DNA of 42,429 bases from a virus (lineage: Duplodnaviria; Caudoviricetes): positions 1 to 42,429 of IMG/VR virus record IMGVR_UViG_3300037834_000035; one strand, 5' to 3'. A program made the translations under genes and the position numbers. Shown here in pieces: positions 1-42,429 of the stretch. A model generated the notes under the pieces. That model searched no databases. It was not told the origin of the DNA and saw nothing but the letters and a program-made list of their open reading frames with translations. How positions within the stretch are numbered: the stretch's first letter is position 1; each line of letters starts with the position of its first letter.

Positions 1-1116
1 TCAGGTGTCCGACAGGCGCTTCTTTTCGCTGGGCTTTTCAGGCGCGGCCTCGTCGATTGTGCCGTATGCGTGCCGCAGCTTCCGGCGCAGGTCGGCCCGG
101 GAAGTGTGGGCATAGCGCATCGTCGACTGGATGCTCTCGTGCCCAAGGAGCTCCTTCACGGCGGCCAGGTCTCCAGTGTGGCGGAGGAAGGTGGTAGCCG
201 CGTGGTGCCGCGCATCGTGCGCCGGCCGGGCCCCTGACAGACCGGCCTCGTCCAGGGCGCGATCCGACGCCGACTGGAAGCCGCGGGGCGCGATCGGGCG
301 CAGGGAGCCGTTCTTCATCTCCCGGAACCAGACAGTGTCCACCTCCGCAGCCCGGGCCCTTCCCAAGCGCGCGCGCATGAGCGCAGCGTCCTCGTCGATA
401 AGCGTGACGACGTGCGGCTCGCCGTTCTTCCGGTCCCTCAGGTGCACGTCCATGACGTCGCCGTGGTCGTGGATGGCGTCGAGCGGGAAGAAGGCCTCCC
501 TGAGCCTCACGCCATAGCGGAGCATGAAGTCCAGCACCGGGCGATGCCAGACCGGCAGGCCGGCCCTCCATGCGGCGATCTGGTCGGGGTTGAAAGGATG
601 GTGCCGGCCCTTGGCTTCGGGAAGTCGCAGCTTCCTCCAGGGGATCGCCTTCACCTCGGCCTCGAGGTTCTCCGCTGCATATCGGAGGATCGGCCGGAGC
701 GTGCTGTCGATCATGTCCCGGTTGACCGTCGCGTTGGACGGCACGGCGCCGGTGTCCTTGCGGTTCTTGCCGCGGCGGATGGGCTCCACCCGGCGATCGT
801 TCAGAGCCTGGGTGATCATCCGGGCACCGATCTCTCTGACGAGCGTCGTGCCGGGCACGTGGCGCAGCATGATCTTGATCCGGTCGGCGGTGTCCTGCGC
901 CGACTTGGATCCGACTCGCACGTCTCGGAACCAGATGTCGGCAGCGTCGGCTAGCGTGAGCCTCTGCTGTAGACCTCCCATGAGCGCCCGCCGGTGCTCA
1001 CGCTTCTCGATGACGAGCGCATCTTCCTTGAGCCGCGCGCTGGTCGAGCCGCGGAATCGTTCGCCGCGGACGGTGAAGTCGTACCACCAGATTTCGCCGC
1101 GCTTGAAGACGGACAC
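1..1116 (-). CDS. int: Tyrosine integrase
   Basis: N-terminal arm-binding WWYDFTVRGERFRGST; catalytic R (GVRLRE), K (RKNG), HxxR (HDARH), LLGH, Y (TMRY). GTG start at 1116 preceded by GGAGG. Confidence 0.95.
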   Translation of the reverse strand: MSVFKRGEIWWYDFTVRGERFRGSTSARLKEDALVIEKREHRRALMGGLQQRLTLADAADIWFRDVRVGSKSAQDTADRIKIMLRHVPGTTLVREIGARMITQALNDRRVEPIRRGKNRKDTGAVPSNATVNRDMIDSTLRPILRYAAENLEAEVKAIPWRKLRLPEAKGRHHPFNPDQIAAWRAGLPVWHRPVLDFMLRYGVRLREAFFPLDAIHDHGDVMDVHLRDRKNGEPHVVTLIDEDAALMRARLGRARAAEVDTVWFREMKNGSLRPIAPRGFQSASDRALDEAGLSGARPAHDARHHAATTFLRHTGDLAAVKELLGHESIQSTMRYAHTSRADLRRKLRHAYGTIDEAAPEKPSEKKRLSDT

Positions 1117-1292
1117 GTCAGTGCCTCCAGATAAGCCGTCAGATCGTCCCGACGGACGCGCCACCGCCGCCCGATCTTGCCGGCGCGCAGGGCCCCGCTG
1201 CCGATGATCTCGCGCAGGGCATGCTCGCCGACCTGCAGTTCGGCCATCACTTGGCCGAAGGTCAACACCGCGTTGTCGTTCGCGGCTTTCAT
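951..1292 (-). CDS. xis: Excisionase-like HTH protein with low-complexity C-terminal tail overlapping int
   Basis: LTFGQVMAELQV...GALRAGKIGRRWRVRRDDLTAYL (HTH_17-like), directly upstream of int; ATGA-coupled to previous gene. Confidence 0.8.
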   Translation of the reverse strand: MKAANDNAVLTFGQVMAELQVGEHALREIIGSGALRAGKIGRRWRVRRDDLTAYLEALTCPSSSAAKSGGTTSPSAANDSAARPARGSRKMRSSSRSVSTGGRSWEVYSRGSR

Positions 1293-1693
1293 CTCCAGAT
1301 CCCGCGCCGCGCGCCACGGGCCTCCGCTTCCTCGTCACGGTACTCCCGGCCATAGGTCGGGTCTGCGATCACCAGCCCCTCGCGCACCATCTGACCGCCC
1401 AGGTCGCGGCCGTCGACCGAGCACCGGATCACCAGCCTGTCGTAGCGGTCGACGTCCATGATCTCGCAGCGCGCGCCGTGGGGCGTCAGGGTTCGGGCCC
1501 GCGTCTCCGCCGGCTGGGCATGGCGGCGGTTCTCCGGGAGGCAGGCCCAGATCGTCGGTTGGTTGCGGCACCGGGTGAACGGCGCGGCCTCTGCGGCGTC
1601 CACGCCGTGCAGACGGAAGCGTCGGCCTTCGCAGCGTCCGCTGTCGCCGTCGCTCCAGGTCATAACCGTGCAGATCAGGAAGGTGCCGATCAT
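1289..1693 (-). CDS. Thermonuclease (SNase-like) family protein
   Basis: DGDS, RLHGVDAAE, DRYDRL, MVREGL, ARGARRGIW motifs. Confidence 0.85.
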   Translation of the reverse strand: MIGTFLICTVMTWSDGDSGRCEGRRFRLHGVDAAEAAPFTRCRNQPTIWACLPENRRHAQPAETRARTLTPHGARCEIMDVDRYDRLVIRCSVDGRDLGGQMVREGLVIADPTYGREYRDEEAEARGARRGIWR

Positions 1694-1743
1694 CGCGACA
1701 CCCTATCAGCGGCCGGCGCGGAGAAGGAGACGGGGGCGGTCAT
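1690..1743 (-). CDS. 17-aa mini-ORF (MTAPVSFSAPAADRVSR), possible translational-coupling peptide
   Basis: ATGA overlaps at both ends, exactly bridging the methyltransferase stop and the nuclease start. Confidence 0.45.
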   Translation of the reverse strand: MTAPVSFSAPAADRVSR

Positions 1744-2495
1744 GCTGCGAGCCTTTGGGAGGAGATGGCGGACATGAGTTGGCGGCCGAGGTGTTCCGTG
1801 TAGGCCGGCGGGATGGCCTCGCTCATCCCGTTCAGAGTCGCCCAGTCCATACCCATGGCTTCGGACGCCGCGCCGGCATGTCCGCCCTCCCACACGTCGC
1901 GCGTGCCCCGGCCGCCGTGCTTGGCGGACCGCTTTCGGGCGTGACCGCCATAGACGCCGATGGTCGGCAGATCGGAATGCGCGCACGGGCCGGGCGGCGA
2001 GATCGGGAGGTTCGCCATGAACAGCCGGTGACGGCGCAGCTCGCAGCCCTGCGCCCCGAGCGCGAACATGGTCCCGCAGAGCGTGATGGCCCCCGGCATC
2101 CACGGTTCAGCCCCTTCGACGTTCTCGATGATCCATGGCAGACCTGTGGCCTCCAGAAGGGCCAGCGTGGCCGGGATCAGGTTCGGATGCTCCTTCTTGC
2201 CCGGCGCCCGCATCCGGGTCAGCCCCTGGCAGATCGGGGAGGCGTGGACGGCGTCGAAGTTGGCGGCGATCCATTCCGGGGCGAGGGCCAGAGCGTCGGC
2301 CTGCATGAAGGCGAACGGGTAGCGGGGGCGGGCCACGATGTCGACGCCCGTCACGTCCCAGCCGGCGCGGTCGTAACCGACACCCGCGCCACCCTCGCAG
2401 CAGAACAGGTCTAGCAGACGCGGACGGCGGCCCTCGGTATCACCCTGGCCCCCGGCCGGTGTGGAGCCTGTCAGGGCGGAATGAACCCCCTTCAT
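1740..2495 (-). CDS. Phage C5-cytosine DNA methyltransferase-like protein
   Basis: Motif I LDLFCCEGG, motif IV ASPICQ, motif VI IENV, motif VIII-like RRHRLF, C-terminal EAIPPAY. Confidence 0.85.
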   Translation of the reverse strand: MKGVHSALTGSTPAGGQGDTEGRRPRLLDLFCCEGGAGVGYDRAGWDVTGVDIVARPRYPFAFMQADALALAPEWIAANFDAVHASPICQGLTRMRAPGKKEHPNLIPATLALLEATGLPWIIENVEGAEPWMPGAITLCGTMFALGAQGCELRRHRLFMANLPISPPGPCAHSDLPTIGVYGGHARKRSAKHGGRGTRDVWEGGHAGAASEAMGMDWATLNGMSEAIPPAYTEHLGRQLMSAISSQRLAA

Positions 2496-2941
2496 CCCTT
2501 GTCTCCAGCGGAGAAGCCGTAGCCCTGCAGAATGAGCGGGATGACGTTTCCGTCGCCATCGCCCGGATGCAGGTCATCGGCCAGCAGGACGAGCTCCCGA
2601 AGCCAGTCCCTCGGCACCATGACCATGTCCTCGGGAAGGGCGGGGGCGGGTCCGATGACGCCGAGGGCTTGGACCATATGCTGCCCTGCCGCACGGAATG
2701 CCTCGGCCTCGCTGGCACCCGCGAGGAAAATCCAGACATCCGTTTCAGGGTCGCCCGCGCGCCAAGCCACCGCTTCCCCCGGACTGCGGAGAGCATCGGC
2801 CATCTGTTCCAGAAGGTCGCGGAGGTTGCTTCCCTCGTGCATCCGTTCGGCGTGCGCGCGGGCGCAGGCGATCAGTTCAGGCACGCTCATGTCGTCGCGG
2901 CACAGACCATCACCAGCGGGGGCTTTATCGGTCTGGGTCAT
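2492..2941 (-). CDS. Hypothetical phage protein
   Basis: ATGA-coupled ORF in leftward operon with GGAG RBS. Confidence 0.65.
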   Translation of the reverse strand: MTQTDKAPAGDGLCRDDMSVPELIACARAHAERMHEGSNLRDLLEQMADALRSPGEAVAWRAGDPETDVWIFLAGASEAEAFRAAGQHMVQALGVIGPAPALPEDMVMVPRDWLRELVLLADDLHPGDGDGNVIPLILQGYGFSAGDKG

Positions 2942-3186
2942 GCTCCCGGCTCCTTCTGGTTGTCAGCCGCGCGCGTGCAAGTTATGCACAGCATCTGGTC
3001 GTTCTGGACACTGCACGATCCGTCGAAGATGCTTTTGCCGACGACATATCCGCCGCGAACGGCGTCCTCTGCAAAGTCGAAGATCGACCATCCCGAAGGG
3101 AGATTGCGGGCAGGGTCTAGCCTGACCTCGAACTGCGAGCCGCAGTTATCGCACTCGATCTTGGCTTTGATTGCCTCGACGCTCAT
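2938..3186 (-). CDS. Small Zn-ribbon protein
   Basis: CDNC and CITC pairs; ATGA-coupled. Confidence 0.7.
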   Translation of the reverse strand: MSVEAIKAKIECDNCGSQFEVRLDPARNLPSGWSIFDFAEDAVRGGYVVGKSIFDGSCSVQNDQMLCITCTRAADNQKEPGA

Positions 3187-3199
3187 GCTCCCGGCTCCT
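2938..3199 (-). repeat. 17-bp gene-junction direct repeat (AGGAGCCGGGAGCATGA on minus strand)
   Basis: TCATGCTCCCGGCTCCT at 2938-2954 and 3183-3199, flanking the Zn-ribbon gene. Confidence 0.85.
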
Positions 3200-3968
3200 G
3201 CTTTGCATGGGCGGCGAGGGCTTGGCGGGCGCGCTGACCATGATCCCGCGACAGGCGGATCGTAGGTTCAGGAGCATCGCGCGGGCCGATGGCCGGAACC
3301 GTCCATTCGTTCGCGTAGAACTCGACAGCCTTCCGCAGATCAGCGGCCTCGGCTTCGGCGCGTTCTGCCCGCCTGTTCGCGGCTTCCAGTGCATCGGCGG
3401 CGGACTGGCGGCGGTTCTCTAGCGCGGCCTGAATGATGTCGCAGCGGGCGTTAAGCGAAGCGTGGTTCCAGCCGTAGATTTTTGCCCACTGCTGGCCGTC
3501 CACATACATGCGGCGGTCGTTATCGTTGCTGCTGTCATTCACCCACGTCACTCGATAGGCCACCGTCTCCAGCCCATCCACAGGCAAGGGGGAGGGAGAC
3601 GAGGACTGCTGGGCTGACGGCTGTTCTCTGGCAATGCGGGCTTGGTCAGCACCGATCAGGCTGGCGAGCAGATCAGTCGTTCCGGCCTCCGACTGCTGGG
3701 GCCGCATTTCGTCGTCGGTCATGGCGTTGAAGTCGTGCAGGCGCTGTCGGTATTCCCCCGCCTCCGACTGCTGGGCGGCGGGCTGGGCGAGGCGGCGCGC
3801 AATGTCGGCCACGGTGTCCCCGTTGAGCCGTAGCAATGCCTCGAAGGCGTCGGAGGCGTCGCCCTCGTTCTGGACGTGCGTCAGCCACTCGGCCAGCAAG
3901 TTCAGGGCGTCGGCGGCTTCCGTCACAGGCCGATGCCGCAGCACGGGGGAGGTTGGGGCGGTCATCAA
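3183..3968 (-). CDS. Hypothetical phage protein with QQSEAG repeats and coiled coil
   Basis: Coupled ORF; QQSEAG twice plus QQSS; ends KQEPGA. Confidence 0.65.
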   Translation of the reverse strand: MMTAPTSPVLRHRPVTEAADALNLLAEWLTHVQNEGDASDAFEALLRLNGDTVADIARRLAQPAAQQSEAGEYRQRLHDFNAMTDDEMRPQQSEAGTTDLLASLIGADQARIAREQPSAQQSSSPSPLPVDGLETVAYRVTWVNDSSNDNDRRMYVDGQQWAKIYGWNHASLNARCDIIQAALENRRQSAADALEAANRRAERAEAEAADLRKAVEFYANEWTVPAIGPRDAPEPTIRLSRDHGQRARQALAAHAKQEPGA

Positions 3969-4273
3969 TCAAACTCCGATCTGATCTTCTCTCCCGCCGC
4001 GTTCCAAGCGATGGTGTCGCCGTTGTGCTCCAGCAAAGTCGTGATTTCTTCGGGCTTGCATCCGAACACCTCGGGCATAGGCTCGGCACGAAACTCGCGC
4101 ACGTCGCATCCCGCGATGCTCTTACGAATGCCGAAGCACTGGTTTGCGTAAGTGTAGAACTCTTCCTCTACTGTCTCGCGTGTGAACGCGCCCCAGAAAA
4201 GGGCTTGGCCGAAGCCGTAGTTGATGCGTGCAAAGTTCGTCAGCACCAGCGAGGGAGTGGTCGTATCAGTCAT
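3965..4273 (-). CDS. Hypothetical protein
   Basis: Overlapping-coupled ORF, visibly more AT-rich than its neighbours. Confidence 0.65.
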   Translation of the reverse strand: MTDTTTPSLVLTNFARINYGFGQALFWGAFTRETVEEEFYTYANQCFGIRKSIAGCDVREFRAEPMPEVFGCKPEEITTLLEHNGDTIAWNAAGEKIRSEFD

Positions 4274-4451
4274 GGGGTTTGATCCCTTGATCGTCGCGAG
4301 CGGTTCGACAGGAATCGCAGATGCGAATGTGCCGCCCCCACCATGCGAGCGGACGCTTTTCGTAGCAGTCGTCGCACCGCAGCAAGGATTGCTGGGCTAA
4401 CGTCAGGCCGGTCGGCTCGGCGTCCGTCGGCATGAGGTCTTCACTCGCCAT
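4266..4451 (-). CDS. Small Zn-finger protein
   Basis: CDDC...CDSC; coupled to neighbours. Confidence 0.55.
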   Translation of the reverse strand: MASEDLMPTDAEPTGLTLAQQSLLRCDDCYEKRPLAWWGRHIRICDSCRTARDDQGIKPHD

Positions 4452-4878
4452 TGGAAGTGTCCTTGGGTTGGAGGGCTTGGCGGATGAACTCGACGTGCGA
4501 TTGATCTGCGCCGGGAAACGAGCGGATTGTCAGGTCCGCCTGCACGAGTGCCTCCCGCATCCCCTCTGCCTCACGGGCTAGGTCGCGAACGGCGTAGTCT
4601 GGGACAAGCGTCGTTACCGGACGGGACATCCAATCGAACCTGTCAGGGTTGAGGCCGCACTGGAGAGTTGGCCGAAACAGGTTCGTGAAGGTGATGTTGC
4701 CGTCGTCACCGACCGACTGAACGATCACTATGTCGCCCTTGGTCAAAACGCCGGGATTGTGAAAAGAGCGCCGCGCGCGAAGCACGTCTCCGGCCCGAAC
4801 GCCGAAGACCGTGCGGATCGAAAGCGCCCGCCCCCTCTCCAGCCCGTCCAGATCAACGGATGGTTTGCCCTCGGTCAT
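4441..4878 (-). CDS. Hypothetical protein
   Basis: Start moved to ATG 4878 (MTEGKPS), ATGA-coupled to upstream gene. Confidence 0.6.
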   Translation of the reverse strand: MTEGKPSVDLDGLERGRALSIRTVFGVRAGDVLRARRSFHNPGVLTKGDIVIVQSVGDDGNITFTNLFRPTLQCGLNPDRFDWMSRPVTTLVPDYAVRDLAREAEGMREALVQADLTIRSFPGADQSHVEFIRQALQPKDTSNGE

Positions 4879-5192
4879 GCTGTGTCCTTTGTGCGGAGGG
4901 CCTTCAAAACCGCGATGCAGAGAGCGAGGGGGAGCGTGGCAGCCCCGGCATCGACGAGGCCCACCGCCGCCGTCGCGCCAGCCTTGCCATTCCGGCTGTT
5001 CCAAACGCAGATTTTCGGATCGTCCAGCACCAGCTCTGCCAAGGCCAGAGCAGCGTCTAGGGAGCGGCTTACCGGGGCAGGGAACGTCCAGAAGCCGTCC
5101 GTCTTGCGCCAGTTAACGGCGTCACAAACCGCTGCATCCAGCTCCCGCGATCCCTCTCCCGCTTCTTGTAGGGCTTGGATAAGGTCAGTCAT
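4875..5192 (-). CDS. Phage ABA-sandwich-like domain protein
   Basis: ELDAAV...SRSLDAALAL...TLPLALCIAVLKA pattern; start ATG 5192 with GGAGG RBS. Confidence 0.6.
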   Translation of the reverse strand: MTDLIQALQEAGEGSRELDAAVCDAVNWRKTDGFWTFPAPVSRSLDAALALAELVLDDPKICVWNSRNGKAGATAAVGLVDAGAATLPLALCIAVLKALRTKDTA

Positions 5193-5502
5193 TGCCGACT
5201 TCCTCCCGCTTGCGAGGGAGGTCGCGGGGCTGAACATGACTGACCCGCATTGGCTGGCCGTCGCGGAAGACCCAATACATGACCGGGTGTGCGCGAACGG
5301 TTTCGATCCGCGCATCGTCGAAGTCCTCGCCGAACACCTCGATTTCGTTTGCGTCGAGTTGAGCCTGAACCTTGCGCCGTGCCTCTTCGGCGGTTTCGGC
5401 TGTGACCGTCTCGCGCACCGTCGCGGTGATGCTGACTAATACGTCCCACTCACCAGCATGGTCGTCGCGCTCAAAGGCGCTCAGGTCGATTTCCCCACTC
5501 AT
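5185..5502 (-). CDS. Hypothetical protein
   Basis: Coupled ORF of plausible composition. Confidence 0.65.
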   Translation of the reverse strand: MSGEIDLSAFERDDHAGEWDVLVSITATVRETVTAETAEEARRKVQAQLDANEIEVFGEDFDDARIETVRAHPVMYWVFRDGQPMRVSHVQPRDLPRKREEVGND

Positions 5503-5849
5503 TGTCCGCGAGCCTTTTGAAGAGCGGTGACAGCCCTGCGGATATCCCCCAGCGTCAGCGAGTAATCGGTCGTGCGCCCGAATCTGACGGTGACGGGCGT
5601 TTCGTCCGGGAAGTCCTCAGACCCCTCACTGGCCAGATCAGCGAACGGCTGAGCGGCTTCGGCCAGATCAGGAGCGGCGGCGATCAGGCGGGCGTTGGCT
5701 TCAGCCTCGAAGCGGCCGGGCGTTCCCTCCCACACGGGAACGGTCGTGACTTTCGCGCGCCACTTCGGCCGGTTGGAGGGATAGACCGCGACGCCTGTCT
5801 TCAGGAGGTGAACCTCCCAAGGCCCCTTCGTCCAATCTTCGTTCTTCAT
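5499..5849 (-). CDS. Conserved phage hypothetical protein
   Basis: TKGPW...EANARLIAAAPDL motif common in phage early genes. Confidence 0.75.
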   Translation of the reverse strand: MKNEDWTKGPWEVHLLKTGVAVYPSNRPKWRAKVTTVPVWEGTPGRFEAEANARLIAAAPDLAEAAQPFADLASEGSEDFPDETPVTVRFGRTTDYSLTLGDIRRAVTALQKARGQ

Positions 5850-6190
5850 TGGTCAGATCCTCGGAAAAGGTCGGGCTGTTCGGTGTGGAGGGTGTCGAGC
5901 CAGGCGAACTGCGGAGCCATCTCGCGCTCCCGCCCGGCCCAGCGTTCGCGGGCGTGGATGATGGCGGCGGTCAGGGCTGCGTCACGGTCCGGGTAGTGCC
6001 GGTCGGCGCTGGGCCCGCCGGGAGAGAAGCCCAGCGGCCCGCCGGCTCCCCAGCAATCTCCGCCCCGCTGTTGGTGGCCGAGGGCGAAGAACCAACGCCC
6101 TTCGCGCTCACCCAAGCGGATGCTGGCAATGCAACCGCCCTTGTCCCGGCACTCCAGGTATTCGGACTGTTCGACATCGACGAAGGTCAC
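5846..6190 (-). CDS. Hypothetical protein
   Basis: GTGA/ATGA-coupled ORF. Confidence 0.65.
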   Translation of the reverse strand: MTFVDVEQSEYLECRDKGGCIASIRLGEREGRWFFALGHQQRGGDCWGAGGPLGFSPGGPSADRHYPDRDAALTAAIIHARERWAGREREMAPQFAWLDTLHTEQPDLFRGSDQ

Positions 6191-6630
6191 GGCAGGGCCC
6201 TCGCGCCGGCCACGATCCGCTCACCCGCTTCTGTGTCGCCGCTGACCGCGTACAGCCGCTCGGCAAGGTCCAGCGGGTCGCGGCCCTTGGACTGCCACCA
6301 CGCGCGCTCGTTCATGCCGTGCTGGGCCTCGTGACAGGTCCGGTGCAGGGGAACTGTCCAGGAATCGTCAGGCTTCACCGCCATGCCCGTTGAGGCCTTC
6401 CCCCGCGACAGGTCGGCATAGCGGACGTGGGCCGCGTCACAGGGCGTCCGGAGGCAACCACAGGCGCACGGAAGGCGGCGGATGAAGGCCAGGTGCCCGT
6501 TGTCGCGCACGCGCCCCCGGCTGGCCTTCTCGCTCTTCGGGCGGCCGGCCTTGGCCTGCTTCCGGGCATCCCTCTTGAAGCCGTCGACCTCGGCGATCTT
6601 CTGGCGCTGGGTGGCGTCGAACCGGAGCAT
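6187..6630 (-). CDS. DUF968-like HNH-type Zn-binding nuclease
   Basis: HLAFIRRLPCACG...DAAHVR...KPDDSWTVPLHRTCHEAQH. Confidence 0.75.
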   Translation of the reverse strand: MLRFDATQRQKIAEVDGFKRDARKQAKAGRPKSEKASRGRVRDNGHLAFIRRLPCACGCLRTPCDAAHVRYADLSRGKASTGMAVKPDDSWTVPLHRTCHEAQHGMNERAWWQSKGRDPLDLAERLYAVSGDTEAGERIVAGARALP

Positions 6631-7232
6631 CAGTCGGTCCGATCGCCCGGGAAGTCGTCGTCGGCCTTCGCTGCTGCCGCCTTCAGTTCTGCGTCCAGCG
6701 TCGGTTTCGCCGCGGCCTTCTGGTCACGCGTCAGTCCGTCCCACCACGCGGTGAGTGCGGCCCCGCCCTGCTTCGCGGCTTCACGGCCCGCGGTCAGGAT
6801 CGTCAGTAGGTCTTCGCTCTCGACCGGGTCGGGCTTCTCCGGGGGCAGCGATTTCACCGTGTAGGGCTTGCGGCTCGCCCTAGTGGCCGTCAGAGCCATG
6901 GTGATGTCGCGGTCGATGTCGGACAGGTGCGAGATGCGGATGCCGCCGACGGCGTCGCCGCCGAACTTCACGCTATCGTCGCGGTAGAGCCGCATCCGGC
7001 GCCCGGCGTACTTGGACCCGTCGCCGCCCCAGCAGTGCACCATGACCCGGCGCATCGACTTGCAGGGCTTGTACGGCTTGCCGCTGTCGCCTTCGTAGTG
7101 GACTGCCACCGGCTGGTCGGCCTCGCCGCAGAGCGCGACCTTCGACACGGTGATGGTCAGCGTCCGGCCGATCAGATCGTCGGCGTTCAGCTGGTCGCTC
7201 TTCGGAGCGATCGTCTTCGTCAGGTCGGTCAA
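6630..7232 (-). CDS. Conserved phage protein downstream of exonuclease (candidate annealase/ssDNA-binding partner)
   Basis: TTG start at 7232 with AGGAG RBS, overlapping the YqaJ stop; N-terminus TDLTKTIAPKSDQLNADDLIG; acidic C-terminus DDDFPGDRTD. Confidence 0.7.
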   Translation of the reverse strand: MTDLTKTIAPKSDQLNADDLIGRTLTITVSKVALCGEADQPVAVHYEGDSGKPYKPCKSMRRVMVHCWGGDGSKYAGRRMRLYRDDSVKFGGDAVGGIRISHLSDIDRDITMALTATRASRKPYTVKSLPPEKPDPVESEDLLTILTAGREAAKQGGAALTAWWDGLTRDQKAAAKPTLDAELKAAAAKADDDFPGDRTD

Positions 7233-7975
7233 AGGGTGATCTCCTGTTCCACCCGACGCTCGGTCGGGATCAGCCTCGCGTCCGACCGCAGGACCGCGGC
7301 GAATTCGATCAGCTTGGTGTCGATGCGGTCGTGGAAGGCCGACGCGGCTTCGATGATGGCGGTCTGGATTTCGCGGTCGGGGAAGACGCGGACAGTCGCC
7401 ATCGGCAGCCCAGCCGAGTAGCTGATGAAGTCCAGCCACTTCCGTTTCGAGACCAGCAGGCCGGTCTGGATCTGGAGCATGAATTCGGCAGGCGCCGTCT
7501 TCTTCGTCACGCATTCCAGGATCGTCTCGACGTGGAACTTGTGCCGCCGGGACTTCACCTCGATCAGGCCTTCGTCGCCGACTAGCCCGTCCGGGGAATA
7601 GCCGAGGGTGAAGCCCCACTCGTCGTTGGTGATGAAGCCGCAGTCCTCGACCTGCGCGTAGTGCTGGGCATACGCGGCCTTGGCGTCGATCTCGTCCTCA
7701 TAGCCCCGCAGCATGTCGTCGCCGATGAAGCCCGGCTCCACGAAGCCGACGATCCGCTGGGCCAGAAGGTTGTAAAGGTGGGCCCGCTCCTTCTCGTTCG
7801 CGGCCACCTTCAGCGTCGGCGTCAGGATCAGCTTCATCTCGCTGGCCGTCAGGACGCCGCACCGCATGGCGAACCATTCGGCGCTGCCCTGGGCGACGTT
7901 CGGATGGTGCACGACCCCGTTGGGACCGGGCGCGCGGACGTCGTTGGCCGGCTTGGGTAGCGGGCGGGCGGTCAC
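7229..7975 (-). CDS. YqaJ/lambda-exonuclease family 5'-3' exonuclease
   Basis: QGSAEWFAMRCGVLTASE, YSPDGLVGDEGLIEVK (PD-D/ExK), QIQTGL. Confidence 0.92.
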   Translation of the reverse strand: MTARPLPKPANDVRAPGPNGVVHHPNVAQGSAEWFAMRCGVLTASEMKLILTPTLKVAANEKERAHLYNLLAQRIVGFVEPGFIGDDMLRGYEDEIDAKAAYAQHYAQVEDCGFITNDEWGFTLGYSPDGLVGDEGLIEVKSRRHKFHVETILECVTKKTAPAEFMLQIQTGLLVSKRKWLDFISYSAGLPMATVRVFPDREIQTAIIEAASAFHDRIDTKLIEFAAVLRSDARLIPTERRVEQEITL

Positions 7976-8232
7976 GCGTGCACCGGCATCGGCGGGATGG
8001 CGAACGGCGATGGGAAGTCGATGACCGTGCCGGCCTCGACGGTCCCTTCGTGGTGGTCGATGCGATAGGAGCGGGCCTCACCGGCCAGCATCATCGACCT
8101 GGCACGGCGATAGGCCTTGGTGGTCGCCTCGCATGCGTCCCATGCGGCGTGGCGTTCGGACTGCAGATGGCCGTCGCGGTCGGTCCAGCGCAGGCGCGCG
8201 GTGTGCTTCACGAGTCCTTGGGCGCAGATCAC
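7972..8232 (-). CDS. Hypothetical protein
   Basis: GTGA-coupled at both ends; GGAGG RBS. Confidence 0.65.
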   Translation of the reverse strand: MICAQGLVKHTARLRWTDRDGHLQSERHAAWDACEATTKAYRRARSMMLAGEARSYRIDHHEGTVEAGTVIDFPSPFAIPPMPVHA

Positions 8233-8336
8233 GGGCGGCCTCCGGTCAGGAAGTGGGAGAAGAACATCTCGGTCAGCGCGAGCGCGGCGATCAGGGCTCC
8301 GGCGACGGATGCGAGTGCGCGGGTGCGGCGGCTCAT
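8229..8336 (-). CDS. 35-aa single-TM peptide (MSRRTRALASVAGALIAALALTEMFFSHFLTGGRP)
   Basis: Not in ORF track; ATGA/GTGA overlaps fill the gap exactly; hydrophobic helix after a basic N-terminus. Confidence 0.65.
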   Translation of the reverse strand: MSRRTRALASVAGALIAALALTEMFFSHFLTGGRP

Positions 8337-8533
8337 GCGCTGGCCCTCCCGATCATCCCGGCCAGACGGTCGGAGGCATCGCCAGACGCCCGCTCCGCCG
8401 CCCTCTTGGCCGCGATCGCGCTGTCCGCGTCGTCGTGTTCGGAAAGGGTGGTGAAGCTGTCGTCGGCGTCGATCAGGGCGAGGCGGTAGAGGCTGGTCAG
8501 GCCGGGGCAGATGCGGAGCTCAAGGCCGGTCAT
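8333..8533 (-). CDS. Hypothetical protein
   Basis: ATG 8533 (MTGLELR), ATGA-coupled; GGAGG RBS. Confidence 0.6.
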   Translation of the reverse strand: MTGLELRICPGLTSLYRLALIDADDSFTTLSEHDDADSAIAAKRAAERASGDASDRLAGMIGRASA

Positions 8534-8811
8534 TGCGACGGCCCTCCGACGTTGTCCTTCGCCCACTCGGCCGCGAAGGCGAGCGCCTGACGGACCTCCC
8601 CCTTGCCCTCCGGATGAGCGCCGACCGCGATCCCGTCGATGCTGTCACAGTGGCCGTCGATCCAAGCGACGACCGCGAACCGTGCGTTGGTGCCGCCGAA
8701 GACATGGTCGGCGTAGGCGCAAGCCTCGCCCACCATGTCGGCGAACGTCTCGGCCTTCTGTTCGGCCGTCAGGTTTTCACCGTCGGGAATGAGGAAGGGG
8801 CTCATGCTCAC
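8530..8811 (-). CDS. Hypothetical protein
   Basis: GTG 8811 (or ATG 8805), overlapping the upstream stop. Confidence 0.65.
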   Translation of the reverse strand: MSMSPFLIPDGENLTAEQKAETFADMVGEACAYADHVFGGTNARFAVVAWIDGHCDSIDGIAVGAHPEGKGEVRQALAFAAEWAKDNVGGPSQ

Positions 8812-9491
8812 GCCGCCCTCGCCACTTCCACCGCATCGTTCGCGGCGGCAGGTTGAGGGGGAAGGCCACGGTCCAGCGTGAAGGCCGAGACGACCTTCGA
8901 ATCCCAGTAGTCGCCCATCCAGCTCTCGACGACGGCCCGGCCCCAGAAGGCGTGGACCATCTTCGCGGTGCCGTGGCGCTTCGGATCGAAGCGGGCGATC
9001 TGGCCCAGCCACTGCCCGCCCGGCTCGGTCAGGACGGCCACGTGGACGCCGTCGCCCCAGACGAAGAACATGACGTCCCCCGGCTCGGCACGGCTGGGCT
9101 TCACCTCACGGAAGCCGTAGCTGCCCAGCACCGCACGGGCGTTGGCCTCGGTCACGGCGCCGTAACCCACGGTCCGACGTTCGAAGTCCAGGGCGGTGTC
9201 GCACCCGGCGCGTTCAGCACAGGCCCGGATCAGCGACCACGCATCGTGGCCACCCGCCCGCCCGGCGTGGACGTACGAGGTGCCGATCAGGTCCAGCGCG
9301 GCTTCCAGAAACAGCGCCCGCGGCGAGCCCGCTTCCGGAGCCTCCCAGCGGCCCGCATGGGCCCGCGCCTCGACCAGCGCCCGGCTGCCCCGTTTCGCCT
9401 GAACCGCGTCATCGACGGACTGCAGAACCTGCATCATCGGGCCGGAGATCGGCGTCAGCCCGGCGCTCGGTTGGGGGTGGTGGATCGACAT
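8808..9491 (-). CDS. NlpC/P60-like protein, catalytic Cys apparently replaced by Ala
   Basis: AALDLIGTSYVHAGR..GHDAWSLIR, PGDVMFF, HVAVL, MVHAFWGRAVVES; start ATG 9491; first gene of PL operon. Confidence 0.75.
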   Translation of the reverse strand: MSIHHPQPSAGLTPISGPMMQVLQSVDDAVQAKRGSRALVEARAHAGRWEAPEAGSPRALFLEAALDLIGTSYVHAGRAGGHDAWSLIRACAERAGCDTALDFERRTVGYGAVTEANARAVLGSYGFREVKPSRAEPGDVMFFVWGDGVHVAVLTEPGGQWLGQIARFDPKRHGTAKMVHAFWGRAVVESWMGDYWDSKVVSAFTLDRGLPPQPAAANDAVEVARAA

Positions 9492-9512
9492 GGCGTCCCT
9501 CTCGGTTGGTGA

Positions 9513-9560
9513 GTGCATAATGCACCATGCATCACCGCATGCAAGTGCAAAATGCATCAC
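9513..9560 (-). promoter_or_regulatory. PL promoter with OL operators (TGCA-N3-TGCA)
   Basis: Minus strand TTGCAT-16 nt-CATTAT; the 20-mer GTGATGCATTTTGCACTTGC matches the OR region at 19/20. Confidence 0.8.
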
Positions 9561-9599
9561 TCAACCCGATAGGCTCGTCCGCAGGGAATGGAGGGCGCG

Positions 9600-9845
9600 A
9601 TGATCCGGACGGTTGTGGTGTGCGCGGCTATGGCACTGGCCGGGTGCGGAGGCGCGAGCGAGCCGGAAGAGACCTATCAACTCGTACAGGCTCTGGGGAA
9701 TGCGGAGCACGTGGCCGGGCGCGGACTGACGAAGACCGAGTGTGAATCGCGGAAAGTCGACCTCAAAGCGACCGCGACGGCGCTGGGGACTTACAACGAG
9801 GCCACGGGGCACGGATCCATCACCTGCCTGCCGGAAAGCCTATGA
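9600..9845 (+). CDS. Lipoprotein (moron)
   Basis: MIRTVVVCAAMALAGC lipobox; GGAGG RBS; two further Cys. Confidence 0.75.
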   Translation: MIRTVVVCAAMALAGCGGASEPEETYQLVQALGNAEHVAGRGLTKTECESRKVDLKATATALGTYNEATGHGSITCLPESL

Positions 9846-10651
9846 GCTTCTGGAAGCGTTTGCTCGGGCTTGAGCCCAGCGATCCACCCCGCGCCGCCCA
9901 AACGCAGGCCGCATCGCTGAGCATGATCGCTTGGCGGGATGGCTCTTTTCCGATGCAGGTCGTCGGCGAGTCTTACTGCCAGGATGCCCTGATTGCCATT
10001 TGCGGCCGCCACACTCGTTACGGCTACGAGGGCGAGCACGTCGCTTCGCTTCGAAGGGATACGCGCAATACGCACGACCCGGACGCAGTAGAGGTGGTCA
10101 TCGACGGGCGACGCGTGGGCTATCTTGAGCGAGAGCAGGCGCGACGCGTGAGCTCGCAACTTAACGATGCCAACCTATCGGCGGTCCGATGCAAGGCCCG
10201 TATCCGGGGAGGCTGGCGGACTAACCAGCATGACGAGGGACACTATGGCGTGGCCCTCAGTGTGCCGAACATGGGCTGGATCGACTTCGGAATCGGAGCA
10301 TCGCCTCCTCCGCCCGAGCCGCGAAAGCCTCCTGTGCGCAGGCCCATGCCGACTCCGGCGGAACATGGGCCGCTCTCGGGTGAGCGTATCCACCTCTGGG
10401 GCGAACATCCTCCCGGCGTAGTCGCGAGCGAGCTGGCCTCCCTTGGCGCGAAGCTGATGTCAGGGATCGGGAAAAGCACCACCATGTTGGTGATCGTCGA
10501 ATCGGAGCCCTGGTCGTTCGGTCTTCGCAGATCGGCTACGATGGTAAAGGCGCGTGATCTCGCGGAAGGCGGACAGAAAATTCGTATCCTGTCTCTGGCT
10601 GCGCTGCGGGCTGAGTTGAGCGTCGAACCCAGAGGTAGTTCCCATGAATGA
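9842..10651 (+). CDS. HIRAN domain plus C-terminal BRCT-like domain protein
   Basis: VVGESYCQ...RNTHDPDAVEV.IDGRRVGYL (HIRAN); Pro linker; PLSGERIHLWG...LGAKLMSGIGKSTTMLVI...KARDL...KIRILS (BRCT-like). Confidence 0.75.
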   Translation: MSFWKRLLGLEPSDPPRAAQTQAASLSMIAWRDGSFPMQVVGESYCQDALIAICGRHTRYGYEGEHVASLRRDTRNTHDPDAVEVVIDGRRVGYLEREQARRVSSQLNDANLSAVRCKARIRGGWRTNQHDEGHYGVALSVPNMGWIDFGIGASPPPPEPRKPPVRRPMPTPAEHGPLSGERIHLWGEHPPGVVASELASLGAKLMSGIGKSTTMLVIVESEPWSFGLRRSATMVKARDLAEGGQKIRILSLAALRAELSVEPRGSSHE

Positions 10652-11033
10652 GGAGGACGAGGTCCCCATTTGCCAGTCGATCTTGTTTGCTGGCTCGGAC
10701 CCTTCCGACAAGACCGTCAGCGTCCAGTTTTCCGTCGGCGGCGACCTCGCAATGAACGTCCACTTCAGCTTGGGCGTCATCGGCCCCCTCATGGCAGTAC
10801 TCGCTGCTGAGTCGCGCAAACTTCTAGATCCGATGACCGAAGAGGATCGCAACGTCAGCGCAACGCTTCGGGCCAAAGCGGTATGGCTGGCGCAGGACGC
10901 TGACGGCGACCCTATGATGGTGTTCGAACTTCAGAACGGCACCCGCCTGCCTCTGGTGGCGAAGAGTGGCGACCTTGCCGGGCTGGCACGGGAGATGGGT
11001 TTGCTCGGGGCTCCCACTGAGGGGCGGCAATGA
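10644..11033 (+). CDS. Hypothetical protein (moron)
   Basis: Overlaps HIRAN gene by 8 nt; GAGG RBS; ends convergent with cI. Confidence 0.65.
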   Translation: MNEEDEVPICQSILFAGSDPSDKTVSVQFSVGGDLAMNVHFSLGVIGPLMAVLAAESRKLLDPMTEEDRNVSATLRAKAVWLAQDADGDPMMVFELQNGTRLPLVAKSGDLAGLAREMGLLGAPTEGRQ

Positions 11034-11036
11034 GGC

Positions 11037-11711
11037 TCAGAACAGTGTGATCTTCGCCAGCAGCAAGCCGGTAACCTGCACCTCAATGTCCCCGCCGTCC
11101 TCGTGATCGAGGCGTACGGGCTCTGACCAGCGCGGGTTCGTCGAGCGAGGCCACAGCACCAGGCCGTCGGCCGTAACCTCGACCTCCTTCAGCGTGATCT
11201 CCCGAAGACCCCCAGCCCGCGTGCGCACGACCTCAACGATCATCCCGGTGTTCAGGTTCACCCCGGCACCGGTCAGGTCCACGATATGCACGAAGTCGCC
11301 GGGGAAGATGTTCCGGGCGTTCATGCTGTCGCCTTGGACCTCGCGCAGCCACTGATCAGCGTGCGGGTAGCGGCGGTCACGGGCGGCCGGCCTGATCTCC
11401 GGCTCGTCCTGATTGCTGTCGTCGATGGCCAACCAGGCCCCGGCCTGAATCGACCCCAGCACAGGCAGTCCCGTGATCTCTGGGTCAACGGCAACCGGTT
11501 CGGCTGAGCCGCGGCCGTAGAGGATCCATTCAGGGGCGACCCGAAAGAACCGGCCGTAGCGGGCCACGCGCGCGGGCGGCATGCCCCGTCCACCGTTCTC
11601 ATGCTGGATGTAGGTGGCCACCGGGACGCCCATGGCTTCGGCCGCGCTCTTGGCGGTGTCGTAACCCGCGTTGATGCGGGCTTCTCTCAGGCGCTCGTCG
11701 GGCGTCGACAT
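11037..11711 (-). CDS. cI: CI-like repressor (HTH plus S24 autopeptidase)
   Basis: N-terminal HTH (RLREARINAG..AAEAMGV..YIQHENG), AG cleavage site (IQAGAW), GDSMN Ser, TLKE Lys; start ATG 11711. Confidence 0.92.
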   Translation of the reverse strand: MSTPDERLREARINAGYDTAKSAAEAMGVPVATYIQHENGGRGMPPARVARYGRFFRVAPEWILYGRGSAEPVAVDPEITGLPVLGSIQAGAWLAIDDSNQDEPEIRPAARDRRYPHADQWLREVQGDSMNARNIFPGDFVHIVDLTGAGVNLNTGMIVEVVRTRAGGLREITLKEVEVTADGLVLWPRSTNPRWSEPVRLDHEDGGDIEVQVTGLLLAKITLF

Positions 11712-11712
11712 G

Positions 11713-11780
11713 ATGCGAAGTGCATACGGCGACCCGTGATGCATTTGGCACTTGCCGGTCCATGATGCATCGTGCATCAT
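11713..11780. promoter_or_regulatory. OR operators (3 x ATGCA-N3-TGCAT-like) and PR promoter
   Basis: Sites at 11713-11725, 11739-11751, 11765-11777 (26-bp period); TTGCCG-17 nt-CATCAT ending at 11780. Confidence 0.82.
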
Positions 11781-11786
11781 CATGGC

Positions 11787-12023
11787 ATGAGAACCCACGC
11801 AGAGATCATCAAGCAGGGCGGAACCGACGCCATTGTGGAGCGCGCGGGTCTGCCGGTGTCAGTGCACACGGTCCGCTCTTGGCGCCAGCGCGGGGCAATC
11901 CCCGGCGAGTATTGGAAAGCCATCAGCGACGCGGGGCTGGCCTCGCTCGATGAGCTGGCCTCAGCCGCGGCCGCGCGTCTCCCCGCCAATGACGACACCC
12001 ACCGCCAGGGAGAGGCGGCGTGA
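11787..12023 (+). CDS. cro: Cro-like HTH protein
   Basis: Small HTH (VSVHTVRSWRQRGAIP) divergent from cI; start ATG 11787; C-terminus PANDDTHRQGEAA. Confidence 0.85.
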   Translation: MRTHAEIIKQGGTDAIVERAGLPVSVHTVRSWRQRGAIPGEYWKAISDAGLASLDELASAAAARLPANDDTHRQGEAA

Positions 12024-12033
12024 GGGAGATCAT

Positions 12034-12537
12034 CTACGTCTGGACCGCCTTCGGAGCGATAAGCGTCACGCTGAGCCTGCTCTTGATGCGCGCCGTCCTC
12101 GGTGAGGTGACGCGGATCAGGACACTGATCGAGCTCGACTTCTGGAACCGGAGCCACAACCAGCCCCGGCGCCAGGACGGATCGGGGGAGGCGTAGAATT
12201 GCATACGTCCCCAGCCCGCAGCGTTCGCCAGCAACACGGAGCCGCCCAGCACTTCTTTGGTGAATGTGCGTTCGGCCCGCGGCACCGGCTGCCGCTCGCT
12301 CCTCTTCGCCAGCAAGACTCCATGGCCGACCGTCTTCTCGACGTGTGCCTCGTGGCCCGGGATCGGCTGAATGACGACCGAGAAGAGGTTGGGGTCGTCG
12401 ACCGTCCCGTCCCGCTCGATGCGGCAAACCGCTTCGGGCACCGGCTGATGGAGGTGTGTCCAGATCGTCCAGATCAAGGACACGACCACGACAATCAGCG
12501 TGGCGATCTCCACCCAGTTCGGCAGTTCGGAGCTCAT
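12034..12537 (-). CDS. Membrane-anchored hypothetical protein (moron)
   Basis: N-terminal TM WVEIATLIVVVVSLIWTIW; antisense insertion between cro and cII. Confidence 0.65.
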   Translation of the reverse strand: MSSELPNWVEIATLIVVVVSLIWTIWTHLHQPVPEAVCRIERDGTVDDPNLFSVVIQPIPGHEAHVEKTVGHGVLLAKRSERQPVPRAERTFTKEVLGGSVLLANAAGWGRMQFYASPDPSWRRGWLWLRFQKSSSISVLIRVTSPRTARIKSRLSVTLIAPKAVQT

Positions 12538-12680
12538 GCACCGACATTGGCGCGCTCCCCGACCTTCGCCAATCCCCTTTCCGTCGCGGTACTCCAGTCC
12601 TGCGACGGACGCTCCACCGGTGGCGCTCCCGCCCCCAGTCCCGGCGCTGCCGGTGGAGCAACTCTGTGCGGGCCGCGCGG

Positions 12681-12980
12681 ATGCTGAGCCTCGACGCCCT
12701 GACCCGTGCAGCCGAGGTCTACGACGCGATCATCGCCGCCGACGCCTACCGGGAGAAGGTGGCCGCCAAGGGCGACAAGCCGGATTTCGGGCCGTGGCTG
12801 GCGGGTCTCGCCGGGATCGTCCGGGCCGAACGCCCAGTCGTCGCCGGGATCATCGGAACCCTCGAAATCATCGAGGCCGCCATGCCCGGTCGAGAAGCCC
12901 CAACGGCTCCCGTCTGCCCTCCTGCCGCCAACGACCAACACCCCACGTCTCCTGAACAACCCGGACCGCGTATCGCCTGA
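12681..12980 (+). CDS. Hypothetical protein
   Basis: ATG 12681 (MLSLDALTRAAE); phage-like codon use; contains PAANDQ. Confidence 0.55.
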   Translation: MLSLDALTRAAEVYDAIIAADAYREKVAAKGDKPDFGPWLAGLAGIVRAERPVVAGIIGTLEIIEAAMPGREAPTAPVCPPAANDQHPTSPEQPGPRIA

Positions 12981-13022
12981 CAGGCGCGCGCGGGTCACCG
13001 GAAAACACTGACGGAACATTCC

Positions 13023-13463
13023 ATGTCCGACCGCCTGCTGGCCCTTTTGACCGAAAAGCTGATCGCCAAGTGCGGGGGGCTGACCGAAGCTTCCGCCGCG
13101 TGTGCCGAGGTCGCCCGGCCTTACAGCGTGACCCAGCTGTCGCGGTGCCAGACCGTGGGGTCGGGCTGCTACCTCCCGCTCGACATCATCGCGGGCCTCG
13201 AGCGCTACTGCGGCGAGCCGGTGATCAGCCGCGCGTTGGCCGAGCGGTCCACGATCGAGGTTTCGGGCGCCCGGCTGGCCGACATGGCCTGCGTCTTCGC
13301 CGAAGAGGCGTCGGACGTTCAGCGCCATCTCCGCCAGGCTCTCGCCGATGACCGCCTGAGCCCCCGCGAGATCAAGGAAGGCCACCGGCAGATCGCAGAA
13401 GCCCGCGCCGCCCTCGATCGAACCGAAGCCGCCCTCGCCGCCGCCGACAAGGCCGCGGGCTGA
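13023..13463 (+). CDS. CII-like regulatory protein
   Basis: KLIAKCGG..EA...LPLDII..LE..CGEPVISRALA pattern; position downstream of cro. Confidence 0.7.
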   Translation: MSDRLLALLTEKLIAKCGGLTEASAACAEVARPYSVTQLSRCQTVGSGCYLPLDIIAGLERYCGEPVISRALAERSTIEVSGARLADMACVFAEEASDVQRHLRQALADDRLSPREIKEGHRQIAEARAALDRTEAALAAADKAAG

Positions 13464-13513
13464 CCCCACGGGACCGACCGCCCCGTTGAGCCGGTCGAGA
13501 ATGGAGGGCCGTC

Positions 13514-14113
13514 ATGGCCAAGAAACTGACGAGCGAGGCAGAAGGGGGCGATCCCAAGTCGATCCCCAACCGCAACGAGGAGGCGGTCTTCCTGTCGCAC
13601 CTGAACAGGCTGCGGCAGCAGGCGTCCAAGGCCGAGGCCAAGAAGGCGGAATACGACGCCGAGAAGGCCGCTCTGACCGACCTGTTCCGGCAGGCGAAGG
13701 CCGACGGGTTCAGCCGGAAGGAACTGCAGGCGATCCTGGACGACAGCGCCTCCAGCCGCCGCGACCTGCTGTCAGAAGAAGAGCGCCGCGCCAAGCTGCG
13801 GTCGTGGGCCGGTCTGCCGGCCGGGACGCAGGCCGACTTGTTCGCCGGGCCGTCAGCCGCCTTCGACGAACTCGCGGCCGAGGGTCAGGGCTACACGGCG
13901 GGGCTCCGGGGCGACGACTCCAAGATGCCCGACACCTATCCGGCTCACTATGCCCCCGCGTTCATGCGCGGCTGGCATGCCGGACAGGAGAAGCTGGCCT
14001 GGGCTCTGTCCGAAGCCGGGACCAACCCGGAGCGGAAGGACACGGGCGTGCAGGCCCAGCCCATCGCGCCGGCCAACGACGAAGGCGATGACGCCCGGCA
14101 GGAAGCTGCCTGA
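13514..14113 (+). CDS. GapR(DUF2312)-like N-terminus plus RMF-like C-terminal domain protein
   Basis: EKAALTDLFRQAKADGFSRKELQAIL (GapR-like); QGYTAGLRG...YP...FMRGWHAG (RMF-like); GGAGG RBS. Confidence 0.6.
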   Translation: MAKKLTSEAEGGDPKSIPNRNEEAVFLSHLNRLRQQASKAEAKKAEYDAEKAALTDLFRQAKADGFSRKELQAILDDSASSRRDLLSEEERRAKLRSWAGLPAGTQADLFAGPSAAFDELAAEGQGYTAGLRGDDSKMPDTYPAHYAPAFMRGWHAGQEKLAWALSEAGTNPERKDTGVQAQPIAPANDEGDDARQEAA

Positions 14114-14622
14114 TGATCGTCCTGGGGCTCGACCTCGCCACCGTCACCGGCTTCTGCCACGGCCCCGCCGACACGGGCGAGGTGCCGACGATTGGCCACA
14201 CCCGCCTGCCCAGCACCGGCCCCGACGTCGGGGTCTTCCTGCTGGCGTGGGAGGATTGGCTGACCGAGACGCTGGAGAAGGTCGAGCCCCGCCTCGTTGT
14301 CTTCGAGGCTCCGATCCTGCCGGCCGCCACGACCGTCTCGACCACGCGCAAACTGCAGGGGCAGGCGGGCGTGACCGAGATGGTCGCGGTCCGGGCCGGG
14401 ATCGAATGCGCAGAGGTCGCGACGTCTCAGGTGAAGAAGGCCCTGACCGGCTCCGGCAAGGCCGACAAGGCCCAGATGGTCGCGGCCGCCCGCCACTACG
14501 GCTTCACCCCTGCGGTCCCCGACGAGGCCGACGCTTTCGGCGTCTGGCTGTGCGCGGTGCGGCTCCGCTTTCCCAGCCTCGCCGGGCTCTGGGATCCCAT
14601 GAACTTCAGGAGGGCGTCATGA
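14113..14622 (+). CDS. RuvC-like Holliday junction resolvase
   Basis: VLGLDLA, VFE, QVKKALTGSGKADKAQM, DEADA. Confidence 0.88.
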   Translation: MIVLGLDLATVTGFCHGPADTGEVPTIGHTRLPSTGPDVGVFLLAWEDWLTETLEKVEPRLVVFEAPILPAATTVSTTRKLQGQAGVTEMVAVRAGIECAEVATSQVKKALTGSGKADKAQMVAAARHYGFTPAVPDEADAFGVWLCAVRLRFPSLAGLWDPMNFRRAS

Positions 14623-15212
14623 ACGGAAACTGGTCGGATGAGGAACTCGCTCTGTGCAGGCGGCTCTACATCGACGAGGGCAAGAGCGCGGCTGAGACGG
14701 CCCGCTTGCTGCCCGGCCGGACCCGGAACAGCGTGGTCGGCATCTCGCATCGGAAGGGCTGGGGCAAGGACGCCCGGATGGAGCCGGCAAAGCCGACCAT
14801 GGTGCGCCCGCCCCGTGCCCCCGTAGTCATGCCCCGGATCAAGCCCGAAGCCATGCGCCGGCCGCCCCGCCAGAAGGACGTCGGCAAGGCTCCTGTCGTC
14901 TTCGCGAATCAGAAGTTCGACCACGTCCACGGTGACGAACTCGAGCAGCGCCGCGAAGAACGCCGGGCCTATGGACAGTCCAAGCTGGACGCATTCGCAG
15001 CGGCCAACGACGACGCGATCCAGCTGATCGCCCGCCGGTTCGGGCAGTGCGCGTGGCCCGTCGGCGAGCCTGACCGCCCGGAAGGCCAGCTGTGCTGCGG
15101 AGCCGTGGCGATCGAGGCCAAGCCGTACTGTGCCCACCATGCGGCGGTCGCCTATCAGCCCCTGACGCCGAAGCAGAAAGACCTCGTTCGCTCGCTCCGG
15201 AGGTTCGCATGA
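14619..15212 (+). CDS. gcrA: GcrA-like cell-cycle regulator
   Basis: NWSDEE...EGKSAAETAR...TRNSVVGISHRKG and C-terminal CAWPVGEP...CCG...PYCAHHAAVAY; start ATG 14619. Confidence 0.88.
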   Translation: MNGNWSDEELALCRRLYIDEGKSAAETARLLPGRTRNSVVGISHRKGWGKDARMEPAKPTMVRPPRAPVVMPRIKPEAMRRPPRQKDVGKAPVVFANQKFDHVHGDELEQRREERRAYGQSKLDAFAAANDDAIQLIARRFGQCAWPVGEPDRPEGQLCCGAVAIEAKPYCAHHAAVAYQPLTPKQKDLVRSLRRFA

Positions 15213-15400
15213 AGCCCCGCGCCATCTCCGACGCCGTGCAGCGCGGCGACACCGTCCGCATCGAGACGGCGAAGATAGAGGGCTCGCTGCGGGTCATCCG
15301 CGACCTGGCTGGGCCTCAGGGTGCCGCCACGGCCGCCAACTTGGCCCTGAAGCGCGTGATCAGGGCCCACATGAACGACAACGACGGATGGGTGGCATGA
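15209..15400 (+). CDS. Hypothetical protein
   Basis: ATGA-coupled; GGAGG RBS; start 15209. Confidence 0.65.
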   Translation: MKPRAISDAVQRGDTVRIETAKIEGSLRVIRDLAGPQGAATAANLALKRVIRAHMNDNDGWVA

Positions 15401-15735
15401 GCGGCCGCGCGACATACCTGGCCGAACGGATCGACCGCCGACGCGAGCGGGAGGAGACGCGCGAGATGCGCCAAGCCCGGCGCCGGCACCTGACCGCGCG
15501 CGCCGCATCGGTACTGCTCTGCGAGATCGGCGAGATTCCCGAGGAAGAGCGCCCGGCCTATGCGGAGCTGCTCTGCGCCGCCGTCCGGGCCCAGCTGGTG
15601 ATCCACCATGGGGAAGCCTCCGCAGCCGCCATTCTGGCGCGGGAGGCCCATGAGGCAGGGCGGAACTTGATGCCGAAGAGCGCGGCGCGGGATGCCGCGG
15701 AGAAGGTGTTCCGGGGGGCGGCGAACGATGAATAG
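15397..15735 (+). CDS. Hypothetical protein
   Basis: ATGA-coupled start 15397; ends GAANDE. Confidence 0.65.
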   Translation: MSGRATYLAERIDRRREREETREMRQARRRHLTARAASVLLCEIGEIPEEERPAYAELLCAAVRAQLVIHHGEASAAAILAREAHEAGRNLMPKSAARDAAEKVFRGAANDE

Positions 15736-15910
15736 AGCCGACCTCCTCGACTTCGAACGCTACTACGCCCGCACCCTTCGCCGGGAGGCCTCCAAGCGCG
15801 CCAAGAAGGCCCCGGCCGTGGCGGAGCAGCTGTCCCGATGGGCAGATGCCGCAGAATCACGGGCCGAGGCCATCAGGTTCGGGCCCTTGTTCGATCGGGA
15901 GGGCGCATGA
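15728..15910 (+). CDS. Hypothetical protein
   Basis: ATG 15728 (MNRADLLDF); coupled to dnaB. Confidence 0.6.
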   Translation: MNRADLLDFERYYARTLRREASKRAKKAPAVAEQLSRWADAAESRAEAIRFGPLFDREGA

Positions 15911-17310
15911 TCGTCGAGCCCACCCCCAGAGCGACGCCACAGAACCTCGAGGCGGAACAGGCCCTGCTGGGTGTCGTCATGTTCGACAACGACGCCCTCC
16001 GGGTCGTGAAGCACCTTCTGGCGCCCGAAGACTTCCATGAGCCGTTCCACGGTCGCCTCTGGGCCCAGATGGTCGTCAAGGCCGATAAGGGCCTGCTGGC
16101 CGATCCCATGACGCTCCATGAAGCGCTGGCCGAAGACCCCGCGCTCCAGCAGCTGGGCGGCGTCTGGTATCTCGCCGATCTGGTCGACCGGGCCCCGCCC
16201 ACGCGTGTGGTGCGAGACTATGCGGAGCAGATCGCCGAACTCTCCCTGCGCCGGCGCCTGATCGATCTTGCCGAACAGGCCAGCGAAGCGGCCCACGACC
16301 GGTCACTCTCGGCCTTCGAGGCCCTTTCCCGCGCCCGGTCGGCCATGGAGGATGCGGAGCGGACCGCCGCGCCCGACGACGCCACCTTCGTCAACGCCCA
16401 TGAGAGCGGACTCTCGCTCATGGAGAAGGTCGTCAACGACGTCACCGAAGGCCGAGTGAAGGGCATCAAGTGCGGCCTGTCGTGCGTCGATCGCCGGTTG
16501 GGCGGGCTGCTGCCCGGATCCGTGGTCGTGATCGCCGGCCGCCCCGGCATGGGCAAGACGGCGCTGCTGGGCAACATCATCTACGGTGCCGCGGTCCTGA
16601 ACCCCGGCAAGCTATTCGCGGCCCTGTCGCTGGAGATGGACACCGACCAGCTCAACGAGCGGGCCTTCTCGCGCCTGACGGCCGAGCGGGACGTCCAGGT
16701 GCCCTATGCGGACATCGGCAAGCGGAAGCTGAGCGCGATGGACCTCGACGCCCTTTCCGTCGTCAAGGACATGCTGCCCGCCAACCTGTGGCTTCGCGAC
16801 CGAGCGGGAGCGTCGGTCGAGGACGTCGCCAAGGCCGTCTGGTCCATGAAGCGCCGCGGCGACCTGGCGTGCGTCGGCATCGACTACCTGCAGCTCATGC
16901 GCCGGCCCGCCCTTGCCGGCCGGAACGAGGCCAGCGCGATCGCCGAAATGACCGGGGCCCTCAAGACACTCGCCCGGGACGCCAAGATCACGATCGTGCT
17001 GCTGTCCCAACTGAACCGATCGGTCGAAAGCCGCGACGACAAGCGGCCCCAGCTGTCCGACCTGCGAGAATCCGGTTCGATCGAGCAGGACGCCGACGCG
17101 GTGCTGTTCCCCTTCCGGGAGGTCTACTACCTCCAGAAGGCGGAGCCGAAGACAGGTACACAAGAGCACCTCGATTGGGAGATGCGCGTCCATGACCTGC
17201 GCCGGCACATGGACGTCATCATCGCCAAGAACCGCCACGGGTCCGAAGGCGCCGAGCCCCAGGACTATCAGCCGGAGTTCGACCTGATCATGGATAGGAG
17301 GGCCGCATGA
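15907..17310 (+). CDS. dnaB: DnaB-like replicative helicase
   Basis: PQNLEAEQALLG, Walker A GRPGMGKT, IDYLQL, LSQLNR, DLRESGSIEQDAD, AKNRHG; start ATG 15907. Confidence 0.95.
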   Translation: MIVEPTPRATPQNLEAEQALLGVVMFDNDALRVVKHLLAPEDFHEPFHGRLWAQMVVKADKGLLADPMTLHEALAEDPALQQLGGVWYLADLVDRAPPTRVVRDYAEQIAELSLRRRLIDLAEQASEAAHDRSLSAFEALSRARSAMEDAERTAAPDDATFVNAHESGLSLMEKVVNDVTEGRVKGIKCGLSCVDRRLGGLLPGSVVVIAGRPGMGKTALLGNIIYGAAVLNPGKLFAALSLEMDTDQLNERAFSRLTAERDVQVPYADIGKRKLSAMDLDALSVVKDMLPANLWLRDRAGASVEDVAKAVWSMKRRGDLACVGIDYLQLMRRPALAGRNEASAIAEMTGALKTLARDAKITIVLLSQLNRSVESRDDKRPQLSDLRESGSIEQDADAVLFPFREVYYLQKAEPKTGTQEHLDWEMRVHDLRRHMDVIIAKNRHGSEGAEPQDYQPEFDLIMDRRAA

Positions 17311-18236
17311 GGAAGGGCCAGAACTTCTACCGCCGCGATCCGTCCAAGGCTCTCTCCGGCATGATCGGCCTGAGCTTGGAGGAGCGCGGAGTCTACAACA
17401 CCGTCCTGGACCTGCTCTATTCGACGTGGCGTCCGATCGAAGACGACCGCCCCTTCATTTCCAACTGGTGCGGCTGTGCCGTCCAGAAGCTGAACCCGAT
17501 CATCCGACGTCTGATCGACAAGGGCCGCCTGATCACCTTCGAGGAGGGTGGGCGCACCTACCTGTCAGACGAGGCCTTCGAGGCCGAACGGGCGAGTGTG
17601 AAGGGAGCCGCCTCGAGCCGCTCCGGACGGGCTCTGGTCGAGGAGAAGTCGGGAGAAGTCCAGGAGAAGTCGGCAGGTGTCGGGGAGAACGCCGGACTTC
17701 TCGACAGCCAAACCCAAGAAAATCAGTCGGATGCGCGCCTAGAGAAGAATAGAGAAGAGAAGAAACACCCCCCTACCCCCCAAGGGGGCAAACGGAGGAA
17801 GCCTGAAACCCCTCTCCCCGACGGGTGTCCGTCCGCCGAGCTCATCCACGCCATGCAGACCGAAGCCCGATCCGAGGGCGCGAACATCGACCTGAGCCGA
17901 GAAGCCAAGGTGTTCCGGGACTGGTGGACGTCCAAGGACGGCCGGCACCGCGATTGGGCCGCGGCATGGCGCACCTGGGCCCGGAAGGCCATCGCCAAAG
18001 CGCCCCGGACCGCGGTCGCGGCGGTCGCCGCTCGCTCCGGTCCCACCGATCCCAACGCCCGCTGGACCTCCGCAGTCCGGGAGTTCCGGTCCAACGGCTA
18101 CTGGCCCCGTGACGACCTCGGCCCGCCGCCAGGCCGGGAGGGTTGCCGGTGCCCGCCTGACGTCCTCGCCGCCCACGGGATCGCCCAGCCGAAGCCCGTC
18201 GCCAACGATCTATTTCCCCAGGAGCAAGCCGTATGA
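17307..18236 (+). CDS. DUF1376/YdaU-type replication initiator
   Basis: N-terminal LSLEERGVYNTVLDLLY; central iteron region; C-terminal FRDWW...DWAAAWRTW domain. Confidence 0.82.
   Translation: MRKGQNFYRRDPSKALSGMIGLSLEERGVYNTVLDLLYSTWRPIEDDRPFISNWCGCAVQKLNPIIRRLIDKGRLITFEEGGRTYLSDEAFEAERASVKGAASSRSGRALVEEKSGEVQEKSAGVGENAGLLDSQTQENQSDARLEKNREEKKHPPTPQGGKRRKPETPLPDGCPSAELIHAMQTEARSEGANIDLSREAKVFRDWWTSKDGRHRDWAAAWRTWARKAIAKAPRTAVAAVAARSGPTDPNARWTSAVREFRSNGYWPRDDLGPPPGREGCRCPPDVLAAHGIAQPKPVANDLFPQEQAV
17642..17765 (+). repeat. Putative replication origin: GGAGAAGTC iterons plus purine tract
   Basis: GGAGAAGTC at 17642, 17652, 17663; partial at 17684; inverted GACTTCTC at 17695; AG-rich tract about 17740-17765. 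Confidence 0.65.
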
Positions 18237-19024
18237 GCCGTCGCGCCTTCCGCCCGAACAAAGCCCGGCCCTCGGCTCCGCGGACGATCGGTGCCGCCAA
18301 CGACGACGCCCCCGGCATCGCCAACGACAACGACCGGATCCAGGTCGGCGGGGTGCTGCTGACGGCTGAGCAGACACGCCGCTTCCGGAGGGCCGAGGAG
18401 AACGCGGCCAGCGAGGATCACCGGCTGAAGGTGTCCGGACGGGCGGCGCTGGTTCAGCTGGAGGGGGAGATCGCGGACGCGGCCGATCGCCAGCGTGTCG
18501 CCGCCGACCTGGTCGAGACCCGCGCTCTGGAGGAAGCCCGCGGCGCCACGATCGAGGTGTCGAACCGGCCGGAGCACAGGGGCCGCATCCGCATCGCGAG
18601 CCGGGACGGTCTGGAGACGCTGATGACGGCAGGCTCGCTTACGTCGAACCAATACGCCGCCGGGCTCCGCTACCGCGCCGACTATGAGCACTTGGATCCG
18701 GAGCGGGGCCTTACGCCTCCGGCGCTCGACCAGACCCGGCGCATCGGGCGAGGCGGAGAGGGTTGGGCGAAGCGATTGGAGGAGATCAGGACGCGGGTAG
18801 AAGGGCTGGAGCGAGCCATTCAGGCAGAGGACCCGACGTTCAGGGGTGCCGCTGCGGTCAACCCCGTGCATCGGGTCGGGCGTCGCGTGTGGGCGCTAAG
18901 GGAGGTTGCGGGAAAGGGTTCGAACCTCTCCGCCCTGAGCAGCAGTGGCTCGTCTCAGCTGGCGTATTCGGATGCTCTTCGATCGGCGCTGGATGCCGCA
19001 TCGATCGTCTACAGCTTGGAGTGA
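18233..19024 (+). CDS. DUF6456-like protein in the Q/late-regulator position
   Basis: LETLMTAGSLTSNQYAAGLRYRADYE motif; last early gene before the late region. Confidence 0.6.
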   Translation: MSRRAFRPNKARPSAPRTIGAANDDAPGIANDNDRIQVGGVLLTAEQTRRFRRAEENAASEDHRLKVSGRAALVQLEGEIADAADRQRVAADLVETRALEEARGATIEVSNRPEHRGRIRIASRDGLETLMTAGSLTSNQYAAGLRYRADYEHLDPERGLTPPALDQTRRIGRGGEGWAKRLEEIRTRVEGLERAIQAEDPTFRGAAAVNPVHRVGRRVWALREVAGKGSNLSALSSSGSSQLAYSDALRSALDAASIVYSLE

Positions 19025-19029
19025 GACCA

Positions 19030-19055
19030 GGCGGCCCCGGTTTCCCGGGACCGCC
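19030..19055. terminator. GC hairpin between convergent genes
   Basis: GGCGGCCCCGG-TTTC-CCGGGACCGCC; no clear U-tract. Confidence 0.45.
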
Positions 19056-19061
19056 GCTCTC

Positions 19062-19469
19062 TCATGCGTAAGCCGGAAGCCTTTCCGTCGCCATGCGCTC
19101 CACAAGGGCGGAACGTGTGACGCCGAGACGCTCGGCTGTCGCATCGATGGCGGCAAGAACGCCGCTGTCGATCGACATATTGGCCTTCACAGGCCTGCCG
19201 AGATCGCGAATGAGCAAGATGCTCGCGAGGATCGACCCTTCGGCCAGTTCCTCTTGGACATCAGCGTCCGTCACGATCTCGCCGAGACTTCTGGCTGCCG
19301 GGATGTCTGCGCCGCTCGAGGCGACGGTTTCGACCCAGGCCCTCAAAGCCTCGCCGGCATTTTCGATCACCTCATCGACCGATCCGCCCATGGCCGTGCA
19401 GCCGGGAAGATCGGGGAAATGAGCGCCGTAACTGCCTTCAGCCCCGTCGATCAGGGCAACGTAGTGCAT
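19062..19469 (-). CDS. hicB: HicB antitoxin
   Basis: YGAHFPDLPGCTAMG.SVDEVIENAGEAL; C-terminal RHH (KANMSID...GVTRSAL). Confidence 0.93.
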   Translation of the reverse strand: MHYVALIDGAEGSYGAHFPDLPGCTAMGGSVDEVIENAGEALRAWVETVASSGADIPAARSLGEIVTDADVQEELAEGSILASILLIRDLGRPVKANMSIDSGVLAAIDATAERLGVTRSALVERMATERLPAYA

Positions 19470-19538
19470 TCATCCTCCTTCTGCGGACCACACACATCGC
19501 CGTCGACGCCCGACTGAACTTCCGGAAACCGACGGGGC

Positions 19539-19727
19539 TCACCACCCCGCCGCCTTTCCGATTTGCCGGGCGACGCCCGGAGATAAAGTTCTGTGGCGGG
19601 GCACGATGATCGGGAACTTGAAGTCTGGGTTCCGGTAGATATCGTGCTTGGCGCCACCCTCGTTGGACCATCCTTCGTTTTCGAGCCGCTGGATGATCTT
19701 TTGTCGGGAAGTCTCTGGTGTCGGCAT
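19539..19727 (-). CDS. hicA: HicA mRNA interferase toxin
   Basis: LENEGW...GAKHDIY...IIVPRH..LSPGVARQIGKAAGW; ATG 19727 with GGAG RBS. Confidence 0.92.
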   Translation of the reverse strand: MPTPETSRQKIIQRLENEGWSNEGGAKHDIYRNPDFKFPIIVPRHRTLSPGVARQIGKAAGW

Positions 19728-19748
19728 GTGCTCCGTCTCTGTTCCTAA

Positions 19749-19810
19749 GGCGCACATTAATGCGCCCGGTGCGGGACAAAGTCAAGGATACGGGCGCACA
19801 AAAATGCGCC
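19749..19810 (-). promoter_or_regulatory. hicAB promoter with two GGCGCA-N6-TGCGCC operators
   Basis: GGCGCACATTAATGCGCC 19749-19766 and GGCGCACAAAAATGCGCC 19793-19810 flank a minus-strand TTGACT (19780-19785); -10-like ATTAAT lies inside the first. Confidence 0.75.
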
Positions 19811-19891
19811 AACGCACGGTTGGTTGGTGTGCCTTGTTGACTTTGGAGAGGTAATGGCGGACACACGCCATGTGGCGTTCCCGCGCCCAGC

Positions 19892-19926
19892 AGGCCCCAG
19901 ACCTAGTGTCCGGGGCCTTTCTCGTT
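19892..19926 (+). terminator. Intrinsic terminator at start of late region
   Basis: AGGCCCCAGAC-CTAGT-GTCCGGGGCCT followed by TTCTCGTT. Confidence 0.6.
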
Positions 19927-19966
19927 CCAGGCCCTGACGATGCTCCGACCTGCGGAGACGGCTAGA

Positions 19967-20275
19967 TCAGGATTTAGGCTTCGAGGCTTGGTTGGGCGTG
20001 ACGTTGGCAGAGAGCCAGGCGCCAGACCTGCGGTCCTGTTGGTCTACTGCGGTCAGCGCCCAATCAGCACCAGGCCTAAGCTCGAGCACCGCTAGTCGAT
20101 CGTCCCCGTCGATGTGGCGCCTCAGCAGCGTTCTGATCGTGGGTGCGGGACCCTTCAGCACCCCGAGCCACGTGCTCTCGTGCAACTTGTGACAGCTCCA
20201 GTCGCGGAGCTGCTTCAGCAGCGCGTCGTACTTCCGGACCTTCCTGAGGTCGTAGCTGATCAAATAGGCAGGCAT
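19967..20275 (-). CDS. Stand-alone Cas2/VapD-like small protein
   Basis: YLISYDLRK..YDALLKQL....KLHESTWL...IDGDDRLAVLEL; ATG 20275 with GGAGG RBS; no CRISPR array. Confidence 0.65.
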   Translation of the reverse strand: MPAYLISYDLRKVRKYDALLKQLRDWSCHKLHESTWLGVLKGPAPTIRTLLRRHIDGDDRLAVLELRPGADWALTAVDQQDRRSGAWLSANVTPNQASKPKS

Positions 20276-20390
20276 GCTGCCCTCCGTGCTCACCGGCCAG
20301 AATCAGCCGGCGCTTGGATGATGGACCCGCGTTCTCGGAACGTCAGGAGCGGTCGCCGCTTCCGCTGGGGGTCGATCCGTGCCCTTGTGG

Positions 20391-20732
20391 ATGGAGGTGC
20401 AAATCGCCAGCGACCGGCGCTCGCCTCAGGCCGAAGTCTACCGCCGCCTCTACCGCACCACTCGATGGCTGCGGACAAGAGCTGACCAGCTGGCGAAGCA
20501 GCCCCTGTGCGAGACCTGTCTCAGCGAAGGGCGCGTCACCGCCGCCACCGTCTGCAACCACGCGGACAAGGACAGCAAGGCGACCGAGGAAGGGTTCTTC
20601 GCGGGACCGTTCACCTCCGAATGCGCACCCTGCCACGACAGCGTCATCCAGAAGCAGGAGCGTCGGGGCTACGTCATCGGGTCGCATGAGAGCGGGATGC
20701 CGAGAGACCCGAACCACCACTGGAATCGCTAG
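20391..20732 (+). CDS. Terminase-associated HNH endonuclease
   Basis: RLYRTTRWLRTRADQLAKQPLCETC...ATVCNH...CAPCHD; exact start uncertain. Confidence 0.85.
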   Translation: MEVQIASDRRSPQAEVYRRLYRTTRWLRTRADQLAKQPLCETCLSEGRVTAATVCNHADKDSKATEEGFFAGPFTSECAPCHDSVIQKQERRGYVIGSHESGMPRDPNHHWNR

Positions 20733-20965
20733 CGGCGCTCGCACCAGTACCGAACAGAGACCCCGGGCTGGGACGCCATAAGGGCTGCGACGGTCTCGCA
20801 GTTGCCCAAGTTGTAGCCGTCAGGCTCCCCAGGCGCATCGAAGGACGCAACGTGGACCGGTGTCACGCCGTCGATCGCCGTCCGATAGAGGCGGTAAGTG
20901 TCCGATCCCCCGGAACAGCCGGTGGCGAGAAGAAACAGGGCGGCGAGAGCGAGCCAAGGGCGCAT
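20729..20965 (-). CDS. Small lipoprotein (moron)
   Basis: MRPWLALAALFLLATGC lipobox; HVASFDA...YNLGNC...YWCE. Confidence 0.7.
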   Translation of the reverse strand: MRPWLALAALFLLATGCSGGSDTYRLYRTAIDGVTPVHVASFDAPGEPDGYNLGNCETVAALMASQPGVSVRYWCERR

Positions 20966-20983
20966 AGGACCTGATGCCACCAC

Positions 20984-21070
20984 GGGGGGCGGGGGTCAAA
21001 AGTTCAGGGTCACCGCCTTACGGACCGGCGGGGGCCCACAAAACTAACGCTAACCGCACTTTCTCGCGCA
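20984..21070 (+). other. Probable cos/packaging region
   Basis: G-run GGGGGGCGGGGGTCAAAAGT...GACCGGCGGGGG between HNH and terS, as in HK97-like cos phages; cut site not determined. Confidence 0.5.
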
Positions 21071-21086
21071 CGCGCACGGAGCGACC

Positions 21087-21560
21087 ATGACCCGACGCCA
21101 GCGCATCGACAGCGTGACTGGCGCTGTGGCCGTGATGCTGAAGGCGGCGAAGCGCATCAATCCGCCGGCGCACGCCCCTCTCGATGACGACGCCCTGCCG
21201 TTCTGGAACGAGATCATCGCGGCCCGTGCGCAGAGCGAATGGACCGAGCACGACCTGACGTGTGCGTCTGATCTGGCGAACGCGATGGCCCAGCTGGTCG
21301 AGAACCGGCGCATGCTCCGGGCAGAAGGCGAGGTCCTGGAGACGGAGAAGGGTTCGAAGTTCGCGAACCCGCGGGTTTCGGTCGTTCACGGCCTGCATGC
21401 TCAGATAAAGGCGGCCCGTCAGTCGCTCTACATTCACGGTCGCGCGGCCGGCAGGGTCGAGGACGTCGCCAGGCGCCGGACGCAGGCGCGAGAGATTGAG
21501 GCGGGAAGCCCGCTGGCCGGTGACGACGAAGACCTGCTGGCGAGGCCGACGGTCCAGTGA
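21087..21560 (+). CDS. terS: Terminase small subunit
   Basis: P27-like: PPAHAPL, LRAEGEVL...KFANPRVSV; directly upstream of terL. Confidence 0.85.
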   Translation: MTRRQRIDSVTGAVAVMLKAAKRINPPAHAPLDDDALPFWNEIIAARAQSEWTEHDLTCASDLANAMAQLVENRRMLRAEGEVLETEKGSKFANPRVSVVHGLHAQIKAARQSLYIHGRAAGRVEDVARRRTQAREIEAGSPLAGDDEDLLARPTVQ

Positions 21561-23080
21561 CCAGGGGTGAGCGGGTCATCCGCTTCATCGAAACCTTCTG
21601 CAGGGTGCCGGAAGGTAAGTTGGTCGGAAAGCCGATCCGGCTGGACCGCTGGCAGAAGCGGTTCATTCTGGAAGTCTACGACAACCCGGCCGGCACACGG
21701 TTGGGGATCCTCTCAATCGCGCGCAAGAACGGGAAGTCGGCGCTGATCGCGGCGATCATGCTGGCCCACCTGGTCGGGCCCGAGGCGCGGCAGAACAGCC
21801 AGATCGTCTCGGGCGCCCGGAGCCGGAAACAGGCTGCGGTCGTCTTCAACCTCGCCGCCAAGATGGTTCAGCTGTCGGATCGGCTTCGGCCCATCGTCCG
21901 GATCGTGCCGTCCGGGAAGACGCTGCACGGCCTGACGATGAATACGGAGTACCAAGCGCTCGCGGCGGAGGCGGGCACGGCGCACGGGCTGTCTCCAGTC
22001 CTCGCCATCCACGACGAGATGGGCCAGGTCCGGGGCGAGTTCGACGCCTTCATCGAGGCGATCGAGACGGCCCAAGGTGCCTACGATGACGCGCTGCAGC
22101 TTGTCATCTCGACCCAAGCGCCGAACGACGCGGACATGCTCTCGATCCGGATCGACGACGCGGAGCGGTCCGGCGACCCCACCATCGTCTGCCACGTCTA
22201 TGCTGCGGACCCCGAAGCGGACCTTCAGGATCGTGCGGCGTGGAAGGCGGCGAACCCTGCCTTGGGAACGTTCCGGTCCGAGGTCGAGATCACGAACAAG
22301 GCGGCCGAAGCGGCACGGATGCCCTCGGTCGAGAACAGCTTTCGGAACCTGTACCTGAACCAGCGGGTGACGCGGCACACGCCTTTCGTCAGCCCGTCTA
22401 TCTGGAAGGCCTGCTCTGGCCCGGTCGACATGTCGGCCTTCTACGAGGGGCCGGTTTACGGCGGGCTCGACCTGTCCCGGACCACTGACCTTTCTGCGCT
22501 CGTTCTCATCGCGAAGAAGGGCGGCGTCTGGCACGTCCTGCCGATCTTCTGGACGCCAAAATCGACTCTGGCCGATCGGTCAAAGAAGGACCGGGCGCCC
22601 TACGACAAGTGGGTCGCGCAGGGTTTCCTCAAGGCGACGCCGGGGCCGGCGGTGGAATACGATTTTGTGGCCCGCGACATTCGGGACATCACCGAGGGCA
22701 TGGACGTCCAGAAGATCGGCTTCGACCGACACCGGATGAAAACCCTTCAGGCCGAACTGGACCGCCTCGAGGTGGTCCTGCCGTTTGAAGAGTTCGGCCA
22801 GGGCTTCGTCAGCATGGCGCCGGCCATCGACCGGGCAGAGATCGAGTTCCTGCACCACAGGTTCCGCCACGGCGGCCACCCGGTGCTGACGATGTGCGCG
22901 GCGAACGCGATCATCGTCACCGACGCTGCGGACAACCGCAAGATGGACAAGTCCAAGTCGACCGGCCGCATCGACGGCATGGTCAGCCTGGCGATGGCGA
23001 TAGGCGTCGCGACGCTGGACGGCGGCGAAGAGGAGGCGGGATGGAACGACTATCTCGCCAGCCTGGGGGTGGCGGCTTGA
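21557..23080 (+). CDS. terL: Terminase large subunit
   Basis: Walker A ARKNGKS, Walker B IHDE, ISTQ, GLDLS nuclease motif, RIDGMVSLAMA. Confidence 0.96.
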   Translation: MTRGERVIRFIETFCRVPEGKLVGKPIRLDRWQKRFILEVYDNPAGTRLGILSIARKNGKSALIAAIMLAHLVGPEARQNSQIVSGARSRKQAAVVFNLAAKMVQLSDRLRPIVRIVPSGKTLHGLTMNTEYQALAAEAGTAHGLSPVLAIHDEMGQVRGEFDAFIEAIETAQGAYDDALQLVISTQAPNDADMLSIRIDDAERSGDPTIVCHVYAADPEADLQDRAAWKAANPALGTFRSEVEITNKAAEAARMPSVENSFRNLYLNQRVTRHTPFVSPSIWKACSGPVDMSAFYEGPVYGGLDLSRTTDLSALVLIAKKGGVWHVLPIFWTPKSTLADRSKKDRAPYDKWVAQGFLKATPGPAVEYDFVARDIRDITEGMDVQKIGFDRHRMKTLQAELDRLEVVLPFEEFGQGFVSMAPAIDRAEIEFLHHRFRHGGHPVLTMCAANAIIVTDAADNRKMDKSKSTGRIDGMVSLAMAIGVATLDGGEEEAGWNDYLASLGVAA

Positions 23081-24276
23081 ACCTGCTTCAGAAGGCGCTC
23101 TGGTTCGTCACCGGGCGCCCGAAGCTGAGCACGGTCGAGCACTGGCCGCGCGACAACAGCTATGCCGGCGTGGCCGTCAGCGAGACTTCCGTGCTGGCGC
23201 TGTCGGCGGCGTGGGCTTGCGTGAACCTGCTGGCCGGGACCATCGCGTCCCTGCCGCTGATGGTCTACCGGGTCGACCGCTCGGGCAACCGGGTGGCCGA
23301 CAAGGAGCATCCGCTCTACCGGATCCTGCACGACAGTCCGAACGCCGACCAGACGGCCATGGAATTCTGGGAGGGCGGCAACACGGCCATCGAGCTCCGC
23401 GGCGCCATGCACGCGCACAAGGAGACGATGGGCGGCCGGCTCGTCGCGCTGACGCCGATGAACGACCCGACGTGCCGGCGCACTGAGACCGGGCGGCTGC
23501 TCTATCGCTGGGTCGAGAACGGCGAGGCGCGGGAAGCCTACGAGGAAGACGTGTTCCGGGTCCGGGGTTTCCTCGGCGGGATGTCGACGATCTCGGCCGG
23601 CCGTCAGGTGTTCGGTCTGGCGACGGCGGTCAACACGGCCTCGCAGACCACCTTCGCCAACGGGATGCGGCCCTCGGGCGTGCTGACCGTTCCCGGTGTT
23701 CTGAAGCCAGACCAGCGCGAGCCGCTGGAGAAGGCGCTGGGGGACAAGTTCATCGGCTCGGTCAACGCCGGCCGGCCCATGCTGCTGGAGGCCGGGGTGA
23801 CCTGGCAGCAGCTGACCATCAACCCCGAAGACGCCCAAATGCTGGAGTCGCGGGCGTTCAGCGTGGAAGAGGTCGCCCGCCTGTTTGGCGTCCCGCCGCA
23901 TATGATCGGCCACACCGAGAAGTCGACCAGCTGGGGCACGGGGCTGGAGCAGCAGACGCTCGGCTTCGTCCAGTTCACCCTGCGCAAGCGCCTGAAGCGG
24001 ATCGAGCAGGCCATCGCCAAGCAGCTGCTGACCCCGGCGGACCGGGCGGCGGGCGTGACGGTCGAGTTCAACCTTGAAGGCCTGCTGCGCGGCGACAGCG
24101 CCGGGCGGGCGGCCTTCTACCAGTCTGGCCTTCAGAACGGCTGGACCACCATCAACGAAGTGCGTGCGCTGGAGGGCAAGCCCCCGGTGGCCGGCGGCGA
24201 TGTGCCCCGGATGCAGATGCAGAACGTGCCGATCACCGAAGCGACCAATCCCGTCGCGCCCTCTCCAGCGCCCTAG
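23077..24276 (+). CDS. HK97-family portal protein
   Basis: TTG 23077 overlapping terL stop; AWACVNLLAGTIASLPL, EDAQMLESR, ARLFGVPP, TINEVR. Confidence 0.95.
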   Translation: MNLLQKALWFVTGRPKLSTVEHWPRDNSYAGVAVSETSVLALSAAWACVNLLAGTIASLPLMVYRVDRSGNRVADKEHPLYRILHDSPNADQTAMEFWEGGNTAIELRGAMHAHKETMGGRLVALTPMNDPTCRRTETGRLLYRWVENGEAREAYEEDVFRVRGFLGGMSTISAGRQVFGLATAVNTASQTTFANGMRPSGVLTVPGVLKPDQREPLEKALGDKFIGSVNAGRPMLLEAGVTWQQLTINPEDAQMLESRAFSVEEVARLFGVPPHMIGHTEKSTSWGTGLEQQTLGFVQFTLRKRLKRIEQAIAKQLLTPADRAAGVTVEFNLEGLLRGDSAGRAAFYQSGLQNGWTTINEVRALEGKPPVAGGDVPRMQMQNVPITEATNPVAPSPAP

Positions 24277-24285
24277 GAGGCCCTG

Positions 24286-24951
24286 ATGCTTCAGACGAAG
24301 AACAGCGGCGTTCCGCTGGACACGAAGGACGTCGACGACGCCGGAGTAATCGAAGGCTACGCCTCGATCTTCGGCAACGTCGACAGCTATGGCGAAATCG
24401 TCGAGCCGGGGGCGTTCGTGAAGTCGCTCGAGAAGAGCGCCAAGACCGGCCGCAAGATCAAGATGCTGTGGCAGCACGACCCGCACCAGCCGATCGGGGT
24501 GTGGGACGAGCTGGCCGAGGACAAGAAGGGCCTCAAGGTCCGGGGGCGTCTGCTGATCGACCAGAGCCCGAAGGCCCGCGAGGCCCACGGCCTGCTCCAG
24601 GCTGGCGCGCTCGACGGCCTATCCATCGGCTACCGGACGATCAAGGCGGGCCCGAAAGAGGGCAAGCAGGGCGTCATCTCGCTGTTCGAGCTCGACCTGC
24701 TGGAGAACAGCGTCGTGACCTTCGCTGCCAATGAGCGGGCGCGCGTCGAGGTCGTCAAATCCATTCTGGACGCCGGGCAACTCCCGACCGTCCGAGAGTT
24801 CGAGGGTCTCCTGCGGGATGCAGGATTCTCGAAAGCTAAGGCCGCCGCACTGGCGGCTTCGGCAACGCCGCATCTTCGGGGGGATCCCGAGGCGAAGGCG
24901 GACGATGCAGCCGAGATCATGCGGAAGCTGCGCGCTGCGCTGACCGGCTGA
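24286..24951 (+). CDS. HK97 prohead protease
   Basis: EGYASIFG, MLWQHD, GLSIGY, ENSVVTFAAN. Confidence 0.95.
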   Translation: MLQTKNSGVPLDTKDVDDAGVIEGYASIFGNVDSYGEIVEPGAFVKSLEKSAKTGRKIKMLWQHDPHQPIGVWDELAEDKKGLKVRGRLLIDQSPKAREAHGLLQAGALDGLSIGYRTIKAGPKEGKQGVISLFELDLLENSVVTFAANERARVEVVKSILDAGQLPTVREFEGLLRDAGFSKAKAAALAASATPHLRGDPEAKADDAAEIMRKLRAALTG

Positions 24952-24986
24952 TTTTCCCAACCACATCGCCAACAGGAGAATTCCCC

Positions 24987-26213
24987 ATGGCAGACGAAAA
25001 CAAGACCGTCGACCAACTGGTCGCCGAGGTGAAGTCGCTCGTCGAGACGCGCCACGACACCGTGAAGGGCATCGCCGAAGAGGCGCTCGGCAAGGCCAAG
25101 GCCGGTGAAGACCTCACCGCGTCGGCCAAGCAGATCGCCGACGAGGCCCTTACCGGCCTGAACGAGGCCAAGGAGCGCCTGAACGACCTCGAGCAGAAGA
25201 TGGTTCGCACCGTCGAGCAGGGTCTGACCGCCTCCAAGACCATCGGTCAGCAGTTCACCGAGAATGAGAGCGTCAAGACGTTCCTCGCCTCCGGCGGCAA
25301 GGGCCGCGTCAGCATGGAAGTCAAGGCGATCATCTCGTCCCTGACGACCGACGCCGACGGTTCGGCCGGGGACCTGATCGTCCCGCAACGCATCCCGGGC
25401 ATCGTCTCGCCGGCTCTGCGGCGCCTGTCGGTCCGCGACCTGCTGACCCCGGGCCGCACCAGCTCCAGCGCGATCCAGTACGTCAAGGAGTCGGGCTTCA
25501 CCAACTCGGCCGCGACGCACACCGAAACCGCCGGCACCGCCAAGCCGCAGTCCGAGATCAAGTTCGAGGTCGTCAACGGCGCCGTGACCACCATCGCCCA
25601 CTGGGTGCTGGCCACGCGTCAGATCCTCGACGACGTGCCGATGCTGCAGTCCTACATCGACGGACGCCTGCGCTACGGCCTGGCCTACGTCGAGGACAAC
25701 CAGCTGCTGAACGGCGGCGGCACCGGCACGGACCTGAACGGCATCTACACCCAGGCGACGGCCTCGACCGCCAACCTGGCTGTGGTCACCGCTCCGACCA
25801 AGCTGGACGTGATCCGCGCTGCCATGCTGCAGGCGGCGCTCGCCAACATCCCGCCCTCGGGCATCGTCCTGAACCCGACCGACTGGTTCGGCATCGAGAC
25901 GACGAAGGACACGGCTGGCGCCTACATCATCGGCAACCCGCAGGACGGCACCAACCCGCGCCTGTGGGGCCTGCCCGTGGTCGAGACCCCCGCGATGACC
26001 GTCGACAAGTTCCTGGTCGGCGCCTTCCGGGACGGTGCGCAGATCTTCGATCGCATGGATGCGACGGTCGAGATCAGCACCGAGGACAGCGACAACTTCC
26101 GCAAGAACCTCGTGACCATCCTGGCCGAGGAGCGGCTGGCGCTCGCCGTCTACAACACGCTCGCCTTCGTCAAGGGCGACTTCAGCGACCAGATCACCGA
26201 TCTGACTTCGTAA
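24987..26213 (+). CDS. HK97-fold major capsid protein
   Basis: N-terminal delta domain; AKPQSEI, QILDD, LLNGGG, RLWGLPVV, NLVTILAEERL. Confidence 0.96.
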   Translation: MADENKTVDQLVAEVKSLVETRHDTVKGIAEEALGKAKAGEDLTASAKQIADEALTGLNEAKERLNDLEQKMVRTVEQGLTASKTIGQQFTENESVKTFLASGGKGRVSMEVKAIISSLTTDADGSAGDLIVPQRIPGIVSPALRRLSVRDLLTPGRTSSSAIQYVKESGFTNSAATHTETAGTAKPQSEIKFEVVNGAVTTIAHWVLATRQILDDVPMLQSYIDGRLRYGLAYVEDNQLLNGGGTGTDLNGIYTQATASTANLAVVTAPTKLDVIRAAMLQAALANIPPSGIVLNPTDWFGIETTKDTAGAYIIGNPQDGTNPRLWGLPVVETPAMTVDKFLVGAFRDGAQIFDRMDATVEISTEDSDNFRKNLVTILAEERLALAVYNTLAFVKGDFSDQITDLTS

Positions 26214-26223
26214 TCCGAGGGAT

Positions 26224-26251
26224 GGCCCCGGCTTCGGCCGGGGCCTCTTTC
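26224..26251 (+). terminator. Intrinsic terminator after capsid gene
   Basis: GGCCCCGGC-TTCG-GCCGGGGCC followed by TCTTT. Confidence 0.8.
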
Positions 26252-26294
26252 CCTGAACGGCACCCGCCGGGGCCGGTCAGGCAAGGAGGCCACC

Positions 26295-26510
26295 ATGAAA
26301 CTCAAGGCAATCGACACCCTGCACGTCTCGTCGGTCGGACCGGACAACATCCCGCCCGAAGGCGAGTTCGAGGTCGCGGACGCCGTCGGCCAGAACCTGA
26401 TCGACCGCGGCCTTGCCGTGGCGGTGAAGGCGAAGTTGGCGCCGGCCGTCGAGAACAAGATGGAAGTCGCTCCGGCCAACAAGGCCGCCCCGAAGCGGAA
26501 GGCGAAGTAG
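26295..26510 (+). CDS. Small head-associated hypothetical protein
   Basis: AGGAGG RBS; GEFEV...LIDRGLA..V plus ENKM tail typical of post-capsid ORFs. Confidence 0.75.
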   Translation: MKLKAIDTLHVSSVGPDNIPPEGEFEVADAVGQNLIDRGLAVAVKAKLAPAVENKMEVAPANKAAPKRKAK

Positions 26511-26858
26511 ATGGCCCGTCAATCCGTCCGCTCCACTGTCGGCCGCCGTCAGGCCAGCCGCGCCGCCGATGCGGTCGCCAAGCTGCCCGCCAACTCGGTC
26601 GCGCCCGCCATCACCGGAACCCCGACCGAGGGCGAAACCTTGACCGTCTCGAACGGAACCTGGTCGAACACGCCCGACGCCTACGCCTACATCTGGCGTC
26701 GTGACGGCGTGGTGATCGCAGGCGCCGACGAGGCGACCTACGAGCTGACCGAGGACGACGTCGGCGCCGTCATCACCGCCACGGTCAAGGCGACCAATCT
26801 CGGCGTGTCGGCTGTGGCCACTTCGGCGGCCACCGACGAAATCGCCGCGGCCGAGTAA
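26511..26858 (+). CDS. Ig-like domain protein (possible decoration)
   Basis: PANSVAPAITG..GETLTVSNGTW...YAYIWRRDG..IAGA..TYELT..DVG..IT.TV.ATN. Confidence 0.75.
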   Translation: MARQSVRSTVGRRQASRAADAVAKLPANSVAPAITGTPTEGETLTVSNGTWSNTPDAYAYIWRRDGVVIAGADEATYELTEDDVGAVITATVKATNLGVSAVATSAATDEIAAAE

Positions 26859-26861
26859 GCC

Positions 26862-27419
26862 ATGAGCGTCGTTGTCGTCACCCCGCCGGTTCCGGACATC
26901 GATCTGGAGCTGGTAAAGTCGCATCTTCGCGTCGAGAGTGATGGCGACGACACGCTCATCGAGGCGTATGTCGCCGCCGCATGCTCCCACATCGACGGTC
27001 CGCAGGGATGGCTGGGGCGGGCGATCTGGACGCAGACGCTGGAGCTTCGTCAGAACGTGTTCTGCGGGCCGATCCCGCTGCCTTATGGGCCGGTCGAGTC
27101 CCTCACGTCGATCAAGTACGTCGACGCGGCCGGTGTCGAGCAGACGCTGGATTCCGCGGTCTACTCCCTCCTGCCGCCCGGTGTCGTGGGGCTGACCTAT
27201 GGCTCGGCCTGGCCGACCCTTCGTGGCGACGCGCAAGGGGTGCGCATCCGGTACGTGGCCGGTTCGGATGAAACCCCGCCCGCCATCCGCGCCGCGGTGC
27301 TGCTGATGGTCGGCGACCTCTACGCGAACCGGGAGACGGTCGGAGAGGTGACCGGGGCGGTGCAGATGAGCACCACGGTCGCCAACCTGCTGTCGCCGTT
27401 CCGTAACTGGCGCGTCTGA
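26862..27419 (+). CDS. Head-tail connector (gp6-like)
   Basis: LELVKSHLRV...DDTLIEAYVAAA, PPAIRAAVLLMVGDLYANRE. Confidence 0.9.
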   Translation: MSVVVVTPPVPDIDLELVKSHLRVESDGDDTLIEAYVAAACSHIDGPQGWLGRAIWTQTLELRQNVFCGPIPLPYGPVESLTSIKYVDAAGVEQTLDSAVYSLLPPGVVGLTYGSAWPTLRGDAQGVRIRYVAGSDETPPAIRAAVLLMVGDLYANRETVGEVTGAVQMSTTVANLLSPFRNWRV

Positions 27420-27427
27420 CAACGCCG

Positions 27428-28195
27428 ATGATCGGCCTGGTCTTGGGCGGTGCACGATGTGTCTGGTCCGACTTGGCCGCGGCCCGCGAGATCATCGGCG
27501 GCACGCCCCACTTCATCATCGCGGCCAACCACGTCGGCATCATCTACACCGGTAGTCTCGACGCATGGGCGACGCTGCACCATGAACTGATCGACGGTTG
27601 GCGCGAAGAGCGCGCCGCGGCCGGATTGAACACGGACTTTCGGACCTTCATCCACGCCCGCAAGCGCGGGGTCGACGCAGAGATCGTCCCGCAGGGCTGG
27701 TACGGATCGTCGGGGCTCTATGCCGCTCAGGTGGCGCTGGAGATCATGGGCGCCGCTGGAGTGATGCTGTGCGGCGTGCCGATGGACGCAGACGCTGGAC
27801 ACATCAACGGGGCCGAGACCTGGCCCTACGTCGACCGCTACCGGGCGGGCTTCGAAGCCGCGAAGGCCGACGGGGCGAACATCCGCTCGATGTCGGGCTG
27901 GTCCGCGGAACTGTTCGGGCGGCCGGACGGCGAATGGCTTGCTGACCTGGGTATCCCCCTGAACCTCTCCGATCTCGCCCGCCTGTTCGAACCGAAGGAG
28001 CCTGACATGCGCGTCAAGATGCTGCGGACCCGTAACTACACCCCGCCGTCCGACCGTCGTCAGACGACCAAGTTCCTCGCGGGGCAGGAGTACACGGTCA
28101 AGCGAGAGTGGGGTGACGAGATGGTCCGCGACGGCGACGCGGACGAGGTCAAAGCCCCCCGCAAGCCGGTCATAGCGGCCGAGGACGAAGCCTGA
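27428..28195 (+). CDS. Rossmann-type enzyme-like protein (Maf/MptE/GT-like) fused to a small structural-type domain
   Basis: LVLGGA...IAANH...GSSGLYAAQVAL..GA..VMLCGVPM; internal AAGGAG + ATG 28007 in frame. Confidence 0.55.
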   Translation: MIGLVLGGARCVWSDLAAAREIIGGTPHFIIAANHVGIIYTGSLDAWATLHHELIDGWREERAAAGLNTDFRTFIHARKRGVDAEIVPQGWYGSSGLYAAQVALEIMGAAGVMLCGVPMDADAGHINGAETWPYVDRYRAGFEAAKADGANIRSMSGWSAELFGRPDGEWLADLGIPLNLSDLARLFEPKEPDMRVKMLRTRNYTPPSDRRQTTKFLAGQEYTVKREWGDEMVRDGDADEVKAPRKPVIAAEDEA

Positions 28196-28548
28196 TGATC
28201 GGCGCGGGCGACTTGAACGCTCGACTGCGGTTCGATGCACGGGGCCTGGACGCCAACGGAGACCCGCTCGGCGATTTCGAGACGCGGTTCACCGTCTGGG
28301 CCAAGGTCGACTATCTGCGGGGGTCGGAGAGCGCCGTTTCGAACCGGCTCCAAGGATCCCAGCCGGTCATGATCGCCGTCCGGGATTCGGCTCAGGCCCG
28401 CACGATCACCGGAGGCTTCCGCGCTGAGGTCGTTTCCGGCCGGGGCGTGGTCGTCGGCCAGACCTTCAACCTGACCACGGATGCCGTCCCGGATCGGACG
28501 CCCGGCTTCCTGAACATCATGGCCGTGGCCGGGGGCGCGGCGGGCTGA
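28195..28548 (+). CDS. Head closure/head-tail adaptor
   Basis: AGDLNARLRF...TVWAKV...GSE; position. Confidence 0.85.
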   Translation: MIGAGDLNARLRFDARGLDANGDPLGDFETRFTVWAKVDYLRGSESAVSNRLQGSQPVMIAVRDSAQARTITGGFRAEVVSGRGVVVGQTFNLTTDAVPDRTPGFLNIMAVAGGAAG

Positions 28549-28931
28549 TGGCCGGCGCCAGCAAGTTCACCAACCGGGACCGCCTGCGAAGGAAAATGAA
28601 GGCGATCCCGCTGGAAGTGCGCAAGGCCCTGAAGACGCAGAATGCCCAGAACGCGGCCGATTTGGTCGACACGATGCGCGGCTTCGCGCCGGTTCAAGAT
28701 GGCGACCTTGTCTCGTCGATCAAACACCGGGACGTGTCCGGGTCGACCCGGATCAGCCAGCGGGTTTCGGCCGGGGCCGCGGATGCGCCCTATGCCTCAT
28801 GGGTCGAGTTCGGCACGACCAAGAGTGAGGCCAGCCCGTTCTTCTGGGTCGCCTATCGGCTGCTGCGCCGGCGGATGAAATCCCGGATGAGCCGCGCGGC
28901 GAAGAAGGCCATCGGAGAGGCGATCACATGA
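28548..28931 (+). CDS. HK97 gp10-like protein
   Basis: APVQDGDLVSSI, YASWVEFGT, PFFW. Confidence 0.88.
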   Translation: MAGASKFTNRDRLRRKMKAIPLEVRKALKTQNAQNAADLVDTMRGFAPVQDGDLVSSIKHRDVSGSTRISQRVSAGAADAPYASWVEFGTTKSEASPFFWVAYRLLRRRMKSRMSRAAKKAIGEAIT

Positions 28932-29356
28932 GCGATCCCTCCGTCGAGATCCAGAACGCCGTCGAGGCGGCGCTAAGGGCATCAGCCGCTGTGAAGTCCG
29001 CCATGGGGCTGGCCACGGTCCGGCTCTACACCCTGAGCGCCCCCGTCAACGCTCCCTTCCCGCATCTGATCATCGGAGAAGACCAGATCGTAGGCGACGA
29101 CAGCGATTGCGGTCAGGCCTCCGACGTCGCGGTGACGATCCACGTCTATTCACGGACCGACACGCCCGCGGCGACCAGACTGCAGGCCAAGGCCATCGCC
29201 GCCGCCGTCCGCCAGGTCCTGACCGCCGAACTGACGGTGACGGGCCACCGGGTGATCGACTGGCAGTTCGAAACGACACGGCACCTGAAGGATCCGGACG
29301 GCCTCACCGCCCACAGCGTCGTCACGCTGGAATATCACACCGCGCCTTCCGCCTAG
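28928..29356 (+). CDS. Tail terminator (DUF3168-like)
   Basis: IQNAV..AL, APFPHLIIG, TIHVYS, DPDGLTAHSV. Confidence 0.85.
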   Translation: MSDPSVEIQNAVEAALRASAAVKSAMGLATVRLYTLSAPVNAPFPHLIIGEDQIVGDDSDCGQASDVAVTIHVYSRTDTPAATRLQAKAIAAAVRQVLTAELTVTGHRVIDWQFETTRHLKDPDGLTAHSVVTLEYHTAPSA

Positions 29357-29418
29357 GCGGACCCGCAAACCCCTCTACCCCCGCCGCCTAGCGGCTCTCT
29401 GACTGAAAGGAGGCCACG

Positions 29419-29886
29419 ATGGCCGCTGTCAACACCACTCGCTGGTCCAACCTGATCCTGAAGGTCGGGGACGGTGCCAGTCCCGAAGTCTTCACCGCGC
29501 TCTGCTCGATCAACGCCTCGCGCGGCCTGAGCTTCAACACCAACCTGACCGAAGAGGCGATCCCGGACTGCTCCGATCTGGAAGCCGTCATGTGGATGAT
29601 CCGCGAGAAGGTCAGCGTCGGGGTCGAAGTGACCGGCGGCGGCAAGGTCGACAAGGCCAACGTCAAGACCTTCGCCGACTGGGTCGTCTCCAAGGACGTC
29701 AAGCGCTGTCAGATCGTGCTGCACGACGCTGTCGCGGCCAACGTCATCACGTTCGAAGGCGACTTCCACCTGGAGACCTTCAGCATGACCGGCGACCCGG
29801 GCTCCCCGACGGTCTCGGGCGAGATCGCGCTGAAGTCCTCGGGCGAGGTCGAAGGCACCTACGGCGCGAACGTCGGCGGTTCCTGA
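29419..29886 (+). CDS. Major tail tube protein
   Basis: LKVGDGASPEVFTALC...FEGDF...LKSSGEV; AGGAGG RBS. Confidence 0.88.
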   Translation: MAAVNTTRWSNLILKVGDGASPEVFTALCSINASRGLSFNTNLTEEAIPDCSDLEAVMWMIREKVSVGVEVTGGGKVDKANVKTFADWVVSKDVKRCQIVLHDAVAANVITFEGDFHLETFSMTGDPGSPTVSGEIALKSSGEVEGTYGANVGGS

Positions 29887-29888
29887 AC

Positions 29889-30302
29889 ATGAGCCTGAAG
29901 ACCGAGGTTCGCCTCGACTTCGCGGGGGAGAGGCGGACTTTCAACCTCTCCCCCATCGGCTGCCTGAGGCGCCTTCAGGAGGCCTGTGACGCGGGCCCCC
30001 AGTTCATCCTCAACCGCTTGCTGGACGGGTCGTGGCGCGACCACGATCTGCGAGAGCCCATCGTTCAAGGGCTCGTCGGCGGCGGGATGCCCCAGCGCGA
30101 CGCCCAGGGCTTGATCGAAAAATGGATCGACCCGGAGCCCAAGGCGCAGTTCCTGCCCGTGGCCCAAGCGGTCCTTCTGGCCTGGCTCTACGGGGCCGAG
30201 GACGAAGATTTGGAAAAGCCCAAGGGGGAGACGGAAACGAGCAGCCCCTCCCCCGAGGAAAGCTCAGCTTCGCCCTCATCTACGGCACCGGCGCAGTCCT
30301 AG
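29889..30302 (+). CDS. Tail assembly chaperone (G-like)
   Basis: ATG 29889; GTA gp10-like; between tube and tape measure. Confidence 0.82.
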   Translation: MSLKTEVRLDFAGERRTFNLSPIGCLRRLQEACDAGPQFILNRLLDGSWRDHDLREPIVQGLVGGGMPQRDAQGLIEKWIDPEPKAQFLPVAQAVLLAWLYGAEDEDLEKPKGETETSSPSPEESSASPSSTAPAQS

Positions 30303-30448
30303 GCTTCACGCCTCGTGACGTTGACGCGATGACGCTTTGGGAGTTCGCGGCCAGCGTCCACGGCTGGTCCAAGGCCAACGGCGCGTCTTCCGGCCCACCG
30401 CCTCCGACCGATGCCGAGCACGCCGCGCTCATGGCGCTCTACTCCTGA
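30212..30448 (+). CDS. -1 frameshift extension (GT-like chaperone)
   Basis: Slippery G GAA AAG at 30212-30218; -1 frame reads GAVLGFTPRDVDAMTLWEF to stop 30448. Confidence 0.75.
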   Translation, partial: GKAQGGDGNEQPLPRGKLSFALIYGTGAVLGFTPRDVDAMTLWEFAASVHGWSKANGASSGPPPPTDAEHAALMALYS

Positions 30449-30463
30449 ACTTTGAGGTGATGC

Positions 30464-33376
30464 ATGGCGCGTGACGTCGAAAGCCTCGTCCTGCAAATGA
30501 CGGCGGACCTCCGGCGCTTCGACAAGTCCATGGCGGCCATGAAGGCCACGGCGGACAAGCGTCTGAACGAGGTTGAGCGCCGGGCTCTCCAGTCCGACCG
30601 CAACCTCAGCCGGATCATGGGGCGAGCTGGCCAGAACATCACCGCCAGTTTCCGGGATAGCCTTCGAGGGCTCGCCCCTTCGCTGGCGGCGGCCTTCAGC
30701 GCGGGCGCCGTGATCAAATACGCCGACGCATACACTGGCCTGAAGAACAGCCTCGCCGCCGCCGGCCTGGAAGGGGCGCGCCTGACCGCGGTCGAGAACG
30801 GCCTGTACGATGCGGCGAACCGAAATGGCGTTGCCGTCGCCGCGACCGCTCAGCTGTTCCAGCGCGCGTCCCTCGCGCGCGACCGCCTGCGCGCCAGCGA
30901 CGAACAGCTTCTGCAATTGGTCTCCGGAACGACGGCGGCCCTGAAACTGCAGGGAACATCGGCCGAGGCGGCCAGCGGGCCGCTGCTACAACTCGGCCAA
31001 GCAATCAGCGGCAACGTGGTGCAGGCCGAGGAATACAATTCTCTGATCGACGGTCTTCCGGTCCTCTTGCAGGCCGCTGCTGCCGGCTCGACTCGCTTCG
31101 GCGGGGACGTCGCGAAGCTCACCGAACAAGTGAAGGCCGGGAAGGTCTCGTCCAAAGAGTTCTTCGACGCGATCTTGGCAGGCTTGCCCGCGATCGAGGA
31201 ACGGGCATCCAAGGCACAGACCACGGTGTCCGCCGCTCTGCAGACCCTGAACAATGAGCTCGGCCGTTTCGTGGGGCAGACTGATCAGGGGCTGTCGGCA
31301 ACCCAGCGGATGGCGCAGGGGATCGTGTTCCTCTCAGAGAACCTTGATGTGCTGGTCACCGCGTCGGGAGTCGCGGTTACGATCGTAGGCGGCCGTTTCG
31401 TGGTAGCGCAGGTCGCGGCAACGGCGGCAACGGTCGCGCACACTCGCGCCCAGATCGCGCTGCTGGCAGCTATCGCCGGAACTTCCCAGGGCGCTCTCGT
31501 CGGAACGGTTGCGCTCCGCGGGCTCGGAGCAGCCGCTCTGTTCTTCGTGACCAACCCCATCGGGATCGCCATTACGGCGGTGGCCGCCGCGCTGGCCCTG
31601 CTCGCCCTTCGGGGCCAAGAGGGCTCCGCTGCGATGCGACAGGTTGATGCTTCCGCCGCGGAAGCATCAACCGCGCTGGACGAGTACGAGCGCGCCATGA
31701 TGGATGCGTCGGCCGCCGCCGGAGAAGCCCGCACCACCGCGCTGGCCAACGCCGCCGCCATGCGGCAGGCCGCTGTCGACGCGATCGCTGAAGCCAAAGC
31801 CAACTATGAGCTCGCTCGCTCCCGCCGGGTGGCCGCCGCGGCCGCAGACAGGGAAGCCGCTGCCAGATCCTTCCGGTCTGTGGACGGTGGCAAGGGCGCG
31901 GCCGACGCATCCACCGCCGCCTCTGCTGCAGCCCGATCTCGGTACGCCCGGGCGGTCGAAGAAGAGAAGGCTGCAGAGGAAGCCTACAAGGGTGCCGAGA
32001 CGCGCCTGGGGCGGATCGAGGCGGGTGCGGGCCGCGCCGCGCCGGTTGGTGCGGCGGCAGCCCCCAGCCGGCGAAGCGCCGGGCAAGCCGACGACGCCGC
32101 CCGCCAGCAATCTCGCCGCGACGAGCTCGACCTCGAGCGCCAGATTGCCGCCGCCCGCGCCAAGGGCGACGAGTCTGCCGTCAAGGCGCTGGAAGAGCGC
32201 CGGCGGCTGGCCCAGCTGGTTGCCAGCTATGAGGACGCCGGGTTCGCAGACGCCCGGGGCAAGGCCTTGGAGCACCTGTCGTATGAGACTGAGGCTGTCG
32301 CCTTGGCTGAACGTCGGGAGATCGCTGAACGGGTGATCTCAGCCTTGGCGGACGGCACGGCCGAAGCCGCTCAGGCCCTCGCTATCGCTCAGGAGCGCGC
32401 CTCCGACGCCGCGCTGGACCGGCTGGCGCTGGAAGTTCAGATCGCTCGCCTCTCCGGGGACGTGACCCTGCCCGCTTTGGAGCGCGAGCTCTACATTCAG
32501 GAGCGGATCGCCGACCTTCAGCGTCAGAACCCGAACCTGTCGGGCGGCGCGGCGCGTGGGCAGGCCGAGGGCGAGGCGGACGCGCTGAGGGCTGCGAACA
32601 TCATAGGCGGGCTGGGCAGCGCCGACCCTGACGGGGATGCCGTGGCGGCCCGTCAGGCAGCATACGAAGAGATCGAGCGGCTGAGGCAGGCGGACCGGCT
32701 GAGCGACCAGCAGGCGGCCCAGGCCCGCGCCCAGGCGGACGCCGACTATTGGGAGCGCCGCACCGAACACGCCCGGTCTGGTCTGGACGCGCTGGCCGGG
32801 CTGCAGAACAGTTCGAACAAGCGCCTCGCACAGATCGGGAAGGCAGCGGCCGTCGCCCAGGCCACGATCGACGGCGTGCTGGCAATCCAGAAAGCCTGGG
32901 CCTCGGCACCCTACCCGTTCAACCTTCCGGCCGTTGCCATCACCACGGCATCGACCGCGGCGAACATCGCCACCATCGCAGGGATGAAGGACGGCGGTCT
33001 GGTCACCGGGCCCGGCGGACCGCGCGACGACAAGGTCCTTCGCCGCCTCTCGGCCGGGGAGTTCGTCGTCAACGCACGATCGACCCGAGAGAACCGGGCA
33101 CTGCTGGAGGCGGTCAACAACGGCCAGGTTCCGCGCATGGCCGGCGGCGGGATGGTCGGGCGCGTGAACGCAGCAGCGGCGCGGGTACCAGACCTCGCGG
33201 CGAGCCGGACGTCCAACCAGACCTTCTCTTCGACGATCGACGCCCGCGGCGCTGACCTTGGGGTTGAACGCCGAATCCGCGCTGCTCTCGCCGAGCGGGA
33301 CGCGGCACTCGCGGGCCAGGTTCGCGGGGTCATGGCCCGGACCGAGAAGTACGCCCTCGGGAGGCGTCGGAAGTGA
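30464..33376 (+). CDS. Tape measure protein
   Basis: 970 aa Ala-rich; tape-measure N domain (LLQLGQAISG..QAEEYNSL); C-terminal GGLVTGPGGPRDD..LSAGEFVVNA. Confidence 0.95.
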   Translation: MARDVESLVLQMTADLRRFDKSMAAMKATADKRLNEVERRALQSDRNLSRIMGRAGQNITASFRDSLRGLAPSLAAAFSAGAVIKYADAYTGLKNSLAAAGLEGARLTAVENGLYDAANRNGVAVAATAQLFQRASLARDRLRASDEQLLQLVSGTTAALKLQGTSAEAASGPLLQLGQAISGNVVQAEEYNSLIDGLPVLLQAAAAGSTRFGGDVAKLTEQVKAGKVSSKEFFDAILAGLPAIEERASKAQTTVSAALQTLNNELGRFVGQTDQGLSATQRMAQGIVFLSENLDVLVTASGVAVTIVGGRFVVAQVAATAATVAHTRAQIALLAAIAGTSQGALVGTVALRGLGAAALFFVTNPIGIAITAVAAALALLALRGQEGSAAMRQVDASAAEASTALDEYERAMMDASAAAGEARTTALANAAAMRQAAVDAIAEAKANYELARSRRVAAAAADREAAARSFRSVDGGKGAADASTAASAAARSRYARAVEEEKAAEEAYKGAETRLGRIEAGAGRAAPVGAAAAPSRRSAGQADDAARQQSRRDELDLERQIAAARAKGDESAVKALEERRRLAQLVASYEDAGFADARGKALEHLSYETEAVALAERREIAERVISALADGTAEAAQALAIAQERASDAALDRLALEVQIARLSGDVTLPALERELYIQERIADLQRQNPNLSGGAARGQAEGEADALRAANIIGGLGSADPDGDAVAARQAAYEEIERLRQADRLSDQQAAQARAQADADYWERRTEHARSGLDALAGLQNSSNKRLAQIGKAAAVAQATIDGVLAIQKAWASAPYPFNLPAVAITTASTAANIATIAGMKDGGLVTGPGGPRDDKVLRRLSAGEFVVNARSTRENRALLEAVNNGQVPRMAGGGMVGRVNAAAARVPDLAASRTSNQTFSSTIDARGADLGVERRIRAALAERDAALAGQVRGVMARTEKYALGRRRK

Positions 33377-33969
33377 CGATCATCCTGCCGCGGCTGCACC
33401 GCGCGACCGACTATGCCCTGCGCCCCGTGTTCGGGAAGCGCCCGGCCCGGTCGGCTCTGGGATCGACCCGCCAGCCGAACGAGCGCGGCGGCGACCACTG
33501 GGCCATGGAGATCGCCGCCGGGGCGCTGAGTCCGCTGTGCGCGCGCGAGCTGGTGGCGGACATCGTGCGCGGGGGCGGTGAGCCGCTGCGGGCCTATGTC
33601 CCGATGGCGGGGATCGACGTCGGGGCCATCGGCACGCCCGTGGTGGACGGGGCCGATCAGGTCGGGGCCAGCCTGGCGACGAAGGGCTGGCAGCCGCAGA
33701 CCGCGATCCGCAAGGGCTGGATGTTCAACCTGCTGTTCGAGGACGCGACGCCGTCGCTGCATCTGGTGACGGCCGAGGTCGTGGCGGACGCCGCCAGCGA
33801 GGCGACGATCAGTTTCTGGCCGCCGATGCGCGACATCCCGGGCGACGAGCTGGCCATGGAATGGGCCGAGCCGTTCATCGAAGGTTCGGTCGACGAGGGC
33901 GGTGACCAGGAGATGGGCCTGCTGAAGGCCATCCAGGTGGGCAACTTCGTCATCGAGGAAGACGACTGA
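33373..33969 (+). CDS. Distal tail protein-like
   Basis: Directly after TMP; ERGGDHW, PVVDGADQ, ISFWPPMR. Confidence 0.7.
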   Translation: MTIILPRLHRATDYALRPVFGKRPARSALGSTRQPNERGGDHWAMEIAAGALSPLCARELVADIVRGGGEPLRAYVPMAGIDVGAIGTPVVDGADQVGASLATKGWQPQTAIRKGWMFNLLFEDATPSLHLVTAEVVADAASEATISFWPPMRDIPGDELAMEWAEPFIEGSVDEGGDQEMGLLKAIQVGNFVIEEDD

Positions 33970-36221
33970 TGCCCATGCACGCCGAAATGGTCGCGGCGCT
34001 GCGGGCCGGCGCGACGAAGGTTCATCTGGTCACGGTCCAGATGCCGGACGCCTATGTCATCCGCTGGGCCGACGGCGGCGTGGTGAAGTGGGGGGCATAC
34101 AAGTACCACGCCAAGGACGCGACTTTCGGCAAGCTGCACGCGATCGGCGACATCACCGACGGGATCGAGGTCGACGGCGAGCCGGTCCAGATTTCGATCA
34201 TGCCGCCCAGCCTGTCCTCGATGGCGGACCTCGCCGCGGCGGACGCCCAGGGCGGCGCGGTGGAGATTCATCTGGTCGCGCTGGTCGACGGCGCGATCGA
34301 GGGGGAGCCCTATCTGCTGTTCAGGGGCCAACTGGATCAGCCGAGCCTGCGTCCAGGCAAGGAGCGGATCCTGGACTATGTCGTGCAGCCCGCCGAGGCG
34401 ATGGCGCTGAGGACCAGCGAGGAGCAGCGCCAGACCGACGCGTTTCACCAGCTGCGCTGGCCGGGCGAGCTGGGCCAGCAGTACGCCACGGACGGCACGA
34501 AGCTGACCTATTGGCGCGAGGACGACAAGCCGAACGCCGTCGGCGTGGCCTTCGGGCGCGGGCTGAAGGACCCCAAGGACAAGGCCGTCCAGTACACCTA
34601 TGAGCCCAACGCGCCGTTCGCCTTCCCCTTCGGCCGGGTGGGCATCCGGGGCGGGGAGATGCGCTATCGCGTCGGCTATGGGCCGACGAACCGCTTCCAG
34701 ACGACGGTCAGCACGATCGCGGCCTCGGGGCCGATCCAGGGGCTGGTCAACACCGCCTTCGACGACGTGCCGACGACCTTCGATGGCGACGACCGCGCGG
34801 TGGACGGCGATCACGCCGGCTATATGTGGTTCAGCTTCCTGCCGGGGGATCAGCCGTCGGCCGTGCTGACCATGCCGACCGGTCCGGAAGCGCCGACCTC
34901 GGACCTCGACAACTTCGCCTGGACGGCGGACCACAAGCTGTCGGGGTCGGCCGCCTATATGTGGACCGGCAAGGAGAATTCGAAGAAGGATGAGTTCGGC
35001 GGCGGCATCCCCCAGCCGCTGCTGGTGATCGACGGCCTTCTGGGCTTCGACCCCACGGACGTCGACAGCGAGATCGACGATCCGACCACCTGGACCTTTC
35101 TCGACGAAGGCTGCCGAGTCGCGCTGAACTGGACCATCGGGCGTTGGGAGGGCGACAGCGGCGGCGGCCTGTACGGTGTGCCCTATCTCTGCACCGCGGT
35201 GGGCGGGCTGGGCGTTCCGCTGGACCTGATCGACGTCGATGGGTTCGCGGACGCGGCGGAGATCGCCGACGACAACGGCTGGAAATTCGCGGGCACGGCC
35301 TATTCCGACGAAGATCGGATCGACGTCCTTGAAGACATGCTGGCCGCCTCGGGCGCACGGCGCGCAAGGAAGGCCGGGCGGCTGTCCTGCGTCTCGCTGG
35401 CGGCGCCGCTGGCCAGCAGCCTGACGGTGACGAACCGCGACACCGCCGGCGGGCCGAACATCGCCCTGGCGGCGTCGGTTCTGGACCGCGTCAACACTGG
35501 GATCCCGGAGTTCCTGTCTGCCGCACACCGCTGGGAGATCGTCGGCGCGTCGCCCGTGAGCGAGTCCGCGTGGGTGACCGCCGACGGCGGGCGCAGCACT
35601 GACACCTTCACCTATCGCTTCTGCCCGGACAAGGATCAGGCGGCGCAGCTGTGCTGGCTGGACATGGCCCGCGACCGCGCCGGCGTCACCGTCGAGGGCC
35701 CCTTCCGGACGTGGATGCTGGAGCTGGAGCCCGGCGCGGCCTTCGATTGGGACGAGCCGGAGTTTCTGCTGACGGACGTCAAGTGCCGGGTCTGGAAGCG
35801 GACCTATTCGCCCGCGACCACGCTGGTGTCGATCGAGTCCCGGCAGGACCTGTCGGACGCCGACTATGCGACCGGCCTGAGCCAGACTGCGACCGTGCCG
35901 ACGCCGGGCGATCCGGTGACGCCGCCCGGAGACTACGTCGAGCCCGTCGGGGCCTTCACCGCCACCTTGGACGGTGCGGACGTTGATCTGGTGTGGGTCA
36001 ATCCCACGGTGAACTTCTACCGGACCTTGATCTTCCGCGGCACGACGACGGTGTTCGCCGATGCGACCCAGATCGCTTCGCGCGGCGGCGGTGCGGGCAC
36101 GGATCAGGACTACACCGACGTGGCCCCCGCGTCCGGCACCTACCACTACTGGCTCCAGTCTCGCGACTTCGAAGGCACGCTGGCCGAGCCCATCGGCCCT
36201 GAAACGGTCGTCGTTCCCTAA
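33969..36221 (+). CDS. Tail hub/tip protein (fused) with C-terminal FN3-like domain
   Basis: 750 aa after Dit-like gene; C-terminal VDLVWVNP...YTD...GTYHYWL. Confidence 0.75.
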   Translation: MPMHAEMVAALRAGATKVHLVTVQMPDAYVIRWADGGVVKWGAYKYHAKDATFGKLHAIGDITDGIEVDGEPVQISIMPPSLSSMADLAAADAQGGAVEIHLVALVDGAIEGEPYLLFRGQLDQPSLRPGKERILDYVVQPAEAMALRTSEEQRQTDAFHQLRWPGELGQQYATDGTKLTYWREDDKPNAVGVAFGRGLKDPKDKAVQYTYEPNAPFAFPFGRVGIRGGEMRYRVGYGPTNRFQTTVSTIAASGPIQGLVNTAFDDVPTTFDGDDRAVDGDHAGYMWFSFLPGDQPSAVLTMPTGPEAPTSDLDNFAWTADHKLSGSAAYMWTGKENSKKDEFGGGIPQPLLVIDGLLGFDPTDVDSEIDDPTTWTFLDEGCRVALNWTIGRWEGDSGGGLYGVPYLCTAVGGLGVPLDLIDVDGFADAAEIADDNGWKFAGTAYSDEDRIDVLEDMLAASGARRARKAGRLSCVSLAAPLASSLTVTNRDTAGGPNIALAASVLDRVNTGIPEFLSAAHRWEIVGASPVSESAWVTADGGRSTDTFTYRFCPDKDQAAQLCWLDMARDRAGVTVEGPFRTWMLELEPGAAFDWDEPEFLLTDVKCRVWKRTYSPATTLVSIESRQDLSDADYATGLSQTATVPTPGDPVTPPGDYVEPVGAFTATLDGADVDLVWVNPTVNFYRTLIFRGTTTVFADATQIASRGGGAGTDQDYTDVAPASGTYHYWLQSRDFEGTLAEPIGPETVVVP

Positions 36222-36239
36222 CCCGCGCAGGACATCCTC

Positions 36240-36641
36240 ATGATCATCCCAGCGACGCTGGACCTCGAGGTCCAGCGCAATGCCCCGTACCTGCTCACCC
36301 TGGCGTTCGAGGGCTACGACCTGTCCGAGGCGTCGATGGACATGCAGGTGCGCCTGCGGAAGGGCGCCGCGGACCCTGCGCTGATCACCCTGACGCGCGA
36401 CACGCCCGGTGATCAGGGTCTGTCCGTCGTGGTCAGTGAGGTCGAGGGCGTCACCGTCTCGACCACCACCCTGCAGATCGACGAGGCGACGATCGACGCC
36501 ATCCTGCCTGCGGCCAGCAACGGCTTGAAGGCGGGGTCGGACGTGGAGCTGGCCTACGACCTGATCATCACCGGCGGCGGGCTGGGGCGGGTGCGCTGGC
36601 TGGAAGGCAAGTTCTGGATCCGTGAAGGGGTGACCGTCTGA
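36240..36641 (+). CDS. Tail fibre adaptor-like protein
   Basis: YDLS...MQVR...AYDLII...RWLEGKF.IREGVT pattern preceding fibres. Confidence 0.7.
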   Translation: MIIPATLDLEVQRNAPYLLTLAFEGYDLSEASMDMQVRLRKGAADPALITLTRDTPGDQGLSVVVSEVEGVTVSTTTLQIDEATIDAILPAASNGLKAGSDVELAYDLIITGGGLGRVRWLEGKFWIREGVTV

Positions 36642-38683
36642 TGGCCGACTATGTGATCAGGGTCGTGAGCCAGACCGTGTCGGTCGCGCCGGCCGGGTTC
36701 GACTTCTTCCAGCCGGAGTTCGCGCGGCTGGACGCCAAGGTGCGGCTGGACGACGAAAGCGTGGCGATCGGTCTGGAGGCGCTGAACGCCGAGGACCCCG
36801 GCCTGAACAACATCGCCATCGGCGATGAGGCGCTGGAGAACAACGAGGCGAACAACAACGTCGCGGTGGGCAAGGCAGCTGCCCGGGCGAATCTGGGCGG
36901 GACCGAGAACGTCACGGTCGGCACCGGCGCGTCGGTCAGCCGGCTCGGTGGCGAAAAGAACGTGGTCATCGGCGAGTCTGCGGACAGCGGGCACTCGGGC
37001 TCCGGGGATCGCATCGTCGTCATCGGGCAGGGTTCTGCGCCGACCGGCACCGGCGACGACTACGTGGCGGTCGGGCAGGGCTCGCTGGCGAACCTGACCA
37101 CGGGCGTCGAGAACACCGCCGTCGGCGGCACTTCGGGGACGGGCGTCGTCGATGGTGATGGCAACGTGGCGGTCGGTTTCCAGTCCGGGGTCCAGGTTGG
37201 CTCCGGCGGCATCGACGACACCGTCGCGATCGGTCGGGGCGTGCAGACGACGCGCGCCGCCGAGGTCAAGATCGGTGTAGCCACCATGGATCGTTTCACC
37301 GCCGGTCCGACCGTCCTGCTTCGGCGCCGCTATCCCGGCTTCGCCGACGCGGACAGCATCTTCTTCGGCGGGGCAGGCAACGACACCTCGACCGGCCCGG
37401 CGAACCTGGGCATCGGCGGCGGCGCGATGGCCGGCGTCGGTTCGGGCGCGCACGCTCTCGGGATCGGGCTCTATGCCCTGCAAAACATGACCGACGCCAC
37501 CGGCAGCGTGGTCGCCATCGGCTCTTACGCCTGCCGCCAGTTCGGCAGCACGGGGTCCGCGATCGACACGGTGGCCATCGGTTTCAACGCCCTTGCCGCG
37601 GCGACCGAGGGCGTCGGTGGGGTGCTGATCGGCCACTTCGCCGGAGAAAACCTGCTGGAGGCCGGCGCCAACACGGGCATCGGCGACAGCGCCCTCCGCG
37701 AGACCACCACGGGCGAGCTGAACGTCGCGGTCGGCTACACGACCATGGACAAGAACGAGACCGGCAGCCGCAACGTGGCGGTGGGCGTGGTCGCGAACTT
37801 CACCCGCACGGACGGCGAGGGCAACGCCTTCTTCGGTCACGGCGCGGGCCGTTACGGGGCCTCGGGCGGCGACTACATGGTTGGCGTGGGCTTCGAAGCT
37901 CTGGCCTATGCGACGGGCGACAACAACGTGGCCGTGGGTTACCGGGCCGGTTTCAGCATCACGACCGCCGCCGACAACACCTTCATCGGTCCCGACGCCG
38001 GGAACAACGGCTCGCAGAAGGTCGACGTCGTCAACTCGATCGCGCTGGGCCATGACGCTTTCACGACCAAGGACAACCAGCAGGTTCTCGGCGGACCAAA
38101 CATCACCGAGACGCTGATCCAGGGCAAGGTCGGGATCGGCGTCAACACCGCCCCCACGGCCAACCTCCAGACGCGTGGAACCTCCAACACCGAGATCCCG
38201 CTGTTCGAGCGGGACTATGCCGGATCGCCCTCCGACAACGCCCTTGCGGCGTTCAACGTCCGGTCGCGCCGCACCGGCACGATGGGCGACGGGTTCGGCT
38301 CGGGCATCCGCTTCCTCGGCATTGACGACGCGGCGACGGAACGCCCCCTGGGGCTGTTCACCGCCGTTCGGCGCGGGGCCGACAACATCGGCGAGATCCT
38401 GGTCCGCCCGCAGAACGGCTCCAGCTTCGCTCAAGGCCTCGCGGTGCGCGGTGAGATGGCCTCGCTGATGCGGCAGACGGCGCCCGTCTCGGGCGGGGAT
38501 GCCAACTCGGCCTTCACGCTGACGTCCAGCCTGATCGGCGTCTACGCCGGAACCGGCGCGCCGACGATCGCGGCGGCCAAGGGCTCGCTGTACATGCGCG
38601 CCGACGGCTCGACGACGAACGACCGGATGTATGTGAACACGGACGGCGGCACGACGTGGACCCATCTGGTGACGGGGGCCTGA
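36641..38683 (+). CDS. Tail fibre/receptor-binding protein with NVAVG beta-roll repeats
   Basis: Many ~14-aa N[IVT]A[IV]G repeats; C-terminal GTGAP...GSLYMR.DG. Confidence 0.8.
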   Translation: MADYVIRVVSQTVSVAPAGFDFFQPEFARLDAKVRLDDESVAIGLEALNAEDPGLNNIAIGDEALENNEANNNVAVGKAAARANLGGTENVTVGTGASVSRLGGEKNVVIGESADSGHSGSGDRIVVIGQGSAPTGTGDDYVAVGQGSLANLTTGVENTAVGGTSGTGVVDGDGNVAVGFQSGVQVGSGGIDDTVAIGRGVQTTRAAEVKIGVATMDRFTAGPTVLLRRRYPGFADADSIFFGGAGNDTSTGPANLGIGGGAMAGVGSGAHALGIGLYALQNMTDATGSVVAIGSYACRQFGSTGSAIDTVAIGFNALAAATEGVGGVLIGHFAGENLLEAGANTGIGDSALRETTTGELNVAVGYTTMDKNETGSRNVAVGVVANFTRTDGEGNAFFGHGAGRYGASGGDYMVGVGFEALAYATGDNNVAVGYRAGFSITTAADNTFIGPDAGNNGSQKVDVVNSIALGHDAFTTKDNQQVLGGPNITETLIQGKVGIGVNTAPTANLQTRGTSNTEIPLFERDYAGSPSDNALAAFNVRSRRTGTMGDGFGSGIRFLGIDDAATERPLGLFTAVRRGADNIGEILVRPQNGSSFAQGLAVRGEMASLMRQTAPVSGGDANSAFTLTSSLIGVYAGTGAPTIAAAKGSLYMRADGSTTNDRMYVNTDGGTTWTHLVTGA

Positions 38684-38684
38684 C

Positions 38685-39068
38685 GTGGCCCCACCGTCCG
38701 ACGAGATCATGACCGCGGTGACGAAGCCGGAAGCCGTGAGCATGGCGGAGATCCACGCGATCCGGCAGATGACCGATGCTGTGGGGACGCTGACCCGTCA
38801 GGTCGAGCGAATGAACAGCAAGGTCGACGACGTCCGGGAGCGGGTCATTCGTCTCGAGGCTCGCGAGTACGAGCGCCAGATCGACGACTTATCGGCTCGA
38901 CTGACCGCCGCGCTGGTCCGGATCGACGGGCTGGAATCGACCCGCGACAAGCAGACCGGTGCCGCGGGCCTGGCGGCCTGGCTGACCAAGAACGCGCCGT
39001 GGCTGGTCGCGATCTTCATGGCGGGGCTCGCCGCTTTCGGCTGGAAAGAAGGAAGCCCTGGCCAATGA
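38685..39068 (+). CDS. Coiled-coil protein with C-terminal TM (holin/antiholin-type)
   Basis: Heptad region then WLVAIFMAGLAAFGW; start codon uncertain. Confidence 0.6.
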   Translation: MAPPSDEIMTAVTKPEAVSMAEIHAIRQMTDAVGTLTRQVERMNSKVDDVRERVIRLEAREYERQIDDLSARLTAALVRIDGLESTRDKQTGAAGLAAWLTKNAPWLVAIFMAGLAAFGWKEGSPGQ

Positions 39069-39391
39069 TCGACCTCCCGCAACGCAACTACGAAACCCTC
39101 GACGCCATCGCGGTCATCGCCTCTCTGGTCATCGTCGCCGGGATCATCTTCGGCCTCTTCGTTCAGCCACTGGACCCGGCCGTCGCGCCCATCGTCTCGT
39201 CTCTGGCGACCGCGATCCTGGGGGTGCCGATCTCCTATGGCGCGTTCCGATGGGGCAACACCGTGGGGGCGAAGGCTGCGACGGAAGCTGCCGCCAAGGT
39301 CAGTGAGAAGTCGGCGGCCGCCCTTGCTCAGATCGCCGGCGCTGGTCCTCCCCCGCCTGCTGAGCCGTTGGCGGGCGACACTGCGGACTGA
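39065..39391 (+). CDS. Putative holin (2 TM)
   Basis: ATG 39065; IAVIASLVIVAGIIFGLFV and IVSSLATAILGVPISYGAF. Confidence 0.6.
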   Translation: MIDLPQRNYETLDAIAVIASLVIVAGIIFGLFVQPLDPAVAPIVSSLATAILGVPISYGAFRWGNTVGAKAATEAAAKVSEKSAAALAQIAGAGPPPPAEPLAGDTAD

Positions 39392-39424
39392 ACCCCGCCC
39401 ATCCTCGAAAATCAGGAGACCACC

Positions 39425-39637
39425 ATGCCCGACGCTTCCGGCGCAGCGCCGCCCCAATCTGTCGACGGCATCCCCCGCCGCATCCGCATTGACCATTTCA
39501 CCCCCGCCGAGGCGGCCATCTACGCCGCCATGCAGGAAGTCGAGAAGGCCGGGGGTAGTCCCGCGCTGACGGAAGCGACGAACCTGCTGGCCAAGGCCCG
39601 CGAACGGGTCGCTGACCATGTGGAGGGCATCGCGTGA
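39425..39637 (+). CDS. Hypothetical protein in lysis cassette
   Basis: AGGAG RBS; GTGA-coupled to endolysin. Confidence 0.7.
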   Translation: MPDASGAAPPQSVDGIPRRIRIDHFTPAEAAIYAAMQEVEKAGGSPALTEATNLLAKARERVADHVEGIA

Positions 39638-40218
39638 TGCTGGACGCTCGAAAGCTCCAGGCGAACCTTCGCGTGCCTGTCGACGGCGAGATCGGGCGGG
39701 GCACGCTCGCCGCATTGTTCTCCGCGTTCGGCGCGAAGTCGGGCCTCGCCGCTGAACTGGCCCTCGCGGCGAACGTCCACTTCCGGACCTACGGCATTCT
39801 CGACACCGGCCTGCGCCTCGCGCACTTCATGGGCCAGTGCGCCCACGAAAGCGGCGGCTTCCGCTACATGGAAGAGATCGCCAGCGGACAGGCCTACGAG
39901 GGCCGTGCCGACCTCGGCAACACTCAGCCCGGCGACGGCCGCAGGTACAAGGGCCGCGGCCCCATCCAGCTCACCGGTCGCGCCAACTACCGGGCGTTCG
40001 GGCGGGAGGTCGGGATCGACTTCGAGGCACACCCCGAGATCGTGGCCTATCCCTCGATCGGCCTGCTGGCCGCGGTCCGCTACTGGAACAACCGGGGTCT
40101 GAACGCGCTCGCCGACGCCGACGACCTGATGGGCATCACCCGCAAGATCAACGGCGGGACGAACGGGCTCGATGACCGCAAGGTCCAGACGGCAAAGGCG
40201 AAGGGGCTGATCCTGTGA
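39634..40218 (+). CDS. GH19 endolysin
   Basis: LAHFMGQCAHESGG, YKGRGPIQLTGRANY, INGGTNGL. Confidence 0.93.
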   Translation: MMLDARKLQANLRVPVDGEIGRGTLAALFSAFGAKSGLAAELALAANVHFRTYGILDTGLRLAHFMGQCAHESGGFRYMEEIASGQAYEGRADLGNTQPGDGRRYKGRGPIQLTGRANYRAFGREVGIDFEAHPEIVAYPSIGLLAAVRYWNNRGLNALADADDLMGITRKINGGTNGLDDRKVQTAKAKGLIL

Positions 40219-40541
40219 TCCCGCGCCCCTCCATCCGCACCTACGCCATGATCGCAGCTGCGGTCCTCGTCCTGCTGACCGTAATGGCCGTCCTGATCGC
40301 CCTGGACGCCCGCAAGGACGCAGCCCGGGCCAAGGCGGGGCAAACCCTCGCCGACGGCCGCACAGCCGCTGCGCAGGACGCCTCTCAGGTCCGCGACGAC
40401 AACGACGCGGCGAATCAATCCACCCGCAACGAGGTCAAGGAGGCCACCGATGCTGTCCGCAACGAGACTGACCCTGCTGAGCGCGACCGCCTTGCTCGCG
40501 AGCGGCTGTGCCGGCTCAGTCCAGGTGCTTGCCCCGGCTGA
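40215..40541 (+). CDS. i-spanin (Rz-like)
   Basis: N-terminal TM, helical periplasmic part, C-terminal Cys; after endolysin. Confidence 0.75.
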   Translation: MIPRPSIRTYAMIAAAVLVLLTVMAVLIALDARKDAARAKAGQTLADGRTAAAQDASQVRDDNDAANQSTRNEVKEATDAVRNETDPAERDRLARERLCRLSPGACPG

Positions 40542-40779
40542 GGGTTGTTCGACCCTGATCGCCGGTCGCTGGGCTGAGCCTGTCCCTTCGGCCGTGCTGG
40601 ACAACAGCGGCGACCCGGCGCTGGACTGGCAGGTGTTCGGCATCTCCCAGACGGGCCAGCTGAACATCGCCAACCGCGACAAGGCGGACGCGATCGAGAC
40701 GATCCGTCGGTGCGAGGCCCGCGACGCCGCCGCGATCAGACAGACGCGGCCGTGGTTCACCCGCCTCTGGCCGGGCTAG
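40450..40779 (+). CDS. o-spanin (Rz1-like) lipoprotein
   Basis: LLASGC lipobox; overlaps Rz in another frame; AGGAGG upstream. Confidence 0.78.
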   Translation: MLSATRLTLLSATALLASGCAGSVQVLAPAEGCSTLIAGRWAEPVPSAVLDNSGDPALDWQVFGISQTGQLNIANRDKADAIETIRRCEARDAAAIRQTRPWFTRLWPG

Positions 40780-40831
40780 GGAGCGCAACATGGCTACCGA
40801 AACGATCTGACGCCCCTCGCGCGGCGTGACG

Positions 40832-40864
40832 AAGCCCCTGCCCTTCGGGGTGGGGGCTTTTCGT
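40832..40864 (+). terminator. Intrinsic terminator ending late operon
   Basis: AAGCCCCTGCCC-TTCG-GGGTGGGGGCTT followed by TTCGT. Confidence 0.8.
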
Positions 40865-40884
40865 GCGTCTGGGGTTCGGCCCGG

Positions 40885-41088
40885 TCAGTTCGCCTTCTGG
40901 GCCATCAAGGCCAGCTCGCCGCGCTCCACGAGGGCCTGTCCGATCTCGATGGCGGCGCGTGGTGACAGCACGAACTGGGTGGTTTCGCCCTCCAGCGCCG
41001 CCAGCTGCTCCGCCGTGCAGGCCCCCTCGAGCTCCAGCGCCACGGCCCCATCCAGAACGCCGATGGTGTAGCCTACGACGGGTCTCAT
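40885..41088 (-). CDS. Hypothetical protein
   Basis: ATGA-coupled to the SRAP gene. Confidence 0.6.
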   Translation of the reverse strand: MRPVVGYTIGVLDGAVALELEGACTAEQLAALEGETTQFVLSPRAAIEIGQALVERGELALMAQKAN

Positions 41089-41804
41089 TCCGGCTGGTCC
41101 TTTTTCACGCCGCGCCCCACGATCCGCAGGGCGCCGTCCGGCAGCGGTCTCTGCAGTCCGGCGGCGTCCGACCAGTCAGCGCGCAGCCAGACCTCGCGTT
41201 CCTCTTCGGTCGTCAGGATCACCGGCATGGCCTTGGGATGAACGGCCCCGACCTCGGCGTTCGGTTCGGTCGTGAGGAAGGCAAAGACCTCCAGCTCCTC
41301 CCAGCCCTTCGAGATTTTCCGGACGCTGGCCCAGGGCGTCCAGATCCCGGCGAAGCAGGCCAGAGGCCGGTCCTCGGCCAAGGCAAACCAGACGTCGCCG
41401 CCATGGTCGCGGTTGAACTCGCTGAAGGCAGTGAAGGGGACGAGGCAGCGGTTCTCCGGCCCCAGCCAGCGCTTCCAGTGGGTACTGGCCGTGTTCCGAA
41501 CGTTCGTCGTGCCGGCGTCAGGCTCCATCTTGAGCAACTCGGCGAAGTCGACGTCCTTGCCCTTGGCGCGCAGCTTGTCGGCGCGGCGCGTGGCGGCGTC
41601 CAGCAAGGCCTTCTTCGACGACGGCATCCCCCAGCGGGTGAGGACCAGCTCGCGTTGACCGTCTGCCGCCGTCCGGACGATCGGTGCCGGGTAGTCGGGG
41701 AAGATGCCGGGCAGCGCCGGCAGGTTGCCCGTCAGGTCGCGGTCGACGCGGAACAGTCGCCGGATGGCGTCCTGGTTCTTCGTCATGCTGTAGAGGTTGC
41801 ACAT
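41085..41804 (-). CDS. SRAP/HMCES (YedK-like) abasic-site processing protein
   Basis: Start MCNLY (Cys2) at 41804; RWGMP, TNVRN, RCLVPFTAFSE, FAGIW, HPKAMPVIL. Confidence 0.93.
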   Translation of the reverse strand: MCNLYSMTKNQDAIRRLFRVDRDLTGNLPALPGIFPDYPAPIVRTAADGQRELVLTRWGMPSSKKALLDAATRRADKLRAKGKDVDFAELLKMEPDAGTTNVRNTASTHWKRWLGPENRCLVPFTAFSEFNRDHGGDVWFALAEDRPLACFAGIWTPWASVRKISKGWEELEVFAFLTTEPNAEVGAVHPKAMPVILTTEEEREVWLRADWSDAAGLQRPLPDGALRIVGRGVKKDQPE

Positions 41805-41851
41805 CACTGGACCTTGCGCGTGGCAATGAAGCCTGTCGAGGCGGCGGGTCC

Positions 41852-42205
41852 CTAGCGCCTCTGCTTGGCCTGCTCGCGCAGCGCGATGGCGTCGCGGACC
41901 ATGTTCGTCATGGATAGTGGAATCGCGCTGCCACCCCGGTTCGACTGGGCCAACAGGGCGACCCGGCCTTCGCATCGGCGGTCATAGGTGCCGTGGACCC
42001 AGACCTTGCACCTCGGCCGCGCGCCCCAGAGGACGAAGTCGTCGCCGCGGATGGCGGCGACCGCGGCAAGGTCGACGTGGATGCGCGTCCGGCAGGACCG
42101 ACAATCGGCCGTCACGATCCAGCGCAGCGTCCGCATCTCGCCGACCGTCACCGCGAGGAACGGCGACGGGGGAGGGCTGACCAGATCCGGCTTCCGCGCG
42201 CCCAT
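41852..42205 (-). CDS. Cys-rich hypothetical protein
   Basis: TVGEM...CRSC...RCK...RCEG; adjacent to SRAP. Confidence 0.65.
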   Translation of the reverse strand: MGARKPDLVSPPPSPFLAVTVGEMRTLRWIVTADCRSCRTRIHVDLAAVAAIRGDDFVLWGARPRCKVWVHGTYDRRCEGRVALLAQSNRGGSAIPLSMTNMVRDAIALREQAKQRR

Positions 42206-42216
42206 GCCGGCGCGAG

Positions 42217-42429
42217 TCAGTGCGTGGTGGCGACGTCGATCGACAGGCCGAGGCGCTGGAGGTCGTTCACCGCATTCAGCCTGGCGATGAAGCCGGGGTG
42301 CGCAGCCTCAATCTCGCGAACGACGGCGCCTAGGCCGGCCCGGGCATCGGAGCCTGGCCGGGCAAGGAGCGCCTCAGCAAGCTCCATCATCTGCGCGGCC
42401 ACGGCCCGGTCGTCAGTGGTGTCGGTCAT
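42217..42429 (-). CDS. Hypothetical protein
   Basis: 70-aa ORF at window edge. Confidence 0.5.
   Translation of the reverse strand: MTDTTDDRAVAAQMMELAEALLARPGSDARAGLGAVVREIEAAHPGFIARLNAVNDLQRLGLSIDVATTH

Follow-up and report, generated by a model that had tools for sequence, protein, structure and literature searches.

The window, that is, the whole 42,429-nt stretch analysed here (IMG/VR record IMGVR_UViG_3300037834_000035; Caudoviricetes), is a complete provirus, the host of which is likely Brevundimonas. DNA searches of phages and of plasmids returned no match to a close named relative. A hand-made gene table lists 74 genes, 69 of which were recovered by an automated gene caller that missed Xis; because the caller misses some genes, the AND counts reported below for relatives are slightly low. 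Thirty-nine genes (6,266 residues) make up the early part (positions 1-19024), and 35 genes (7,461 residues) lie beyond position 19030. Pfam and PHROGs searches covered 32 and 15 provirus proteins, respectively.

A six-frame scan revealed 15 matches to the tripeptide AND in the window. Twelve are in frame and fall within ten early genes, with the very flanking residues quoted in an earlier, sequence-only reading of this DNA, and the count given there is therefore confirmed. The remaining three matches (30493, 39061 and 42316) lie outside annotated gene frames. AAND, which that reading had put forward as the motif, accounts for seven sites; the others are PAND (three), VAND (one) and IAND (one), so that its title was overstated. 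The codons used at the sites do differ, in agreement with that reading. The term "genome-wide" likewise has to be narrowed to roughly one early protein in four.

Some sites are N-terminal or internal. The excisionase Xis (951..1292, minus strand; HTH_17 in Pfam) carries AND at residue 4 (nt 1275-1283), where it is conserved in relatives, and at residue 77 (nt 1056-1064), inside the overlap with the integrase start. The Xis ortholog of relative G019 has the N-terminal AND and lacks the second site, which is likely a by-product of the integrase overlap. The N-terminal extension of the YqaJ exonuclease (7229..7975, minus strand; Pfam) contains PAND at residue 10 (nt 7940-7948), ahead of the domain, the Pfam match of which starts at residue 33. 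The 263-residue protein preceding the late genes (18233..19024, plus strand) features a pair of sites at residues 22 and 30 (nt 18296-18304 and 18320-18328), and AND is present in 21 of its 21 relatives, often as tandem ANDN. An internal AAND at residue 129 (nt 15003-15011) of the GcrA-like regulator (14619..15212, plus strand; Pfam) directly precedes the Cys domain and is found in 28 of 29 relatives.

The other sites lie in C-terminal tails. The NlpC/P60-like protein (8808..9491, minus strand; Pfam) has AAND at position -11 (nt 8835-8843) and ends in RAA; two relatives feature VNDN or SNDN at the equivalent place, along with an AA end. The Cro-position protein (11787..12023, plus strand), so labelled because it lies opposite the S24-peptidase repressor, has PAND at -12 (nt 11985-11993) and ends in EAA. 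In a 99-residue protein of no assigned function (12681..12980, plus strand), AAND at -17 (nt 12927-12935) is followed by a terminal IA, and the tails of this family end in VA or PA. PAND at -13 (nt 14072-14080) and a terminal EAA are found in gp13514 (13514..14113, plus strand). A second protein of no assigned function (112 residues; 15397..15735, plus strand) carries AAND at -4 (nt 15721-15729) and has no AA end, and its relatives, with AND at -7 to -10, likewise have none. Finally, the DUF1376 replication-initiator-like protein (17307..18236, plus strand; Pfam) has VAND at -11 (nt 18201-18209) and ends in AV; its tail, which is fused with a DLF motif, comes nearest to the Caulobacter tag. 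In contrast, the CI-like repressor (HTH and S24 peptidase, 11037..11711, minus strand; Pfam) and the tyrosine integrase (1..1116, minus strand; Pfam) have neither AND nor an AA end. Earlier labels hold for Xis, YqaJ, NlpC/P60, GcrA and DUF1376, as judged by Pfam, but at E 0.01 no Pfam match was obtained for gp13514 (formerly "GapR-like"), for the 18233 protein (formerly "DUF6456-like") or for Cro.

The gp13514 family, whose C-terminal domain is weakly RMF-like, illustrates how the motif varies. ND occurs within the last 20 residues in 69 of 91 homologs, as AND in 41, DND in 21 and SND in 5, and 82 of 91 end in AA. Alignment A2 includes 56 of the 91 homologs and leaves out near-duplicates and most long tails lacking ND; the conservation of N188/D189 in it is biased by that selection, and counts over all 91 are preferred. 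Overall, a true Ala-Ala end is found in three of the ten carriers (NlpC/P60-like, Cro and gp13514), two more end in IA or AV, and in five no AA-like end follows the motif. Half of the window sites are N-terminal, internal or without an AA end, and hence do not qualify as simple degrons of the ssrA type.

AND is the most enriched tripeptide of the early proteins, with 12 occurrences against 1.27 expected (Poisson 1.2e-8, about 1e-4 after correction for 8,000 tripeptides), and the highest count in 5,000 per-protein shuffles is 6. No AND occurs in the 35 later genes, against 2.1 expected, a depletion that is non-significant alone (p 0.13). The early part differs from the rest of the window both by sites (p 8e-5) and by proteins (10/39 vs 0/35, p 0.001).

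The same enrichment is seen in the tails of early proteins of 14 related prophages, where 28 of 283 early families but none of 214 late families carry AND among their 20 C-terminal residues (Fisher 9.5e-8). It is the top tail tripeptide in these relatives, being found in 32 families compared with 4.4 in shuffled tails. In late proteins of relatives AND stays at background (15.6 vs 12.6 expected per family draw) and never occurs in the last 20 residues; the reported absence of AND from late proteins thus holds for the window but, in relatives, for tails only. Tail sites are coupled to the extreme C-terminus. An AA end is found in 21 of 29 AND-tail early families but in 51 of 248 other early families (p 3e-8), the overall figures being 72/277 for early, 19/209 for late and 6/180 for host-type families. 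The modal spacing is -11, at which 11 of 27 AA-ending family tails carry AND. Downstream of AND, the tails show no conservation. A hydrophobic residue at -3 is found in 0.2 of 21 AND...AA families and in 14 of 62 other AA families; the polar residue at -3 is confounded by the ribosome-binding site of the next gene. A motif resembling the ClpX-binding tail (NVVxF/L) is not enriched in early (5/277) relative to late (9/209) families. AND is not a top tripeptide in the N-terminal 30-residue stretches of relatives' proteins, and the N-terminal sites therefore rest on conservation within families.

The motif could in principle be a nucleic-acid element located 5' of the next start, or a by-product of gene packing in which stop/start overlaps and ribosome-binding sites generate the Ala-Ala ends. 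Packing does contribute, since early genes without AND end in AA more often when they overlap the next start (88/254) than when they are free (22/143), and an overlap likely also gave rise to the second Xis site. However, of the matches to the AND coding pattern within the final 66 nt of 502 early genes, 67 are in frame and two off frame, and the Asn and Asp codons of AND sites match background usage. The -11 spacing is found in free (5/14), short-gap (5/7) and overlapping (7/27) tails alike, and free AND-tail genes are still enriched in AA ends (10/18 vs 22/143 free genes without AND). This explanation is largely refuted and we regard it as very improbable; AND is a signal at the protein level, as the sequence-only reading had concluded from the varied codons.

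Chance in an alanine-rich proteome, or the pooling of unrelated structural uses such as helix capping, would be an equally poor account. Chance is rejected by the shuffles, by the family-level counts and by permuted patterns: in IMG/VR, 97 different open-frame tails, drawn from 27 of the 64 parts, match AAND-x6-AA-stop, whereas the permuted AADN yields 17 tails in the whole collection. Spacer lengths across IMG/VR range from 3 to 11 residues and show no peak of the -11 type. Host-type genes, represented by mixed alphaproteobacterial genes around ssrA (27 dereplicated loci of at least 8 kb) rather than by a Brevundimonas proteome, show no excess (10.4 vs 12.6 expected over 180 families), and 32 host-like genes in G014 contain no AND against 2.3 expected. 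Structural ANDs do recur in host genes, as FumC orthologs supplied about 20 of 43 matches in a first host-gene count. Structure models cover gp13514 and GcrA. The tail site of gp13514 lies in low-confidence, unconserved sequence that is predicted to be disordered (pLDDT <50). By contrast, the GcrA site is placed with moderate pLDDT where a helix meets the C-terminal Cys domain, is conserved like a structural residue and is not clearly in a disordered linker. The description of the sites as lying in termini or linkers is accordingly supported for gp13514 and less clear for GcrA, and a structural use may explain the GcrA site only.

The distribution of the motif over the lysis-lysogeny switch is uneven. 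In sets hand-picked from the gene maps of relatives, an AND...AA tail is present in 10 of 11 Cro-position proteins, the carriers representing six sequence families, whereas CI-like proteins have AND in 0/11 and an AA end in 0/11, and integrases in 0/9 and 0/9.

An AND excess is also found in Rhizobium phage 16-3 (13 vs 2.1 expected), in which 12 sites read ANDN as in the tag. Asn follows AND at 65 of 80 sites in 16-3-like loci, at 22 of 86 in Brevundimonas-like loci and at 2 of 12 in the window. No excess was found in lambda, P22, D3 or S1, the hosts of which have SspB, or in 62 of 63 unselected phage loci. A Kribbella locus, the sole match of a scan of genome contigs, was discarded as spurious.

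Alphaproteobacterial tags retrieved with a search pre-set to ANDN[FY]AE have AND at -12 or -13, and L, V or I before the terminal AA in 114 of 116; the modal phage spacing is shorter than that of any of them. sspB adjoins ssrA in 59 of 80 alphaproteobacterial loci, and an ANDN...AA tag with sspB next to ssrA is seen in Caulobacter and Phenylobacterium loci, i.e., in related hosts; the loci retrieved include neither the tag nor the sspB of the provirus's own host. The Brevundimonas tag did not emerge from scanning viral contigs for SspB (which gave 3 loci and no tmRNA), from cluster names or from the literature, and alphaproteobacterial tmRNA is absent from the provirus and from the fetched viral loci. 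A tmRNA contig from the only run containing the window aligns over the ANDNF part of the tag without listed differences, but it cannot be tied to the host of the provirus and is not counted as evidence.

In E. coli, SspB is bound by the initial seven residues of the tag and ClpX by ALAA (PMC9963277, in extract). Weak ClpX ends are rescued by SspB (PMC8512704, in extract). Ala-Ala by itself is described as insufficient, with polar upstream residues disfavoured (PMC10862746, in extract), and a C-terminal AA as a ClpXP hallmark in Caulobacter (PMC5324124, in extract), for which an sspB deletion exists (PMC9393093, in extract). The E. coli and Caulobacter SspB systems have been used orthogonally though both tags start with AAND (PMC8138137, in extract), which implies that Caulobacter-type SspB reads more than AAND.

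We propose that the AND tails probably constitute a built-in bipartite ssrA-like degron, made of an SspB site and a weak ClpX end, that would make Cro and the lytic early proteins short-lived. The motif, [A/P]-A-N-D, occupies the flexible termini of numerous early proteins, most commonly 11 residues before the final Ala-Ala. AND would serve as a binding site for the host adaptor SspB, from which the carrier would pass to ClpXP via the Ala-Ala end; the polar residues before Ala-Ala would provide a weak, adaptor-dependent ClpX signal, by analogy with DAS+4. Cro, Xis and the replication and recombination proteins would be short-lived while the repressor persists, so that leaky lytic expression would be damped in the lysogen and early proteins cleared after gene shut-off. 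At N-terminal and internal sites, SspB might tether the protein and ClpX engage another end. The ssrA mimicry originally suggested gains from a protein-level signal that recurs in unrelated families, from Ala-Ala at roughly tag length, from its presence in Cro and not CI, and from the ANDN...AA tag of related hosts; it is weakened in that three residues alone match the tag, and the residue following AND is mostly not the Asn of the tag here.

There is a small but real chance that SspB is not the reader of the motif, and that the motif is recognised instead by another host protease or adaptor (ClpA, Lon, Prc or some further alphaproteobacterial factor) or by a protein of the phage; its resemblance to the tag would then reflect a shared or merely similar reader. 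The actual consensus, x-N-D with A preferred, is looser than the tag, Asn at the fourth place is a minority in the Brevundimonas-like lineage, and the motif is missing from phages of SspB-bearing hosts. A table in the accessible part of PMC8138137 also lists ClpA, Lon and FtsH as degrading tagged proteins. Pointing instead to the pathway of the tag itself are the coupling of the terminal Ala-Ala at a tag-like distance and the exact ANDN of rhizobial phages, and no adaptor or protease was identified in the early region by the Pfam and PHROGs searches, in which many genes are unscanned or family-less.

Rather unlikely, judging from the distribution of the sites, is that they bind SspB mainly as decoys or shields, which would saturate SspB and slow the turnover of host substrates, or hide the carriers from ClpAP. 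Tandem N-terminal sites such as those of the 18233 protein, and sites lacking an AA end (the 15397 family, Xis, YqaJ), would suit binding without delivery. In the extracts cited, AANDENY alone is bound and not degraded (PMC8512704), SspB blocks recognition by ClpAP (PMC9963277), and a table gives about 50-360 SspB dimers per E. coli cell (PMC9382460), a scarcity that would favour titration. However, Ala-Ala follows most tail sites, and one dedicated protein would do for a decoy; some ten unrelated carriers, with CI spared, better suit control of each carrier.

More tentatively, it is conceivable, though we lean against it, that the lysis-lysogeny switch and the early programme became tied to the host queue for ribosome-rescue degradation independently in temperate phages from several alphaproteobacterial lineages. 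Tunable SspB degrons would then be present in Cro and in roughly one early protein in four but not in CI, and prophage induction would respond to the load on SspB-ClpXP, as set by stalled ribosomes, stress or the stage of the cell cycle. The Brevundimonas lineage would use a relaxed dialect (AND-x at -11) distinct from rhizobial ANDN. If the degron proposal is correct, a phage imitates a host quality-control tag and thereby sets the lifetimes of proteins throughout a gene programme, and the presence of the motif in Cro and not in CI adds a proteolytic layer to a lambda-like switch. Dozens of natural SspB substrates would then be available, where the cited sources, as far as their consulted parts go, give tagged chains and RseA only, and their variant degrons would form a ready-made library with which to map the specificity of alphaproteobacterial adaptors. 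Even with another reader, the linear motif is recurrent and under strong selection, and no function has been described for it.

A literature search returned no description of AND-tag mimicry in phage early proteins, and several known systems are related to it in part. The native alphaproteobacterial tag (Caulobacter AANDNFAEEFAVAA; SspB PF04386, PDB 2qas/2qaz) shares with the phage tails an AND near the C-terminus and a terminal Ala-Ala at 11-16 residues, and the family of the hosts has both the tag and sspB beside ssrA. In contrast to the tag, the phage motif is encoded in ordinary genes and not added by trans-translation; the candidate degron starts with (A)AND but does not keep the N-F/Y-A-E stretch or the hydrophobic residue before AA, its spacing is variable, and some copies are N-terminal or internal. 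Phages are known to use or steer Clp proteolysis, as in the lambda O and MuA degrons, the adaptor-like SPO1 Gp53 and the role of ClpX in Staphylococcus prophage induction; as presented in the table of PMC8138137 and the excerpts of PMC6873191 and PMC10584840, these cases concern single proteins and other signals, and not a tag-like motif across a programme. The ssrA-like C-terminal ClpX signals of Caulobacter CdnL and sHSP1 also encode the terminal Ala-Ala, but the source extracts describe the AA end alone, whereas the phage adds an upstream AND on many unrelated proteins. RseA(1-108), a natural non-tmRNA substrate of E. coli SspB, is likewise encoded and SspB-delivered to ClpXP and ends in VAA (table in the available part of PMC8138137), but it is a single host protein, exposed by cleavage, and the degron listed there has no AND. 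The engineered DAS+4 degron is synthetic and retains the whole AANDENY with LAA replaced by DAS, but its SspB site likewise precedes a ClpX end that is weak by design, much as polar residues stand before AA in the phage tails.

The Ala-Asn-Asp tripeptide (AND), which opens the alphaproteobacterial tmRNA (ssrA) tag, occurs in the early proteins of the window well beyond chance. A six-frame scan found 15 occurrences, 12 of which are in frame and fall within the 10 early genes listed in the sequence-only reading, confirming its count. The 39 early genes (positions 1-19024; 6,266 residues) are expected to carry 1.27 sites, and shuffling, a comparison proposed in that reading, yielded at most 6 in 5,000 shuffles. 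AND is the top-ranked tripeptide of the early proteins (1.2e-8). In contrast, the 35 genes beyond 19030 (7,461 residues) carry none, versus 2.1 expected (p = 0.13); the contrast between early genes and the rest is significant both by site (p = 8e-5) and by protein (p = 0.001). The second Xis site is counted as a probable by-product, because its other reading frame encodes the integrase N-terminus and the Xis ortholog of the relative G019 has lost it, while keeping the N-terminal site. The Xis frame overlaps the integrase start by ~165 nt (951-1116), as it does in G019. With this site dropped, the 11 remaining early sites are still enriched (1e-7). Six are C-terminal (three with an Ala-Ala (AA) end, one with IA, one with AV, and one at -4, counted from the C-terminal end, without AA), four are N-terminal, and one is internal. 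The proposed location in termini or linkers thus holds except for the internal site, found in GcrA at a helix/domain junction; conserved in 28/29 relatives, it may be structural.

The window is a complete provirus (42.4 kb, 67% G+C) with a lambda-like layout, in which integrase and Xis genes are followed by a leftward early operon and by CI and Cro; next comes a rightward operon featuring CII-like, RuvC-like, GcrA-like, DnaB and initiator genes, ahead of the head, tail and lysis genes. A search of named phages found none near it. All homologs of gp13514 (an early protein, 13514..14113, plus strand) that bear an organism name are from Brevundimonas, and the host is therefore presumed to be Brevundimonas or close kin. 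A HicAB toxin-antitoxin pair (19062-19727, minus strand) is placed between the early and late modules, a HIRAN-domain gene adjoins the repressor (9842-10651), and close to the right end there is a gene for an SOS-response-associated peptidase (SRAP; 41085-41804). An NlpC/P60-like gene (8808-9491) is located in the leftward early operon, not among the tail genes, and keeps this place in relatives. The C-terminal domain of gp13514 (~residues 115-167) has a weak likeness to ribosome modulation factor, both by Foldseek (E 0.4-1.4) and by profile (E 0.016-0.036), and PF04957 is matched in one distant homolog; gp13514 may join a helical N-terminal part to a phage domain of hibernation-factor type.

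Related phages, also suggested for comparison, show the same pattern. We analysed 14 of 20 virus records, picked for length or diversity (the final 1-2 kb of two were omitted), using our own gene-calling script, which recovered 69/74 window genes, and early/late boundaries set by eye on gene maps. Early-part AND exceeds expectation in 12/14 relatives; the other two are G018, whose early part comprises just 4 genes, and the more distantly related phage G016. AND lies in the last 20 residues of 28/283 early families versus 0/214 late families. The claim that late proteins lack the motif therefore stands for the window (0/35 genes) and for late tails, not for late proteins of relatives elsewhere, which carry AND at background (15.6 versus 12.6 expected).

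AND is a selected protein motif of loose ends, coupled to AA. In the relatives minus G016, plus the window, no tripeptide ranks above it in tails (32 families versus 4.4), and it has the consensus [A/P/V]-A-N-D and unconserved positions thereafter. AA ends occur in 21/29 AND-tail families versus 51/248 others, and the A of AND is at -11 in 11/27 AA-ending family tails. Across 33 loci around related DnaB genes, AND is present in tails of many unrelated families. The gp13514 tail is predicted to be disordered. Of its homologs, 82/91 end in AA and 69/91 contain ND within the final 20 residues; the residue before ND is A in 41, D in 21, S in 5 and another in 2. DLF motifs, which resemble the sliding-clamp binding motif, also occur in early tails (8 families versus 1.4 shuffled), including those in the window at 5846-6190, 13514-14113 and 17307-18236 and in DUF1376 relatives (loci L021-L053); many of them lie after AND and ahead of the terminal AA. 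In relative G010 (G010:C1:10000-25000), a second head/tail gene set, which includes a separate small protein with an N-terminal ANDN, appears to be nested in the late region. Among DnaB-like loci (G008:C1:30600-32800, G009:C1:30600-33600 and G020:C1:15500-16100), the 803-residue frame of G009 matches its Pfam domain in two pieces, which suggests an insertion such as an intein.

Chance and a nucleic-acid signal are both largely excluded as sources of the pattern. Across 502 distinct early genes, the final 66 nt hold the AND coding pattern 67 times in frame and twice off frame; the same stretch of 432 late genes has none. Asn and Asp codons are at background, bearing out the earlier protein-level interpretation, and Ala codons lean to GCG (0.39 versus 0.28). 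Stop/start coupling raises AA ends generally (88/254 versus 22/143). The -11 class is present in free, short-gap and overlapping genes, and an AA end is still seen in 10/18 free genes that have AND.

The motif is carried by Cro and lytic early proteins, and is absent from CI, integrase and late tails. In hand-chosen sets, the protein at the Cro position ends in an AND...AA tail in 10/11 genomes, and AND is present in none of 11 CI-like proteins, 9 integrases, 11 CII-like and 9 RuvC-like proteins.

Host-type genes around ssrA (27 loci, 180 families) show no such excess (10.4 versus 12.6 expected); 6/180 families end in AA, and the sole tail AND sits in an SspB linker. In IMG/VR, AAND-x6-AA-stop occurs in ~300 stretches (estimated from 27/64 parts) versus 58 for permuted AADN, and in 97 versus 17 distinct open-frame tails. 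In a variable-gap scan of 2/64 parts, 63/120 matches were in frame (~43 expected), and spacer lengths ranged between 3 and 11 without a peak at 6; the -11 peak is therefore lineage-specific. Among loci around a recombination gene (80 fetched), only 1/63 of at least 7 kb is enriched, and it is the same record as relative G006. Rhizobium phage 16-3 (13 AND versus 2.1 expected, 12 being ANDN) is the sole enriched member of 8 named phages; lambda, P22, D3, S1, phiAX1, Ssp-JY42 and Asapag are at background. Asn follows AND at 65/80 sites in 16-3-like loci (11 loci), 22/86 in Brevundimonas-like loci (9) and 88/152 in others (52), counts that include the site for which each locus was selected. Beside the rhizobial ANDN form, the window would represent a second host order, with a relaxed motif, the -11 spacing and the Cro/CI asymmetry. 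AA ends without AND are found on many early proteins (e.g., 13/32, 14/51, 7/35 and 7/38), in fetched loci L388, L393, L396 and L412 and in Ssp-JY42 (L592), lambda (L593) and P22 (L598); AA ends thus look far more widespread than AND, partly via stop/start coupling. Short proteins ending in AAND-x6-AA in loci L197, L245, L189 and L265 have a different upstream signature and few or zero other AND sites where counted; they are perhaps Cro-like proteins of non-alphaproteobacterial phages.

The preset pattern ANDN[FY]AE, to which tags with other beginnings are invisible, retrieved 119 metagenome loci, 116 readable as AA-ending tags, all but one with AND at -12 or -13. sspB (PF04386, PDB 2qas) adjoins the tag in 59/80 loci with flanks, and loci with the Caulobacter-type tag, whose Caulobacter sequence also appears in PMC9393093, carry SspB named from Caulobacter and Phenylobacterium; the tag of Brevundimonas was not found. 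In E. coli, the tag is divided between two partners, its first seven residues being bound by SspB, which also blocks ClpAP, and its final four by ClpX (PMC9963277). Weak ends become degradable through SspB, and AANDENY on its own is bound without decay (PMC8512704). Terminal AA is also described as marking Caulobacter ClpXP substrates (PMC5324124; PMC8119881), and as needed yet insufficient, polar upstream residues weakening it (PMC10862746).

The -3 residue is hydrophobic in 0.2 of 21 AND...AA families, i.e., polar. Phage tails of this kind would be natural adaptor-dependent degrons, deployed in a way that would help to keep the lysogen stable and the early phase transient, a reading we consider somewhat probable. 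Against it, tag and phage tails have only AND in common, Asn after AND is a minority in Brevundimonas-like loci, and N-terminal and internal sites require another geometry. Moreover, E. coli and Caulobacter SspB systems were used orthogonally despite a common AAND, as described in the review PMC8138137. Recognition of the motif by something other than SspB is unlikely, and its use as an SspB decoy or shield is a little less likely still.

A full-text search, with most subscription journals outside its coverage, found no description of encoded tag-like motifs in phage proteins. Compared with the native tmRNA tag, the phage motif has no tmRNA origin and keeps neither the tag middle nor the hydrophobic -3 residue; consequently, strict membership in the ssrA-type degrons fails. 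In anatomy, the motif is like an ssrA-type degron that is encoded in genes, with a predicted function to match.
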